Shown: in pieces, positions 1 to 64,000 of the stretch
How positions within the stretch are numbered: position 1 is the first letter of the stretch
Layout of the letters: each line of letters opens with the position of its first letter
Source: Marinicella sp.
GTDB taxonomy: Bacteria; Pseudomonadota; Gammaproteobacteria; Xanthomonadales; Marinicellaceae
DNA: 64,000 nucleotides
Direction: 5' to 3'
Assembly: GCA_965230295.1 (NCBI GenBank)
Contig: OZ246001.1
Span: 1,024,001 to 1,088,000 of the forward strand
Position numbers and translations under genes: made by a program
The notes under the pieces: generated by a model
Database searches by the model: none
What the model was told of the DNA's origin: nothing
Seen by the model: only the letters and a program-made list of their open reading frames with translations

Positions 1-125
1 TAATGAGCCATCCAGTCCAAAGCCGGGGTGAGGGTGAGGATGATCATGGCTTGGGTCTCACAAGGACATTCCTTTAACAATTGATTTTAACATTTCATGG
101 ATGGCTTAACTTAATAACTCACCCA

Positions 126-150
126 TCGCCGACTGAAGTCGACTTCCCAT
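126..150. repeat. REP-like short palindrome (TCGCCGACTGAAGTCGACTTCCCAT)
   Basis: CGACT-GA-AGTCG hairpin just past the stop of the Lrp gene; the reverse strand reads TGGGAAGTCGACTTCAGTCGGCGA, resembling Xanthomonadales-type REPs. Single copy in the window. Confidence 0.45.
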
Positions 151-154
151 GGCA

Positions 155-619
155 TCATGCCAAATCCCCAATCGGTAAATGCGAGGTGCGTTTCTTTTGT
201 TGCATGGAGAAACTGGTGTTGATGGAGCGGATGGAAGGCAGCCGCAGGATTTTTTCATAGATCAGTTGGTTGTAATCATTCATGTCGCGAGCCACAATTT
301 TTAACAAATAATCTGATTCACCGCTGGTGGCATGACATTCGAGAATTTCTGGCCATTGTTGAATGCCTTGATCAAATCGCTCGACAGTTTCCGGGTGGTG
401 GTTATCCAAAGAAATTTGGGCAAAGGCGGTGATGTTCAATCCCAACATGTCCTGATCAACGATGGCGGTGTAGCCTTTAATCAAACCTTGCTTTTCTAAG
501 GCGTCTACCCGCCGCCAACAAGGTGCTTGTGACAGCGACACTTGTTCAGCCAGATCTTTGTTGGTGATGCGGCCATCAAGTTGTAGGGCTTTTAAAATCT
601 TTTTGTCATATGAATCCAT
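155..619 (-). CDS. Lrp/AsnC family transcriptional regulator (BkdR-like)
   Basis: MDSYDKKILKALQLDGRITNKDLAEQVSLSQAPCWRRV HTH plus RAM domain (ECHATSGESDYLLK); divergent from the 2-oxoacid dehydrogenase genes; start moved to the Met at 619. Confidence 0.93.
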   Translation of the reverse strand: MDSYDKKILKALQLDGRITNKDLAEQVSLSQAPCWRRVDALEKQGLIKGYTAIVDQDMLGLNITAFAQISLDNHHPETVERFDQGIQQWPEILECHATSGESDYLLKIVARDMNDYNQLIYEKILRLPSIRSINTSFSMQQKKRTSHLPIGDLA

Positions 620-753
620 GAACAACAATATAATTGCCTGATTTAATAATTTCAATATATTTAATTGCTTTGAATGGTTTTTTGCAGCAAATATCGAAAA
701 CACATTTTAATCAAAATCAGAGATAATGTGCATCCCAAAATTCTGAGAGCCGC

Positions 754-2865
754 ATGCAGTTATTTAAAAACCAAGCAGAACATCCACAACAACCAGAGGC
801 CGACAGCCCTTTTGATTGGCAAAAATTAGCCAAGGATTTATTGACTTCCAGAGCCCTGGATGACTTGGAAGAATTTGATTTGGTGAAGCAGAAAAAGGTG
901 TTGTATCAATTCTCGGCACGCGGTCATGACATGGCACAAATCATGCTGGGCCAAATCATGAACCGCAAAAAAGATGCCGTTTCTGGTTATTACCGTTCCA
1001 GGCCATTGCTGCTGTCAATGGGCATCTCAGTGGAACAGTTCTTACAAGCGACCATGATGAAGCAAGGTGGATTTTCTAATGGACGTGACATCGGCGTGGT
1101 GTTCAACCAACCCAATGATGACGGCGCTTGCATACTGCCCATGTCAGGTGGCGTGGGTGCTCAATACACACCAGTGGCAGGCTGGGCGCAAGCCGTTGAA
1201 TACCACAGCGAAACTTTAAAGAATTCAGCATGGGATGATGCCATGGGCTTGGTACTGGGAGGTGATGGCTCGGTGGCAACCAACGGCTTTTGGTCGGCTT
1301 TAACCATGGCCACCACTTTGGAATTGCCGATGATGTTCTACATTGAAGACAATGGATATGGCATTTCTGTACCCTCCCATTTCCAAACACCTGGCGGCAA
1401 CATCGTTAAGAACCTGGCCTCATTCAAAGGCATCACCCTGCTCTCTGGTGACGGATCCAACCCTGAAGAAGCCGCTGAATTGATTGCTCAAGCCAACGAC
1501 ATCATCAGGACCGAACGCAAGCCTGTATTGCTCAGATTAACTGTCCCACGATTGAACGGCCATTCAGCTCAAGACACGCAAAGCTACAAAAGTGCCGATC
1601 GCATTGCTTTCGAGAAACAGCACGACCCCTTACCCAAACTCAAAAAATTCTTACTTACCAATGGACACATGGATGAAGCAGAATGGGATCAACTCGAACA
1701 TGAGGCCAAAGACCATGTCTATGCCGCCTACCAAAAAGTAGATCAGCAAGAACATGCCGATCCAGCGGGTATCGAATTACATGCTTTTGCCGAACAAGAT
1801 GAACAAGGCAACCCGATATTACAGGCACAAGGCGGGATCCATTTAGACAGCCCAATCTTTCCACCATCTTCCTCGGAAGTCATTGCCGAACCAGGCCGCA
1901 TCAACATGGTGACCGCCATTCGCAAAACCCTGGATTACGAGTTAACCCACAATGACAAAATGATGGTGTTTGGTGAGGATGTGGGTGCCAAAGGTGGGGT
2001 GCATGCCGTAACCCTGGGCCTGCAAGAAAAACACGGCGAAGCCAAAGTGTTTGACACCAGTTTATCTGAAGAAGGCATCATTGGTCGTTCAATTGGCTTG
2101 TCATTGGCAGGCTTGTTACCGGTACCAGAAATCCAATTCAGAAAGTACGCCGACCCCGCAGAAGAACAATTGAATGAAACCGGTTCCATGCGCTGGCGCA
2201 CCAACAACCGCTTTGCAGCACCGATGGTGGTCCGGATGGCGGGTGGTTACTTCGGTTGTGGTGACCCCTGGCACTCACAGTGTGCCGAAGTCAAATGGGT
2301 ACACGCCATCGGCTGGCAAGTGGCGATGCCTTCCAATGCAGAAGACGCGGTTGGCTTATTGCGTTATGCCTTGCGTAACAACAACCCCAGTATCTTTTTT
2401 GAGCACCGCAAGATGCTCGATCATATCTGGGCTCGCAGACCCTACCCTGGCGACCAATACATCATTCCATTTGGCCAGGGCAAAAAGTTATTCAGTGGTG
2501 ATCGTCTGACTGTGGTCAGCTGGGGTGGCATGGTGCACATGTGTCAAACAGCGATTGAAAAAACCGGTGTAGCCGCAGACTTGATTGACCTGAGAACCCT
2601 GCGACCCTGGGATAAGGACATGGTGCTTGAATCGGTAAAAAGAACCGGCCGCTGCTTGATTGTACATGAAGATAACCTGTCAGCCGGATTTGGTGCCGAG
2701 ATTGCTGCTGTGTTGGCCAAAGAAGCGTTCTTTTACTTGGATGCACCGATTGAAAGGTTGGCCACCGCTGATATTGGTAACCCGCACGATCCCAGATTGA
2801 TGGAACACGCTTTACCCAATCCGGACAGCATCGCCCAACGCATCATGGAGTTAGACCAAGCATGA
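754..2865 (+). CDS. 2-oxoacid (probably branched-chain) dehydrogenase E1, fused alpha+beta
   Basis: ThDP motif GDGS...EDNGYGIS; beta-part motifs FGEDVG, DTSLSEEGIIG, EIQF, HSQ, DLRTL. Confidence 0.92.
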   Translation: MQLFKNQAEHPQQPEADSPFDWQKLAKDLLTSRALDDLEEFDLVKQKKVLYQFSARGHDMAQIMLGQIMNRKKDAVSGYYRSRPLLLSMGISVEQFLQATMMKQGGFSNGRDIGVVFNQPNDDGACILPMSGGVGAQYTPVAGWAQAVEYHSETLKNSAWDDAMGLVLGGDGSVATNGFWSALTMATTLELPMMFYIEDNGYGISVPSHFQTPGGNIVKNLASFKGITLLSGDGSNPEEAAELIAQANDIIRTERKPVLLRLTVPRLNGHSAQDTQSYKSADRIAFEKQHDPLPKLKKFLLTNGHMDEAEWDQLEHEAKDHVYAAYQKVDQQEHADPAGIELHAFAEQDEQGNPILQAQGGIHLDSPIFPPSSSEVIAEPGRINMVTAIRKTLDYELTHNDKMMVFGEDVGAKGGVHAVTLGLQEKHGEAKVFDTSLSEEGIIGRSIGLSLAGLLPVPEIQFRKYADPAEEQLNETGSMRWRTNNRFAAPMVVRMAGGYFGCGDPWHSQCAEVKWVHAIGWQVAMPSNAEDAVGLLRYALRNNNPSIFFEHRKMLDHIWARRPYPGDQYIIPFGQGKKLFSGDRLTVVSWGGMVHMCQTAIEKTGVAADLIDLRTLRPWDKDMVLESVKRTGRCLIVHEDNLSAGFGAEIAAVLAKEAFFYLDAPIERLATADIGNPHDPRLMEHALPNPDSIAQRIMELDQA

Positions 2866-4097
2866 GTGGACAAGAAAATACTTTGGTCGAAATCAAATTA
2901 ACCGCAGACCAAACCGAAGGCACCAAGGCCACCGTGGCCCAATGGCTGAAGCGCACCGGAGAAACCGTGGTCAAAGATGAGCCCATCATTGAGCTGGAAA
3001 CCGATAAAGTGATGATGGAAGTGATTGCACCGGCCTCAGGTGTGCTGCAAGAAAAAATGGTTTTAGAAGGCGAACCGGCAGAAGAAAATAAAATTTTGGG
3101 AACTATCTGTGAAACGACCGTGTCCAACCCCCCGAATGAACGAGAAAACAGGTCAGAAGAAACTCCAATAAATGGCACAGAAGTTTTACCTCAAGAAGAC
3201 CCGACTGCTGGGTTACCCGATCCTCCTTCTACCTTCATAAGCCCAGCAGTTCGGCGTTTACACCAACAACACCAGTTGGATCTAAGTCAAATCACCGGTA
3301 CCGGAAAAAACCAACGCATCACCTCCAGAGATGTGAAAGCCTATTTGGCCAAATCACCCACCACAGTACCGGCCATCAGTGACCCGGTGGTTCACACTTC
3401 TGCCGGCAGCGAGGTCATTCCGCACACCCAAATGCGCAGAATCATTGCTGAACACATGCAACACAGCGTGCAAACCGCACCGCATGTGACTTCTGTATTT
3501 GATTTGGACATGACCGCCATCATCAACCACCGCAAAGCACACAAGCAAACCTTTGCCAATCAAGGCGTGAAACTGACCTTCACAGCCTATTTTGTGGCGG
3601 CTGCAATACAAGCCATCAAACACCAACCCAAAGTCAACAGCCAATTCCATGAAGATGGTTTGGAAGTGTTTAAGCATGTCAATTTGGGCTTTGGGACCGC
3701 ATTGGGCGATGACGGCTTGATCGTACCGGTGATCCACCAATGCCAAAATCTGAATTTACAACAAATTGCCGAGCAACTGACCACCCTCACTGAAAAAGCC
3801 CGCAACAACCAACTCAGCCAAAAAGACGTTCAAGGTGGCACCTTCACCATCTCCAACCACGGTGTCTCAGGATCGCTGGTGGCCACGCCCATCATCATCA
3901 ACCAGCCACAATCGGCCATCTTGGGCTTGGGCAAAATGGAAAAACGGGTGGTGGTTGAAACCCACAATGGCCAAGACATGATGGTGATCAAACCCATGTG
4001 TTATGTCAGCCTGACCATTGACCACCGTGCTTTGGATGCCTACCAAACCAATGATTTTCTCAGTCATTTCAAAGATGTGATTGAGAACTGGCAATGA
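2862..4097 (+). CDS. 2-oxoacid dehydrogenase E2 (dihydrolipoamide acyltransferase)
   Basis: Lipoyl motif ETDKV, E3-binding ISPAVRRL...GTGKNQRI, catalytic DHR; 4-nt overlap with E1. Confidence 0.93.
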   Translation: MSGQENTLVEIKLTADQTEGTKATVAQWLKRTGETVVKDEPIIELETDKVMMEVIAPASGVLQEKMVLEGEPAEENKILGTICETTVSNPPNERENRSEETPINGTEVLPQEDPTAGLPDPPSTFISPAVRRLHQQHQLDLSQITGTGKNQRITSRDVKAYLAKSPTTVPAISDPVVHTSAGSEVIPHTQMRRIIAEHMQHSVQTAPHVTSVFDLDMTAIINHRKAHKQTFANQGVKLTFTAYFVAAAIQAIKHQPKVNSQFHEDGLEVFKHVNLGFGTALGDDGLIVPVIHQCQNLNLQQIAEQLTTLTEKARNNQLSQKDVQGGTFTISNHGVSGSLVATPIIINQPQSAILGLGKMEKRVVVETHNGQDMMVIKPMCYVSLTIDHRALDAYQTNDFLSHFKDVIENWQ

Positions 4098-4117
4098 AAT
4101 CAACACAGCCAACCCAC

Positions 4118-4147
4118 AAAAAAACCCGCTTTGTAGCGGGTTTTTTT
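4118..4147. terminator. Bidirectional intrinsic terminator
   Basis: A7-CCCGCT-TTGT-AGCGGG-T7 between convergent genes. Confidence 0.9.
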
Positions 4148-4169
4148 ACTTTTTAGCTGCGTTATTTGA

Positions 4170-4601
4170 TCAGATGGTTTTACCTAAAAACACCAAAGCC
4201 AAAATCAATGCCACCAAACCCAAAGCTTCTCTTTTGGGCTCTAAAAAGGCCACCGCACTGTCGATCATGCCGGTGATTTTTTCGTTGGATTTGGTCCAAT
4301 CTTTGAGTTGTCCTTGCGCAAACAGGAGACCCAGACCCAACATCACCAATACACCCAGCACAGAGATGATCCAGCTGAGCAAGGCATGTTGTAGCATCAC
4401 TCCAATGTAGCGCAACACCACAAAAATCAACCAATAAAGTGCCAGGAAGATGGCCACCAGGCCAATCCAACCTTCAGTCTGCTTGAGTGCATCCGTCAGT
4501 CCTTTACTGGCCGGAATCAATTCGCCGACTTTTTGGGCAGCCGCAATCAAACCGAGAACAATGAGTGTAATAATAAAAATCCATGGCATTAATGAATTCA
4601 T
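4170..4601 (-). CDS. Small integral membrane protein of unknown function
   Basis: 143 aa with about 4 hydrophobic segments; ends at the shared terminator. Confidence 0.75.
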   Translation of the reverse strand: MNSLMPWIFIITLIVLGLIAAAQKVGELIPASKGLTDALKQTEGWIGLVAIFLALYWLIFVVLRYIGVMLQHALLSWIISVLGVLVMLGLGLLFAQGQLKDWTKSNEKITGMIDSAVAFLEPKREALGLVALILALVFLGKTI

Positions 4602-4799
4602 GACAAACCCTCTTCTAATGATAAAACAATGATTTTAGCAAACCAGCCCAGGATTTGCACCGAACTACTCAGATTAAAATCCAATATCAGTAATGGTTCA
4701 CAAAAAACTCTGACCATCATTCAGCTTGGGTTCTATGAGTGAGCTGGCAAAAGAGACACTCAATAGTTCCAGCTTTTGATGGCAGAACTGTACTGAGCT

Positions 4800-4893
4800 G
4801 TTCACTTCGGCTACGCTCACTTCGACTCCGCTCAGTGAACGGCCTCTCGTTGGCTGAGTACTTCGACTGTGCTCAGCACAAGCGGAGTCGAAG
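4800..4893. repeat. Cluster of nested CTTCGACTCCGCTCAG-type REP palindromes
   Basis: CTTCGGCTACGCTCA (4805-4819), CTTCGACTCCGCTCAG (4820-4835), CTTCGACTGTGCTCAG (4861-4876) and an interrupted complement CTG...AGCGGAGTCGAAG (4854-4893). Confidence 0.75.
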
Positions 4894-4991
4894 CCTGTTT
4901 CAGAATGTTAAGTTAAATTATCTTCACCTTCTATTGAAGCCCCATGCACATTGCTTAGTGATAAAATAGCGTTTTTTAAATAAATCTACAC

Positions 4992-5708
4992 ATGAGACCA
5001 TCAAACAGAGCAAACAACGAACTCCGGGCTGTCACCATTCAACGCAACTACACCATGCACGCCGAAGGCTCAGTCCTGATCAGTTGCGGCAACACCCAAG
5101 TATTGTGTAACGCCAGTGTTGAAGATCGGGTACCCGGCTGGCTGCGTGGTAAGGGTCAGGGATGGGTGACTGCTGAATATGGCATGTTGCCCCGCTCCAC
5201 CAATTCACGCATGGGCCGTGAAGCATCACGTGGTAAACAAGGTGGCCGCACCTTAGAAATTCAACGCCTGATCGCTCGATCTCTGCGTGCTGTGGTTGAT
5301 TTGAAGGCTTTGGGTGAACGGGTCATCACCATCGATTGCGATGTCATCCAAGCCGATGGCGGCACCCGCACGGCGTCCATCACCGGCGCTTATGTGGCCT
5401 TGTGTGATGCTGTGGATACGCTGATGAAAGATGGCACGTTGAAAAAGAACCCCATCCACGGTGCTGTGGCAGCCGTCTCGGTTGGTATTTACAACAATGA
5501 GCCGGTGTTGGACCTGGACTACCCCGAAGATTCCAACGCTGAAACCGACATGAATGTGGTGATGAACGATGGTGGTCATTTCATTGAAGTTCAAGGCACG
5601 GCTGAAGGCCATGCCTTCAGGCGAGAGGAATTGAATCAATTGTTGGATTTGGCTGAACAAGGCATCCAGGAGTTGGTCGCAGCCCAACAGCAAGCCCTGG
5701 CTGAATAA
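4992..5708 (+). CDS. rph: Ribonuclease PH
   Basis: [45 protein letters not shown]. Confidence 0.98.
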
Positions 5709-5709
5709 C

Positions 5710-6312
5710 ATGACCCAAACAACACAAGTCATGTTGGCCAGTGGCAATGCTGGCAAATTAAGGGAGTTTGAGTCGGCGTTTGCTGACCTTAACATTGAAA
5801 TTCTACCCCAACCCAAGATCCCAGAATATGAGGTGGCTGAAACCGGTACCACATTTGTTGAAAATGCCATCATCAAGGCTCGGCATGCCAGTCAAATCAG
5901 CAACATGCCCGCCATTGCGGATGACTCAGGACTGATTGTGCCCGCACTGGCTGGCCAGCCAGGGGTTTACTCTGCGCGCTACGCCGGTGAAGGAGCCACT
6001 GACAAAGACAACCTGGAACTGTTGTTGAAAAACTTAAAGGGTATTGAACAACGAAGGGCTCACTTTTATTGTTGTTTGGTGATGATGCGACATCATTTGG
6101 ACCCTGATCCTTTGATAGCCAAAGGCTTGTGGCATGGTGAAATCAGCCTGGATGCTGCCGGACAAAATGGCTTTGGCTATGATCCTGTTTTTTATGTCTC
6201 TAGTCATCGCTGTACGTCTGCAGAATTGCCCAAGCCGGTCAAACAAAACATTTCTCACCGAGCACAAGCCATTGATGCACTCAAACCACAACTAAAAGCC
6301 ATGGGTTGGTAA
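5710..6312 (+). CDS. rdgB: dITP/XTP pyrophosphatase (HAM1 family)
   Basis: ASGNAGK, ADDSGL, PGVYSARY, FGYDP, SHR; conserved rph-rdgB-hemW order. Confidence 0.97.
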   Translation: MTQTTQVMLASGNAGKLREFESAFADLNIEILPQPKIPEYEVAETGTTFVENAIIKARHASQISNMPAIADDSGLIVPALAGQPGVYSARYAGEGATDKDNLELLLKNLKGIEQRRAHFYCCLVMMRHHLDPDPLIAKGLWHGEISLDAAGQNGFGYDPVFYVSSHRCTSAELPKPVKQNISHRAQAIDALKPQLKAMGW

Positions 6313-6313
6313 C

Positions 6314-7462
6314 GTGTTGATTCCTCCCAAACTCAGTCTTTATATTCATTTTCCCTGGTGTGTGAAGAAATGCCCTTATTGTGACTTCAATTCGCATGCA
6401 TTGAAAAACACCTTGGATGAAGGTGCCTATGTGGCGGCTTTGCTCAAAGACTTGGAACAAGACCTGCCTGATGTTTGGGGACGCACCGTTAACACCGTGT
6501 TTATGGGTGGCGGCACCCCAAGCTTGTTTTCTGCTTCTGCCATGCAGCAGCTGATGCAACAAGTCAGGGCCTTGTTGCCTTTACGACCTGATGCTGAAAT
6601 CACCATGGAGGTCAACCCAGGCAGCCAGGAATTTGATCATTTCAATGGCTATCTGGATGCCGGGATTAACCGTTTGTCTTTTGGTATCCAATCATTGGAC
6701 AACCTACAATTAAAACGTTTGGGCCGCATCCATAACAGTGAACAAGCCCGCAATGCCGTCCAATTAGCCAAGCAATCGGGTTATGAAAACTTCAATCTGG
6801 ATATGATGTTCGGGTTACCACAACAGTCTTTAGCGGCAGCCAAAGATGACTTGATGAAGTTACTGGAACTGGAACCCACACATGTTTCCTACTACCAATT
6901 GACCATTGAACCCAACACCTTGTTTGCAGCCAAAACACCTGAACATTTGCCCGACCTGGAATTACAACACGACATGTTTCTTCAAGGCCAGGACATACTG
7001 TCCAGTCATGGTTTTGATCAATATGAGGTTTCAGCCTATGCCCAAGCCGGACACCAAAGCGAACACAACCTCAATTATTGGCAATTTGGTGATTACCTGG
7101 GCATCGGTGCTGGCGCCCACAGTAAAATCACTTTGGGCCACAGCGCTCAAATACGCCGCCAAATCAAACACAAACGCCCCGACACTTATTTGAACACGGC
7201 CGATACCAACAAACGCATCGTTGAAACACGCTGGCTGGATGAAACCACTTTACCTTTTGAATTCCTGCTCAATCAATTGCGCATCAAACAAGCCTTCAAC
7301 TGGGACAAATACACAGCTGTCACCGGTTTGTCAGCTGAAACCCTCAAAGCCACCTTCCAGCAACACATTCCGGATGAATGGTATGACATGAACGATGCAG
7401 GGATGAAATTGACTGAACAGGGTTTTTTGATGAGTGATGAAATTTTGCAAAATTTCCTGTGA
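6314..7462 (+). CDS. hemW: Radical SAM heme chaperone HemW
   Basis: LYIHFPWCVKKCPYCDFN, GGGTPS, HNLNYW, YLGIGAGAHS; follows rdgB. Confidence 0.93.
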   Translation: MLIPPKLSLYIHFPWCVKKCPYCDFNSHALKNTLDEGAYVAALLKDLEQDLPDVWGRTVNTVFMGGGTPSLFSASAMQQLMQQVRALLPLRPDAEITMEVNPGSQEFDHFNGYLDAGINRLSFGIQSLDNLQLKRLGRIHNSEQARNAVQLAKQSGYENFNLDMMFGLPQQSLAAAKDDLMKLLELEPTHVSYYQLTIEPNTLFAAKTPEHLPDLELQHDMFLQGQDILSSHGFDQYEVSAYAQAGHQSEHNLNYWQFGDYLGIGAGAHSKITLGHSAQIRRQIKHKRPDTYLNTADTNKRIVETRWLDETTLPFEFLLNQLRIKQAFNWDKYTAVTGLSAETLKATFQQHIPDEWYDMNDAGMKLTEQGFLMSDEILQNFL

Positions 7463-7532
7463 AAATCATTTCATTGTCATGCACAAGCGCTAAAATAGCC
7501 TGCTGATTAATTAATTCACACACCCAAAATAC

Positions 7533-8726
7533 ATGCCAAACCGCAGAAAATTCATCAACAACATACTGAAAATATCAGCCTTAACCCTGACTTTCCCAAA
7601 ATTAGCCAGCGCTGCTGCTAAAAACCAGGACAACAGCATGTTGCATTTGTTGCCGGCTGACGACTTGGGCATCCGTTTACCCAAGGGATTCAAAGCCAGG
7701 GTGGTGGCTTCTGCGGGTGTTCCGGCAGTCAAAGGCGACAACTACTTGTGGCATGAAAAACCTGATGGTGGTGCAGTGTATGACGATTTCAGTCGTGAAA
7801 ATAAAAATGGTTGGATTTATGTTTCCAATGAGGAAAGCAAAACCGGTGGCGTGGGTGTTTTGAAATTCAATGCCCAAGGTGATGTGATCGACACCTATCG
7901 CATCTTGGACAACACCTTATACAACTGCGCCGGCGGCAAAACACCATGGAACACTTGGTTATCAGCCGAAGAAATTCCCTACGGACTGGTTTGGGAATGT
8001 GACCCCTATGGCAATCATCCAGCCAAGCCCATCCATTGTCTGGGTTCATTCGAACATGAAGCCTGTGCTGTCGACCCCATCGGGCGAGCGATTTATCTTA
8101 CTGAGGATGAAAAAAATGGGTGTTTTTATCGGACCGTTTTACCCAACTACCCAAGCTATGAGAAAGGTCAGCTGCAAGTGGCACAAATGACAGGTGACCC
8201 CATGACTGGTGAAGCCAAATTAATTTGGCATGATGTCCCCAATCCCAACCCCAAGAAACCAGAGCAAGAAACCCGTTATCAAATCAAACAAGCCACTGTA
8301 TTCAATGGCGGTGAAGGCATTTGGTACCACGCTGGTTATGTCTATTTTTCGACCAAAGGCGACAACCGCATTTGGTCCCTCAATTTAGATAATCAAAGCA
8401 TCAAAGTGATTTATGACTTCAAAACCACCGAATTCCCAGTATTGTCTGGCGTCGACAACGTCACTGTCGATAACAATGGCTACATCTATGTCTGCGAGGA
8501 TGGTGGCAACATGCAAATTATAGTACTGAGTGAATCAGGACAGGCCGTGCCGCTGCTGCACATTGAGAATCAAAATAAATCCGAGATCACTGGTGTCAGT
8601 TTCACTTCCGATGGCAAACGCATGTATTTCAGCTCCCAACGCGGCCCTTCATTTTGGGGCAAAAAGGGCATCACTTATGAGGTGACCGGTCCTTTTGAAC
8701 AAATCGGACAGTATTTCAAAGGATAG
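7533..8726 (+). CDS. Tat-exported PhoX/DUF839-family alkaline phosphatase-like protein
   Basis: RRKFI Tat motif; PDGGA, YVSNEE, NCAGGKTPWNTWLSAEE, FEHEA, DNV, CEDGG, SEITG. Confidence 0.85.
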   Translation: MPNRRKFINNILKISALTLTFPKLASAAAKNQDNSMLHLLPADDLGIRLPKGFKARVVASAGVPAVKGDNYLWHEKPDGGAVYDDFSRENKNGWIYVSNEESKTGGVGVLKFNAQGDVIDTYRILDNTLYNCAGGKTPWNTWLSAEEIPYGLVWECDPYGNHPAKPIHCLGSFEHEACAVDPIGRAIYLTEDEKNGCFYRTVLPNYPSYEKGQLQVAQMTGDPMTGEAKLIWHDVPNPNPKKPEQETRYQIKQATVFNGGEGIWYHAGYVYFSTKGDNRIWSLNLDNQSIKVIYDFKTTEFPVLSGVDNVTVDNNGYIYVCEDGGNMQIIVLSESGQAVPLLHIENQNKSEITGVSFTSDGKRMYFSSQRGPSFWGKKGITYEVTGPFEQIGQYFKG

Positions 8727-8869
8727 CTGCAGAGCAGCTTGACCCGCCGAGCCGGTTGGTGAGCACAGCGAATCAGAGGCGAAGAGCGCGAGGAATTAAG
8801 TCATGTTCGCAGTGGTCGCTTTCACTTTTGTTTTGAACAAAAGTGAAAGAAGCCCCAAGAATATTCCTT
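8720..8869 (+). mobile_element. 150-bp MITE-like repeat, family B, copy 1
   Basis: About 90% identical (15 mismatches by manual alignment) to 12686-12835; ends AGGA...TCCTT; fills the gap between convergent stops. Confidence 0.8.
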
Positions 8870-9447
8870 CATTCGTAAAATTCAACTTCACCAGATTTGA
8901 GGTCATAGCAAGCACCAACCACCTGTAAGTCACCAGTGGCCACTTTGTCTTCTACGATCTGAGAATCAGCCAATAACTGCGATACAGTCTGATGCACATT
9001 GGCGGTGACAGCATCTGATAAATTGGGTTCTGTCAAAGGCTCTATCGCTGGCGTTATCTGTTCAATGATGGCATCAACATGTGGCGAAACACTGGTTCCC
9101 GGGTTTTGTAAGGCGTCTAACGTGGCTGCAACCGCACCGCAATTGGAATGCCCCAACACCACCACCAACGGTGATCCGAGTACCGCCACTGCATATTCCA
9201 CACTGCCAATCTGGGTCGGCGTGGCCACATTGCCGGCCACCCTGATGATGAACAGGTCACCCAAGGATTGATCAAAGATCAGTTCTGTGGGCACCCGTGA
9301 ATCAGAACAGGCTAAGATGATGGCAAAAGGCTGTTGTCCTTCAGTAAGTACTTGACGTTTGGCTGCATTCGCCGAGGCATCAAGTGTTGTTTGACCTGCG
9401 ACAAATCGCGCATTACCGGCTTTGAGTTTTTCTATGGATTGATTCAT
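8869..9447 (-). CDS. Beta-class carbonic anhydrase
   Basis: CSDSRV, RVAGN, EYAV, HSNCGA. Confidence 0.95.
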   Translation of the reverse strand: MNQSIEKLKAGNARFVAGQTTLDASANAAKRQVLTEGQQPFAIILACSDSRVPTELIFDQSLGDLFIIRVAGNVATPTQIGSVEYAVAVLGSPLVVVLGHSNCGAVAATLDALQNPGTSVSPHVDAIIEQITPAIEPLTEPNLSDAVTANVHQTVSQLLADSQIVEDKVATGDLQVVGACYDLKSGEVEFYE

Positions 9448-9893
9448 GTTTTTTGATTGGCTAAAAAGTAGTGGTAAGTGTCTTGTTGTTTTTCGTAACC
9501 CAATTGTTCATATAATTTTTGTGCCGCATGGTTATCCAAGTCTGTTTCCAACAACAAACCCTTGGATTCAGTCTGCTCTGCAAACTCTCTGGCTTGTTCC
9601 ATCAAACCTTTGGCCACACCCATTTTCCTGGCACCGGCAGCAACAAACAAATCATTCAAAACCCACAGCCTTTGCATGCTGACTGATGAAAAACTGGGGT
9701 AAAGCTGGGTAAAGCCCAACAACTGACCTTTGGCTTCTGCAACAAAAATCACAGAATCTTGGTTTTTCAAGCGACTGTCTATGAATTGTTTTGCAGCAGA
9801 TAAGTCTGCCTCTTGTTTATAAAACTGACGATACCCATCAAATAACTGGCTGAGTTGTTCCTGATCGGCGCTGTGGGCTTTTCTGATATTCAT
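9444..9893 (-). CDS. GNAT N-acetyltransferase
   Basis: GFTQLYPSFSS, LNDLFV, RKMGVAKGL, AQKLYEQLGY. Confidence 0.92.
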   Translation of the reverse strand: MNIRKAHSADQEQLSQLFDGYRQFYKQEADLSAAKQFIDSRLKNQDSVIFVAEAKGQLLGFTQLYPSFSSVSMQRLWVLNDLFVAAGARKMGVAKGLMEQAREFAEQTESKGLLLETDLDNHAAQKLYEQLGYEKQQDTYHYFLANQKT

Positions 9894-9961
9894 GATTGAA
9901 CTTCACTGTATTACGACATAAGATGATTATAGTGTTTATTCAAAACAAAGAGGATACATCA

Positions 9962-10885
9962 ATGAAAAAAAGATACATTTTATTGGCCACTTTGGTGACT
10001 GGTTTTGCCACGGCTAAAGATGAACCGAAAGTCAGCTTTGCCAGTACCGAAGTGGGCACAGGGATCTATATGTTGGCCGGTGAAGGTGGATTCACTGGCG
10101 GCAACCTGGGCCTGTTGATTGGTGATGATGGGGTGGTGTTGATTGATGACTCCATGCCACCATTTTTAGACATCATGAACCAAGCGATCAAGTCGCTGAC
10201 TGACAAGCCCATCAATTTCTTAATCAACACCCACGTTCATGGTGATCACATCGGCAACAATGCCGCCTTAGGCGAAGCAGGCACCCACATTGTGGCCCAT
10301 GAAAACCTCAGGAACCAGTTGATAACCAAAGGTATCCAGGGTCCTGAAGGCATGGTTGAAGCACCCAAAGCAGCGCTGCCTGTACTCACTTACTCCAAAC
10401 AAATGAGCTTTCATTTCAACGGCCTGGAAGCCAGAGCCATCCATGTACCCAAGGCACACACCGACGGTGATACATTGATACATTTCAAAGGTGCCAATGT
10501 CATCCATGCTGGCGACACATTTTTCAATGGTCTGTTCCCATATATTGATTTGGGCTCAGGTGGATCTGTTGATGGTTATATCCATGCGCAAATGACCATG
10601 ATCAGCATGTCTGATGATGACACCAAAATCATTCCGGGTCACGGCCCCTTATCCAATAAAAAAGAACTGCAAGCAGCCGTTGATATGTTGATCGATGCCA
10701 AAGCATTGATTGGCGAACAGATTAAGGCAGGTAAATCCTTGGAAGAAATTCTCAAAGCCAATCCTCTGGAAAAGTACCACGAAGATTGGAACTGGGGATT
10801 CATCACCACTGAAAGGATGACCACCCAGGTCTATAACGACTTATCAAAAGGCAATCATCATGGTGATCAAAACCACAGCCATTGA
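9962..10885 (+). CDS. Exported MBL-fold metallohydrolase (cyclase-like)
   Basis: GAGGA RBS before ATG 9962; signal peptide; HVHGDH, AHTDGD, GD, PGHG. Confidence 0.9.
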   Translation: MKKRYILLATLVTGFATAKDEPKVSFASTEVGTGIYMLAGEGGFTGGNLGLLIGDDGVVLIDDSMPPFLDIMNQAIKSLTDKPINFLINTHVHGDHIGNNAALGEAGTHIVAHENLRNQLITKGIQGPEGMVEAPKAALPVLTYSKQMSFHFNGLEARAIHVPKAHTDGDTLIHFKGANVIHAGDTFFNGLFPYIDLGSGGSVDGYIHAQMTMISMSDDDTKIIPGHGPLSNKKELQAAVDMLIDAKALIGEQIKAGKSLEEILKANPLEKYHEDWNWGFITTERMTTQVYNDLSKGNHHGDQNHSH

Positions 10886-10902
10886 TAATCACAACAACCC
10901 TT

Positions 10903-10933
10903 AAAAGGCCAACCTTGGTGGTTGGCCTTTTTT
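10903..10933 (+). terminator. Intrinsic terminator
   Basis: GGCCAACC-TTGGT-GGTTGGCC followed by T6. Confidence 0.88.
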
Positions 10934-11010
10934 TATTCTCTAAAAAATCCGTTGACTATCAGCGTTTAACCCATATAAAGATCAGAGTTTTAATTTCCAT
11001 ATCAGACAGC

Positions 11011-11829
11011 ATGAAAAACACCCTTAAGAAGATTCACGAGAATAAAATTTTTGAATGGTCCGTAGTGACTGTCATCATCCTGTCTGCTTTGTTGATCGGC
11101 GCCAAGACCTATCACTTACCCAAACCCTTTGTCATATTTTTGACTTATGCTGATTTAGCAGTCACCATTTTTTTTCTGGTTGAAATCACCATCCGTTATA
11201 TCGCCAGTGATGATAAAAAGAATTTTTTCAAAAGTGGTTGGAATGTTTTCGACACCCTCATTGTGGTGGTCAGCCTGATTCCAATTGAAGACTCTGAAAT
11301 GGCCCTGGTAGGGCGGTTGGTGCGTGTCTTTAGGGTGCTGAGGATGATCTCGATTGTCCCGGAACTGCGAATATTGATCAATTCCCTGATCAAAGCCATG
11401 CCACAGTTATCCTATGTGATGTTGTTGCTGTTTATTATTTTCTACATCTATGGCGCTGTGGGCAGTTTCTTTTTCAACGAAATCAATCCCGTTCTGTGGG
11501 GTGACATAGCCACCAGTATGTTGACCTTATTCAGGGTCATGACTTTTGAAGATTGGACTGATGTGATGTATGAAACCATGGGCACATATCCGCTGAGTTG
11601 GTCATTTTATTTGTCATTCATATTCTTCACTGCATTTGCATTCCTCAATATGGTGATCGGCATTGTGGTGAATGTCTTAGAAAAAGAAAATGCGGCACAT
11701 GATCGACAAAAAATGTTAGACCAACAAGAAGAAGAAATGAGCCAATTGGATCAGATTCAACGCGAACTGGATGAAATAAAAGCTTTGTTAAAAAGTAAAA
11801 ACAACTTAGGGCCTGTTAACACTAAATAA
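11011..11829 (+). CDS. Prokaryotic voltage-gated cation (BacNav-type) channel
   Basis: 6-TM layout; S3 WNVFD; S4 RLVRVFRVLR; filter TFEDW; S6 FLNMVIGIVV; C-terminal coiled coil. Start moved to ATG 11011. Confidence 0.9.
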   Translation: MKNTLKKIHENKIFEWSVVTVIILSALLIGAKTYHLPKPFVIFLTYADLAVTIFFLVEITIRYIASDDKKNFFKSGWNVFDTLIVVVSLIPIEDSEMALVGRLVRVFRVLRMISIVPELRILINSLIKAMPQLSYVMLLLFIIFYIYGAVGSFFFNEINPVLWGDIATSMLTLFRVMTFEDWTDVMYETMGTYPLSWSFYLSFIFFTAFAFLNMVIGIVVNVLEKENAAHDRQKMLDQQEEEMSQLDQIQRELDEIKALLKSKNNLGPVNTK

Positions 11830-12077
11830 ATGGCCACTGCTGAAACCGTATTTTTCAGCCAACACCACCACCCATCGTGATATGTGGTCACTCCACATGA
11901 ACGATTGGCTAAGGCCGGTGGGTGGAAAATACGGTCCAGCCCTATGGGTTAAGGCTGAAAACACCACACCCTGCATTGCTCATCACTCAATTGGCATGCC
12001 AAATCACGCGATTCGCGCCTTGATAGTGATGTTTTCAGTCATAACAGTCGCCATTTATTTAGTGTTAACAGGCCCTA
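11807..12077 (+). mobile_element. 271-bp MITE, family A, copy 1
   Basis: Perfect 28-bp terminal inverted repeat TAGGGCCTGTTAACACTAAATAAATGGC; TA at both ends; about 94% identical to the reverse complement of 15151-15421. Confidence 0.9.
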
Positions 12078-12608
12078 GTTTGATCGTCTTCGCGTGGCCG
12101 TGTCGATGAATGAAACGGGCACCACACCCGTTTCAGGGTCGATGTCTCCAAAACGAATTTGCCATTTCCACTCGCTTTCTCCATCATAGGTAATTTCTGC
12201 TTCAGACAACTGCTTCAAACCGGTGTTGTTCCATTCATGGTTTTTCAAATTGATCACGTACCCGTCTTTGCTGACATCGAGGATGTATAGGTTTTTTCCT
12301 GAGTAATCATTGAATAAGGCGACCATTTCAAACCGTTCATTGCGTTTGTTGTAATTAATATAAAACAAATAGTTTCGTTCTTTGCCTGTGTGCGTCACAC
12401 CTTTGGATTCACACACGATGTATTGTTGCATTAAAGTATAGCGACACTCTCGTTGTCCGGTATCGGTGTAATCACTTTTAACAGCTTGGTCTGCATAGTC
12501 CCAACTGCCAATCAACCAATCCAAATCTTTGATTGATGGTTCTTGATCTGAGGCCAAGAGACAAATTGGCGCCTGCATAAGGATGATCAATATAAATAGT
12601 TTACCCAT
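12075..12608 (-). CDS. Exported beta-rich hypothetical protein (DUF1579-like)
   Basis: Signal peptide; DLDWLIGSW motif; GGAG RBS; stop codon lies in the MITE end. Confidence 0.7.
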   Translation of the reverse strand: MGKLFILIILMQAPICLLASDQEPSIKDLDWLIGSWDYADQAVKSDYTDTGQRECRYTLMQQYIVCESKGVTHTGKERNYLFYINYNKRNERFEMVALFNDYSGKNLYILDVSKDGYVINLKNHEWNNTGLKQLSEAEITYDGESEWKWQIRFGDIDPETGVVPVSFIDTATRRRSN

Positions 12609-12685
12609 GTGTGTGCTCCTGTATTGACATTAAAACACTAAGATTTTCATTCCCAGACTTCTATAACACCTAACTCATTTTTCTT

Positions 12686-12835
12686 AGGAAAGCTGCTGAG
12701 CAGCTTGATCCGCCGAGCCGGTTGGTGAGCATAGCGAATCAGAGGCGAAGAGCGCGATGTAGAAAGTCATGTTCGCCGTGGTCGTTTTCACTTTTGTCTG
12801 GAACAAAAGTGAATGGAGCCCCAAGAACATTCCTT
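12686..12835 (+). mobile_element. 150-bp MITE-like repeat, family B, copy 2
   Basis: Ungapped match to 8720-8869. Confidence 0.8.
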
Positions 12836-13045
12836 TAATGTTTTCATATTGATTAAAATAAACCGGATCAAAAATAATGCCATGAGTTTGAGGTGAATCA
12901 CCTTTTTTATCAGCCAAGTTGAATCAGATTGTCCCACCATATCAAGATTTACCAGGGTAAGGCTTTAAAATAATTCGACCAGAGATTATGATTTGGGAAT
13001 ATTTAACGCATGAAGGTGGGGTAACGTTATATGTCAATCAATACA

Positions 13046-14221
13046 TCACTTGGCCAAGGCATCAATGGCATCCTGTAGACCATTCAAACTCAAAGGAAAC
13101 ATATTTTGGTTGACCATTTTTTGAATCATTTGGGTTGAATGGGTGTAGCCCCAATATTCTTCTGGCACTGGATTCAACCACACCAGTTTTTCCCACTGTT
13201 GTGTCAGTCTTTGCATCCAGACCACCGCCGATTCTTCATTCATGTGCTCCACACTGCCAAAAGGTTCGGTGATTTCATAAGGTGACATCGCAGCATCACC
13301 GACGACCATCACATGGTAATCATGAGCAAACGTATGCAACACATCCCAGGTACTGATGTTTTCTTGCCAGCGACGTGCATTGTCTTGCCATAATTTCTCA
13401 TAAATACAGTTATGGAAATAGAAATATTCCAAGTGCTTGAATTCAGCACGGACGGCAGAAAACAATTCTTCACAACGTTGCACGTGGTAATCCATTGAGC
13501 CACCCACATCAAAAAACACCAGCAGCTTCACCGCATTGTGGCGTTCAGGACGCATTTTCAAATCGAGCAAGCCCGCATTGTCTGCTGTCGATTTAATCGT
13601 ACTGGTTAAATCCAATTCATCCGCCGCACCCGTTCGGGCAAATTTACGCAATTTGCGCAAAGCCATCTTCATCGATCGGGTGTTCAACTCAGCACTGCCA
13701 TCCAAATTCTTGAACTGGCGCTTTTCCCACACTTTGGTGGCACGGTTGTGCTGACCTTCTCCACCAATCCTTACACCTTCCGGGTTATAGCCACCATGAC
13801 CAAAGGGTGATGTACCTCCTGTGCCAATCCACTTGTTACCACCCTGGTGCTTCTTTTGTTGTTCTTCCAAGCGTTTTTTCAGGGTTTCCATCAATTTTTC
13901 AAACCCTCCCAATGCTTCTATTTGGGCTTTTTCTTCATCACTTAATTGCTTGATCCAGTCAGGCTTTAACCAGTCATGTGGAATCAGGAATGACTCAAAA
14001 TCTTCAATCATTTCCAGATCATGAAAGTAATGACCAAATGCCAAATCAAAGCGATCAAAATATTTTTCATCCTTGATCATACATATTTTTGCCAACTGAT
14101 AGAAATCATCGATTGAGGCAAAGACCACCTGTTTTTCCAGCGCCTGTAATAACACCAGCAGCTCTTTTACAGTGACCGGTAATTGGGCCTTTTTTAAGGT
14201 ATAAAAAAAATCTATCAGCAT
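13046..14221 (-). CDS. VWA-domain (CoxE-like) protein
   Basis: GGNKWIGTGGTSPFG, DVGGSM MIDAS motif, YFHNC, VGDA, WLNP; paired with the MoxR ATPase. Confidence 0.92.
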   Translation of the reverse strand: MLIDFFYTLKKAQLPVTVKELLVLLQALEKQVVFASIDDFYQLAKICMIKDEKYFDRFDLAFGHYFHDLEMIEDFESFLIPHDWLKPDWIKQLSDEEKAQIEALGGFEKLMETLKKRLEEQQKKHQGGNKWIGTGGTSPFGHGGYNPEGVRIGGEGQHNRATKVWEKRQFKNLDGSAELNTRSMKMALRKLRKFARTGAADELDLTSTIKSTADNAGLLDLKMRPERHNAVKLLVFFDVGGSMDYHVQRCEELFSAVRAEFKHLEYFYFHNCIYEKLWQDNARRWQENISTWDVLHTFAHDYHVMVVGDAAMSPYEITEPFGSVEHMNEESAVVWMQRLTQQWEKLVWLNPVPEEYWGYTHSTQMIQKMVNQNMFPLSLNGLQDAIDALAK

Positions 14222-14227
14222 ACAGTA

Positions 14228-15073
14228 CTAACTTTGACGGCGCATCATGAAGGCCAGTTTCTGTAACATGTGAACATCCTGTTCATTCTTCAGCAAGGCA
14301 CCATACAAAGGTGGAATGGCTTCTTTGATGCTCTTGTTTTGCAAGGCTTCAATGGGGATGTCATCGGCCACCAACAGTTTGATCCAATCGATCAATTCAG
14401 AAGTTGAAGGCTTCTTTTTCAAACCAGGCACTTCTCGCACCTCAAAGAACACTTCCAAAGCCGCATTGAGCATGCCTTTTTTCAACTCTGGATGGTGCAC
14501 TTTGATGATGGCCTGCATGGTCTTTTTATCAGGGAAATTGATGTAGTGGAAAAAGCAGCGGCGCAAAAAAGCATCCGGTAGCTCTTTTTCATTGTTGCTG
14601 GTGATGATGATGATTGGTCGCTGTTTGGCCTGAATGGTTTCTCCGGTTTCATACACCGAAAACTCCATCTTATCCAGCTCCACCAACAAGTCATTGGGAA
14701 ACTCAATGTCGGCTTTGTCAATTTCATCAATCAATAACACCACCTGTTCATCTGCTGTGAAGGCTTCCCAAAGTTTACCCTGACGGATGTAGTTTTTGAT
14801 GTCGTGCACTTTGGCATCGCCCAACTGAGAATCCCGCAATCGGGATACGGCGTCATATTCATACAAACCTTGTTGGGCCTTGGTGGTTGATTTGATGTGC
14901 CAACTGATGAGTTTTTTACCCATGGTAGCCGCCACTTCCTCAGCTAACATGGTTTTTCCTGTGCCAGGTTCACCTTTGATCAACAAAGGTCTTTGCAAAG
15001 TCACTGCTGCGTTGACGGCCAATTGCAAGTCTGAGGTGGCTACATAAGTATCCGAACCAGTAAATTTAGTCAT
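14228..15073 (-). CDS. MoxR family AAA+ ATPase
   Basis: GEPGTGKT, LLIDEIDKAD, TSNNEKELPDAFLRRC; start at MTKFTG. Confidence 0.94.
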   Translation of the reverse strand: MTKFTGSDTYVATSDLQLAVNAAVTLQRPLLIKGEPGTGKTMLAEEVAATMGKKLISWHIKSTTKAQQGLYEYDAVSRLRDSQLGDAKVHDIKNYIRQGKLWEAFTADEQVVLLIDEIDKADIEFPNDLLVELDKMEFSVYETGETIQAKQRPIIIITSNNEKELPDAFLRRCFFHYINFPDKKTMQAIIKVHHPELKKGMLNAALEVFFEVREVPGLKKKPSTSELIDWIKLLVADDIPIEALQNKSIKEAIPPLYGALLKNEQDVHMLQKLAFMMRRQS

Positions 15074-15150
15074 AATTGTTCTGTTTGTGTTTATGACTAT
15101 TTTACTGTCAGTTGGATCCATTACTAGTTAATTTTATCCATCATATTGAC

Positions 15151-15421
15151 TAGGGCCTGTTAACACTATATGAATGACGACCGTTATGACTGAAAACATC
15201 ACAATCAAGGCGCTAATCGCGTGATTTGGTATGCCAATTGAGTGATGAGCAACGCAGGGTGTGGTGTTTTCAGCCTTAACCCATCGGGCTGGACCGTATT
15301 TTCCACCCATCGGCCTTAGCCAATCGTTCATGTGGAATGACCACATATCACGATGGGTGGCGTTGTTGGCTGAAAAATACGGTTTCAGCAGTTGCCATTC
15401 ATATAGTGTTAACAGGCCCTA
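15151..15421 (-). mobile_element. 271-bp MITE, family A, copy 2 (inverted relative to copy 1)
   Basis: 26-bp TIR TAGGGCCTGTTAACACTATATGAATG; CTAG context at both ends. Confidence 0.9.
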
Positions 15422-15425
15422 GTTT

Positions 15426-17117
15426 TTACTTTGGAGCTGTTTGCTCATCAGCTTCTTGATGACCCACATATAATGTCTTCAATTTTTTAATGGTCTGACT
15501 GTTTTCCGTGCGGCCAATTTTCTTCATTGCGATACTCAGTCCATCCAGATAATAGTCTGGAATGATGGTGCCTGTTTGGTACATGTTTTTCAGTTTCAGA
15601 ATCAAGCCATCAACCTGATCTTTAGTGACTTGACCTGAGCCAATAAAGACATCTGTCTGTTTGAAAATCATCGTAAGGTGGTTTAGTATCTGATCCAGAT
15701 CACTCCGACTCAACAAGCGACCTCGTAATACAACCGTTTGGATGGTTCTGCTGTTACTGACATCAACCAATGGGTTGGCCGTCAGTAATAACAAGTCTGC
15801 CCTCGACCCTACTGATATTTGCCCCAGCTCATTTTCCCTTCGCATCGCCTCAGCACCGTTGATGGTGGCCGTTCGTAGTGTGTCAACATGAGACAAACCT
15901 GCCGCATTCAGGTAACCCAATTCATCGTGTAAAGCAAAACCTGGCACATTGAACATATAACCTCCACCGGTATCAGTTCCAGCCAGAAATTGGGCGTTTA
16001 TTGGGAGCAGCTTCCTGATGATCTCTTGTCGCAGCTGAAGTGAAGCCAACCTCAAGTCCAACAACTTATCTTGCTTCAAATTGACCCGTTTTAACCAGTT
16101 TTTTTTCTCTCTTGGTGACACATACTTCATTTCAGGGGCTTGTAACGCTTTCGATGCCTGCGGGCCATAAAGAGAATCCTTATAAGTGTACAAAGTCGGT
16201 GTGTTCCAAACATCTTGCCCTTGGGTTGCCGATACATAATCTTCTTCAGTCAATTGCAATGTGCTGTCCAACAGATAGCTCTTTAGGTGTTCTGTGGTTC
16301 GATACCCTAAAGTCATAGCCCTGGAAACGCTGGTGTTGTGTGGTATGTGCCCTACCACATCCAGGCTTTGGTTTTTCGCCTCTGAAAAAATTGCCGCCAG
16401 CATCCCATCCTCCATAAAGTTGTGTACTTTGATGAAGTCATACCCAAGTTTCGCTTGCTGCTTCACAGCATTACGCGCCTCTGCTTCACTGTTAACCACA
16501 TGGGCATACCAGCCAATAGGCTTTTGATTCAGAATGGTTCCTGATACATACATGGTTGGGGCCAACAATTGATCGTTGTTGATTTGGTCACGCATCGCCA
16601 ACATCCAGGGAAAACCATCCATATCTCTGACCGAAGTCACTCCATTGACCACATTCAACAATGCCACGCTGGCTGATGTCAGGTTGTGGACGTGCATGTC
16701 AACCAAACCTGGCACCAGATATAAATCGCTGGCATCGATAAGGCTGGTGTTTTTTGCATCAATTCGATTCAGTTCTTGGCCCATGGATTTGATCAAACCA
16801 TGTTCAATCAACAAATCCACACCGGTCTCGACCTGACCGGTGACAACATTCACCAAGTTGGCATCGACAATCAACATGGTTTGCGGTTTATGGACATCCA
16901 ACAAACTTGATTGATAAGCCAACAAATCAGCTTCCTCAAAGAAATAACTCCATTGGCTGATGTCTGCCCCCTGATACGCACCATCAACAGTTTCAGAACG
17001 CGCTGCAGGGGCCAGAAACAAGATGAAGACCATGATGACAAACCCAAAACGCAACAGCATTGGCAGATCCTGTCGCCATGCCAGTTTCAATTTTCCAGGT
17101 CCTTGGCTAAACATCAT
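15426..17117 (-). CDS. Exported amidohydrolase family protein
   Basis: PGLVDMHVH, GVTSVRD, DFIKV, VGH, EH, AGTD, ATINGA, RADLLLL; hydrophobic N-terminal segment. Exact start uncertain. Confidence 0.88.
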   Translation of the reverse strand: MMFSQGPGKLKLAWRQDLPMLLRFGFVIMVFILFLAPAARSETVDGAYQGADISQWSYFFEEADLLAYQSSLLDVHKPQTMLIVDANLVNVVTGQVETGVDLLIEHGLIKSMGQELNRIDAKNTSLIDASDLYLVPGLVDMHVHNLTSASVALLNVVNGVTSVRDMDGFPWMLAMRDQINNDQLLAPTMYVSGTILNQKPIGWYAHVVNSEAEARNAVKQQAKLGYDFIKVHNFMEDGMLAAIFSEAKNQSLDVVGHIPHNTSVSRAMTLGYRTTEHLKSYLLDSTLQLTEEDYVSATQGQDVWNTPTLYTYKDSLYGPQASKALQAPEMKYVSPREKKNWLKRVNLKQDKLLDLRLASLQLRQEIIRKLLPINAQFLAGTDTGGGYMFNVPGFALHDELGYLNAAGLSHVDTLRTATINGAEAMRRENELGQISVGSRADLLLLTANPLVDVSNSRTIQTVVLRGRLLSRSDLDQILNHLTMIFKQTDVFIGSGQVTKDQVDGLILKLKNMYQTGTIIPDYYLDGLSIAMKKIGRTENSQTIKKLKTLYVGHQEADEQTAPK

Positions 17118-17766
17118 TTAGCTCCTTTTGAGCCAGCCATTCACTAACCACACCGATTCCCCATTGCCAGTGTTTTTCTGACAAGTCGGCAGCCTTGTCA
17201 TACTCTTTTTCAACCAACAACTGAACTATATCGCGATGATCTTGAACTGCCTGTCTGGGTTCTGCAACGCCACGTCCGCTAAAATCATCAAACTGCATGG
17301 CCCTGAGTCGAAGGTTTTTCGTCGTTTCAATTAAGACCTCATTGTCGCTGTTTTCAATCAAAACTTCGTGCCATTTTCGGTCGGCTTCACCTCTGACCTT
17401 GGGATCACTGTCAGTCATTGACTCAGTTAAGCTCGCCAAGGTTGCTAAAGTTTCATCACTGAAACCACGTGTTGTTCTGATAGACAGGGCTTCAAGCGCA
17501 CCTATCATAGGGTACAATTCACGTACTTTTTGGGCATTGACCACTGCAACATGACAACCTTTGTTCGGAACAAAGTCCACCAAGCCTTCACGCTCCAAAC
17601 CAAACAATGCCTCACGAATCGGTGTTCTGCTCACTCCCAGCAGAGCAGACAGCTTTTCCTCTTCAAGCTTTTCACCAGGCCTTAAACCACCTTGAGCTAT
17701 TTCATCCCGCAAAGCACTTCTGACGGCGCTGCGCATGGATTGATGTTTAATAATTGATTTTTGCAT
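17107..17766 (-). CDS. GntR/FCD family transcriptional regulator
   Basis: LRPGEKLEEEKLSALLGVSRTPIREAL; FCD His residues; start moved to ATG 17766. Confidence 0.92.
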   Translation of the reverse strand: MQKSIIKHQSMRSAVRSALRDEIAQGGLRPGEKLEEEKLSALLGVSRTPIREALFGLEREGLVDFVPNKGCHVAVVNAQKVRELYPMIGALEALSIRTTRGFSDETLATLASLTESMTDSDPKVRGEADRKWHEVLIENSDNEVLIETTKNLRLRAMQFDDFSGRGVAEPRQAVQDHRDIVQLLVEKEYDKAADLSEKHWQWGIGVVSEWLAQKELNDV

Positions 17767-17794
17767 ATTGTGTATTGTATACAATATGCAAAAA
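17758..17794. promoter_or_regulatory. GntR-type operator palindrome over the -10 box and start codon
   Basis: TTTTTGCATATTGT-N9-ACAATATGCAAAAA containing TATTGTATACAATA. Confidence 0.75.
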
Positions 17795-17904
17795 ATAGCA
17801 ACCACTTTTTACCTACAAACCCACTCCGTCGATGGTTTTAGCCAGGTATTTTCTCGTTTACTGTTTCTATTGAGGACTGGTTTCAGTGAAGTTTGTGTCC
17901 TGAT

Positions 17905-18612
17905 CTAAGGCGTTGATGTGTCAAAAGTTTCCGCAAATATGACATCTGTAAGGATCCTCAAAATTCCTGTTTGGCTGGTATGTGCAGGGTTGGCACAATG
18001 GTAAGGAACCTCACCTACCTCGTTGAATCGAACATAAAATTCCCAGGGAAAGCCGGTTGGATCGGTGTCTGTATTTTGCCCATCGCCTTCACAACCATCG
18101 GCACAAATCAAAGCGTCATCATCGGTGCGGAAATTGTGTTCACCTCCCTGATTATTGAAATAAACCACATCACCAGCTGTTATGGTCAAATCATCAGGAA
18201 CATAGGTGTTATCCACTTGTGCTGATATTTGATGGGTGGTCCCGGTACTGGGCGTTTGCACCACCACCGTTCCGACCATACCAAACTGAACATGTGGTTG
18301 GCATTCATAAGGAATGGTCTCAGGCACCCTGAATGTCACTTCAGCCACCCAAAGATCTGAAGATGGATTACCATTCCCACCATTAGCTTCACAGCCATTG
18401 GCACAACGAAACTTTCCCACTGCATAAACATTGTGGGCACCAGGTCCTTCATTCACCCATCGCACCGTATCGCCAGCCTCAATCACCACCGTTGCAGGAC
18501 TGAATGAGTTGTCTCTCACGGTGACGACATGGGTTCTGGCCATTGAAGTGCCAATCAGCAACAGCGTACTCAAAATGACCCAAATTAGACGATTGATGAT
18601 TACAGGTGACAT
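17905..18612 (-). CDS. Exported tandem cupredoxin (blue copper) protein with C-terminal IFxxxFD tag
   Basis: Signal peptide; two domains, HNV...CQPHVQFGM and HNF...CANPAHTSQ; ends DVIFAETFDTSTP. Confidence 0.85.
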   Translation of the reverse strand: MSPVIINRLIWVILSTLLLIGTSMARTHVVTVRDNSFSPATVVIEAGDTVRWVNEGPGAHNVYAVGKFRCANGCEANGGNGNPSSDLWVAEVTFRVPETIPYECQPHVQFGMVGTVVVQTPSTGTTHQISAQVDNTYVPDDLTITAGDVVYFNNQGGEHNFRTDDDALICADGCEGDGQNTDTDPTGFPWEFYVRFNEVGEVPYHCANPAHTSQTGILRILTDVIFAETFDTSTP

Positions 18613-18789
18613 GTTTGGTCAATACTCAATTTATCTGGCTTGATTCTAGTGGAAATTTAACAAATTAAGTTAAATTTACGCTAAGGATGCAAGATTGACC
18701 AGAGATTTAAACCTGTTGTGTGAACTGATTCTCACAATCTCATGTTCGTTGGTTCTAAATTTAATAACGTCTAAAAGCGTAGAAAAACC

Positions 18790-20586
18790 ATGAACATATT
18801 CGCCAAAAAGTATTACGATGCAAGCCAAATAAAAAAAGCGCCCAAATCATATTCACCGATCAAAACGGATCACAGTAGGCAAAAAACTGCAGCCAAGGGG
18901 TTGTCATTATCCACCCATCAACCACAACTCAAAGGCACTTTGCCAACACCCAACCTGACCCACCGAATCATGAGCAAGATGGCTTTCGGGCCCAGTGATG
19001 CTGACACCAATCACATCAATTCACTACCAGGTGCCACTGAAATGGATCGAGTCCTGGCCTATATTGATGAACAGCTGGATCCTGCCAGCATAGATGACAG
19101 CGCTGTCGACACGATGCTAACCCAAGGGTTTGCCACTTTGAACAAAACCCAACAACAGTTGTTCCAGGAACACAACCACCTCCCGGATGGAGGCGACATC
19201 CCGTGGGATATACACATCTTACCTGGCAGAGAAACCAGTTACGCTGCATTCATCAGGGGCATCAACAGCAAACGTCAGTTGTTTGAAATGATGGCTGATT
19301 TTTGGCACAACCATTTCAACGTATACCTGGATGGAGACAATGTTCAACCGATGTTCGTGCATTATGACCGTGACGTCATCAGGCCCAATGCCCTGGGTAA
19401 CTTCCGAGACATGCTGTATGAAGTCACCCGATCTAACTGCATGCTTTCTTACTTGGGTAACGGCGTCAATGAACAATCCGCACCGAATGAAAACTTCGCC
19501 AGGGAACTGCTTGAACTTCACACCATCAGCGCCAAAAATTATTATGGCCACATGCCATGGCAAGATGTGCCTACTGATGGCCAAGGCAGACGCGTCGGTT
19601 ATGTGGAAGCAGATGTGGTTGAATTGGCGCGGGCCTTGACTGGTTGGTCTTTTTTTGGTGCCAGTTGGGAAGATTACGATTACTTATATAACCCACCCGT
19701 CAATATCAGCCTGGCTCCTACCGGGCTGTTTTTATTCAGACCTGACTGGCATGACCAAGGAGTCAAGCGGGTGATGGGTACTGACTTTTTTTATGACTCC
19801 AACGACGAAGAAAAAGACCTCAATGACATTTTAGACATGTTGGCTGAGCACCCGGCCACCGCTGAATTTTTGGCCACCAAGTTATGCAAAAGATTCATTG
19901 CAGATGAACCGCCTGCAAACATCGTAACTCAGGTTGCAGATGCCTTACACCAAAACTGGCAAGCCAGTGATCAAATCAAACAGGCCATGGAGGTGTTACT
20001 GAAATCTACAGCGTTTTTAAACACCTGGGGCGAGAAAATCAAACGTCCTTTTGAACGCACCATTGCTGCCATGAGACAGATTGAGTATGGTTTCGATTTC
20101 AACCCCACCAATGAATACTCCAGCTGGCATCATTGGGGGTTTCAAGACTCTGGTCAGCCACCATTTGGCTGGACCTCTCCTGATGGTTATCCTGACTTCA
20201 AGTCTCATTGGTTGGGCGCATCCAGTAACATGTCGACCTGGAAATTCATTCAATGGATCAGCCAATTCAGAGATGGTAATAATAATGACGACCCTTTCAA
20301 CAACATCTTAAACATAACAGCCAGTGGCATTCCAAACGCCAATGACCGCACAGCCAATAACATCGTCAATTTTTGGTATGAGAAGGCTTTGGGTTTTCCA
20401 CCTGAAACAGTCGTCCAGGACAAGTTGGCTGAATTCATGTCATATGATGACAACACCAATCCTGTTGGTACCGATCGTGATACGCCAATAGATATCTATC
20501 AAAATAACTGGCCCGGGTATAACACCGAACGTTTGTTTGCCGTGGTATCAACCATCTTTCTGACAGCTGATTTCAGCTACCGATAA
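18790..20586 (+). CDS. DUF1800 family protein
   Basis: RQLFEMMADFWHNHFNV, IRPNALGNF, PNENFARELLELHT, LARALTGW, HPATAEF, PDGYPD. Confidence 0.92.
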   Translation: MNIFAKKYYDASQIKKAPKSYSPIKTDHSRQKTAAKGLSLSTHQPQLKGTLPTPNLTHRIMSKMAFGPSDADTNHINSLPGATEMDRVLAYIDEQLDPASIDDSAVDTMLTQGFATLNKTQQQLFQEHNHLPDGGDIPWDIHILPGRETSYAAFIRGINSKRQLFEMMADFWHNHFNVYLDGDNVQPMFVHYDRDVIRPNALGNFRDMLYEVTRSNCMLSYLGNGVNEQSAPNENFARELLELHTISAKNYYGHMPWQDVPTDGQGRRVGYVEADVVELARALTGWSFFGASWEDYDYLYNPPVNISLAPTGLFLFRPDWHDQGVKRVMGTDFFYDSNDEEKDLNDILDMLAEHPATAEFLATKLCKRFIADEPPANIVTQVADALHQNWQASDQIKQAMEVLLKSTAFLNTWGEKIKRPFERTIAAMRQIEYGFDFNPTNEYSSWHHWGFQDSGQPPFGWTSPDGYPDFKSHWLGASSNMSTWKFIQWISQFRDGNNNDDPFNNILNITASGIPNANDRTANNIVNFWYEKALGFPPETVVQDKLAEFMSYDDNTNPVGTDRDTPIDIYQNNWPGYNTERLFAVVSTIFLTADFSYR

Positions 20587-20596
20587 GGAGACTAAC

Positions 20597-21925
20597 ATGA
20601 AAAAAATCAACAGAAGAAATTTCCTCAAAGGTACCGGATTGGTCAGTGTCGCAGGATTGGGAGGCCTACAACTTGGCTTCGCCAACACCCTGTTGAAAGG
20701 TGGTTCGGGTGGCTCTGGTCGCGACTTATTGGTCTACGTCTTCCTGAATGGCGGCATGGACGGATTGAATATGGTGCCACCACGCTCAGGCCCAGATTAC
20801 ACCCAATACCGGGACGTTTTACGACCAAATCTACACATACCCAATTCAATGTCGTTGCCACTGAATGGTCAAAACAGTTTTGGCATGCACCCATCCGCAA
20901 CCGGTCTGGCAAACCTGTTCAATGACGACAAAATGGCCATCATCCATGCCACAGGCTTGGTAGAAGCCAACCGGTCACATTTTGAGGCGACCCGATTTAT
21001 GGAATTGGGTTCACAAAGCAGTACATCGTTAGGCTCAGGTTGGTTAACCCGCTACTTTAACTCATCCCTTCATACACCTGATGATGCCGTGATGCCATCG
21101 ATAGTGCCCTCCTATAACAACACCGATGCCGTTCTGGGTGACCCCACAGCTTTGGTGATGGCCAACCCTCAGGAGTTCAGCTTATCCGATGGCCATTGGG
21201 CATGGGAAGACACCATGCAAGATATCCTGACTCAAGTCAGTAACAACCCAACCACTTTAGAACAATTGGTGGCGAATCAAACCTTGAACGCCTCAGCCAT
21301 CATCCAAGCGATCGATTGGGGCAATTACGTGCCGGGCAATAACGCAGTTTACCCTGAAAGCTTTTTCGGCGAACAGTTGAGGACGGTGGCCCAATTGTTC
21401 AAGAATGATGTTGATCTAGAAGTGGCCTATGTACCAACAGGTGGTTGGGACACGCACACCGGTCAAGGCACAGGCACCAGTGGTCAATTTGCTGACTTAG
21501 CCGGCAATTTATCCGATGGGCTTTATGCCTTGTATCAAGACCTGACTGCCTCACACAACGGCAGATTCACCATCGTTGTTCAGTCAGAGTTTGGTCGCAG
21601 GGCTTATGAGAACAGTGACATCAGTACCGACCATGGCTATGGCAACCCGATGTTTGTCATTGGTGACGATGTCAATGGCGGCTTTTACGGCAGCTTCCCC
21701 GGCTTATCGCCACAACAATTGTTTGAAGGTGACGATGTTGATGTGACCGTAGACTATCGTGATGTGGTCAGTGAAGTGTTGATCAAGCGCCAACAAAACA
21801 GGTTCTTGGGTTATATTTTCCCCAACTACAGTGATTACACGCCGTTAGGTGTGGTCAACGGCTTGGACCTACCACCGATTTATGATGTCAATTATGACCC
21901 CATATTTGCCAGTGGCCTTGACTGA
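20597..21925 (+). CDS. Tat-exported DUF1501 family protein with C-terminal IFxSGLD tag
   Basis: NRRNFLK, FLNGGMDGLN, RSHF, GGWDTH, SEFGRR, TDHG, VDYRDV; ends DPIFASGLD. Confidence 0.92.
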   Translation: MKKINRRNFLKGTGLVSVAGLGGLQLGFANTLLKGGSGGSGRDLLVYVFLNGGMDGLNMVPPRSGPDYTQYRDVLRPNLHIPNSMSLPLNGQNSFGMHPSATGLANLFNDDKMAIIHATGLVEANRSHFEATRFMELGSQSSTSLGSGWLTRYFNSSLHTPDDAVMPSIVPSYNNTDAVLGDPTALVMANPQEFSLSDGHWAWEDTMQDILTQVSNNPTTLEQLVANQTLNASAIIQAIDWGNYVPGNNAVYPESFFGEQLRTVAQLFKNDVDLEVAYVPTGGWDTHTGQGTGTSGQFADLAGNLSDGLYALYQDLTASHNGRFTIVVQSEFGRRAYENSDISTDHGYGNPMFVIGDDVNGGFYGSFPGLSPQQLFEGDDVDVTVDYRDVVSEVLIKRQQNRFLGYIFPNYSDYTPLGVVNGLDLPPIYDVNYDPIFASGLD

Positions 21926-21927
21926 CT

Positions 21928-22800
21928 TCACTTGATCTTCCAGGCATCAACCCAACGGGTTGAAACGGGCACCATGTCAAAGTCATTGATCAGACGTTGG
22001 TGAAAATCTGCCAAGTGGGCAGCCCCATAAAAAATGGCGAAAGATTGTGCGTCTTTCGCCATTTCTTTCCTCAAAACGTACAATGCCTTTTTATTTCTTT
22101 CAGCCACCAAGGTAGATCCTTCTGGCCCTTCAAGGGCTTTCATCACACCATCTGAGTTGGCCAATTCTTTGGCCATCAAGTCTTTCAGTGCATTCTGGCG
22201 GTCTGAGGACATCAAAGCCATGATCAAATCAAAATCGCTTGCGGTGGATTGGCCACTGAGTTGTTGTGACAAACTGGCACGCCACAAATTAAATGCCATA
22301 CTGAACAGTGATTCGCCTTTGTCTTCCATACTTTGCTTGAATTCTTCAGGAGTGAAATCGGCATGTACAAAATGTTTGGCCGTATAATCAACTTCCTCCA
22401 TTTGGTAAGACAAACCCAAAACATCTTTCAACCCGGTCTGAATACTGGATAACATGTTTTTACTTTCCACCCCACCTTTGGGAATGTAAGTACCTTCAGG
22501 GGCCACCAACTCATACAACACCTTGTCGTAAGTTTTGAACAAGGCATTCAAGTCTTGGTAATACTGCTTATCACCCACATGAACTGCACCCACCAAATCA
22601 ACGGTTTGTGGACCACCCGCCCTTGGCTTGTATCGCACCACTGACACCTGTAAAGCTTTGTTGCCAGGCTCGTTCACATATTTAATGAATTCAGGTGTTT
22701 CTGCACTGACCTCATCCAACTGATAAGCCAATGCATGGTTTACCAACACAAGAGTCGTTGCCAGAAAGGCGATTTGACAATAAGATTTAAATGTCGTCAT
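21928..22800 (-). CDS. Exported hypothetical protein, possibly TraB/GumN-like fold
   Basis: Signal peptide; LVGAVH, VLYE, ERN, FYGAAH motifs resemble the TraB/GumN superfamily. Confidence 0.6.
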   Translation of the reverse strand: MTTFKSYCQIAFLATTLVLVNHALAYQLDEVSAETPEFIKYVNEPGNKALQVSVVRYKPRAGGPQTVDLVGAVHVGDKQYYQDLNALFKTYDKVLYELVAPEGTYIPKGGVESKNMLSSIQTGLKDVLGLSYQMEEVDYTAKHFVHADFTPEEFKQSMEDKGESLFSMAFNLWRASLSQQLSGQSTASDFDLIMALMSSDRQNALKDLMAKELANSDGVMKALEGPEGSTLVAERNKKALYVLRKEMAKDAQSFAIFYGAAHLADFHQRLINDFDMVPVSTRWVDAWKIK

Positions 22801-22847
22801 ATAGGCTGAAATTACGGTTAACTGATATCAGATGTAAGGGCAAAAGC

Positions 22848-23051
22848 TCAAGCATCAATATCTGGGATCAACATATTTTCATAACAAATCAACATGTCTT
22901 TGATCAATAACTTGCGTTTTTTCAGGCGTTTAATTTTCAACTCATCCACCTCACCTGAATTGATCAACACCCCAATGATCTCATCGAGCTCCCGGTGCTC
23001 GTTTTCTAGTTCTGTCATGCGATGAACAATTTCACTTTGACTTAATGTCAT
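22848..23051 (-). CDS. DUF465 / YdcH family small coiled-coil protein
   Basis: EHRELDEII...IKRLKKRKLLIKD...PDIDA. Confidence 0.88.
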   Translation of the reverse strand: MTLSQSEIVHRMTELENEHRELDEIIGVLINSGEVDELKIKRLKKRKLLIKDMLICYENMLIPDIDA

Positions 23052-23186
23052 GTAATTTCTGAAATAATGATTGATTGTTAGAAAATTTTACCCTATCGCT
23101 CACCACATTTCTCGGTAAATCATCAATATGCTTAAAGACAACAAAAAAATCTAAAACTTGACCACAAACTCAGACACAGAATGGCC
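23050..23186 (+). repeat. 137-bp direct repeat of the ttcA upstream region and 5' end (left, decayed copy)
   Basis: Aligns with 25433-25569; contains ATGCTTAAAGACAAC (ttcA start) then TAA after 8 codons. Confidence 0.88.
23128..23186 (+). pseudogene. ttcA 5' fragment (about 20 codons; premature stop and frameshift)
   Basis: MLKDNKKI* versus [20 protein letters not shown] of the intact ttcA. Confidence 0.75.
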
Positions 23187-23226
23187 GCAACATGAAAGGC
23201 ACTGCTTAATGGCTCATCTAACAATC

Positions 23227-24918
23227 TCATAATGCTTCAATATAATCAAAAAAGGGGTCAACACCATTCATGAAATCATTGTATGTTGGGGCAGTTAAAA
23301 CAACATCAGGCACTAAGTGGTCAGGATCCCCACTGACTGTCTCAAACCTTCGCGTCGAATATTGCACCATTGTCGTTGAATTGTTTAATCTGAAATTCCT
23401 GACTTCTCCAAAATGATTCGGTTTGCCCCCAGTAGGCAGACCAACCAACTGAGCTTGGGTTGTTTGGTCAAACTGTATGGCATTCAACAAGCCCGATGAA
23501 AAAGTTCCTTGGCTAATAATGACAAACAACCGGTTTGGATCATTAAAAGGAGAATTGGATGCCGCAAAAGTAGAAATCCAATTGCTTAACAGAGCCGAGT
23601 TGCCTCCTGTATTACTGCGCAAGTCGACTACAATTTTATTGGGTTGCAGATTGAAAGCTGTGTTTGATAACCGATTCAGAAAATCATTAAAGGGGTCATT
23701 TGATGATTCTACAGCTTGGTTATAGGCAAAATAGAGAATGTCAGAATTTTGAAGGTATGTAAACCAGTAGTTTGCTTCATTTTGTAAATACAGAGGTACA
23801 GGGATATTCAATTCAGAATACACTGAAAACAATTCAGTCATTTGACCAGAGTCCACCGATTTAACCACATGATCAGTTGCAACTCCAAACCGATCGATAA
23901 CTTCGAAACTCGCTTCAGTGGAATCACTTATGACATTCAAATATTCAAGGACTTTGGGGATGAGCATGTAACTCATTGAACGGTACTGCAACCAGGCTGA
24001 ATTTTCATGTGAAATAACCCGCCCCAATTGCTGTTCTATAACTTCAAGATCAACCCCGTTAATGGATTGAATCCTGCTGCCTAAAAGCGACCGGTATTCT
24101 CCTGTCGACTGACTGACAATCAATCCTGTATCAATGCGACTGAGCACCAAGGGAAAACGTTTGCTGTCATCAATCAATACATTGGTATGAGAATCTCCAA
24201 TTAAGGCCACAAGCTCCGAGAAGGCCACATCAATCAATTCGTCAGGCAAAGCATTCAGCTGATTGGCAAGCATGAAAGTTCTGGACTCAAACTCATCTTG
24301 CTGAATCTGATTGAATGGCTCTGGGTGTAAATCAATCAGTTCTGAAGTCATCTGGTTCAGGTCTTCGCTGTTCTTGAGCAATTCTTGAGTACAATTTAAT
24401 GTAGCAATTGAAGTCAATCGAGTAATCGGGTGTGAGCCGGCATCAAACCCTTCTATTTCCGGGAACCAACTTAATGTTCCATCATTACAATCTTCAAACG
24501 TCAATGTGACCCGGCCCCATTCCTGAATGACTACCGACTGTGGCGGCGGCATACTTGGGAAAAAGCCTCCTTCTGTTAAGTATGCTGTTAATTCAATGGT
24601 GTTTTGCTGAACACCACCCAGCCCTGTTAGCCAATATTGTTTCCCTTCATTGTCATATAAAAACCAGGCTGCAAGTATCCTGTTATCATCTAAAAATTCA
24701 ATAAAAATTCCTTGGCCTGAATTATCTGGATCGAAATAAGCACCACTCCAGGTCTGATTCAATAACGGGACTGGATCAGTTTTGATCATGGTGTCAGCAC
24801 GACAATCCAACTCTGAACCAATACAAGGATCACTGGTTAAGTTTGATAGTGCAGGTAAAGCCCAGATAAGCAAGGCCAGACCCCATTTAATGTTTGTGAT
24901 TTTATACATAATCATCAC
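23227..24918 (-). CDS. Exported S41-family peptidase-like protein with N-terminal GxWxDP module
   Basis: Signal peptide; DSHT, VDLRSNTGG, TFSSG, GLPTGG (S41 motifs); N-terminal SGAYFDPDNSGQG domain. Confidence 0.8.
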   Translation of the reverse strand: MMIMYKITNIKWGLALLIWALPALSNLTSDPCIGSELDCRADTMIKTDPVPLLNQTWSGAYFDPDNSGQGIFIEFLDDNRILAAWFLYDNEGKQYWLTGLGGVQQNTIELTAYLTEGGFFPSMPPPQSVVIQEWGRVTLTFEDCNDGTLSWFPEIEGFDAGSHPITRLTSIATLNCTQELLKNSEDLNQMTSELIDLHPEPFNQIQQDEFESRTFMLANQLNALPDELIDVAFSELVALIGDSHTNVLIDDSKRFPLVLSRIDTGLIVSQSTGEYRSLLGSRIQSINGVDLEVIEQQLGRVISHENSAWLQYRSMSYMLIPKVLEYLNVISDSTEASFEVIDRFGVATDHVVKSVDSGQMTELFSVYSELNIPVPLYLQNEANYWFTYLQNSDILYFAYNQAVESSNDPFNDFLNRLSNTAFNLQPNKIVVDLRSNTGGNSALLSNWISTFAASNSPFNDPNRLFVIISQGTFSSGLLNAIQFDQTTQAQLVGLPTGGKPNHFGEVRNFRLNNSTTMVQYSTRRFETVSGDPDHLVPDVVLTAPTYNDFMNGVDPFFDYIEAL

Positions 24919-25276
24919 CTCTCAAAAAAGCCAACACTAACCAAGACGAATATTCAAAAGTGTCTAAAACCGCATGAGGTTTTCCGTCAAGACCCAAGCA
25001 ATCATTGTAAAAAATGTACCCATTAATCTTGAATATTTTGCTCTGTTTTTTTCATTCTTCTTGCGACACTTTCGGCCCATATCTCGTCTTATTTAGTATG
25101 AATCGTACCATTTGTATCTAATAATCATGACCAAAACAATGAATAATTTCAATACAATTATTTAAATACTCACCATTCACTGGTAATTATTTCATGCCAA
25201 AGTGGATTACAAAGTCAATCAGGATTAAGACACATGACTCCAGATTTATGGATGGAAGACACCAAACACCACACTC

Positions 25277-25393
25277 AGACATGAAACACGAACTTGAGGT
25301 CAAATAAGAGTTAGAGGATGCTGGTTTTTTTGTGCAACAAAAAAGAAGGCATTTCTGACCACTCTCCAGAATGGAGCCCCAAGAACATTCCTT
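25277..25393 (+). repeat. Degenerate family-B repeat (3' part)
   Basis: Ends AATGGAGCCCCAAGAACATTCCTT, identical to the 3' end of 12686-12835; contains a TTTTTTGT/ACAAAAAA hairpin. Confidence 0.6.
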
Positions 25394-25432
25394 CAGTTGA
25401 GATGAAGTCACTCCAATCATGATACTTTTGTG

Positions 25433-25569
25433 ATGTATTTTTGAAATAATGATTGATTGTTAGAAAACTTTACCCTATCGTTCACCACATTCCTCGGTAA
25501 ATCGTTAATATGCTTAAAGACAACAGCAAAATCAACCAACTTGAGCATAAGCTCAGGCGTCAAATGGCC
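25433..25569 (+). repeat. 137-bp direct repeat (right copy: functional ttcA upstream region and 5' end)
   Basis: Aligns with 23050-23186. Confidence 0.88.
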
Positions 25570-26319
25570 AAAGCCTCTGGTGATTTTGGCTTGTTGGAAG
25601 CCGGTGATCGCATCATGGTTTGTTTGTCTGGTGGCAAAGATTCCTACGCGATGTTATCGCTGTTGCAATTGATTCAGAAAAAAGCCCCTTTTAAGTTTGA
25701 TTTGCTGGCAGTTAACTTGGACCAGAAACAACCTGGGTTTCCTGAACATGTTCTGCCTGACTACCTGGCAACCCAAAACATCGAACATAAAATCATTGAA
25801 GAAGACACCTATTCGATCGTCAAAGAAATCATTCCTGAAGGCAAAACCACCTGTGGATTGTGTTCCAGATTGCGGCGCGGCATCCTATATCGTGTGGCCG
25901 ATGAACTGAACTGCAACAAGATCGCTTTGGGCCACCACCAGGATGACATGGTCGAAACCTTGTTTTTGAACATGTTTTTCGGTGCCAAGATGAAAACCAT
26001 GCCACCCAAGCTGCTCAGTGATGACGGCCAACATGTGGTCATCAGGCCCATGGCCTACATCAGGGAAAAAGACCTCATCAGCTATGCCGAGTACAAAGCC
26101 TACCCGATCATCCCTTGTAACCTGTGTGGTTCCCAAGAAAACCTGCAACGTCAGGCCATCAAGCACATGTTACAGCAATGGGACCAGATCAACCCCGGGC
26201 GGGTAGACAACATTGCCAAAGCGATGTGTCACATCACCCCTTCTCATATGTGTGATCCAGAGCTGTTTGATTTTAAAGGTTTGTCACAAGAACATTTCTT
26301 AAAACTGATTAAAAACTAA
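25510..26319 (+). CDS. ttcA: tRNA 2-thiocytidine(32) synthetase
   Basis: SGGKDS PP-loop, [34 protein letters not shown]. Confidence 0.97.
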
Positions 26320-27021
26320 ATGAGAACAAAACCAATTAATTCATATCTTACTGGTCTATTAGCTATTCTATTGACTTCCGTTTCTGCAAACGCCCAGGAA
26401 GACACGGGTATCAATGAAGCACGCCACGATTCTTTTTGGCACGGGTTCAATGAAGGGTGTATTGGCAGGGATATTTATTGGGACGTGTTTTATTTTGACT
26501 ACGACACAAATTTATCGTACAGAAGTTTTACGGTTGGCATGAAACCCGATTCAAACAACGGTCCTTCATTCATTGCCAGACTAGATACTGGGCTTTCAGG
26601 ACAAACATTCGGTGAAACTAAGAACAATCCTGAGACTTTATTTCTGGCTTGGTCGTTGCCATATGCCACTTGCATTGTAAAAACAAACTTCCAGGCTTGT
26701 CCTCAAGCAAAACTGGCATACAACAAATTACAAAACACAAAATTGTCACTGAATGAAGATTTTGACAAAAGACCTGGTATGTTTGTCTTGCATTACACCA
26801 CTTTTAACATGCAGCAAAGAGATGGTTCAGGTCAATTCAATGACTGGGAAGTCACCTCTGGCGATACTGATTTGGAAGCTGCTATTTATGCGGTCGCAAA
26901 AGACACTCTTCAGTGCAGTCAAAAGGCTGTTGATGATTTATTCAAAAGATTAAAGATTGATGCGAATCATGGCAACTACAAAGCGCACAACAAACGGTTT
27001 CATATAAAACCACCCAACTGA
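26320..27021 (+). CDS. Exported hypothetical protein
   Basis: 233-aa ORF abutting ttcA; Sec signal (ANA-Q); 4 Cys; no recognised family. Confidence 0.7.
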   Translation: MRTKPINSYLTGLLAILLTSVSANAQEDTGINEARHDSFWHGFNEGCIGRDIYWDVFYFDYDTNLSYRSFTVGMKPDSNNGPSFIARLDTGLSGQTFGETKNNPETLFLAWSLPYATCIVKTNFQACPQAKLAYNKLQNTKLSLNEDFDKRPGMFVLHYTTFNMQQRDGSGQFNDWEVTSGDTDLEAAIYAVAKDTLQCSQKAVDDLFKRLKIDANHGNYKAHNKRFHIKPPN

Positions 27022-27066
27022 ATCAGTCACTAAACGAAAGCCTCAAGACAATCATTGCTTAGAAGG

Positions 27067-30000
27067 TCATTGCGGTTCAAATCTGTCGACAAAAATCCCT
27101 TCGACAAAGGGGTAATAAATGCCCATCGTATCTAAATTGCGAGTGCCAATCCAACCACCCCAGACAATCATTTCAGACCCCGTCCATGTGGCTGAATGAA
27201 AGGTCCTGGCTTGGGGCACCCATTCAAGGTCAGTGGGCAGCCAGCGATCTGTACTCGGGTTGTAACTGCCACCGGTGTCGGAATTGCCATTGGTTAAACC
27301 ACCCCAAATGACCATTTCTTTCCCGGTCCAAATATTGGAATTGTAGTTTCTTGCTGTTGGCGCATTTGCCGTTGTCATGGTTGTCCATTCGTCAGTCATT
27401 GTGTTGTACTTGGCTCCTGTGTTTAATGAATCCTGATTGAGCCCTCCCCAAACCATCACTTCACCGTCAAACCAAATTAATTGGTGATGCCTTCTCGCTT
27501 CTGGCGCTCCTGCTGTGTTCATGCTGCGCCAACTGTCTGTGGTCGGGTCATAACGACCGCCCTCGTTGCTTATGACACCCGATAAGCTGCCACCCCAGAC
27601 CACCATTTCATTGTCGGTCCAGACGGCACCGTGATAAAACCTCCCGGCCGGTGCATCCAGGCTGTTGATGGCTTGCCATTGATCCAAAGTTGGGTCATAG
27701 GAACTGCCGGTGTTGAGTGCACCTTGCGCTGAAGAGCCGCCCCAGACAAGCATGTGTTCGCCGTTCCAAACAGCGGTGTGAAACCTTCTGGCAGTGGGAA
27801 CATTGTTTAATGACGTGGGTAACCAAATGTTGTTTAGTGGGTCATAACGCCCCCCTGTGTCTTCATAAGTATTCCATTGCGATCCGCCCCACACGATCAT
27901 TTCAGACCCGGTCCATATGGTGGTGTGCTCATACCTACCTGATGGTGCTTGATTGTTGGTTATTGAAACCCAGCGATCTGTTGCCAGTGAGTAAAGCCCA
28001 CCCGTATCCAGGTAAGAAGTGCCTTTACCACGACCACCCCAAACCAACAGATCATTACCCGTCCATACGGCTGAATGACTGCTTCTTGCTTCTATCGCAG
28101 TTACTGTGTTCGCGGTGATAGGTGTCCAACTGTCTTCTGATGGGTTGTATCGACCACCATCGTCATGGTGTAGCGGAAATGTATCAACTTGACCACCCCA
28201 AACAACCATTTCTACACCAGTCCACACCGCCGTATGATCCTCACGTCTGCCCGGTGCCTGGACAGTAGAAATTCCATTCCAATCATCTGAAACTGGGTTA
28301 TACCTTAAGCCCGAATTCAATATGGTGTAGTTACAGCCTGGGTTATTGGGGATATCAAAACATATGGCACCACCCCACAGAATCAGTTCTTCACCGGTCC
28401 AAATCATCGAATAATTTTTTCTGGAATACGGTTCATTGATTTCCTCACTTATTTGCCAGGTGTCATCCAAAGGATCATAGATGTGTAACCGTGTGTCGAA
28501 TCCAGGACCTCCCCCGCCATAAACCATCATAACATCATCTGCCCATATGGCACCATGGTTATTTCTGGAGGTGATCGGGTTGTTGGCAATTTCAACCCAG
28601 GAATCTGTGCTGGGGTTGTAACGAGCGCCTGAATCAAGGTAACTGGTGACCACCCCATTAACCCGACTCATGCCACCCCACACAATCATGTCTTCTCCCG
28701 TCCACACTGCGGTGTGGAAATGTCTGGGAAGAGGACTGTAGCTTAGCGATGTTGTCTTCCATGTGTCACTCACAGGATCATAAATTCCACCCGTGTTGGC
28801 GGACTCAGACCCGTTTTCAGGAAGTCGCCCTCCCCAGACGATCATTTCATTTCCAGTCCAAACGGTGGTGTGTTGGTTACGTACTTCAGGCGCATTGACT
28901 GCTGACATTTCGCGCCATGTCTTGTGCAAAGGGTTATAACGTTTTCCTGTGTTGTTGACTTGATTACTGATTCCTCCCCATATCAACATTTCAGTGCCTG
29001 TCCACACAGCACTGTGTAAAAACCGTCCCGTTGGCGCATTCTCCATGGTGATCATTTCCCAAGAGTCGCTGGCTGGGCTGTATATACCGCCGGTATTGTT
29101 CAGCTCGTAATCAAAACCACCCCAAATGATCATTTCAGAGCCCGTCCATAGGGCTGAGTGCGCATACCTAGCAGTGGGTTGTTTGGGTGGTTCCCAACGG
29201 TTGCTGATCGATGAATAGTCGGCTTTTTTTGTGGCTTTGCTGTCAATTGCAGTCAATACCAAACTTGACTTAAAACTGGGTAAGGCAATGGGAAAATCTT
29301 GCAGGTTTAACCGTGCCATCCAACTTTCCAGGGATTGCTTTGGCCAAATTAACGATTGGCTGTGAATGGCCTTATCAGTCTTTTGGGTTAACTTTGTGTA
29401 GCTGAATCCTGACTGACTTTCTTCCAACAATGGCCGCTCATTCAGCTTCTCAAACATTCGCTTGAAGTCTGCAGGGCCCAGCTCAATTGTTGCGCCAAGG
29501 TCATATTTACTTTTGTGTTTTGCTTGATCACTGCTTAACAAATAGGTAACTTCACGGGTAACCACATCAGCAGATAATCCCATTGATGTGTCTAAATATT
29601 CATACAACTCATCGGTGGCTCTGTTTTTTAAATCATGATGTATCTCTTCATTGCTGTAATAGCTTTCATTAAGTAGCGAGCTCACCAAATAAGGCCTCGA
29701 CAAACACAAAGCAACTGTCTCAGGGTGATTATCAAGCGTTTGGTAGATTTGCTTCAAAGCATCGGCATCTTTGGTGTTGCGAGACATCCGGTCAATATCA
29801 GCTTGCATCAAGACTGAATTGATTTCAATGCCGAAAACATCAGCCAGAACATGTTGTTTCTTTAAACTCAATAGGGTTTGATGGTGCAGTTCCTGCTCAT
29901 CAAAAACTTCATCAAAGTGTGGTTTTTTTCCATTTTGTTTAGGCCACATTGTGTTTTGCCATTGCAACTTTTTAAGTTGAGTTTGACAATCAACCAAACT

Positions 30001-30114
30001 GTCCACATAGCTGGTTTCGTTTAGCTGATTCCAGTGAGTGGTGGCTTGGGTTGTGGCAGCTAAAAAAGTGTTTATTACAATCCAAATGACATTTGATCGA
30101 CTTGAGTTAAGCAT
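27067..30114 (-). CDS. Exported Kelch-repeat protein (14 repeats) with C-terminal IFxDxFE tag
   Basis: 14 copies of R-x2-H-x2-VWTGxEMIVWGG...GGxYxPxxDxW after a ~300-aa N-domain; ends EGIFVDRFEPQ. Confidence 0.9.
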   Translation of the reverse strand: MLNSSRSNVIWIVINTFLAATTQATTHWNQLNETSYVDSLVDCQTQLKKLQWQNTMWPKQNGKKPHFDEVFDEQELHHQTLLSLKKQHVLADVFGIEINSVLMQADIDRMSRNTKDADALKQIYQTLDNHPETVALCLSRPYLVSSLLNESYYSNEEIHHDLKNRATDELYEYLDTSMGLSADVVTREVTYLLSSDQAKHKSKYDLGATIELGPADFKRMFEKLNERPLLEESQSGFSYTKLTQKTDKAIHSQSLIWPKQSLESWMARLNLQDFPIALPSFKSSLVLTAIDSKATKKADYSSISNRWEPPKQPTARYAHSALWTGSEMIIWGGFDYELNNTGGIYSPASDSWEMITMENAPTGRFLHSAVWTGTEMLIWGGISNQVNNTGKRYNPLHKTWREMSAVNAPEVRNQHTTVWTGNEMIVWGGRLPENGSESANTGGIYDPVSDTWKTTSLSYSPLPRHFHTAVWTGEDMIVWGGMSRVNGVVTSYLDSGARYNPSTDSWVEIANNPITSRNNHGAIWADDVMMVYGGGGPGFDTRLHIYDPLDDTWQISEEINEPYSRKNYSMIWTGEELILWGGAICFDIPNNPGCNYTILNSGLRYNPVSDDWNGISTVQAPGRREDHTAVWTGVEMVVWGGQVDTFPLHHDDGGRYNPSEDSWTPITANTVTAIEARSSHSAVWTGNDLLVWGGRGKGTSYLDTGGLYSLATDRWVSITNNQAPSGRYEHTTIWTGSEMIVWGGSQWNTYEDTGGRYDPLNNIWLPTSLNNVPTARRFHTAVWNGEHMLVWGGSSAQGALNTGSSYDPTLDQWQAINSLDAPAGRFYHGAVWTDNEMVVWGGSLSGVISNEGGRYDPTTDSWRSMNTAGAPEARRHHQLIWFDGEVMVWGGLNQDSLNTGAKYNTMTDEWTTMTTANAPTARNYNSNIWTGKEMVIWGGLTNGNSDTGGSYNPSTDRWLPTDLEWVPQARTFHSATWTGSEMIVWGGWIGTRNLDTMGIYYPFVEGIFVDRFEPQ

Positions 30115-30210
30115 ATTAATCCTTTAATTCTGTTGAATAAGACAAGTTATTAATGGGTATATTACATGAATGGATGTTCAACTTTAGTTAAGTGGTGAAA
30201 TTCTCACTCC

Positions 30211-30242
30211 ATTTAACTGCAAGAAAGTTGAATTTAACTGCA
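30211..30242 (+). promoter_or_regulatory. Putative LytTR binding site (two ATTTAACTGCA repeats, 21-bp period)
   Basis: Perfect 11-bp direct repeats at 30211 and 30232, upstream of the peptidase-LytTR gene pair. Confidence 0.65.
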
Positions 30243-30289
30243 GTGGTTTTGCATATATACCCGCAATTGGGTATTTTGTCATCAATACA

Positions 30290-31963
30290 ATGACTCCACA
30301 CAACATGAGAATTTTATTTATTTGCAGCATGATGCTGGCCTTAAAATGTCAGGCATCCATCCCTATCAATCCCGGATTAGCTGGTATTTGGCACAACAAC
30401 GACACCCCTGGCCAAGGGGTGTTTATTGATGTGGTACCAACCAACAACACCCTTTTTGCCGGCTGGTTTACTTACATACCTGACAACACAGAACCAGCAA
30501 ACTCATATTGGCTGACCTTACTAGGTCCCTACAGCGGCTCTTTGGCTGAACTGACGATTTTTAGAACCACCAACGGCCAATTCAATACCACCACTGCTGT
30601 ACAGAACATACCTGTAGGCATTGCCAGCTTGTTATTTAACAGCTGTACATCTGCACTGTTTGAATACCAGTTGGATGAGTTCAATCTCAGTGGATCCATC
30701 GAATTGTCTCGCGTCACACCTGATGTGAATTGCTCTGATCTTATTGACTTCACGCCGCCACAACAAGCCACTTTCAATTACCCTCCTCAGGTTTCTCAAG
30801 TTGAGGCGATTGGTCATGACGAATACGTTGAGATCAGTTTTGACTTGATCGACTCAGAAAATGATTTGTTGGAACTGACATTCTTTGCTGTTGGCAGTGA
30901 GGGTCAATTGTATGAAATCCCTCAAGCTTATTTAACTGGCCATGTGGGTTATCCAGTACTTGGCGGGATGAATAAAACCGTGAAATGGAATTACACCGAT
31001 GACACCGCCTTTCAAGCACTCAACCTGGGCTCAGTAAAAATCAAAGTGGTGGCTGATGACCGCCAATACGCCACTTTACAAGAAATCATAGACGCTGTGA
31101 GTGAGGAACGTCTGATTGCTGACATCCAAGCCATAGAAGGCATTCGTCACCATCAATTTGGTCCTGCCGGCCTGACTGTAACCAGAAACCACATCAGGAC
31201 AGAAATGGCTGCACAACCCATAACCGTTGAAGAACAAACATTTACCTATTTGGGTTCACAAGGCATCAACCTCATTGGCACCTTAGCAGCTCAAGAAAGT
31301 ACTGAAGATGTCTACATCATTGACGGGCATTATGACACGGTTGGCGGCACTCCAGGCGCTGATGACAATGCCACGGGAACAGCAGGCATGTTAGAAGCCA
31401 TGCGTGTTTTGTCACAATTCAACAGCCAAAAGAACATCAAATTCATCGGCTTTGACAAAGAAGAGTTGGGTTTACGGGGCAGTCGCCACTATGCCGCCAA
31501 CATCGATGCGAATGAAAACATCAAAGGCTTGATTAATTTTGAAATGATTGGCTACACCTGTTCAGGAGAGCCAGAATGCGTCAACTTCCCCAATGCCGAC
31601 ACCTCCATCTATAACATCAAAAGCAACTTTGCTGACTTGATGAGTGACACTTTCAACCTCATCGGTGCAACCCATGTACCCGGGTTAAAAATCACTCCTG
31701 TCACTGACGATGGAGACCGTAATTTCAGGCGCAGTGACCATGCCCCATTTTGGGATTTGGGTGTTGATGCTTTGTTCCTGACTGATGGCGCTAATTTTCG
31801 CACCCCGCATTACCACCAAGCATCAGACCGTTTATCGACATTGGACACCGAGTTCATGACCCAAATTGTCAAAACAGCGGTTGGGACTTTGGCCACCCTG
31901 GCAGAAATCAGTCACACCTCTTATGGTTTCAGTGCTACAGTTGAATTGTTCAACCAACGCTGA
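30290..31963 (+). CDS. Exported M28 family metallopeptidase with N-terminal GxWxDP module
   Basis: GHYD, GADDNATG, KEELG, NFEMIG, RSDH, YHQ; N-terminal INPGLAGIWHNNDTPGQG domain. Confidence 0.88.
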   Translation: MTPHNMRILFICSMMLALKCQASIPINPGLAGIWHNNDTPGQGVFIDVVPTNNTLFAGWFTYIPDNTEPANSYWLTLLGPYSGSLAELTIFRTTNGQFNTTTAVQNIPVGIASLLFNSCTSALFEYQLDEFNLSGSIELSRVTPDVNCSDLIDFTPPQQATFNYPPQVSQVEAIGHDEYVEISFDLIDSENDLLELTFFAVGSEGQLYEIPQAYLTGHVGYPVLGGMNKTVKWNYTDDTAFQALNLGSVKIKVVADDRQYATLQEIIDAVSEERLIADIQAIEGIRHHQFGPAGLTVTRNHIRTEMAAQPITVEEQTFTYLGSQGINLIGTLAAQESTEDVYIIDGHYDTVGGTPGADDNATGTAGMLEAMRVLSQFNSQKNIKFIGFDKEELGLRGSRHYAANIDANENIKGLINFEMIGYTCSGEPECVNFPNADTSIYNIKSNFADLMSDTFNLIGATHVPGLKITPVTDDGDRNFRRSDHAPFWDLGVDALFLTDGANFRTPHYHQASDRLSTLDTEFMTQIVKTAVGTLATLAEISHTSYGFSATVELFNQR

Positions 31964-31992
31964 TTCACAACAATTGCTATGACCCAAGTAAA

Positions 31993-32880
31993 ATGATGCA
32001 AAATAAAAACAACCTCAACAATTTCTTCATCGTTTCTTTCACCTTATTAATATTGGTTTCAGTGGTGGTCTTCGAAGCAGCACAACAACTGTATTACATC
32101 CGCCGCTTTCAGATTTCTGAAGATGCCTATTTCACGCCTTTGCTATTGGGCCACACCAGAAAGTGGATCATTTGGATCATTTATGCCATACCGTTGTGGT
32201 TCTATCTGAAAAGATTGGCTCAAGTCGAATGGATCTCAATCAAACACATCGCCCAGAGCATCGCATTGATCACGTTGTTGCTGTTCATGGTTTTACTCAC
32301 CATGTGTGCGGTTGAAATACCACTGGGTGGCAACCCGATTGGTTCATTGCGTATGTGGCAAGAGTTCATGGTTTTTTACGCCTTTCAAAAAACCCCCATC
32401 TACACCTTTGGTTATATCTTTTTGTCTCTGGTATTTTATTTATACCACAAAAATAACGAGCTCATCATTCAGGTGCTTAAGCTCAATCAGTTGAATCGTG
32501 ATGATTTGAATTTGTTTTTTAAGAACAAGGTCAACCAAGATCAGAACACATCTGTTTTGAAGATAAAAGTGGGCAACAAATTCAAAATCATATCAATCGA
32601 AGACATTGATTGGATTGAAGCGGATGATTATTGTGTCAACATCCACAGCCGCAACAGTGACGCCGTCTATTCCATGCGGGCCACGCTGAAATACTTAGAA
32701 TCCATCTTGCCCGGTTCATTTTTACGGGTACACCGCAGTGCCATTGTCAACATGGATGGTGTAGAAGAATACAAAACCCAAGGATCAGGTTTGATCACCA
32801 TGAAATCCGGAGATGAGATTGCTGTGGCTCAAAGCAAACTGAAAATGATCAATGACTTTTTCAGTCAGGAAAGTGGCTGA
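31993..32880 (+). CDS. Membrane-anchored LytTR-domain regulator
   Basis: About 4 N-terminal TM segments; IDWIEADDYCVNIH...FLRVHRSAIVN; no receiver domain. Confidence 0.9.
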   Translation: MMQNKNNLNNFFIVSFTLLILVSVVVFEAAQQLYYIRRFQISEDAYFTPLLLGHTRKWIIWIIYAIPLWFYLKRLAQVEWISIKHIAQSIALITLLLFMVLLTMCAVEIPLGGNPIGSLRMWQEFMVFYAFQKTPIYTFGYIFLSLVFYLYHKNNELIIQVLKLNQLNRDDLNLFFKNKVNQDQNTSVLKIKVGNKFKIISIEDIDWIEADDYCVNIHSRNSDAVYSMRATLKYLESILPGSFLRVHRSAIVNMDGVEEYKTQGSGLITMKSGDEIAVAQSKLKMINDFFSQESG

Positions 32881-32917
32881 CAGGATAAATATTCATCTTT
32901 GACAAAAGCAAAATAAC

Positions 32918-34273
32918 TTATTGAGTGTCCAACAATTCACAGTTGATGTCCGGAGTGATGCGCTGTAAATCGATTTGACCAGCCTTTTCCTCTGGTTCAG
33001 TAAACACATAATCCAAAGTGGCGGCAAAACAACTGGAAAAGGTCAATACCACCGTCCCAACAGCTACTGAATCAACGGTGGCCGGATCATAGAACACCCC
33101 ACCTGAGGACCTGATAATGGGCATGGTGACTGATCCACCTTCTACTGGTCCTACACCAATAAACCAGCGGCTTTGGGTGGAACCAAACCCCAAAATTTCC
33201 GTAGCTGCATCGGCAGGTTGATCATTGTAGGTGAACCAAAACATCACCGCATCAAACCGATCATCACCTAAGGCAAAATCTAACACCATACCCTGTCCAT
33301 CCTGATTGGGGTCATACCAGGACCCCATTAATCCCGGGTTGATGTTGAATGTGGGTTCATCAACATCTAAATCGATGGCACGCAATGTGTTGGGATTCAA
33401 GTTGACCAACGCCGGTGGCCCAACAGCCACTGTTTCATTGACATAAAGTGTCCTGCCATCTGGACTGAGCCCAATGCCATTCAAAGCCGTAAATGTGGCA
33501 CTCAATGCTTCACCGTCCAAATGCCCTTGAGCCCCAGAACCAGCCAACACCTTCAATTCGCCATCCAGGCTCAGTTCAAACACCTGACGTTGACCATGAC
33601 TGGTGAAATACAGCCGGTCATTGCCATAAACGATGTGACCATTGCCACCGCCGGAATTGGCAAACAAACTGGCATTGCCTTGTGGATCCATTTTAATCAC
33701 GGAACCATTGTTGAAATTGACGGTATACAAGTTATCATCAGCATCAGCAACCAATCCATTGGGACACTGGAACAGCGGGCCGCTGGAAAATGTCACGCCC
33801 ACTCCATTGTCGATTCTACTGATGGTGTTGTTTCCACAATTGGCCACAAAAATCTGTCCAGCAGAATTCACAGCCACACCCACCGGGGCAGTGAAACCCT
33901 GGCTGGCAATGGTAGTGACCGTTCCCGAAGGTGTTACACGGCTGATGAAGTTACCTCTGATGTTGGCTTGAATGATGTTACCGGCACTGTCTATCGCCAT
34001 GCCTGATGCACCTTGAAAACCCGATGCAAATTGACTGACCTGTCCATTCGGTGTGATTCTGACTATGGTGGAGCCATTGGCATTGTTGAGCCTTAATCCA
34101 AAGTTGGCATTGAGTACATCACCGTTGGCTGCCACCAACAAATCGCCGCTGCCATTAAAACCAGTTGCAACCGTTCTGACTGTTGCCGCGTTTGCAGACA
34201 CCAGAAAGCCCATCATGACCATTAAAACCCAACCTCTTTTTTTGATTTTCATCTTCTGGTCTCCTTCATTCAC
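32918..34273 (-). CDS. Exported NHL/SMP-30-like beta-propeller protein with C-terminal GxWxDP module
   Basis: Signal peptide; repeats such as PVGVAVNSAGQIFVAN and PNGLVADADDNLYTVN; C-terminal INPGLMGSWYDPNQDGQG. Start may be MKIKK, a few codons downstream. Confidence 0.85.
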   Translation of the reverse strand: MNEGDQKMKIKKRGWVLMVMMGFLVSANAATVRTVATGFNGSGDLLVAANGDVLNANFGLRLNNANGSTIVRITPNGQVSQFASGFQGASGMAIDSAGNIIQANIRGNFISRVTPSGTVTTIASQGFTAPVGVAVNSAGQIFVANCGNNTISRIDNGVGVTFSSGPLFQCPNGLVADADDNLYTVNFNNGSVIKMDPQGNASLFANSGGGNGHIVYGNDRLYFTSHGQRQVFELSLDGELKVLAGSGAQGHLDGEALSATFTALNGIGLSPDGRTLYVNETVAVGPPALVNLNPNTLRAIDLDVDEPTFNINPGLMGSWYDPNQDGQGMVLDFALGDDRFDAVMFWFTYNDQPADAATEILGFGSTQSRWFIGVGPVEGGSVTMPIIRSSGGVFYDPATVDSVAVGTVVLTFSSCFAATLDYVFTEPEEKAGQIDLQRITPDINCELLDTQ

Positions 34274-35633
34274 TCAGCAATGCTTCACACCAAATATCAG
34301 GTGTAATCCGTTGCAAAGCAATGGTTCCCGATTGCACTTCAGGCTCAGTAAACTCAAACGTCAACAAGGCTTCAAAGCAACTGAAAAATTCCACTTCAGC
34401 GGTACCAACCACCGCTGCGGATACGGCTGTGGGATCATTAAAAACACCACTGGCTGTACGAATCACTGACATTTCTACAGTGGCACCCTGGACAGGGCCA
34501 ATGGCTGTGAACCAACGGCTTTGGGTTGAGCCAAAGCCTGTCAGTTCCGTTTCCGGGTCTGCCGGCTCATCGTTGTAGGTAAACCAATACATCACCGCAT
34601 CAAACCGATCTGTACCCACCGCAAAATCAAACACCACACCTTGACCGTCCTGACTGGGGTCAAACCATGAACCTGCCAGACCATAATTGATTTCAAAATC
34701 ATTTGGATTGCCTGATGTTTCTAAGGCTATTTTTCTGATTGGAATTTGGTTCAAATTAAAATCTGATGAACCGGTGGCATACACTGCACCGGTGTTGTGA
34801 TCCAAACCCAAGCCATTGGGCCGCGAAATGGTGGCCACATCTGCAGGCCCATCTTCGTTGCCATCAACGCCTGTCCCGGCATAGGTTTCTATCTGTCCAT
34901 TCACATCGATGCGATACACTTTATTGGTTGTCCGACCACTGACATAATAAAATCCATCCAGGTACTCCAAATGAGATCCAGCACCTGGTATGTCTGCGAA
35001 CAATGAACTGTTGCCGGCATTATCAACCCGAAAGATCTGTCCGTTTTGCCACATCAACACGTAAAAAGCATTGTCATGGCCGATGATGAGCCCATTGGCA
35101 CAAGTGATGCCAGGTAAGGTCGCGATGGTTTGCCTGCTGCCATTGACCAGTTGGCTTAACCGATTGGCACTGCATTCAACCACGTATAAATTATCACTGG
35201 TATCAACCGTTAACCCCACGGGCCCAGATAATCCACTGTTGATGATGGTTTGGTTACCGTTGGGTGCAATTCTGTACACATCTCCTCCAGAAAACGTGGC
35301 CACATATAAATTACCATTGGAATCCATGGTCACTCCTGATGGCGCAGCTGATAAGCCAGAAGAAAAAACCGAAGCATTGCCCTCAGCGGTAATTTTCACT
35401 ACGGTGGAACCATTGGCAAAACTCGGGTTACCAAAATCAGTGATATAAACATCTCCATTATCAGCCACGTAAATATCACCATTGGCCCGAACTTCAGCAA
35501 TGGTTGATACCACCAATTCCTGGCTTTCCTGAGCATGAACCAAGCCACTGCAGAACACCCACAACAGCCAGCTGTGTTTCAGACCAGTTGATATTATTTT
35601 GAGTTGTTTAGCGACAACACTCCACTTTTTCAT
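34266..35633 (-). CDS. Paralogous exported NHL-repeat beta-propeller protein with C-terminal GxWxDP module
   Basis: Repeats PSGVTMDSNGNLYVAT and PVGLTVDTSDNLYVVE; C-terminal INYGLAGSWFDPSQDGQG; tandem paralog of 32918-34273. Confidence 0.85.
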   Translation of the reverse strand: MKKWSVVAKQLKIISTGLKHSWLLWVFCSGLVHAQESQELVVSTIAEVRANGDIYVADNGDVYITDFGNPSFANGSTVVKITAEGNASVFSSGLSAAPSGVTMDSNGNLYVATFSGGDVYRIAPNGNQTIINSGLSGPVGLTVDTSDNLYVVECSANRLSQLVNGSRQTIATLPGITCANGLIIGHDNAFYVLMWQNGQIFRVDNAGNSSLFADIPGAGSHLEYLDGFYYVSGRTTNKVYRIDVNGQIETYAGTGVDGNEDGPADVATISRPNGLGLDHNTGAVYATGSSDFNLNQIPIRKIALETSGNPNDFEINYGLAGSWFDPSQDGQGVVFDFAVGTDRFDAVMYWFTYNDEPADPETELTGFGSTQSRWFTAIGPVQGATVEMSVIRTASGVFNDPTAVSAAVVGTAEVEFFSCFEALLTFEFTEPEVQSGTIALQRITPDIWCEALLSE

Positions 35634-35698
35634 TGATCACCTTATTTGATTGGAACTTCCCATAACATAGCAAAGACTACGAGTTTTTGGGTGCGCTA

Positions 35699-35769
35699 TG
35701 CAGCGGAAGGATTGACTGTTGCAGGCAGTTTAATAAAGTTACGTCGAATGACTGTTATTTTGCAGTGAA
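35699..35769 (-). promoter_or_regulatory. Putative LytTR binding array (four 9-mers at 20-21-bp period)
   Basis: Minus strand: TTCACTGCA (35761-69), TTCGACGTA (35740-48), CTGCCTGCA (35720-28), TCCGCTGCA (35699-707). Confidence 0.55.
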
Positions 35770-35773
35770 CAAA

Positions 35774-36319
35774 TCATGTGGTCTTAGGATTTTTAATTTT
35801 GTCTGTGTTGTGCAGGTATTTAGATTGCACCTTTAACATGTCAAGTGCCAAATCAAAAGCCATTGAACCACCTTTCAGTAATGCAGGCTTTGCTGCATTG
35901 TGGTATTCGCTGAGGTGGCTGATCTCGGCATCCAACTGTTTTTTGAGGTTACTCAATAGCAGAGCTTGTTGCCCTTTGCTCAATAAATCTAAAAACGACA
36001 ACTTCACCAATATGATCGATGGGCTATTGATTAACTGACTGCTTTCAATGTCACCCATCATCCATGCAATTAAAACTTGCCTGCCTGACTCATGGATTTT
36101 GAATACTTTTTTGTTTCTGACATGTTTGGATTGTTCAATCGCTTCAATGTATCCCAACTTTGCTAATTTATTGATGGCAGGATAAATCGAACCTGGTGAA
36201 TGGCTTAACAAAGACATGGGGGTATGTTGTATCACCTGGCACAGGTCATATCGTGATTGGGGTTTGTTATTGATCAGGCCAAGCAGCAAGTAATTCAAAT
36301 GTGTTAATTGGTTTGACAT
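35774..36319 (-). CDS. PadR family transcriptional regulator
   Basis: LLGLI...YDL...SPGSIYPAINKL...KKVFKIHESG, plus a helical C-domain. Confidence 0.88.
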   Translation of the reverse strand: MSNQLTHLNYLLLGLINNKPQSRYDLCQVIQHTPMSLLSHSPGSIYPAINKLAKLGYIEAIEQSKHVRNKKVFKIHESGRQVLIAWMMGDIESSQLINSPSIILVKLSFLDLLSKGQQALLLSNLKKQLDAEISHLSEYHNAAKPALLKGGSMAFDLALDMLKVQSKYLHNTDKIKNPKTT

Positions 36320-36374
36320 TACGATTCGTAATATAGTAAATTAGTATCAACTGATGAGTATATAAGATTTTCTG

Positions 36375-36752
36375 ATGCATAATACATATAAAAACGTCAT
36401 AGGCTGGATCATCTCCGCATTGTTGGCATTAAGCTTTCTATTTGCCGGATACCATAAAATTCCACCTGGCACAGGGATGGTCAAAAGGTTTGAAGCATGG
36501 GGCTATTCTGCGGACTTCGCTTTATTGATTGGGGTTCTAGAACTGATATCTGGCATGTTGGTTCTGGTTCCAAAATTAGCAGCTTATGGTGGGTTCTTTA
36601 TTGTGGTATTGATGGCCGGGGCCACCTACACCCACATGAGCACAGGAATTGGCTCACCGATGTTTGCCATCATATACTTGGTTTTGGCATTGGTATTGAT
36701 TTATCTGCGCAAGGAACAAACCTTATTTTTGAGCGGGTTGTTTAAAAAATAA
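36375..36752 (+). CDS. DoxX family membrane protein
   Basis: 4 TM; FLFAGYHK, FEAWGY, IGVLEL, MAGATYTH. Confidence 0.85.
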   Translation: MHNTYKNVIGWIISALLALSFLFAGYHKIPPGTGMVKRFEAWGYSADFALLIGVLELISGMLVLVPKLAAYGGFFIVVLMAGATYTHMSTGIGSPMFAIIYLVLALVLIYLRKEQTLFLSGLFKK

Positions 36753-36817
36753 AGCATGACCTGTACAAAGATATGCTTAAAATGCAGATAATGATCTCAT
36801 GGAATGCCTGATACGTG

Positions 36818-37528
36818 TCACAAGCGATCCAGGTAGGCCTGACCGCCTAATTGTTTGATTTGCCTTTGAATCCATTGCGCCCGTTGTCGCATGTAATCAG
36901 AAGGTGGTTGGATGACATAAGATTTTGGCGCTGGCAAACGAGCAGCCAACAAAGCCGATTGGTAGGCATTCAATGCCTCAGCAGGCACGCCAAAGATACT
37001 TTGTGCGGCCGCTTCAGCCCCATAAACACCATCACCAAATTCAACCACATTCAAATACAATTCTAAAATTCGACGTTTTGGAATCAGAGTCTCGATGGCA
37101 GCAGTGAAATAAACTTCAAGTCCTTTACGAACCCAGCTTCGCCCGGACCATAAGAACAGGTTCTTGGCCAACTGCTGACTGATGGTGCTGGCCCCTCGCA
37201 TTTTTTTACCGGCTTTGCTCTCCTCAATCACTTGTTGAATCGCGGCCACATCAAAGCCCCAGTGGTCAGCAAACTTTTGATCCTCAGAAGCGATCACTGA
37301 CATCGACAAGTGAGGTGAGATAATCGCCATATCACGCCATACGTACTGTACCTCCATGTGTTCATTGGCAGTCTGATAACGGTGTTGAACCATGAATGCT
37401 GTGGTGGGCGGGTTAAACCAACGCAATGCCAATACTGCAGTTAAAGTCACGACGAACCACAGCAAGGAAAGCAACAAAATCCAACGCCTTATCCTGGCAA
37501 AAAAAGTACGTTTCTTTTTTTTAGTCAT
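36818..37528 (-). CDS. mtgA: Monofunctional biosynthetic peptidoglycan transglycosylase
   Basis: SEDQKFADHWGFD, RGASTISQQLAKNL, RKGLE, KRRILELYLN. Confidence 0.96.
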   Translation of the reverse strand: MTKKKKRTFFARIRRWILLLSLLWFVVTLTAVLALRWFNPPTTAFMVQHRYQTANEHMEVQYVWRDMAIISPHLSMSVIASEDQKFADHWGFDVAAIQQVIEESKAGKKMRGASTISQQLAKNLFLWSGRSWVRKGLEVYFTAAIETLIPKRRILELYLNVVEFGDGVYGAEAAAQSIFGVPAEALNAYQSALLAARLPAPKSYVIQPPSDYMRQRAQWIQRQIKQLGGQAYLDRL

Positions 37529-37557
37529 TGCCTCAAGCTGATTTTGGACTCAGTCAG

Positions 37558-38376
37558 TTATGGCTTTTCAGGAATGATCAATTGAGGATCCAGACGCAAA
37601 GATGTACCAATGTTCAGTCGCCAATCCAAATGTGGTCCTGTGGCACGACCTGTGGCGCCGATTTCACCAATCTTCTGCCCTTGTTCCAACACCTGTCCTT
37701 CTTCCACATTGACTTGAGACAAATGTAAGTACGTGGTGTTCAAACCATAACCATGGTCAATGATGATGGTTCCTCCGGTATAGTAGTGATCCGTGACTGC
37801 CATGGTGACAACACCACTGGCCGGTGCCATGACTGGCGTACCGGTGACATTGGCGATGTCCATGCCGTAGTGCGGTCGTTTCGGTTCTCCATTGAGGATG
37901 CGCCTGGAACCATAAACACCACTGACTCGACCCTCTGCAGGCCAGATAAATGATTCGAGGAAAGCCTCCTGTTCCGTCCACACAGCACGAGCGGCTTTGA
38001 CTTGAGCCGTTTCTTTGGCAATGCGGGCCAAACGATCTGCCGGCGGGTTCACTTTGGATGGAGGCAGTCCGTCTATGCGTTCGGTGGGAAATGATCGGGC
38101 TTTTACCGGCACCGTGGTTTTATAAGTGGTGCCTTGGTGGGTGATGTCCAAAACCTTGTCTTTATCGTCAAAACGCCCAAAGCCAAATATAAAATAACCC
38201 TCTGCGGTCACAGCCACAGGTTGTTGGTTTATTTTAACCAATGAGCCCGGGTTGGTTTTTCCAATCAACAAAGCACCCTGAACAGGCTTGCCTTTGAGGT
38301 TCAAATAATACGCTTCAGACCAAACCGAACTGGTCCAACACAGACAGACAAAAATCACATATTTCATGGCTTTCAT
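37558..38376 (-). CDS. M23 family metallopeptidase
   Basis: HYGMD, IDHG, YLHLS, GRATGPHLDW; signal peptide. Confidence 0.92.
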   Translation of the reverse strand: MKAMKYVIFVCLCWTSSVWSEAYYLNLKGKPVQGALLIGKTNPGSLVKINQQPVAVTAEGYFIFGFGRFDDKDKVLDITHQGTTYKTTVPVKARSFPTERIDGLPPSKVNPPADRLARIAKETAQVKAARAVWTEQEAFLESFIWPAEGRVSGVYGSRRILNGEPKRPHYGMDIANVTGTPVMAPASGVVTMAVTDHYYTGGTIIIDHGYGLNTTYLHLSQVNVEEGQVLEQGQKIGEIGATGRATGPHLDWRLNIGTSLRLDPQLIIPEKP

Positions 38377-38422
38377 TTATAATAAAAATCATATTCTAAC
38401 ACCGAAGCGAACAGACAAAGTC

Positions 38423-39073
38423 ATGAATTTGATTGCCATAGAAACCGCCACCGAAAACTGCTCAGTGGCCCTTTTACACGCGGACCAAATCACCCATCGA
38501 TCTGTCGTGGCGCCACAAAAACATGCTGAGTTGGTATTGGGGTACTTAGATGAGTTACTGGCTGAACAAAACCTCAAAAAGTCACAACTTGATGGCATTG
38601 TCTTTGGTCAAGGCCCGGGTGCTTTTACTGGCGTGCGCATCGCCATGTCTATTGTGCAAGGCCTGGCGCTGGCTTGGGAAGTGCCGGTGATGGCGGTCTC
38701 TACTTTAGAAAACATGGCTCAGCATATCTTCTTAACAACAACACATGATACCTGCAAATTGTTGGTTGCCAATGATGCCAGGATGGGTGAAGTCTATTGG
38801 GCGACTTTTCAAATCAAAGACGGCGTGATTAACCGCTTATCTGAAGATGCACTGGCGGCACCTGAGGCCATTGACACTTCAGACTTCGACGTGTGTGCTG
38901 GCAGTGCCTTTAAGTCAATGGTGACGGCCCACTCGGAGGCAACAATTATGGCCGATGTATTGCCTGAGGCCACCACTTTGCTAACAATGGCAGAACATAA
39001 CTTCTCTCAGATGGCTAAAGACATCAACGAGATCAAACCCTCATACATCCGGGAAAAAGTTGTTTTCAACTGA
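38423..39073 (+). CDS. tsaB: t6A biosynthesis protein TsaB
   Basis: IAIETAT, HAE, GPGAFTGVRI, DARMGEVY, PSYIR; start at MNLIAIET. Confidence 0.95.
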   Translation: MNLIAIETATENCSVALLHADQITHRSVVAPQKHAELVLGYLDELLAEQNLKKSQLDGIVFGQGPGAFTGVRIAMSIVQGLALAWEVPVMAVSTLENMAQHIFLTTTHDTCKLLVANDARMGEVYWATFQIKDGVINRLSEDALAAPEAIDTSDFDVCAGSAFKSMVTAHSEATIMADVLPEATTLLTMAEHNFSQMAKDINEIKPSYIREKVVFN

Positions 39074-39090
39074 ACAATGACAGCTGTCAA

Positions 39091-40452
39091 TCAATTGATC
39101 AGCAACCAGGTTCCAAAGGCCAAGAAAGACACATAACCGACAATGTCAGTGACCGTGGTCAGGACCACACCACCTGCAATGGCTGGATCAATACTCATGC
39201 GTCTGAGAATTACGGGAATCACCACACCTGCCAAAGCGCCAGCCACCAGGTTCACTGCCAAAGCCATCGCAATCACAATACTGATGTCCCAATTCTTGAA
39301 CCACAAAGCCGTCAACCCGGCCAATACAGCCGCCCACAGAAAACTGTTGATCACCCCAATCATGAACTCTCGACTGAGTAAATCTTTGATGTTACCACTG
39401 CCCACTTGGCCGGTGGCCATACCACGAATCATCAGGGTCAGGGTTTGTGATCCGGCGATGCCACCCATGGACGCCACCACTGGCATCAATATGGCCAATG
39501 CCGTTACTTGTTGTAAAGTGTCCTCGAAAAAGCCAATCGCAAAGGCCGCCAATAACACAGTCAGTAAATTAATACCTAACCAAATGGCTCGGCGTTTTGA
39601 TGATGTCAGAATGGGTGCAAACATGTCACCTTCTTCATTCAATCCAGCCATACGCATCACCGAACGCTCGGCTTCGTCCCTGATCACATCAACGATGTCA
39701 TCAATGGTGATGCGTCCAATCAAAATGTTCTTGTCATCGACCACAGGTGCTGAAATCCAGTCATTGTGTTCAAAGTCCTGTGCCACTTCACTGGCTGGTG
39801 TTTTATCCAGGATCGCAGGAGCGTCTTCATCTATGATGTCTTTGATCGGTGTTTTTGGATCGCTGGTGAGCATCAGTTCCAAAGGTACACGCCCTTTGTA
39901 ATGACCTTTACGACCCACCACAAACAAATCGCCAATCGGTTCCGGGATGGCATCACGAAATTGCATGTAACGCATCACCACTTCAATACTGACATCTGAA
40001 CGAACCGTCAGCACATCGGGATTCATTAAACCACCAGCAGAATCCTCATCATAAGACAGCACACGCTTGAGCAATTCCCTGGAAGCTTTGTCCATCGATA
40101 ACACGAGTTGGTTGGATGCTTCTTCAGGTAAATCGACAATGATGTCAGCCATGTCGTCAAGATCAAGGTCTCGAGTGGCCTCCACCAGCTGTTCAGTATC
40201 CATACTTTCGATCAGGTTGTCACGAACCTCATCATGCAGTGAAACCAAGACTTCACCTTGGGTGGCTTCATCAACCAATTCCCACACCGCTCGTCGCTTG
40301 TCTCCTGGTAGGGATTCCAAGAACAAAGCCACCTCTGCACCCGGGATGCCATTAACAATGCGCGACACGGCATTCATGCGCTCGTCATTCAAAGCGTCAG
40401 TCAGTGCCGAGATGTCTTTTTCTGTGGCTTCATTGGGTACTGATTCAACCAT
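39091..40452 (-). CDS. mgtE: Magnesium transporter MgtE
   Basis: YDEDSAGGLM, CBS pair, GRITIDD, MGGIAGSQ, DPAIAGGVVLTTVTD. Confidence 0.95.
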   Translation of the reverse strand: MVESVPNEATEKDISALTDALNDERMNAVSRIVNGIPGAEVALFLESLPGDKRRAVWELVDEATQGEVLVSLHDEVRDNLIESMDTEQLVEATRDLDLDDMADIIVDLPEEASNQLVLSMDKASRELLKRVLSYDEDSAGGLMNPDVLTVRSDVSIEVVMRYMQFRDAIPEPIGDLFVVGRKGHYKGRVPLELMLTSDPKTPIKDIIDEDAPAILDKTPASEVAQDFEHNDWISAPVVDDKNILIGRITIDDIVDVIRDEAERSVMRMAGLNEEGDMFAPILTSSKRRAIWLGINLLTVLLAAFAIGFFEDTLQQVTALAILMPVVASMGGIAGSQTLTLMIRGMATGQVGSGNIKDLLSREFMIGVINSFLWAAVLAGLTALWFKNWDISIVIAMALAVNLVAGALAGVVIPVILRRMSIDPAIAGGVVLTTVTDIVGYVSFLAFGTWLLIN

Positions 40453-40570
40453 GTGAAATCCTGATTACCATTCGGAGTTAACAAAAATCTGATTTTATTG
40501 TAAAGGAATGCGGCAGCTTAAGTAAAACGAATACCCAAACTTTAGAGAAATTTTACCTTATTTTTATATG

Positions 40571-42277
40571 TTATTGATTTTTTTGCAGTAATTGGATCAC
40601 TTCATCGCGTTGAGTCAGGGATAAAATCAGTAACACATCACCACTTCTGGCCCAATCCAAGGCCTTCTTGGTTCCTTCCAAAGGCGAATCTGCCTGAATG
40701 ATCTGACTCTTTTTCATGCCCAGTTCAAGTGCAAACTGTTCAATCAATACCGGTACTTCACCGGGTTTTCTGCCACGCAGGTAATCTCTCAACTCACAAA
40801 TCACCAGGCAATCAGGATCTGCCATCAGGCCAGATTTCACCAAGCCTTTGATCAAGGCATCATCACGGTCACCAGCTTGGCCAATGAGCAACAACCTCCT
40901 GTTGGCCGGCATGTTTTTTAAAGTGGTCGCCATGGCTGCCAAACCGTGCTCATTATGAGCAAAATCAACCAGCACCTTGAAATCATTGTAAGTGAATAAA
41001 TTACCACGGCCAGGATTGTTTTCAGGACTGGAAGCGAATGTCTTCAAACCGGATTGGATCACTCCAACCTCAATGCCCATGGCAAACATCATAGCCACCA
41101 CCGCCAGTGCATTGTGAACGTTGTGTTTGGCTGCCCCTGACATGGTGATCGGAATGTCTTCCACCGCAATGATCTTAATGGTCGGCTGATCAGCGGCTGG
41201 GTCATGATAATGAATCACTCCATCCTCCACATAAGTGGCTTTACCACCCTTGGAAATATGCTGCAGAACCACTGGGTTGTCGACATCCCAACTGAACCAA
41301 ACCAGTTGGTTGGGCAGCGTCGCTGCCATTTTGACCACCCCTTGATCATCGGCATTCAAGATTAAATCCTGATGGTTATTCAATGCTTGTCGCACCACAA
41401 ATTTGGCTTCGATCATGTCATCGACCGTGTCTATACCATAATCCCCTAAGTGGTCAGCTGCCACATTGGTGATGGCAGCGCACAGGGCTTGATTCACACC
41501 CAGGCCACGTCTGAGCATCCCGCCACGAGCCACTTCCAACAATGCCATTTCTGTCTCAGGGTGACGTAACAGAGTCCTGGCACCACCTGGACCAGAGTAA
41601 TCACCAGTGTCTAATATCTGTTCATCAATGCGGATGTAATCAGTCGATGTGATGCCACACTTGATACCAGCAGTTTTGATCACGTGGGCTGCCAATCGAA
41701 CTGTTGTTGATTTGCCGTTGGTGCCAGTGACCAAAGCCAATGGCACTGAAGCGATGCTTGTCCAGTCGATGTGACTGGCATCAGGAATGTTGTTGACAGG
41801 GAACACTTGGCAACCTGCACCATAGCCAATGGAAACATGGTCATCGTCACTGAGAAAACGCACATCATGGGTTTTGGCGGCTGCTTGCAAAGCCAATAAA
41901 GCTGGATTGGCCTCTTCTTTCACCATCACAAGCAGTTTTTCAACTTGCGGCTCCAAGGGTTCCTGAGGTTCATTGTTGAAATGATTGACCGTGCGTTGCC
42001 AGGCCACTTCATTCACTTCTGTGGCGGCGTACAAAACATCAATCGGTGCGGTAAATCCTAAAGAGGCTCCAGCTGCATACTGACGATGAAAGTCACGTTC
42101 CGACTGCCATCCAAGCAATGTAAGTAACCTTCTTAATTCTTGTTGCCAACAGTTAATTACGGTTTGTTTGTCAAAACCATCGATCAAAACATCGATGATG
42201 GCTCCCGCATCCGGGCCAAACATATTAGGCCCCGTTAATCGCCTGGAATCTTCCAGCAGCAGTTGTTGTTCAGTCAT
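40571..42277 (-). CDS. CphA-related Mur-ligase family protein lacking the ATP-grasp domain
   Basis: N-terminal SRRLTGPN (cf. CphA YVGPN); SIGYG linker (cf. QFGHG) joined almost directly to VTGTNGKSTT, LEVARGG, NVAADHLG, LNADD, PGR, DFAHN, AGDR; 8-nt overlap with cphA. Confidence 0.85.
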   Translation of the reverse strand: MTEQQLLLEDSRRLTGPNMFGPDAGAIIDVLIDGFDKQTVINCWQQELRRLLTLLGWQSERDFHRQYAAGASLGFTAPIDVLYAATEVNEVAWQRTVNHFNNEPQEPLEPQVEKLLVMVKEEANPALLALQAAAKTHDVRFLSDDDHVSIGYGAGCQVFPVNNIPDASHIDWTSIASVPLALVTGTNGKSTTVRLAAHVIKTAGIKCGITSTDYIRIDEQILDTGDYSGPGGARTLLRHPETEMALLEVARGGMLRRGLGVNQALCAAITNVAADHLGDYGIDTVDDMIEAKFVVRQALNNHQDLILNADDQGVVKMAATLPNQLVWFSWDVDNPVVLQHISKGGKATYVEDGVIHYHDPAADQPTIKIIAVEDIPITMSGAAKHNVHNALAVVAMMFAMGIEVGVIQSGLKTFASSPENNPGRGNLFTYNDFKVLVDFAHNEHGLAAMATTLKNMPANRRLLLIGQAGDRDDALIKGLVKSGLMADPDCLVICELRDYLRGRKPGEVPVLIEQFALELGMKKSQIIQADSPLEGTKKALDWARSGDVLLILSLTQRDEVIQLLQKNQ

Positions 42278-45071
42278 TGTCTTCTTGTCTGGCCAAACGC
42301 ACACCACGATCGTCCTTGATCACTTCAAAATCACCCATATCCAAATCCTGTTTAGTCTGAATCACATTGGAAACCACAGGGCCAGTGCTTGAACTGGTCT
42401 GACTTTCAAAGTCCGCATTGAAGTTGATGATTTGTTTCCAACATCGGGTGATGTCATCGCCGAATATCAGCAACAAATCACCTTCTCGGGCCATTTTCAA
42501 GGCGGCGTCAACCGCTTCGGTTTCATCAGCAATGACTTCAATTTGGTTGTCCTGAACACCTTTTTCCATCAACTGTTTGCGCAACATCAAGGGCACTTCT
42601 TTTTGATCCCTGCCACGGCGGTTGTCATCGGCTTTTAAAATGTAATGGTCAAAATGTCCCGCTGCCTCATCAGCGATGGCAAAAATGTCTTCATCTCGGC
42701 GGTCTCCCGGCGCAGCCAAGGTACATATCTTGCGGCCACTGATCTCAAAGCGATCAATGGTTTGACACACCATACTGATGGCTGCGGCATTGTGTCCATA
42801 ATCAAGAATCACCTTAAAGGGGTGCTCGTCATATTGATTCATGCGACCTGGTGCCTGGAAGAAAGAAGTATCAAAAGTGCGCAAGCCGTGTCTGATTTGT
42901 TCCAGCTCAATGTCCATCGCAAAAGACATCGCACTGGCAAACATGGCATTTTGTACATTATGAACCGCTTTGCCTTCAATGGTGGCCGGAATCAAGTGGG
43001 TCCACAGCAAAGGAATGTGGCTGTGGTTGTCATAAATGGTGATCATGTCTCCATTGATGCCTTGCTCTAACACCACTGCGGTGCCACCTTGTTTGATGTG
43101 CTCTTTGACCAAATTATGTCCCGGATTCATGGTCACATAACACAATTTTTTGGCCTGGGTGTAATCGGCCATTTGTAAACAAAAAGGGTCATCGGCATTC
43201 AGCACGGCCGTGTCCTCGGCCACTTCAACCACCACACGTTTGATTTCTGCCAATTGCTCCAGGGTATCGATGCCTTTCAAACCCAAATGATCTGAATCGA
43301 TGTTCAAACATGCCGAAACATTGGCGTAGTTATAACCCAAACCTGCCCGCAAGATACCACCTCGGGCCGTTTCCATCACCGCCACATCAACCGTAGGATC
43401 ACGCAGCACAATGTTGGCGGCCATGGGACCTGTCATGTCACCTTTGACCGACAAATGGCCATCAATATAGACCCCATCGGTTGAAGTTGAGCCGACGGTG
43501 TGACCTGCAATTTTTAAAATATGTGACAGCATCCTGGAAGTGGTGGTCTTGCCGTTGGTTCCGGTGATTGCCGCAATCGGTATGCGGCTGGGTGTACTGG
43601 GTGGGAACAACATGTCCATCACTTTTCCAGCCACATCTCGTGGTTGTCCTTCTGACGGCGCCACGTGCATGCGAAAACCGGGTGCAGCATTGACTTCAAC
43701 AATGGCGCCACCGATTTCTTTGTAAGATTGGCTGATGTCCTGGGTCAAGAAATCCACTCCACCCACATCCAATCCGACTGCCATCACGGCACGTACCGCC
43801 ATGGCACGGTTATCAGGATGCACTTCATCGGTTAAATCTATCGCAGTACCGCCGGTTGACAAATTGGCTGTTGAACGCAGAAAGAAGACCTGATCTTTGT
43901 CGAGCACCGAATCAGTGGTATAACCTGCTGCATCCATCAACTTCTCAGCTTGTCGATCCAATTCCAACATGGTCAAAACTTTTTCGTGACCCACACCACG
44001 TCTGGGGTCTTGGTTCACCACTTCAACCAATTCAGCAATGGTGCTTTTCCCATCACCGACAACATGGCCTGGAACGCGTTTAGCAACCGCCACCAATTCG
44101 CCATTGACCACCAACATGCGGTGATCAAAGCCCAAGATCAATGACTCAATCAATACACCTCTTGAAGTGCCTTTTTCACGGGCAAAACGAAACGCCGCCT
44201 CCACTTCTTCATCGGTGCTGATGTCAATGGTGATACCCCGGCCGTGGTTGGCATTCAGAGGCTTGACCACCACTGGATAACCCATGCGTTTGGCAGCCCG
44301 CACCGCCTGCCGTTCAGAATAAACCAAATCCTGACTGGGTAATGGCAAGCCCAAATCACGCAGTAAATTATGGGTGTCTTCTTTGTCACAAGAAATTTCC
44401 ACGGCTATGTTGGTGGTCTTACTGGTGATGGTGGCCTGAATCCTTTGTTGGTATTTACCATGACCAAATTGCACCAATGAGTATTCATTCAATCGCAACC
44501 AAGGTATATTGCGTTCTTCTGCAGCACGCACGATGGAAGCGGTGGATGGACCCAGCTCTTTGCGTTGGGCAAAGCGGATGAAATCAGTCAACTCTTCGTT
44601 GAAATCAAAATCATCTTCAATGAAGTCTTTCAGTTGGGCCTGTACTTCTGCCGGCATCAAGCTGAACAACAGCTGTCGACCCAACTTGGCAGCAGCCAGT
44701 CCCACATCTCGTTGTTTGTATTCGAAAACCATGTTGTAACACCCAGGTTGACCTTCAATGGAACGGGTTTTGCCAAATGTGACGTCAGAGCCTGCCATGC
44801 ACTGCAGTTCGATCACCGTGTGCTCTAACACATGACCCATCCAAGTGCCTTCGTCTTCTTTCAAGCGCCGAATGAACCCACCTGGTTCGCCATAGGAACA
44901 GCCATGTTCTTGCAAACCCGGTAAGGCTACCAGGTAGTTATTGATGAAATCTTCACCCAGTTTTGCCGACGGCCACTGCTCCAATATCCCCAAATCCAAT
45001 TGCTGTCTGATGACTGGAAAGTGAGCGTACAAATTTGGCCCGACATAAACATTGGTGGTTAATATTCTCAT
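42270..45071 (-). CDS. cphA: Cyanophycin synthetase
   Basis: N-domain C...HVLEH; ATP-grasp (VVKPLNANHGRG, EVNAAPGFRMH); Mur domain (ITGTNGKTTT, ETARGG, DYGHN, PGDRRD); 933 aa. Confidence 0.96.
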   Translation of the reverse strand: MRILTTNVYVGPNLYAHFPVIRQQLDLGILEQWPSAKLGEDFINNYLVALPGLQEHGCSYGEPGGFIRRLKEDEGTWMGHVLEHTVIELQCMAGSDVTFGKTRSIEGQPGCYNMVFEYKQRDVGLAAAKLGRQLLFSLMPAEVQAQLKDFIEDDFDFNEELTDFIRFAQRKELGPSTASIVRAAEERNIPWLRLNEYSLVQFGHGKYQQRIQATITSKTTNIAVEISCDKEDTHNLLRDLGLPLPSQDLVYSERQAVRAAKRMGYPVVVKPLNANHGRGITIDISTDEEVEAAFRFAREKGTSRGVLIESLILGFDHRMLVVNGELVAVAKRVPGHVVGDGKSTIAELVEVVNQDPRRGVGHEKVLTMLELDRQAEKLMDAAGYTTDSVLDKDQVFFLRSTANLSTGGTAIDLTDEVHPDNRAMAVRAVMAVGLDVGGVDFLTQDISQSYKEIGGAIVEVNAAPGFRMHVAPSEGQPRDVAGKVMDMLFPPSTPSRIPIAAITGTNGKTTTSRMLSHILKIAGHTVGSTSTDGVYIDGHLSVKGDMTGPMAANIVLRDPTVDVAVMETARGGILRAGLGYNYANVSACLNIDSDHLGLKGIDTLEQLAEIKRVVVEVAEDTAVLNADDPFCLQMADYTQAKKLCYVTMNPGHNLVKEHIKQGGTAVVLEQGINGDMITIYDNHSHIPLLWTHLIPATIEGKAVHNVQNAMFASAMSFAMDIELEQIRHGLRTFDTSFFQAPGRMNQYDEHPFKVILDYGHNAAAISMVCQTIDRFEISGRKICTLAAPGDRRDEDIFAIADEAAGHFDHYILKADDNRRGRDQKEVPLMLRKQLMEKGVQDNQIEVIADETEAVDAALKMAREGDLLLIFGDDITRCWKQIINFNADFESQTSSSTGPVVSNVIQTKQDLDMGDFEVIKDDRGVRLARQEDND

Positions 45072-45201
45072 GATTTCCTCTATTAGTTATTCTTATTTAT
45101 ATGACTTGCACACGGTCACTGCCACAAGCCCAACCGGAATGGTTATTTATATCACAAATTGAATGTTTTGCTAAGTAGGCTATACAGCACAATGCAAAGA
45201 T

Positions 45202-46014
45202 TTATTCGAAAGCTTCTCGCGTATCAATGTTATACCTGGCACCGGTGGCCAATACATGTAGTTTCATTCCAATCAAGGTGATGCAGTCACGGTGCCTGGC
45301 ATCATGCATGGAAGAGTGTGACAGTTCTGCAGGATCCACCACAGTGATGGCACCCGAACCCACCACCTCAAAAACACCATCCGGACCAATGAAAGCTGCG
45401 GTGTCTTCATCTATACCAATGCCTGAAACAAACGGGTTGTATGACAACGCGGTCATCAAGCGGCCGATGCGGTCTCTTTGCCTGAAATGTTGATCGATGA
45501 TCACTTTGTTGGTCAATCCCAGCCCCGGAGCCATGGTGGCACCGTCTTCTGTCGGCGTAGGCCCGGTACGCCCGCCGGCGATCATGTGTTCTGACATGAT
45601 CGCAGCTCCGGCCGAAGTACCGGCCACATGCACCCCAGCAGCATTCATAGAGCGAATCATTTTGGCCACAGGTGTGCCACCCAAAATGGTCGACAAGCGT
45701 AACTGATTACCGCCTGTGATAAAAATACCCGTGGCTTTTGATAAAGAATCCTGGATTTCTTCTTTGAAACAATCTTCTCTTTCATCCACAGCAATGAATT
45801 TAGACTTGGCTCCCATGTTTTCAAAGATTTCAACATATCGGGGACCAGTGTCTTCGAGTTCCGAAGCGGTTGGTATCACCAGAATTTTGCCATCTGCTCC
45901 TCCTGACAGTTGACAAAATTTTTCTAAAATTATCGGTTCGTTGACTTTTTCTTCAGCACCACCGATGGGTATAACAAAACCGCGTTCGACTTGATCAATA
46001 TTGGGTGAGGGCAT
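45202..46014 (-). CDS. cphB: Cyanophycinase (peptidase S51)
   Basis: IGGAEEK, PTAS, TGGNQ, GTSAGA, DQHF, GIDEDT; immediately upstream of cphA. Confidence 0.95.
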   Translation of the reverse strand: MPSPNIDQVERGFVIPIGGAEEKVNEPIILEKFCQLSGGADGKILVIPTASELEDTGPRYVEIFENMGAKSKFIAVDEREDCFKEEIQDSLSKATGIFITGGNQLRLSTILGGTPVAKMIRSMNAAGVHVAGTSAGAAIMSEHMIAGGRTGPTPTEDGATMAPGLGLTNKVIIDQHFRQRDRIGRLMTALSYNPFVSGIGIDEDTAAFIGPDGVFEVVGSGAITVVDPAELSHSSMHDARHRDCITLIGMKLHVLATGARYNIDTREAFE

Positions 46015-46023
46015 AATGATTCC

Positions 46024-47196
46024 TTAATTATTGTTGTGTTCGAATCCACCAAATATCAAAGTTTGGTGATCTTTTTGATGCCATTGGCCCATGGCCATGA
46101 CGTCTTGTATGTTGTGCTGTTGATCCAGAACCACCAAGTCAGCATCAAACCCGACTTCGATTTGACCTTTGCTTTTGAGACGCAACAGTTCTGCCACATT
46201 TTGAGTGAACGCTGGCAACACTTGATGCGCTGGCAGACCCTCAGCCAACAAAGTTTGTAAGGTCTGGCTCAAGGCTTCACAGCGACCAATATCCATGTGC
46301 AACATTTCACCTTGCTCGTTGAAATGTGGCAAACAGCCACCACCATCAGATGAAATGGTGAATCGGTCCATAGGACAACCAGCTGCTTGGAACAACTTGA
46401 AAGCATCTGCTGCAGTCCAGGCATCTTCATCATCAGCCACTGGGAAAGCGGTGACATCAATGTAACTACCTCGGCGGCTCAGTTCGCAAGCTTGTTCAAA
46501 CAGGGCTTTGTTGCGGTTACAGTGGGTTGGGTTCAACACCCTGGCAGGAATTTCAGTTTGATCCAATAATGCATTGATCAAATCCAATCCTCGACGGCCA
46601 TCACCCAAATGAAAATGAACCACCCCAGCTTTGCGGGTCATCAAACCTGCCACATGGGCATCGCCGGCTATCCGTGCCACTTCATCGAAAGTGGGCTGGC
46701 TGGAACGGTGATCCGAGATGGCCAATTCGCCCACGCCCAAGATGGGTTCAATGTGAACAATGTCACTCTTGGCTGAACCCGTTAAGGTGGTCAATGGCAC
46801 ATGATATCCTCCGGTATAACAGAAGGCACTGATGCCGGCTTCTCGCAACGCATAGACTTGTGCCAACAAAGAAGACGTGCTGCGGGTTAAGTCATCGGTT
46901 CCCAACAAGCCCACCACTGTGGTCACACCAGCACGGGTGTAGTCACTCAAATGAACGGCTGGCACTTTACTGGCAAACCCATCTTCCCCGCCTCCACCAG
47001 TGATGTGGGCATGCCCATCAATCAAACCCGGAATCAAACGAGCGCCTTGATAGTCGGTATCTGTGGCCAATAAGTCTGCAGCAATTTCTGGCAAGCTTGG
47101 ACCCATGTAAACAACCTTTCCAGCCGCAACCAACACATGACAGACACCTAAATCTGCCGGTGCATATACGTGAACATTTCTTAATAAATGGATCAT
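46024..47196 (-). CDS. iadA: Isoaspartyl dipeptidase (beta-aspartyl peptidase)
   Basis: DGHAHITGGGGEDG, GLLGTD, GELAISDHRSSQPT, HLGDG, PTH, SSDG. Confidence 0.94.
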   Translation of the reverse strand: MIHLLRNVHVYAPADLGVCHVLVAAGKVVYMGPSLPEIAADLLATDTDYQGARLIPGLIDGHAHITGGGGEDGFASKVPAVHLSDYTRAGVTTVVGLLGTDDLTRSTSSLLAQVYALREAGISAFCYTGGYHVPLTTLTGSAKSDIVHIEPILGVGELAISDHRSSQPTFDEVARIAGDAHVAGLMTRKAGVVHFHLGDGRRGLDLINALLDQTEIPARVLNPTHCNRNKALFEQACELSRRGSYIDVTAFPVADDEDAWTAADAFKLFQAAGCPMDRFTISSDGGGCLPHFNEQGEMLHMDIGRCEALSQTLQTLLAEGLPAHQVLPAFTQNVAELLRLKSKGQIEVGFDADLVVLDQQHNIQDVMAMGQWHQKDHQTLIFGGFEHNNN

Positions 47197-47366
47197 CCGA
47201 ACTCTAAAACATCATTCTAAACAGGTCGACGAAACACCTGCAAATCATGCCATACATGGCCAAACGGGGTATGGTAACCGATTGTTCATATATTGACCAC
47301 CATTCCACCCATTTTTCAGTGCTCGCTGCAGTTGTTTATCAAGGCTGTAGGGCACATACTTGAAAC

Positions 47367-47894
47367 ATGTATAATCAAATTCATTGGATCGATACCTCAG
47401 ATGAATCAATGACTTTAAAAGCCCAACTTGAATTTGCCCAATTTAAGGACAATGATTTACCTCAAATCATGCCCATTGAAAATCAAATTTACCCCAACCC
47501 TTGGTCTGAAAAAGTCATGAGAGACTGCATCAAGGCAGGTTACCAATGCATCAAGGGCATTGATCCCAGGCAAACTGATGACATCATGTGCTATGCAGTG
47601 ATGATGGTTGGTTATCAAGAAACCAATTTACTGAACATTGGCGTCAATCCGGCATTCAAGAAAATGGGTTTGGGCAGCCAGTTATTACATCGTTTGTTGT
47701 TAATCAGTCGGATCAACCACGCCAAACAAATGTGGCTTGAAGTACGCGCCAGTAATCAAGCTGCGCTGAACCTGTATCAAAAGTTCGGTTTCAAAGAGGT
47801 GGGCTTGAGAAAGAATTACTACCAATACCAAGACCCAACAGGAAAGAACATCAAAGAACATGCCATTTTGATGTCCAGGAAAGTCATGAAATGA
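47367..47894 (+). CDS. rimI: Ribosomal protein S18 alanine N-acetyltransferase
   Basis: IENQIYPNPWS, LLNIGV, LEVRASN, LYQKFGF, RKNYY, EHAILM; start may be 47409. Confidence 0.9.
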   Translation: MYNQIHWIDTSDESMTLKAQLEFAQFKDNDLPQIMPIENQIYPNPWSEKVMRDCIKAGYQCIKGIDPRQTDDIMCYAVMMVGYQETNLLNIGVNPAFKKMGLGSQLLHRLLLISRINHAKQMWLEVRASNQAALNLYQKFGFKEVGLRKNYYQYQDPTGKNIKEHAILMSRKVMK

Positions 47895-47912
47895 TCAGGG
47901 TTGGATTGATAT

Positions 47913-47943
47913 AAAAAAAGCCCACCTTAAAAGTGGGCTTTTT
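47913..47943. terminator. Bidirectional intrinsic terminator
   Basis: A7-GCCCAC-CTTAAAA-GTGGGC-T5. Confidence 0.88.
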
Positions 47944-47967
47944 ACTGGGATTTCAATCAGTCTGGAT

Positions 47968-50900
47968 TTAATCAAAACCATCTTTGAAGATGAGATCAAA
48001 ATCGAAAGTTACAAACAACACAAAACCATCATGATCAGTCGATCGCAATGACGTGGTGTCATCGTCTTCAAAATTCACATTGGCATCTGCTTGTCCACGC
48101 ACAAACTGCATTTCATTCAGATTCATCAAACCGGCATCGTTCATGATGACGTTGTCTAATGACTGTGCAGAACCTCTGAAAATGAACGAATACTGCTGAT
48201 CTGCAGGCAAGGTCTGAATGCCTTGGGTTAATGGATCGGCAGAAAATTCAGGCTCTGACCACAACAAATTATCCGCATCAACTGCCGTACCGGTGATTTG
48301 ACCAATCACATCGACATAGCCATCAGTAAATTCAAATGCATTGAAGTCACCAATCACATACAAAGACACATCAGGATCTTCGTCGATGATTGAACGGGCC
48401 ATTAAAGCCACTGAATTGGCCTGTTGTAGTCGTTTACTGCGCACCCGATCTCCATCGACGGCATCATCGATACTGCTTCTGGATCGCTGGTGCACTGTCA
48501 ACACATTGATTGGCAATGTACCTCCCGGTAATGTCACATCGGCTTGTAAGCGCAAGGGCGGGCGGTCGTGCAGTAATGAACCATCAAAAGTATTGATGTC
48601 AGCCGCACCCAATTGAGTGATCGTGACATTACTCAATAAATCGGCGCGGTACAAATAGGCCACATTGATGCCACCTTGATCATTGCCTGCAATCAATTCG
48701 GCGGTATAGGTTGGACCACCTGCTGTGGTGATGGCATTGATCAAATCAAACAGTACAGTGATTCGCTCAATTTCTTGCAAGCCAATGATGGTTGGAGACT
48801 TCATGTCATTGACAAAGTAATTACCCAGTTTTTGTAACCTGGCAGCGTATTCCGCCGGGTCAGCAATTTGGTCATCATCTTCAGGCTCAGGGTCATTGAT
48901 GTCATTGAACAACCTGAATAAATTGGCAGAGCCAATGGTGAATTCCGTAGGCAAGGCATCACGTACCGCACCTGGAATCACATTTTCATTGATGATTGTG
49001 AGCACCGAAGGTTGCAACTCATAATCACCAAAACCGTAACTCAGAACGCCTTGGGCCGAAAACTCGGTCCCTGCTGACAATGCTTGGAATGGCAAGCCCA
49101 AAGCTTCCACACTCATTTCAATCAACTCAGGATTACCATCAAATACAGGTAAATTTGGTAAGCCGGGGAAATCAATGCCTGGTTCCCTGAATGCCCTGGA
49201 AGAGCCCGCTTTGATCACTGCATCATCACGGTCATTCCCAAAGAACCCAGCCGATGCTGCACTGACAAAGGCTTGTGGCATATTAAAATGCATGCCTTCA
49301 TAACACTCAAAACCCAGTGACTCACTGCCACAAGGGAACATGGTTGGGTCCGTTGACGGGAAAGTGTCATCCAAAACGATTACCTCAGGTAATGGATTTC
49401 CTGAAGAATCAACGGTCACCACAAGGCTGCCAGGGTTGGCAAATTCTGTGAGGTCAAAGAACTCTACAATGTCTCCAGTGACATCAACCTGATCTCCCAC
49501 TGCCACCATTGGTGCGCCACCAGTAAACACAAAAATCCCACTTGAAGTTAATGGGTCTACATCATTACGCCCATCAGGGGTTTGCATATAAAAACCATTG
49601 GTGTCTAACGCCGTAACGATGTTATCCAAAGTAGTGACTGCCTGACCAGCATAAGGAGAAGCCAATCCATTGCCTTGGATTTCAAAAATTTCTACCTCAG
49701 GGAATCCAGCGCCAAATTGCATCACGAAATTATCACCGCCTGTGCCATCACCGTTGCCATCAAGTTGATCTACTGAACCATCCAAATCGGTGACCTCTGC
49801 AGCCAATAAAGTCAGGGTACAGGTGGTGCCATTAGGCAAGTCCGCATCCGGGTTCAAGACCACTTGTGTGGCGTTGGACACTGGTAAACCAGTAAAAGTG
49901 ATTGGAGCGGCATCACAGGTCAACGTGGCTGCACCAGCACTTGCGTCAACAGCTTCAGAAAAATTGATGGTGATGTCCGTGTCTAAAGCCACCCCTGAAT
50001 CATTATCTGCTGGTGTGGTTGTATTCACACTGGGTGGCAAGTCACCCATGCCCAAGCAACCACCAAAGGAACTTCCATCCGTCAATGTACCTGGTGAAAA
50101 CAAGGTACCTCCACTGCCGGCAGCTAAGCTGTGTTCAACGTATGCGACACCTGTGATGTCCGGTTCCAGATTCAATGACTGATTGTTACCACCCTCTGCT
50201 CCGTAAGTGTGTGTGGCCACATCACTGACTCCGTCATTGATAGTGATCGTGTCTCCACCATTGTTCAAGCCAATAAAGCCACCACTGGCAATTTGCACCA
50301 CAGAATTGCCAAATAAACCAGTGGGTGTACCACCACCAAAGACGACCACACTACAGTCTGAGGGTATGACTGTTGCGGCAGGAAATGTATGCCTGACCTG
50401 TACAGCATCTGATAAAGTCCAGCCTGAAACATCTAAATCTGCACCAGAATTGTTGTAAATTTCAACAAACTCGTCATCTGATCCATCACGGACTCCATCG
50501 CCATTGGCGTCACCTGACAAGCCACTGGCAGGATCGGCTTGAAACTCGTTGATGATGACTGGCTGGGTGGCTGATTCAACGTTAAAACTGAAGTTAACAT
50601 CGGCTGTCATGTTATCTGGCATGCCGTCCTGATCAGTCACCTCAGCTGCCACCACAACAACGTCACAGCTGCCATCAAATGGCAGGTCTGCATCCGGAGT
50701 AATGACCACTGAATTGCCCGATGCAGGTAAGCCTGTGAAGGTTTGTGTCATCGCATCACAAGTCAAAGTAACCGCATCAATGGTGGCATCAACTGACTCA
50801 TCAAAGTTGATCGTTATCTGTGTATCAACTGCGACATTGGTTGCACTGTCAGCAGGATCAGTGGATGTCACAGCTGGCGCTGTATCACCACCTCCTGAAC

Positions 50901-51462
50901 AGCCACCGAAACTGGTGCCGTCAATGCCGGTACCAGGAGAAAATAAACTGCCACCTGAACCAGTGGCTGTGCTGTGTTCAGTGAAAGTACCAGTGATGTC
51001 AGGATCTCTGGTCACTGATTGATTGTTGCCACCTTCACTGCCATAAATGTGCGAGGCCTGATCAACTAAACCGTCGTTGACAGTTATGGTATCACCACCA
51101 TTGGTTAATCCAAGGCCTCCTGTAGAAGCCGTTTGCACCACTGCATCACCGAAGGTGCCAGTAGGTGTTCCACCACCAAAAACCACCAAAGAACAACCAG
51201 CAGGGATCACGCTTGATGCCGGAAATGTATGCCTAACCAGTGCCGCATCTGACAAAGTCCACCCAGACACATCCAAAGCCGAGCCTGTGTCGTTATAAAG
51301 TTCAATGAACTCATCTTCAGTCGCATCCCTCACGCCATCACCATTGGCATCGCCGGTGATGTCTCCGGCAGGATCGGCTTGAAACTCATTGATAACTATG
51401 GAATTGCCCGCTTGTGAAATTATGCTGGTAAAAACCAGCACCAACATGGATAAGATCCTCAT
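47968..51462 (-). CDS. Exported ExeM/NucH-like nuclease: 2x(lamin-tail + Ig-like) + OB + EEP domain, C-terminal IFKDGFD tag
   Basis: Duplicated VINEFQADP...EFIELYN and TDPAD...ITINF modules; IFEIQGNGLASPYAG, GFYMQTP, SGIFVF; GLQE, RPPL, GDFN, LD, TDHD; ends DLIFKDGFD. Confidence 0.88.
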   Translation of the reverse strand: MRILSMLVLVFTSIISQAGNSIVINEFQADPAGDITGDANGDGVRDATEDEFIELYNDTGSALDVSGWTLSDAALVRHTFPASSVIPAGCSLVVFGGGTPTGTFGDAVVQTASTGGLGLTNGGDTITVNDGLVDQASHIYGSEGGNNQSVTRDPDITGTFTEHSTATGSGGSLFSPGTGIDGTSFGGCSGGGDTAPAVTSTDPADSATNVAVDTQITINFDESVDATIDAVTLTCDAMTQTFTGLPASGNSVVITPDADLPFDGSCDVVVVAAEVTDQDGMPDNMTADVNFSFNVESATQPVIINEFQADPASGLSGDANGDGVRDGSDDEFVEIYNNSGADLDVSGWTLSDAVQVRHTFPAATVIPSDCSVVVFGGGTPTGLFGNSVVQIASGGFIGLNNGGDTITINDGVSDVATHTYGAEGGNNQSLNLEPDITGVAYVEHSLAAGSGGTLFSPGTLTDGSSFGGCLGMGDLPPSVNTTTPADNDSGVALDTDITINFSEAVDASAGAATLTCDAAPITFTGLPVSNATQVVLNPDADLPNGTTCTLTLLAAEVTDLDGSVDQLDGNGDGTGGDNFVMQFGAGFPEVEIFEIQGNGLASPYAGQAVTTLDNIVTALDTNGFYMQTPDGRNDVDPLTSSGIFVFTGGAPMVAVGDQVDVTGDIVEFFDLTEFANPGSLVVTVDSSGNPLPEVIVLDDTFPSTDPTMFPCGSESLGFECYEGMHFNMPQAFVSAASAGFFGNDRDDAVIKAGSSRAFREPGIDFPGLPNLPVFDGNPELIEMSVEALGLPFQALSAGTEFSAQGVLSYGFGDYELQPSVLTIINENVIPGAVRDALPTEFTIGSANLFRLFNDINDPEPEDDDQIADPAEYAARLQKLGNYFVNDMKSPTIIGLQEIERITVLFDLINAITTAGGPTYTAELIAGNDQGGINVAYLYRADLLSNVTITQLGAADINTFDGSLLHDRPPLRLQADVTLPGGTLPINVLTVHQRSRSSIDDAVDGDRVRSKRLQQANSVALMARSIIDEDPDVSLYVIGDFNAFEFTDGYVDVIGQITGTAVDADNLLWSEPEFSADPLTQGIQTLPADQQYSFIFRGSAQSLDNVIMNDAGLMNLNEMQFVRGQADANVNFEDDDTTSLRSTDHDGFVLFVTFDFDLIFKDGFD

Positions 51463-51507
51463 ATTTTTACTCTCTCAACTCTTAATTTAGCCAGTCATTT
51501 TAGCAGT

Positions 51508-51544
51508 AAAAATATGACAATTGAGTTGCAAATGTCATATTTTT
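51508..51544. promoter_or_regulatory. Palindromic operator candidate upstream of the nuclease gene
   Basis: AAAAATATGACA-N13-TGTCATATTTTT. Confidence 0.5.
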
Positions 51545-51585
51545 CAAGGGTTTGAGCAAGATCGTTGTTTCAGCTTTTTTGGTGC

Positions 51586-51618
51586 AAAAAAAAGGCCTCG
51601 ATGAATCAAGACCTTCTT
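51586..51618 (-). terminator. Intrinsic terminator of pckG
   Basis: Minus strand AAGGTCTTGA-TTCA-TCGAGGCCTT (with G-U pairs) running into a T8 tract. Confidence 0.7.
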
Positions 51619-51644
51619 AACAAATCATAAAGTAATTTATTAAC

Positions 51645-53393
51645 TCATGACAATTTCGATTGTAAAGTCATCAATTCGTCAAACAACGCTTGCGGCACTC
51701 GATCACCGAATGCAGAAAGGAAATCTGCCACAGAGTCTGCCTCTTGTTGCCATCCAGCGGCATCAACTGTTAGCAGCTGATCCAACACTTGCATGTCCAT
51801 ATTCAAATCCTGCGTATTCAAATCACTGGCTGCCGGCAAATGACCGATGGCGGTCTCATGGGCACCGACTTGATCCTGGCAACGGGCAATGATCCATTCC
51901 AGCACGCGCATGTTCTCACCAAAACCAGGCCACATGAATTTACCTTGCTCGTCTTTTCTGAACCAATTGACTGTGAACACTTTAGGTAGCTGGTTGGCTT
52001 TGTCTTTCATACCGACCCAATGCCCCCAATAATCACCAAAATGGTAACCACAGAATGGTTTCATCGCCATGGGATCACGACGCACCACACCCACTTCACC
52101 AGTGGCTGCTGCGGTGGTTTCAGAGGCCACAGTGGCACCCATCAACACCCCATGGTCCCAACTGCGGGCTTCAGCCACCAGTGGGATCAAACTGGCACGT
52201 CGACCACCAAATACGATCGCATCAATCGGCACACCAGCAGCGGCCTCTGACTCTGGCGAGTAGCTGGGGCAGCGCTTGGCCGATACAGTAAATCTTGAGT
52301 TCGGGTGAGCCGCAGGGCCATTGGCTGGATCATAAGGTCGACCTTGCCAATCGGTTTTCGGCGTGCGATCATCCAAACCTTCCCACCATGGCTGGCCGTC
52401 TTCAGTTTCAGCCACATTGGTAAAAATGGTGTCTTGATACAACATCTTCAGGGCATTGGGGTTGGTCTCTTTGGCGGTGCCTGGTGCCACACCGAAGAAG
52501 CCTGCTTCCGGGTTGATCGCCCACAATCGGCCGTCTTCACCTGGACGCATCCAACAAATGTCATCCCCGACCGTACTGATTTCCCAACCGTCTTTGACAT
52601 AGCCTTCCGGCGGAATCAACATTGCCAAGTTGGTTTTACCACAAGCCGATGGGAAGGCTGCCGCTATGTGGTGTTGTTTTCCGGCTGGGGTTTTGATTCC
52701 CAAAATCAACATGTGCTCAGCCAACCAGCCTTCGGTTTTGGCTTGGTATGAAGCGATTCTTAAGGCATGGCACTTTTTGCCCAGCAATGCGTTACCACCA
52801 TAGCCAGAGCCATAGCTTTGGATACTCAACTCCTCAGGGAAGTGCATGATAAAACGACGATCGGGATCCAATTCACCGGTTGAGTGTAAGCCTTTGACAA
52901 ATCCACCCTCACGTTCGATGCGGGCCAAAGCGCTTTGACCCATGCGGGTCATCAGTCGCATATTTTGTACCACATAAGCACTGTCAGTGATCTCGACACC
53001 ACAACGGGCAATCGGCGAATCAATCGGGCCCATACAATATGGGATCACGTACATGGTCCGACCTTGCATACAACCAGCAAACAAATCATCCATCTTGGCA
53101 TGCGCATCTGCAGGGGCCATCCAATGGTTGTTGGGACCTGCATCGGTTTCTTTTTCTGTACAGATGAATGTCAGGTGCTCAACTCGAGCCACATCTTGTG
53201 GGTCTGACAAGTGTAAAAAACAATTGGGGTGGGTGTCTTCATTGAGTTTTTTATAGGTGCCATCTGCCAGCAGCATTTGGTTGAATTTTTGTTCTTCGGC
53301 TTCGGTGCCGTCACACCAATAAATTTGGTCAGGTTGAGTCAGTTCTGCAACTTGTTTGACCCAATCGGCCAAGGCTTGGTTCGTTGTGCTCAT
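51645..53393 (-). CDS. pckG: Phosphoenolpyruvate carboxykinase (GTP)
   Basis: DVARVE, YGSGYGGNALLGKKC, AEHM, FPSACGKTNLAM, VGDD, NPEAGFFG, HPNSRF, DPMAM. Confidence 0.97.
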   Translation of the reverse strand: MSTTNQALADWVKQVAELTQPDQIYWCDGTEAEEQKFNQMLLADGTYKKLNEDTHPNCFLHLSDPQDVARVEHLTFICTEKETDAGPNNHWMAPADAHAKMDDLFAGCMQGRTMYVIPYCMGPIDSPIARCGVEITDSAYVVQNMRLMTRMGQSALARIEREGGFVKGLHSTGELDPDRRFIMHFPEELSIQSYGSGYGGNALLGKKCHALRIASYQAKTEGWLAEHMLILGIKTPAGKQHHIAAAFPSACGKTNLAMLIPPEGYVKDGWEISTVGDDICWMRPGEDGRLWAINPEAGFFGVAPGTAKETNPNALKMLYQDTIFTNVAETEDGQPWWEGLDDRTPKTDWQGRPYDPANGPAAHPNSRFTVSAKRCPSYSPESEAAAGVPIDAIVFGGRRASLIPLVAEARSWDHGVLMGATVASETTAAATGEVGVVRRDPMAMKPFCGYHFGDYWGHWVGMKDKANQLPKVFTVNWFRKDEQGKFMWPGFGENMRVLEWIIARCQDQVGAHETAIGHLPAASDLNTQDLNMDMQVLDQLLTVDAAGWQQEADSVADFLSAFGDRVPQALFDELMTLQSKLS

Positions 53394-53501
53394 GTTAATT
53401 TTTATTCAAGTCAAAAATTGGTGGCAAACCTTAACCGCTCATGCCTAGAAAATCAAGAAAAAGCCATAAAGATGCGGCTATTTTGAAACAAATTTTAATC
53501 T

Positions 53502-53700
53502 AAGGAGTGTTGATTGCCAGCTCGACCTGTTTCCTTGATTGGCGCAGCGTAGCTGGCCGCTTCCGCTCCATGCTCACACGACAGACCTACATCCATGTAG
53601 GCCGGCCAGAAAGGAAACACATGAAACAGAGGCATGATCGCCGCGGACGCTTTCATTTATTGTGACAGACAATAAATGAAAAAAGCCCCAAGATCATACG
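53502..53700 (+). repeat. Divergent, longer family-B repeat downstream of parB
   Basis: 5' AAGGAGTGTT; CAGCTCGACC; CATGATCGCCGCGGACGCTTTCA; hairpin TTTCATTTATTGT/ACAATAAATGAAA; AGCCCCAAGA; internal CCTACAT-CC-ATGTAGG hairpin. Confidence 0.65.
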
Positions 53701-54612
53701 CTATTTGATGCGTTTCAAGATCCCGTCCAATTCATCAGAACCGTGGTAATGAATGACCAATTTACCGTTGCCTTTGCTGCTGTGTTGAATTTCCACTTGA
53801 GCACATAATTTCTCGGTGAGGTTTTGTTCCAAGTGCTTGATGTCTGCACTCTTCTCAATGGTTTTGGCTTTGGCTTTAGGTGCCGGGTTTTTCAAGGCTT
53901 TGACCAAGGCTTCAGCCTGCCTTACAGACATTTTCTTGGCTATGACTTGTTGGGCTGCTGGCAACTGCTGTTTGTCATCCAGAGCCAGTAAACAACGGGC
54001 ATGGCCCATTTCTAACAAACCATCATTGAGCATGGCCTTGACTTGTTTCGATAAATCCAACAGGCGCAATAAATTACTGACGGCCACCCGAGAACGGCCC
54101 ACAGCTTCCGCAGCCTGGGCATGGGTGATGTCAAATTCATCAATCAAACGTTGTAATGCCAAGGCCTCTTCTAATGGATTGAGGTCCTCTCGCTGGATGT
54201 TTTCAATCAAAGCCATGGCAATGGTTTGTTGATCATCCACCTGTTTGACCAACACCGGCACTTCAGACAGCTTGGCTAACTGCGCAGCCCGCCATCGACG
54301 TTCACCGGCTATGATTTCATACTTGTTGGCGGTCAGCTTTCTGACCACGATGGGTTGAACGATGCCTTGTGCTTCTATTGAATCAGCCAATTCTTGTAGC
54401 TTGGTTTGGTCCATGATGCTGCGAGGCTGGTACTGACCTGGTTGCAGTTGTTCGATACCCAAAGTCTGCAATTCACTGCTGGCACCTCCCTCTTGCGCAG
54501 CATCAGAGGCTACCTGGTCACGACTGCCTAACAAGGCATCCAGGCCGCGGCCCAGACCTGTCTTTCTGGCTGGTTTTTTGCTGGCTTTTTTCTTGGTGAG
54601 TTTTTTAGGCAT
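53701..54612 (-). CDS. parB: Chromosome partitioning protein ParB
   Basis: GLGRGLDALL, QPR, GIVQPI, IAGERRWRAA, ENIQREDLNPLEEA; start at MPKKLT, overlapping the parA stop. Confidence 0.96.
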   Translation of the reverse strand: MPKKLTKKKASKKPARKTGLGRGLDALLGSRDQVASDAAQEGGASSELQTLGIEQLQPGQYQPRSIMDQTKLQELADSIEAQGIVQPIVVRKLTANKYEIIAGERRWRAAQLAKLSEVPVLVKQVDDQQTIAMALIENIQREDLNPLEEALALQRLIDEFDITHAQAAEAVGRSRVAVSNLLRLLDLSKQVKAMLNDGLLEMGHARCLLALDDKQQLPAAQQVIAKKMSVRQAEALVKALKNPAPKAKAKTIEKSADIKHLEQNLTEKLCAQVEIQHSSKGNGKLVIHYHGSDELDGILKRIK

Positions 54613-55378
54613 GATTCCTCCGCAACAATTCACTGGCCAAGCCTTTGTAAGCCACAGCCCCTCGTGACAAATGATCGTATTCTATGGCTGACTGTCCAAA
54701 ACTGGGGGCTTCAGCCACTTTTACATTCCTGGGCACCACTGTCATGAAGACTTTTGAGCCAAAGTGTTCGCTGATCTGTGCCGCCACATCATTGGCCAAA
54801 TTATTGCGGCCATCAAACATGGTTCGCAACAAGCCTTCAATCTCAAGCTGGGGGTTCACATTTTGTTTGACCCGATCAATGGTGTCTAACAACGAGGTTA
54901 AGCCTTCTAAGGCATAATACTCACATTGCATGGGAATCAAGACGCTGTGTGCTGCTGCCAAGGCATTGATGGTTAGGATACTCAATGAAGGTGGACAATC
55001 AATCAACACAAAGTCGTAGTCTTGAACCACAGGCTCCAGTTGTTGTTTGAGAATGGTTTGTGGCTCTTCATATTCCATCAGCTGCAGCTCAGCTGCCGTT
55101 AAATCGGTGTTTGACCCGATGACATGCAATAAATCAAACTCCATGATGGCATCTGTGGCTTGACATTCATCCATCAACAGTTCACAGGCTGACAAGGACA
55201 AATCTCTTGAGTCTGCACCACAAGCCATGGTGGCATTGCCTTGCGGATCCAGATCAATTAACAGGACTTTTTTACCGAGCTGCGACAAGCCCACGGCTAA
55301 ATTGACCGTGGTGGTGGTCTTACCCACGCCACCTTTTTGATTAGCCACTGCTATGATTTTGTGTTTGTTCATAGTCAT
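54605..55378 (-). CDS. parA: Chromosome partitioning ATPase ParA (Soj)
   Basis: NQKGGVGKTTT, DLDPQGNAT, IDCPPS, QCEYYALEG, EAPSFG. Confidence 0.96.
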   Translation of the reverse strand: MTMNKHKIIAVANQKGGVGKTTTTVNLAVGLSQLGKKVLLIDLDPQGNATMACGADSRDLSLSACELLMDECQATDAIMEFDLLHVIGSNTDLTAAELQLMEYEEPQTILKQQLEPVVQDYDFVLIDCPPSLSILTINALAAAHSVLIPMQCEYYALEGLTSLLDTIDRVKQNVNPQLEIEGLLRTMFDGRNNLANDVAAQISEHFGSKVFMTVVPRNVKVAEAPSFGQSAIEYDHLSRGAVAYKGLASELLRRNHA

Positions 55379-55399
55379 CTCAATACATGCATCTGTTTT

Positions 55400-56047
55400 T
55401 TACCGCTTGATGAATTGGTACAACTTGCGTTGTTCAGTCATAAATGGCACTTCAATTTCCCACACCGCCGTTTGCTTAAAGGGCATTTCAGCATCCAGAG
55501 GCTCCGGTTTGGGGCCTTTCATGGCCAAGAACTGACAATTCTCATGACCCAAGTGGGCCGTCATGGTTAAAAATTGATTCGTTTCTGAAAAAGCACGTGA
55601 TGTTACCACATCAAATTTTTCATCAGGAAAATAATTTTCCACTCTGGCATGAACAATTTCAACATTTTGCAAGCCTAATTCACGCTTAACTTGGCGCATG
55701 AAGCGGGCTTTTTTACCCACCGCATCCAACAAAACCAATTGTTTATCAGGACACATAATGGCCAAGATAAAACCGGGAATGCCGCCACCTGTACCTACAT
55801 CTATCACACGATGCCCCTGATAGTGGTTAACCACCGCCAGTGCATCCAAAGCATGGTGAGTGAGCATTTGTTCTAAGCGATCAATGGCTGTCAGGTTATA
55901 TGTTTTGTTCCACTTTTGTAACAACAGCAAATAGTCCATGATCTTTGAGGCATGGGTGCTTGCCATTTCCAGGATGGACATCCCCTCAATCAGCTTATTT
56001 GTTTGTAACTTTATTAAATTGGCTTCGTTCATTGGTGAAAGTATCAT
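55400..56047 (-). CDS. rsmG: 16S rRNA m7G527 methyltransferase
   Basis: WNKTYNLTAI, HALD, DVGTGGGIPG, KK, RVE, SRAF, MKG. Confidence 0.95.
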   Translation of the reverse strand: MILSPMNEANLIKLQTNKLIEGMSILEMASTHASKIMDYLLLLQKWNKTYNLTAIDRLEQMLTHHALDALAVVNHYQGHRVIDVGTGGGIPGFILAIMCPDKQLVLLDAVGKKARFMRQVKRELGLQNVEIVHARVENYFPDEKFDVVTSRAFSETNQFLTMTAHLGHENCQFLAMKGPKPEPLDAEMPFKQTAVWEIEVPFMTEQRKLYQFIKR

Positions 56048-56169
56048 AAAATGTGACTTTTAACCCATGATATGGCACTAATAATCAGTAAGCTAATAAT
56101 ACACAGCACTGAGGCTGACAAACACAGGGATCAGACAGCCACATCATAACAAAAAAGGCGAATTATTAC

Positions 56170-56808
56170 ATGAATTTTGATAAAGCGAGACACAACATGG
56201 TCACCCAGCAAGTACGCTCATGGGATGTGATCAATAAAGACATTTTGAATGCCATGCTGAATGTACAAAGGGAAGAATTTGTTCAAGTTCCTCAACGGAA
56301 GTTGGCCTTTGCTGATTTGGCGCTGCCCATTGGTCACGATCAAAGCATGATGAAACCAGTGATTGAAGGACGTATGCTACAAGCACTTGATCTTGAGGCA
56401 TCGCATTTGGTTTTGGAAATAGGCACTGGCAGTGCCTATGTGACTGCATTGATCAGTCAATTGGTCAGCCATGTGCATTCGGTTGAGCTGTATGATGACT
56501 TTACCGCCGCAGCCAAGCAAAAACTCAAAGAGAATCACATTGAAAACGTCACCTGTGAAACGGATGACTTTTTTACATTTAAGCCAGTGCAAAAATATGA
56601 CCGGGTGGTCATTACCGGCGCGTTGGAGGATATACCAAGTCATGTATTTGATTGGTTGAAAAAAGATGGCAAAGTTTTTGCCATCATTGGTCAGGAACCC
56701 ATCATGGAAGCCAGGGTCTATGATTCCACAGGTGAATATACATCTCATTTTGACACGGTTGTAGCCAAATTGGTGCAACCGGATCAACAACAAACATTTA
56801 AACTCTAG
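56170..56808 (+). CDS. pcm: Protein-L-isoaspartate O-methyltransferase family protein
   Basis: ARHNMVTQQVRSWDV, REEFV, VLEIGTGSAY; upstream of tolC. Confidence 0.88.
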   Translation: MNFDKARHNMVTQQVRSWDVINKDILNAMLNVQREEFVQVPQRKLAFADLALPIGHDQSMMKPVIEGRMLQALDLEASHLVLEIGTGSAYVTALISQLVSHVHSVELYDDFTAAAKQKLKENHIENVTCETDDFFTFKPVQKYDRVVITGALEDIPSHVFDWLKKDGKVFAIIGQEPIMEARVYDSTGEYTSHFDTVVAKLVQPDQQQTFKL

Positions 56809-56814
56809 GATCTT

Positions 56815-58167
56815 ATGAAAAAAATCATTTTATTAGGCGCATTGGTTGCTGGCCCTGCTTCAGCAGAAGACTTGCTGGACATCATGAATGCCGCATTGGA
56901 CAATGACCCGCAACTGAGGGCAGCTCAGTATACCCAAGAGGCCTCATTAGAGACCCGCAAACAAGCGATGGCTAATTTTTTGCCACAAGTAGATGGGTCT
57001 TGGTCAAAGTCTGAGTCTGACTCAAAAACAGATTACAGCGATGGCACCAGCTCTGACCCAGATAAATCTGAATCAGATGGCTGGACAATCAGTTTGAACC
57101 AAACGGTTTATGATCACAAGAACTTCTTGTCCTTGCGTGAAGCTGATTTGGAAAAAGCCAAAGGCCTGGCCCAATATGATGTGGCTCAACAAGAATTCCT
57201 GATCCGTTTATCGGTCAGCTATTTTGATGTACTGACTAACATAGACGCGGTCAAGTTTGCTGAGTCAGAAGAAAAAGCCATTCAAAGACAGTTAGAACAA
57301 GCTGAGCAACGATATGAAGTGGGCTTGGCTGCCATCACAGATGTGCATGAAGCCAGGGCACAATATGACGGCGCTCGTGCCAGTGTCATCAGTGCCAAAA
57401 ACACCCTGGATGACAAGAAGGAAGCCTTGTTTGAAATCACCCAAGCCTATTATGCACAATTGAATGCCTTACCGGACAACATCGAAGCAGTCGAGTTGAG
57501 AGATACCGAACTGGCTACATGGGAACAATTGGCTTTGGCCAACAACCCTGATTTAGGCATTGCCAAAATCGACGCAGAACTGGCCGAATACGCCATCAAG
57601 CAACAACAGGCAGGTCACTATCCGACTGTGGGCTTGTCCGCCAGCTTATCAAGTGAAAACTCCAAGGGCAGCAGCTTCTTACAACCACAGCCGGATGGCT
57701 CTGTAGAACTCAGGGAGTTTCCTGACAGTTCCAGAGACTCCAATTCCATATCATTGAATGTCAATGTCCCTATTTTTTCTGGCGGCAGAACCTCTTCCTT
57801 GACTCGTCAAGCCAGGCTTCGCTACAAAGCCAGCATGGAAAACTTAGACCAAACCACTTTCTCAACAGTCAGGAACATCCGCAATGCTTTACACAATGTT
57901 GAGTCGGGCTGGAGCTCTGTTCAAGCCCGTCAATTGGCCGTTGTCTCTGCCAAGAGCGCTGAAGAAGCGACTGCTGCCGGCTTTGAAGTGGGAACCAGAA
58001 ACATTGTAGAAGTGCTGAATTCGCAACGTACCTTATACCAGGCACAACGTGATTACTCCAGCGCCAAGCATGAGTACTTACTGAATATTTTGCGCCTGAA
58101 ACGAGCGGCAGGTATTTTAGAACAAGCTGATGTTGAACAGATTAATTCGCTGCTAACTGTTCAATAA
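56815..58167 (+). CDS. tolC: TolC family outer membrane channel
   Basis: AEDLL, YFDVL, RYEVGLAAITDV, AGHYPT, PIFSGG, GFEVGTRNIVEVL. Confidence 0.93.
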   Translation: MKKIILLGALVAGPASAEDLLDIMNAALDNDPQLRAAQYTQEASLETRKQAMANFLPQVDGSWSKSESDSKTDYSDGTSSDPDKSESDGWTISLNQTVYDHKNFLSLREADLEKAKGLAQYDVAQQEFLIRLSVSYFDVLTNIDAVKFAESEEKAIQRQLEQAEQRYEVGLAAITDVHEARAQYDGARASVISAKNTLDDKKEALFEITQAYYAQLNALPDNIEAVELRDTELATWEQLALANNPDLGIAKIDAELAEYAIKQQQAGHYPTVGLSASLSSENSKGSSFLQPQPDGSVELREFPDSSRDSNSISLNVNVPIFSGGRTSSLTRQARLRYKASMENLDQTTFSTVRNIRNALHNVESGWSSVQARQLAVVSAKSAEEATAAGFEVGTRNIVEVLNSQRTLYQAQRDYSSAKHEYLLNILRLKRAAGILEQADVEQINSLLTVQ

Positions 58168-58474
58168 ATTGATTCAAGGTGGTTTGATCTTCATTTGAAA
58201 TATCAATGATTTGAAAACCACCAAATATCAAACCACTGGTTTGTAAGTCAGCCCAAATACATTCAGCACCCACGTTGATGTGGATTTTTTCTTTGTCGGC
58301 AATGATGAGCTCCAACTGAAAAATCATCCCAGGCTTGATGATCTCTCGTCCAGCAAGCAAAAATCCACTGGCTGATATATCAACAATTCTCCCCACTTTT
58401 GCTTGATTCAATTGATTAACAACCAAAGATCCTTCTGGGGGATTTACTCGGATGTTTTCTCTTTTCTCATACAT
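58142..58474 (-). CDS. Single-domain PilZ protein
   Basis: RENIR and DISASG c-di-GMP-binding motifs. Confidence 0.87.
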   Translation of the reverse strand: MYEKRENIRVNPPEGSLVVNQLNQAKVGRIVDISASGFLLAGREIIKPGMIFQLELIIADKEKIHINVGAECIWADLQTSGLIFGGFQIIDISNEDQTTLNQFIEQLAAN

Positions 58475-58498
58475 GATTTTGTCCTGTGATTTACCTGG

Positions 58499-60763
58499 TT
58501 AAGCGGCCATTTTCTTTAACCTGTTCATGATTTTACTCAACGCATTTCTGAAATACCCCCCTTCAGGTAAATCCACTTTTATTATGTTCTTCCGTTGAAT
58601 ATCAATGGCCAGTCTTGGCAATTTCATTTTATGTGGGTGTCTGCCTACCAAGTCAACAAACAACACAGTTTCACTCATGGTACTAACCCAACTGAGCTTC
58701 CTTCTTAACATATCCTTTTGTTGATTCACCACAAAGTCAAACAAGGATCCATATGGCATGTTAATCACTTTTTCCATGATCAACCTTTCTTCGTCATTCA
58801 GCTCTCTGATTTCTTCAATTTTTTTGTTGGCAGTTTCAACTTCTTGACTTTTCACTGCTTCATCAATAGACAACACCTTTTTCAGAACAGGTGGTTTGGC
58901 TTCCTTATCCTCCTCATCGCTCTCTTGCCAACCCAAACAGGTGTGGATGTTGTCTTTGGTTGAGATTCGGTCACGTTTTGAAAAACCCAATTCATCCATG
59001 GTTTGGTCTAAATGATGCATGGCCGCTAATTTATCCGGTCCACTGAGCTTCATGAATTCTTTTTTATTGCCAATTTGCGAAATGATCTTGGCGGATTGGG
59101 TTTTCTTTTCCCACTGCTCAGATTCTTTACCTTCACGCAGTAAAGTTAAGGTCAAAGAATCTTTCCATACGTGGTGAATGATGTCTTTAATGAATTTGAC
59201 ATCACACCCTTCCAGTATTTTTTCCAAATGCGCTTCAACTTGCGATTTGGTGACCTCCATTTTTTCTTTGCCCTGCGCAGCACTGATCCATTTTTGTTCG
59301 GCTTTTTGTGCACGGTTCTCAGTAACCTCGAGGTATTGAGACAATTCTTTAAGCGCATTAACGAATGAATGGGTGGACCCATCAAAAGATTTAGCGGCTG
59401 AATCACTGTACTGGTGGATTTTTTTGATGACATTGGTACCATGCCATTTTTGCGATGACTCCACCAACAACTCCATGAACTTACGTGCAGGATGGGCGGC
59501 ATCAGTGAAGAAGTTTTCATCGTTGACTGCCATGCGAAGCAAAGGCACATTGATGGCATTGAAGGAAGATCTGATGTGTGAATCGATGCTTTCATCTTGC
59601 TCGATCTCATCATAGACCATACCCATTAAATCCAAGGTCTTGTTTTGTTTGGGTGACAACTCTGGGTAGTAATTTCCGGTGTTGTTTTTCACCTGATCAG
59701 CCAACATTTCCTTTAAGTTGTGGATATTTTTACTGGTGGCCACCACACCAGATTCCTGGGAAATTTGTGCCAAAGCCTGATCAAAATCGTTATCGGCAAT
59801 ACTCTGTGCCGGGTTGCCTTGCGCGTTCTGTCCAGCTTGAGCACTTTGCACGGCAGATCCTCTTGGCGGAGACAACAGATCAAATATAGACTCCACCAGT
59901 TGTTTGGTTTGGGGATCGAACTGCCTGGTTTGAGGCTGGTAATCACCCGCTGCGATGCCTGCTTGTTGGCCGCCCTGTGGATGAGCCGCAGCACCGCCAG
60001 CACCACCAGCCTGACCTGCCGGGCCAGGAGCAAAGCCACCCGCATCTCCTGGAACTCCAGGATCCTGTTGTGCTTGATCAGCTTCCACTGCACTTTCATC
60101 AGGAGCACCTACAGGTTTGGGTGCAGCTTGACTTCTTTGTGGCTTACTGACTTCTGGTTGGATGTTGGGCAAGATGCCTGCATCAATAAACACTTGGTTT
60201 ATTTCATGGTAGGCTTGGTTGATGTTGCGGCTGAATTCTTTGGTGACAAAATCAATGATCATGGTTTTGACCTGCACCGCAAACTCAATCGATTTGAAAG
60301 CATGACTGAACAACCAAACGATTGAAGCTGGAGAAAATGGCATGTTGGTTTTGTCAATCTGCTCATTGCCAAAAATCACATTCATGCGTTTTTCCAAGGT
60401 ATAAAGCTCGCCATGACTCACCACCTCTAAAGTTGAGTCCAATTGTGTCAGCGACAATGAGATTGACAACTCTTCGTCTTCAACCAATGACAAAGACATT
60501 TTCTTGTCTGATTTATTGACTTCTGCTGAAATGAATTCTGGCATCGATTTGATTTTGGTGCGCATCACCTGGGAAAAGGCTTTGGCACCATTTTTTAATT
60601 GCCGGTATTGATTGAACAGCTCCTGTTCATCTTGATTGGAAGTGGCATTTTCTGCCAGATGAAATAACTTCTTCAAAGTTAAGCCCATGGCCTCTTTCAA
60701 GTTCACCTGAAGATGCTTATCGAAGATGACAATACATTCACTTAATATCTTATTTTTATTCAT
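58499..60763 (-). CDS. DUF1631 family protein
   Basis: LSLVEDEEL, PFSP, AGILP, PLLRMA...FF...HPAR, KLSWVS...LFVD; Gly/Ala/Gln-rich linker. Confidence 0.82.
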   Translation of the reverse strand: MNKNKILSECIVIFDKHLQVNLKEAMGLTLKKLFHLAENATSNQDEQELFNQYRQLKNGAKAFSQVMRTKIKSMPEFISAEVNKSDKKMSLSLVEDEELSISLSLTQLDSTLEVVSHGELYTLEKRMNVIFGNEQIDKTNMPFSPASIVWLFSHAFKSIEFAVQVKTMIIDFVTKEFSRNINQAYHEINQVFIDAGILPNIQPEVSKPQRSQAAPKPVGAPDESAVEADQAQQDPGVPGDAGGFAPGPAGQAGGAGGAAAHPQGGQQAGIAAGDYQPQTRQFDPQTKQLVESIFDLLSPPRGSAVQSAQAGQNAQGNPAQSIADNDFDQALAQISQESGVVATSKNIHNLKEMLADQVKNNTGNYYPELSPKQNKTLDLMGMVYDEIEQDESIDSHIRSSFNAINVPLLRMAVNDENFFTDAAHPARKFMELLVESSQKWHGTNVIKKIHQYSDSAAKSFDGSTHSFVNALKELSQYLEVTENRAQKAEQKWISAAQGKEKMEVTKSQVEAHLEKILEGCDVKFIKDIIHHVWKDSLTLTLLREGKESEQWEKKTQSAKIISQIGNKKEFMKLSGPDKLAAMHHLDQTMDELGFSKRDRISTKDNIHTCLGWQESDEEDKEAKPPVLKKVLSIDEAVKSQEVETANKKIEEIRELNDEERLIMEKVINMPYGSLFDFVVNQQKDMLRRKLSWVSTMSETVLFVDLVGRHPHKMKLPRLAIDIQRKNIIKVDLPEGGYFRNALSKIMNRLKKMAA

Positions 60764-60963
60764 GATCCCAGCTTTTTTTATTTTTACATCATCTGTTTTT
60801 GCATCCTTTGACCCGTTGTCTGCTCGGTCAAAATGTACATCAACTAGACAACATACTTACACACAACCCTAATAAATAAAGTACAAGATAGCTCTTGGAT
60901 TTGCAAGAAATATCACAACCAGAAAGGACTTCCGGTTGTGACACATCGAATGAAAATTGAAAA

Positions 60964-61563
60964 TTATCGTTTGAAAAAGCCGCTGAGTAAGCCAGAGCCT
61001 TGTTTCAGTATGTCTGACAAATCGACATCACCGTCTCCATCACCATCCAACGCTTTTTCTAAAAAGCCCAAGTTGGGTTGTTGCTTCTTGATGGTTTTGC
61101 GCTCATTACTCAACAAATCCTGCAAGCCTGAAACACCCAGATTATTATCCCGCTTGGCTTTACCCACAGCACCCAACACCACAGGGGCCAAATTGGCCAA
61201 AATTTTGGTGACATCGCCGCTACCTAAACCGGTGGCTTTCCCCAACTGATTGGAGACATTGTTTTGACGCTGCCCTAAGACATGTCCCAGTATTTTTTCA
61301 CCCATAGATTGGTTTTGAGCACCACCCAACAAGGATCCCAGGTTACCCAGGATGCTGCCATCATGTCCTTTGTCTAGGGCATTGGCCAATGATTGTGCAC
61401 CTTGTTCTGATTGGGCATTCTTTTGTAATGCTGACAACAACATAGGTACAGCTGCTGCGATGGCCCTTTGTGTGGCTTGCGAATTACCGCCCACTTGACG
61501 AGAAACTTGCTCAACCGCTTGTTGACCCAAACTGCCTTTAATTAAATCTAAAATTCCTGACAT
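60964..61563 (-). CDS. DUF937 family protein
   Basis: AVPMLLSAL, HDGSIL, GEKILGHVLG, LAPVVLG, LDGDGDGDV; start at MSGILD. Confidence 0.88.
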   Translation of the reverse strand: MSGILDLIKGSLGQQAVEQVSRQVGGNSQATQRAIAAAVPMLLSALQKNAQSEQGAQSLANALDKGHDGSILGNLGSLLGGAQNQSMGEKILGHVLGQRQNNVSNQLGKATGLGSGDVTKILANLAPVVLGAVGKAKRDNNLGVSGLQDLLSNERKTIKKQQPNLGFLEKALDGDGDGDVDLSDILKQGSGLLSGFFKR

Positions 61564-61764
61564 ATTTTTTCCTGTATAAATTAATGATGGATTTAAAATA
61601 AACCGAATCATGCATTTAAGCAAGCTGGGATTTGTCAACAATCTTTAAATTTACAGTATGCTGTCAAGAATGTCTTAAACATTTTCGCAATGACCTTTCA
61701 AGCGGTGTTTTTTTACACCTGTTCTGATTGAACACATGTGCCAAAAAGTGTCACCCTCTTAATT

Positions 61765-61791
61765 AAAAAAGGCAGCTGATGGCTGCCTTTT
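61765..61791 (-). terminator. Intrinsic terminator of the GAPDH gene
   Basis: A6-GGCAGC-TGATG-GCTGCC-T4. Confidence 0.85.
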
Positions 61792-61818
61792 GATTTCATG
61801 CTTGGATAAGTAACCTGA

Positions 61819-63291
61819 TCAGCTGTTTGGGTAAGTTGGCCAACGGACACCAGCAAATTTTTCTAAACAACGAACCACTTGACATGAATAACCAAATTCA
61901 TTGTCATACCAACAATACAACACCACATGATTGCCTTCTACAATGGTCGCTTGTGAATCAATCACACAAGCTTGTCTGGAACCAACAAAGTCAGTTGAGA
62001 CCGCTTCAGTTGAAATGGTGTAACCAATTTGTTGTTGCAATCTGGAGTGCAGTGACTTGCGACGCAAGAATTCATTAAGCTCAGCCAAGTCAGTGTCCTT
62101 ACCCAATTGAATGTTCAATATCGCCATTGAGACATTTGGGGTGGGCACTCGAATGGCATTCCCTGTTAATTTACCAGCCAACTCAGGCAATACTTTGGCC
62201 ACAGCTTTGGCCGCACCAGTGGATGTAAGTACCATGTTCAAAGCAGCACTGCGTCCACGTCGATCCTTGTTGTGGTAGTTATCAATCAAATTCTGATCAT
62301 TGGTATATGCATGCACTGTTTCAATATGACCATGGCTGATGCCGTACTCCTCATTCAAGCACTTGAGCACTGGCACGATGGCATTGGTGGTGCATGATGC
62401 CGCACAAATCACATCTTTATCTTCTGTGATCAAGTCATGATTGATGCCGTATACGATGTTTGGAATGTCACCTTTGGCCGGTGCTGTTAACAACACCTTA
62501 GATGCACCTGGCCTCAAGTGACCACGTAAACCAGCTTCATCTTTCCATACGCCAGTGTTATCAACAATCAACGCATTGTTGATACCGTGCTCAGTGTAAT
62601 CAATGTCCTGTGGCGAATTGGCATAAATGATCTGCACTTCATTACCGTTGATGACCAATTTATTCTGCTCATGCAACACACGGATGGTGCCGTTGAATTT
62701 ACCGTGCACAGAATCTTTTCGCAACAAAGCTGCACGTTTTTCCAGGTCATTGTCTGCCTTGCTTTTTCGAATCACAATGGCTTTAAGTACCAGTACATCA
62801 CCGCCACCAGTTTTATCAACCAACAAGCGGGCAATCAGACGCCCGATTCGACCGAAGCCATAAAGAACGACATCCTGGGGTTTTTCCAAAGGTTTGGCAT
62901 CAGAATCAATCAAGTGTGACAATTCTTGTTTCACATAGGCATCAACATCTGATTGTTCAATGTCATCGTAACTGTTGGTTTTGAAATAACGATAGACCAT
63001 TTTACCCACATCAATGTGGGCTGGGCCCAATGGCAACTCAGAAATCGCTTTGATAAAAGGAAACGTTTCATACTCGCTGAGTTCACTGGCCTCAACTTGA
63101 CGAACAAAACGGTGGGCTTTCATCAAATCAGTCACTGATTGATTGATCATGCGTTTGCCATACATATACAAAGAAACATTGCGGCGACGGTACATGCGGC
63201 CAATCAAAGGAATCATGCCTTCAGCCAAGGCTTCTCTTTCTTTCCAATCTGCAAAAAATTCAGTTGGTAACGGTCTATTTTCTTCAGTCAT
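61819..63291 (-). CDS. gap: Glyceraldehyde-3-phosphate dehydrogenase (long, N-terminally extended type)
   Basis: YGFGRIGR, ASCTTN, HAYTNDQ, STGAAKA, RVPTPNVS, WYDNEFGYS. Confidence 0.95.
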   Translation of the reverse strand: MTEENRPLPTEFFADWKEREALAEGMIPLIGRMYRRRNVSLYMYGKRMINQSVTDLMKAHRFVRQVEASELSEYETFPFIKAISELPLGPAHIDVGKMVYRYFKTNSYDDIEQSDVDAYVKQELSHLIDSDAKPLEKPQDVVLYGFGRIGRLIARLLVDKTGGGDVLVLKAIVIRKSKADNDLEKRAALLRKDSVHGKFNGTIRVLHEQNKLVINGNEVQIIYANSPQDIDYTEHGINNALIVDNTGVWKDEAGLRGHLRPGASKVLLTAPAKGDIPNIVYGINHDLITEDKDVICAASCTTNAIVPVLKCLNEEYGISHGHIETVHAYTNDQNLIDNYHNKDRRGRSAALNMVLTSTGAAKAVAKVLPELAGKLTGNAIRVPTPNVSMAILNIQLGKDTDLAELNEFLRRKSLHSRLQQQIGYTISTEAVSTDFVGSRQACVIDSQATIVEGNHVVLYCWYDNEFGYSCQVVRCLEKFAGVRWPTYPNS

Positions 63292-63435
63292 TACTTCTCC
63301 AGCACTCAGCTATCAGTGAAATTCAAAGGGTGGCTTATAATTGGGCGCATATTCTACCATTTAAAGTTCTTTCTGTGCAGGCTGCATATATTTAATTTGA
63401 TGAACAAAAAACTACCCAAAAATATTTTTTTATAT

Positions 63436-63447
63436 TAGAATGCGCGC
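63436..63447 (+). promoter_or_regulatory. Stable-RNA promoter -10 box with GC-rich discriminator
   Basis: TAGAAT-GCGCGC about 30 nt upstream of the tRNA. Confidence 0.65.
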
Positions 63448-63477
63448 TCTCGATTCATTGAGTTGAACCACCTATTC

Positions 63478-63554
63478 GGAGCGGTAGTTCAGTTGGTTAG
63501 AATACCGGCCTGTCACGCCGGGGGTCGCGGGTTCGAGTCCCGTCCGCTCCGCCA
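63478..63554 (+). tRNA. tRNA-Asp (GTC)
   Basis: GGAGCGG/CCGCTCC acceptor stem, anticodon loop CTGTCAC, GTTCGAG T-loop, encoded CCA; 77 nt. Confidence 0.98.
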
Positions 63555-63641
63555 TTCATCAAGCACACAGAAAACACCCTTAAGAACGGTTGAATTTCAG
63601 CTGTATTCAGTTAATATAACGTTTTGAAAATTTTAAGTGTT

Positions 63642-64000
63642 ATGAGACTGATCCTACTTTCATTTGTTTTCCTCTGCAGCTGTGCCAATCAAGACTATGC
63701 CAACACCAAACCCAACAAAATAGTTGAGCAACAATCGCAATCCCGACCAGACCCCCACTCATTTGCGATGCCCAACGCAGTCAAAGTCAAACACCTTGAA
63801 CTGGATTTAGAAGTGCATTTTAAACAGCAAATTTTAGATGGATTTGTTGTTTTACACTATGATGTTTTGGATGAAAACGCCAAGCAACTGAAACTTGACA
63901 CCAGAGATTTGAAAATCAAACGAGTGGAAGTCATGAACAACAATAAAAACCGAAAATTGTTGTGGCGCAAAGGGCAAAGTGCCACAGGACTTGGCACTGA
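63642..64000 (+). CDS. M1 family aminopeptidase (LTA4 hydrolase-like), probable lipoprotein, truncated by the window end
   Basis: MRLILLSFVFLCSC lipobox; DPHSFA...HLELDLEVHF...LDTRDLKI; absent from the ORF track because it has no stop in the window. Confidence 0.82.
   Translation, partial: MRLILLSFVFLCSCANQDYANTKPNKIVEQQSQSRPDPHSFAMPNAVKVKHLELDLEVHFKQQILDGFVVLHYDVLDENAKQLKLDTRDLKIKRVEVMNNNKNRKLLWRKGQSATGLGT

Follow-up and report, generated by a model that had tools for sequence, protein, structure and literature searches.

About 110 unrelated proteins exported by the Sec or Tat route in the Marinicella genome (4.0 Mb), belonging to 73 sequence families, carry one nonapeptide, in its looser form D-x-[ILV]-F-x-[DNS]-[GD]-F-[DE], as a free, flexible tail, and the number of tag copies in a genome goes with the presence or absence of one type II secretion system (T2SS), a canonical second system here called T2SS-2. 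The nonapeptide is an undescribed candidate address label on exported proteins. A literature search gave no description of it, no curated Pfam or NCBIfam model matched it, and an NCBIfam scan of the four proteins described below, with E values up to 1, gave no sorting-signal family, which agrees with the earlier suspicion that it is not an already characterised signal. Within the Gammaproteobacteria the tag is restricted to a single order (Lysobacterales/Xanthomonadales as defined in GTDB), and beyond the order it is at noise level. We tentatively favour the reading that it marks the cargo of T2SS-2 and acts as a handle for cargo selection, with the PDZ domain of GspC2 as candidate reader.

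The window is a stretch of 64,000 nucleotides of the Marinicella genome, in which a first-pass annotation had proposed a shared C-terminal tag on four exported proteins. The translations confirm all four C-termini:

17905..18612, minus strand: tandem cupredoxin of 235 aa with a Sec-type signal peptide, tagged candidate cargo (translation; plastocyanin-family matches)
17920..17946, minus strand: cupredoxin tag DVIFAETFD (residues 223-231), followed by TSTP (translation)
18790-20586, plus strand: DUF1800 gene, identified as partner of the DUF1501 gene
20597..21925, plus strand: DUF1501 protein of 442 aa with a Tat signal, tagged candidate cargo (translation; Pfam family DUF1501)
21896..21922, plus strand: DUF1501 tag DPIFASGLD (residues 434-442), stop codon directly after (translation)
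27067..30114, minus strand: Kelch/beta-propeller protein of 1015 aa with a Sec-type signal, tagged candidate cargo (translation; Kelch families)
27076..27102, minus strand: Kelch tag EGIFVDRFE (residues 1005-1013), followed by PQ (translation)
47968..51462, minus strand: ExeM/NucH-like extracellular nuclease of 1164 aa with LTD, Big_5 and EEP domains and a Sec-type signal, tagged candidate cargo (translation; NF033681 match; Pfam families)
47971..47997, minus strand: nuclease tag DLIFKDGFD (residues 1156-1164), the canonical form, stop codon directly after (translation)

Three of the four tagged genes lie on the minus strand, which had not been stated before, and a gene for an S41-type peptidase is located between the tagged genes. 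The Sec-like N-termini of the cupredoxin, the Kelch protein and the nuclease were judged by eye, and the Tat signal of the DUF1501 protein matches TIGR01409 with 18.7 bits against a cut-off of 16.7. The cupredoxin ends in DVIFAETFDTSTP; its DVIFAETFD is slightly degenerate compared with the orthologue consensus S-D-x-I-F-x-N-G-F-E, a tail that is kept in 28 of 28 aligned orthologues. In the Kelch tag the Gly is replaced by Arg, and the identical variant is found in the nuclease orthologue of genome G056 (family f7), which ends ...DALFEDRFESP. The AF2 model of the cupredoxin (mean pLDDT 90.9), in which the last strand stops at residue 221 and residues 222-235 form a coil whose pLDDT drops from 61 to 49, shows a tail that is predicted to be free, unstructured and off the fold.

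The set of tagged proteins is far larger than the four of the window. In the 3466-gene set, the consensus first proposed, [DE]-x-I-F-x-[DES]-x-[FL]-[DE], is found in 64 genes within 20 residues of the end, where composition predicts 0.04, and the mean over 200 shuffles of the tails was 0.06, with never more than 1 in a shuffle, so that chance is ruled out as the source of the tag; outside the last 20 residues the same set gave 0 matches, where 1.1 were expected. A stricter form, D.[ILV]F.[DNS][GDSN]F[DE], gave 72 terminal matches and one elsewhere in the genome. The looser form was found in 110 ORFs; the motif is the exact end in 61 of them and is followed by 1-17 more residues in the other 49. 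By BLAST, 108 tagged genes fall into 73 families, and a sample of 49 tagged proteins matched 51 Pfam families, including peptidases M14, M28 and M64, endonuclease I, the ExeM-type nuclease and the 'choice-of-anchor I' domain. A crude test found a signal-peptide-like N-terminus in 95 of the 110 tagged proteins, compared with 1095 of 2325 in the background, and most of the remaining tagged proteins look signal-peptide-like by eye; Tat motifs occur in 3 and a lipobox in 8. The proposal of a real tag, specific to exported proteins of unrelated folds with Tat cargo among them, is thereby borne out. The window itself, with 4 tagged genes per 64 kb, exceeds the genome average of 1.7 by a factor of only about two and is therefore no special tag cluster. 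C-terminal placement, as first described, stands for Marinicella and for 26 of 30 unique instances in five other genomes, but in these relatives two copies lie directly after the signal peptide and two are internal.

The terminal enrichment, the exported cargo and the free, conserved tail were all counted in favour of the T2SS-2 cargo reading. The Marinicella genome encodes two T2SSs, T2SS-1 and T2SS-2, located as follows:

857-868 kb: T2SS-1, gspE through gspD
654-660 kb, outside the window: part of T2SS-2, gspC (with PDZ domain), gspD, gspE and gspF
2.608-2.611 Mb, outside the window: part of T2SS-2, gspG-K

GspC2 contains T2SSC and PDZ domains, and GspD, E, F, G, I and K exceed the NCBIfam cut-offs; GspL and GspM of T2SS-2 were not located in the Marinicella genome. 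What is expected for T2SS cargo was found, namely a complete T2SS in the genome (T2SS-2 being counted without a located GspL and GspM), Sec or Tat export to the periplasm as the first step and, with exceptions, co-occurrence of cargo and machine across genomes.

This co-occurrence was analyzed in 201 genomes of the order, where T2SS-2 was scored by its secretin orthologue and the tag by a broad pattern (4492 matches against 55 control matches). With a threshold of at least 6 matches, tag and T2SS-2 occur together in 126 genomes, the tag only in 3, T2SS-2 only in 10 and neither in 62, a split among related genomes that is uncorrected for phylogeny; the median number of matches is 28 with T2SS-2 and 0 without, and of the three tag-only genomes, two have a completeness of 90% and 77%. 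Similar contrasts can be seen inside single lineages. In family f12, GspC2 and GspD2 are present in exactly the 7 tag-positive genomes and in 0 of the 17 others. In genus g42, G095 with T2SS-2 has 33 tag matches (control 0), whereas G079 without it has 1 (control 2) and retains T2SS-1 and fam208, whose gene lies directly downstream of T2SS-1. In family f8, T2SS-1 and fam208 are found in 23 of 24 genomes, T2SS-2 is absent in 22 of 24 and the median is 1 tag match; in 3 of 5 f8 orthologues of one tagged protein the otherwise invariant Phe is gone, which fits relaxed selection. The first-pass annotation had suggested that genomes be profiled for co-occurring outer-membrane genes, and T2SS-2 is a candidate for such a set. 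The 201-genome split, together with the f12, g42 and f8 contrasts, was counted in favour of the T2SS-2 cargo reading, as was the finding that in two Dokdonella-like genomes tagged genes directly adjoin gspC2. As a negative control, the window's S41-type peptidase does not track the tag across genomes.

Other genomes fit less well. Without T2SS-2, G146 (97% complete, with paralogous secretins only) has 9 of its 11 tag matches within 7 residues of the stop codon, and G007 has two C-terminal tags and one N-terminal tag; in genus g40 the T2SS-2-positive G181 has 3 matches against the 11 of the T2SS-2-negative G146. These cases count against the T2SS-2 reading, and since tags survive without this system, docking to the surface or to an S-layer stays a live rival. 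Ten T2SS-2-positive genomes have fewer than 6 matches (e.g., G188 with 0 and G085 with 2), which indicates that T2SS-2 is not sufficient for the tag, and four Xanthomonas-like genomes have a partial relative of the secretin (~1e-71) and zero tags. The T2SS-1/fam208 module is present in every tag-bearing genome that could be judged, so that this module may still be a partner of the tag. The link between T2SS-2 and the tag is correlative, and a joint loss of cargo and machine would be expected under any other reader of the tag as well.

The question of how a T2SS chooses its folded substrates has stood open for decades, and canonical T2SSs with a GspC PDZ domain function elsewhere without such a tag, which counts against the T2SS-2 reading. 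In the excerpts of PMC7949064 and PMC12369372 used here, systems of this type appear without a comparable tag, the prevailing view is that T2SS signals are structural and substrate-specific, and a linear peptide is not among the known signals, which are structural or composite. A possible order of events for T2SS-2 is that the proteins are exported across the inner membrane and fold in the periplasm, after which the exposed tail would select them as cargo, followed by handover to the secretin. The tag would be read as a handle while the cargo crosses the outer membrane or afterwards, and it would be an addition, specific to this order, to a T2SS that is ordinary in other respects. The role in outer-membrane transit that was first proposed has thus gained correlative support from the 201 genomes, with docking, its other half, as the rival; and while it is still true that no machinery is described for the tag, a candidate can now be proposed.

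The first candidate reader would be the GspC2 PDZ domain, to which the tail may bind either by adding a beta-strand or by forming a hairpin at the D/N-G turn, the latter a mode that would tolerate short extensions and N-terminal placement. In the relevant part of PMC12369372, the GspC PDZ domain is responsible for selecting some of the T2SS cargo, as for the EpsC PDZ domain and the Ig-fold of VesB. The likeness to such PDZ-dependent T2SS information (EpsC, OutC) is that T2SS-2 also has a GspC with a PDZ domain; the difference is that in V. cholerae one substrate is fully PDZ-dependent, whereas here ~110 proteins share one linear motif and PDZ binding is only proposed. A canonical PDZ ligand has a free carboxylate and a hydrophobic last residue, but the motif ends in D or E, is followed by 1-17 residues in 49 of 110 proteins and also occurs in N-terminal and internal copies, which is atypical of PDZ ligands and argues against the reading. 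It is a rather doubtful, if attractive, step further that this would be the first linear, transplantable T2SS secretion signal, with the GspC2 PDZ domain routing about 100 folded proteins per cell to one of the two T2SSs that occur together.

In either case a whole bacterial order marks a large secretome, which exceeds 100 proteins in some genomes, by a single short linear peptide that follows one T2SS, and the secreted proteins of Marinicella, Wenzhouxiangella, Dokdonella and related bacteria become predictable from sequence. If the peptide is a recognition handle, substrate selection by T2SSs would be directly testable, and if it is a surface-docking tag, it would be a new and very small means of holding enzymes on a Gram-negative surface and a useful display tag.

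Comparison with known sorting signals sets the tag apart. ExeM/NucH-type nucleases are typical carriers of GlyGly-CTERM-like tags. The GlyGly-CTERM/rhombosortase system (e.g., V. cholerae VesB) resembles the one proposed here, according to the part of PMC12889589 drawn on here, in that a C-terminal tag on Sec-exported T2SS cargo determines the fate of that cargo at the cell surface; however, it is tripartite, with a motif, a transmembrane helix and a basic tail, and is cleaved by a membrane protease, whereas the present tag has nine residues, is helix-free and also occurs N-terminally. PEP-CTERM/exosortase, IPTL-CTERM and LPXTG/sortase signals hold an equal position on similar 'choice-of-anchor' cargo but likewise need the helix and the basic tail, both absent here, as the first-pass annotation had stated; the proteins end 0-17 residues past the motif. 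The same annotation had set aside the T9SS CTD (TIGR04183/PF18962), and this also holds. In a given genome that domain serves as the C-terminal signal of dozens to hundreds of unrelated proteins exported by Sec and is linked to one outer-membrane secretion machine, but it is folded, ~70-100 aa long, found in Bacteroidota and relatives, and cleaved, the cargo becoming attached to LPS; the present tag is a nine-residue coil in the cupredoxin model and belongs to Gammaproteobacteria with T2SSs. PF18962 was not found on the nuclease, nor among the 25 most frequent of the 51 Pfam families of the 49 tagged proteins. The C-terminal signal of Type I secretion serves cargo without Sec or Tat signals, whereas the DUF1501 protein has a Tat signal and the others Sec-like ones, and the OMP beta-signal requires a terminal aromatic residue on a barrel, whereas these tails end in D/E or extra polar residues on soluble enzymes and binding domains.

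Another hypothesis, which we regard as unlikely although well worth keeping, is that the tag comes into play once secretion is complete and keeps enzymes attached to the cell surface by non-covalent binding, with T2SS-2 merely as the main export route. The partner would be fam208, which we infer to be an NpdA-type S-layer protein, or a glycan or LPS anchoring that layer. The fam208 family matches the description of NpdA in the part of PMC10765051 consulted, while public records call its relatives only 'hypothetical protein'. It is present in 120 of 123 genomes with a strict-pattern match, its gene order (gspE..D, lipoprotein, fam208, ABC-2 transporter genes) is kept in 12 of 12 genomes from six families, and 4 of 11 fam208 paralogues adjoin tagged genes, one of them with a tag-like tail end. 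The 40 f2 and f12 genomes without both modules total 3 matches against 5 control matches, and a few genuine tags are retained in f8 genomes that have fam208 and T2SS-1 but no T2SS-2. Docking would also suit a tag that works at either terminus and the surface-sorting domains that stand at the tag position in relatives, namely the choice-of-anchor I domain and the T9SS domain of P0077, a distant cupredoxin relative. The medium of Wenzhouxiangella AB-CW3, whose proteases may or may not carry the tag, contains no released protease activity, and outer-membrane-anchored proteases were inferred by the authors in the portion of PMC7691419 used. Yet fam208 tracks the tag worse than T2SS-2 does: when at least 3 strict-pattern matches are required, the threshold is missed by 74 genomes with fam208 but by only 54 with GspD2, the f8 family has a median of 1 match in spite of its fam208, and G079 has both fam208 and T2SS-1 but no tags. 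Moreover, NpdA has been reported from many lineages beyond this order, as far as the excerpt of PMC10765051 goes, and the tag there is at noise level.

An improbable explanation is that the tag is a processing or quality-control signal, i.e., a short pro-sequence or degron for a periplasmic PDZ-protease of the Prc/CtpA or DegP/DegS type, the tail being cut off during maturation or marking unsecreted cargo for removal. DegS reads C-terminal peptides, the GspC2 PDZ domain resembles that of DegS (NF008147, E 8.9e-7), the tail is terminal and unstructured in the model, and the stretch beyond the motif, which varies from 0 to 17 residues, would be compatible with a leaving group. The N-terminal and internal copies speak against it, as do the one S41-type candidate tested, which does not co-occur with the tag, and the near-universal presence of such housekeeping proteases compared with an order-specific tag that tracks T2SS-2. 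That the peptide has no sorting role and is a lineage-specific structural cap or linker remnant spread with a secreted-protein family is very improbable, for although the motif comes directly after the last strand with the linker absent, it is found on 73 unrelated sequence families and 51 Pfam families, is unstructured and off the fold in the model, is kept in all aligned cupredoxin orthologues, has, by the consensus first proposed, no non-terminal matches in Marinicella against 1.1 expected and vanishes together with the secretion system.

The first-pass annotation had claimed that four unrelated exported proteins of the window (a tandem cupredoxin, a DUF1501 protein, a Kelch protein and an ExeM-like nuclease) end in one short C-terminal tag, and in translation all four C-termini read exactly as it had written them. 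Three of the four genes lie on the minus strand. The export signals that it had assigned were also found: the Tat signal of the DUF1501 protein scores above its NCBIfam cut-off and the other three N-termini are Sec-like by eye. The window spans 1,024,001 to 1,088,000 on one 4,008,074-bp contig with 44% G+C, and its four tagged genes compare with a genome-wide mean of 1.7 per 64 kb, roughly a twofold excess. By scanning the last 20 residues of an approximate 3466-gene set, the consensus first proposed was found in 64 genes versus 0.04 expected from composition; 200 shuffles of these tails gave a mean of 0.06 matches and a maximum of 1, and outside the last 20 residues there were 0 matches versus 1.1 expected. 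With a stricter form of the motif there are 72 matches at termini and a single one elsewhere. Relaxing it instead marks 110 ORFs, 61 of them ending exactly at the motif and 49 with 1–17 extra residues, which give the consensus D-[LV]-I-F-[AKE]-[DNS]-[GD]-F-[ED]. The proposed restriction of the tag to exported proteins is supported as an enrichment, since a crude hydrophobic-stretch test finds a signal-peptide-like N-terminus in 95 of the 110 tagged ORFs versus 1095 of 2325 background ORFs. A stricter heuristic missed 22 tagged proteins, most of which have signal peptides by eye and are obvious false negatives. Tat motifs occur in 3 tagged proteins and a lipobox in 8.

The tagged proteins are highly diverse. 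BLAST sorts the 108 tagged genes of the gene set into 73 families, and 49 sampled proteins (the 4 from the window, 37 chosen at random with one per family, 3 hand-picked and 5 small) match 51 Pfam families at E 1e-5 or better. These include the peptidases M14, M28 and M64, endonuclease I and the ExeM-type nuclease, together with LTD, cadherin-like, FG-GAP, MAM, beta-helix, CotH, DUF1501 and 'choice-of-anchor I' domains. One small tagged protein of ~90–105 residues is encoded at 667129-667401 (+) of the Marinicella genome (G000), ~8 kb from gspC2, a gene of the second of its two type II secretion systems (T2SS-2). It has a signal peptide and a duplicated motif G-x-Y/F-x-L-x-G-x-I-G-Q ... G-G-F-W followed by the tag, and its relatives are found at L008 (G184), L020 (G045) and L243 (G146); four families are represented, including one genome without T2SS-2. 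The DUF1501 gene of the window forms a pair with a DUF1800 gene (18790-21925, +) and it is the Tat-exported DUF1501 protein that bears the C-terminal tag; one tag may be enough for each presumed DUF1800/DUF1501 complex. At L007, in the Dokdonella-like genome G070, the tag is at the mature N-terminus and the sequence downstream is DUF1800-like by eye only.

What kind of structure is the tag? In 28 of 28 orthologues of the window cupredoxin the tail S-D-x-I-F-x-N-G-F-E directly follows the last strand. The AlphaFold2 model of the cupredoxin (mean pLDDT 90.9) places this strand at residues 215–221 and shows residues 222–235 as coil, with pLDDT dropping from 61 to 49; the tag is thus a free peptide outside the fold. 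The C-terminal placement that was claimed for it stands for most copies: among 30 unique instances from five other genomes, 26 have 0–15 residues after the motif, while 2 lie directly after the signal peptide and 2 are internal. Only two internal copies are found in the Marinicella genome, both outside the window:

3172793-3178705, + strand: 1970-aa protein containing five DUF7933 repeats; the motif, in its canonical form, is at residue 1872 and ~90 residues follow
3566529-3569393, - strand: 954-aa BNR protein; 'PDLIFAGGFEAP' at residue 637, before an Ig-like domain

The N-terminal and internal copies of the five other genomes show that a free C-terminal carboxylate is not required.

In function the tag resembles C-terminal sorting signals, but the defining features of tripartite signals are absent: the marked ORFs have no transmembrane helix or basic tail after the motif, and an NCBIfam scan of the four window proteins matched no sorting-signal model. 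It likewise lacks the hallmarks of a T9SS CTD, a T1SS signal or an OMP beta-signal. Functionally it comes closest to GlyGly-CTERM, as found on T2SS cargo, and to the PDZ-dependent secretion of VesB. VesB is reported to be the only known substrate that is wholly PDZ-dependent, with its signal within a folded Ig domain (PMC12369372), whereas the tag is a linear peptide. In the literature searched the literal motif strings appear in no paper, variant spellings retrieve unrelated acronyms only, and searches by topic did not turn up any account of the tag. Nor did any paper that we found describe a linear peptide that is tied to a T2SS and common to ~100 proteins. What is new here is the link of the tag to T2SS-2, together with the synteny of the other system, T2SS-1, and the protein family fam208.

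The tag is largely a property of one order (Lysobacterales/Xanthomonadales). A strict back-translated DNA pattern, in which Ile and Gly/Asp/Glu are fixed and which undercounts lineages with Leu, Val or Met in place of Ile, or with a different residue where Gly is expected, matched in 123 of 201 genomes from the order; the reversed pattern used as control matched in none. Outside the order but within the class, 9 of 397 genomes matched, with one match each, versus 1 control match. Scanning all species for the motif with an immediate stop gave at least 119 stretches, of which 80 were listed. Those listed come from Marinicella, Dokdonella, Rudaea, Aquimonas, Pseudofulvimonas, Pseudomarimonas, Wenzhouxiangellaceae and many Lysobacterales or Rhodanobacteraceae MAGs; the only other lineages among them are single hits in a Thermoanaerobaculia MAG (L106) and a Cytophagia MAG (L134), exact matches outside Pseudomonadota that may be due to chance. 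The window nuclease has an orthologue in family f7 that ends in ...DALFEDRFESP, and thus the strict pattern undercounts. It was replaced by the broad pattern D-x-[ILVMF]-F-x-[DN]-x-F-[DE], which gives 4492 matches in the 201 genomes versus 55 for the control, the control never exceeding 3 per genome.

Which machinery goes with the tag? The Marinicella genome encodes three secretins, namely PilQ (with PilMNOP) and those of the two type II systems. T2SS-1 is a complete Xps-like operon, gspE-F-G-H-I-J-K-L-M-(N)-D; T2SS-2 has gspC-D-E-F in one set and gspG-K elsewhere in the genome. Its components GspD2, E2, F2, G2, I2 and K2 score above the NCBIfam cut-offs, and GspC2 has a T2SSC and a PDZ domain. 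In the 201 genomes GspC2 is matched in 131, GspD2 (E 1e-60 or better) in 140 and the fam208 profile in 157; four of the 140 GspD2 matches, all from one Xanthomonas-like genus, are partial (~1e-71) and were not counted as orthologues. Genomes with the tag are to a great extent those with T2SS-2, with a median of 28 hits per genome where it is present and 0 where it is not.

Tag hits and T2SS-2 in the order (broad pattern, threshold 6 hits; related genomes are counted without phylogenetic correction; f-numbers are families)
6 or more hits: T2SS-2 present in 126 genomes, not found in 3
Fewer than 6 hits: T2SS-2 present in 10 genomes, not found in 62
f1: T2SS-2 in 25/25, median hits 50
f3: T2SS-2 in 8/8, median hits 44
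f4: T2SS-2 in 24/25, median hits 26
f7: T2SS-2 in 24/24, median hits 10
f9: T2SS-2 in 15/15, median hits 27
f11: T2SS-2 in 23/24, median hits 23.5
f2: T2SS-2 in 1/25, median hits 0
f8: T2SS-2 in 2/24, median hits 1
f12: T2SS-2 in 7/24, median hits 0

The association is also seen inside some families. The sole T2SS-2-positive genome of f2 (G136) has 14 hits, and in f12 GspC2 and GspD2 are found in exactly the seven tag-positive genomes, which have 30–152 hits. Within the genus g42, G095, which carries T2SS-2 (E 9e-155), gives 33 hits against a control of 0; G079 has paralogous secretins only and 1 hit with a control of 2, and it retains T2SS-1 and fam208.

Based on this distribution we consider it reasonably likely that the tagged proteins are T2SS-2 cargo. 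Such cargo would cross the inner membrane by Sec or Tat and fold with its tail still exposed, and the exposed tail would then be bound by a T2SS-2 component. The PDZ domain of GspC2 would be a natural candidate for the reader, since domains of this type take up short peptide termini through strand addition and can accommodate internal hairpins as well; the near-invariant D/N-G of the tag would favour a tight turn. A single complex prediction of GspC2 residues 55–288 with a 40-residue tag segment scored 0.01, which speaks neither for nor against binding.

The main alternative is that the tagged proteins dock on the surface or the S-layer after secretion, and here fam208 is the candidate partner. 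It is a family of ~470 residues with a signal peptide, conserved cysteines and 11 paralogues in the Marinicella genome, and it is enriched beside tagged genes. Its loci, all outside the window, include:

855496-856917, - strand: fam208 gene
233751-235193, 494636-497468 and 2432775-2436986: examples of fam208 paralogues

All of 12 genomes examined, representing six families, have their best fam208 homologue immediately downstream of T2SS-1, separated from it by a small lipoprotein gene; PpiC-type PPIase and ABC-2 transporter genes come next. Searches of fam208 against Pfam, NCBIfam and PDB sequences gave no match; its Atlas neighbours are named 'hypothetical' or 'cell surface protein' and its public names are only 'hypothetical protein', which do not confirm an identity with the S-layer protein NpdA. 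Published work on NpdA describes a protein of ~52 kDa when mature that is made with a signal peptide, lacks conserved domains and is encoded downstream of a 12-gene gsp cluster, and lists orthologues in Wenzhouxiangella, Dokdonella, Tahibacter and Rudaea (PMC10765051). The fam208 proteins fit this description and probably represent the NpdA-type S-layer family, in which case T2SS-1 would be a dedicated S-layer exporter.

Docking is supported by the few genuine tags that persist where only T2SS-1 and fam208 remain, by surface-sorting domains at the same position in relatives and by the cell-bound proteolysis of Wenzhouxiangella AB-CW3, as reported in PMC7691419. One genome with such tags is G146 (f8, 97% complete), which has only paralogous secretins, yet 9 of its 11 hits look genuine, being at most 7 residues from the stop; in G007 two tags are C-terminal and one is N-terminal. 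Moreover, fam208 is present in every tag-bearing genome that could be judged. Three genomes have T2SS-2 with no detected fam208: in G126 and G141 the T2SS-1 secretin is at a contig edge, exactly where fam208 is expected, and G176 is 82% complete. The 40 f2 and f12 genomes with neither module have no tag hits above control, so a role for T2SS-1/fam208 is possible. As the sole partner of the tag, however, fam208 is too widely spread and fits less well than T2SS-2; in f8 it is found in 23 of 24 genomes and T2SS-2 is absent from 22 of 24, and therefore the tag tracks T2SS-2 more closely than fam208. For one tagged protein, the f8 orthologues retain a canonical tail in two genera, and in three the Phe that is otherwise invariant is gone; this might reflect decay once the reader was lost, or it might be a variant. 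Against a strict link of the tag with T2SS-2 there are also ten T2SS-2-positive genomes, mostly small, with fewer than 6 hits; the T2SS-2-positive G181, from the same genus as G146, has only 3.

An S41-type peptidase of the window (23227-24918, - strand) was also considered as the reader and serves as a negative control for the co-occurrence, but its spread does not track the tag: it is matched in 2 of 8 f3 and 12 of 24 f8 genomes and in the tag-free G023 and G079. These matches are mostly limited to an N-terminal module of ~130 residues (about residues 52–186), which matched no Pfam family and, throughout the order, has matches in many different proteins of each genome, a first look giving tens of candidates per genome. 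Just one other genome, G174, showed a full-length relative of this peptidase.

Also enriched beside tagged genes are pairs that combine an ECF sigma factor with a TPR-containing Ser/Thr kinase, 7 of 16 pairs being within three genes of a tagged one (p ~0.004); we rejected them as a sorting machine and read them as regulators of neighbouring genes, in what looks like kinase-controlled ECF regulation of adjacent secreted-protein genes. The Marinicella genome has sixteen of these kinases, of ~900 residues with TPR repeats, many paired with an ECF sigma factor (PF07638). Examples, outside the window, are:

1157202-1160583: Ser/Thr kinase
1522272-1525769: Ser/Thr kinase
2290581-2293972: Ser/Thr kinase
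2520369-2523807: Ser/Thr kinase
3244198-3247427: Ser/Thr kinase
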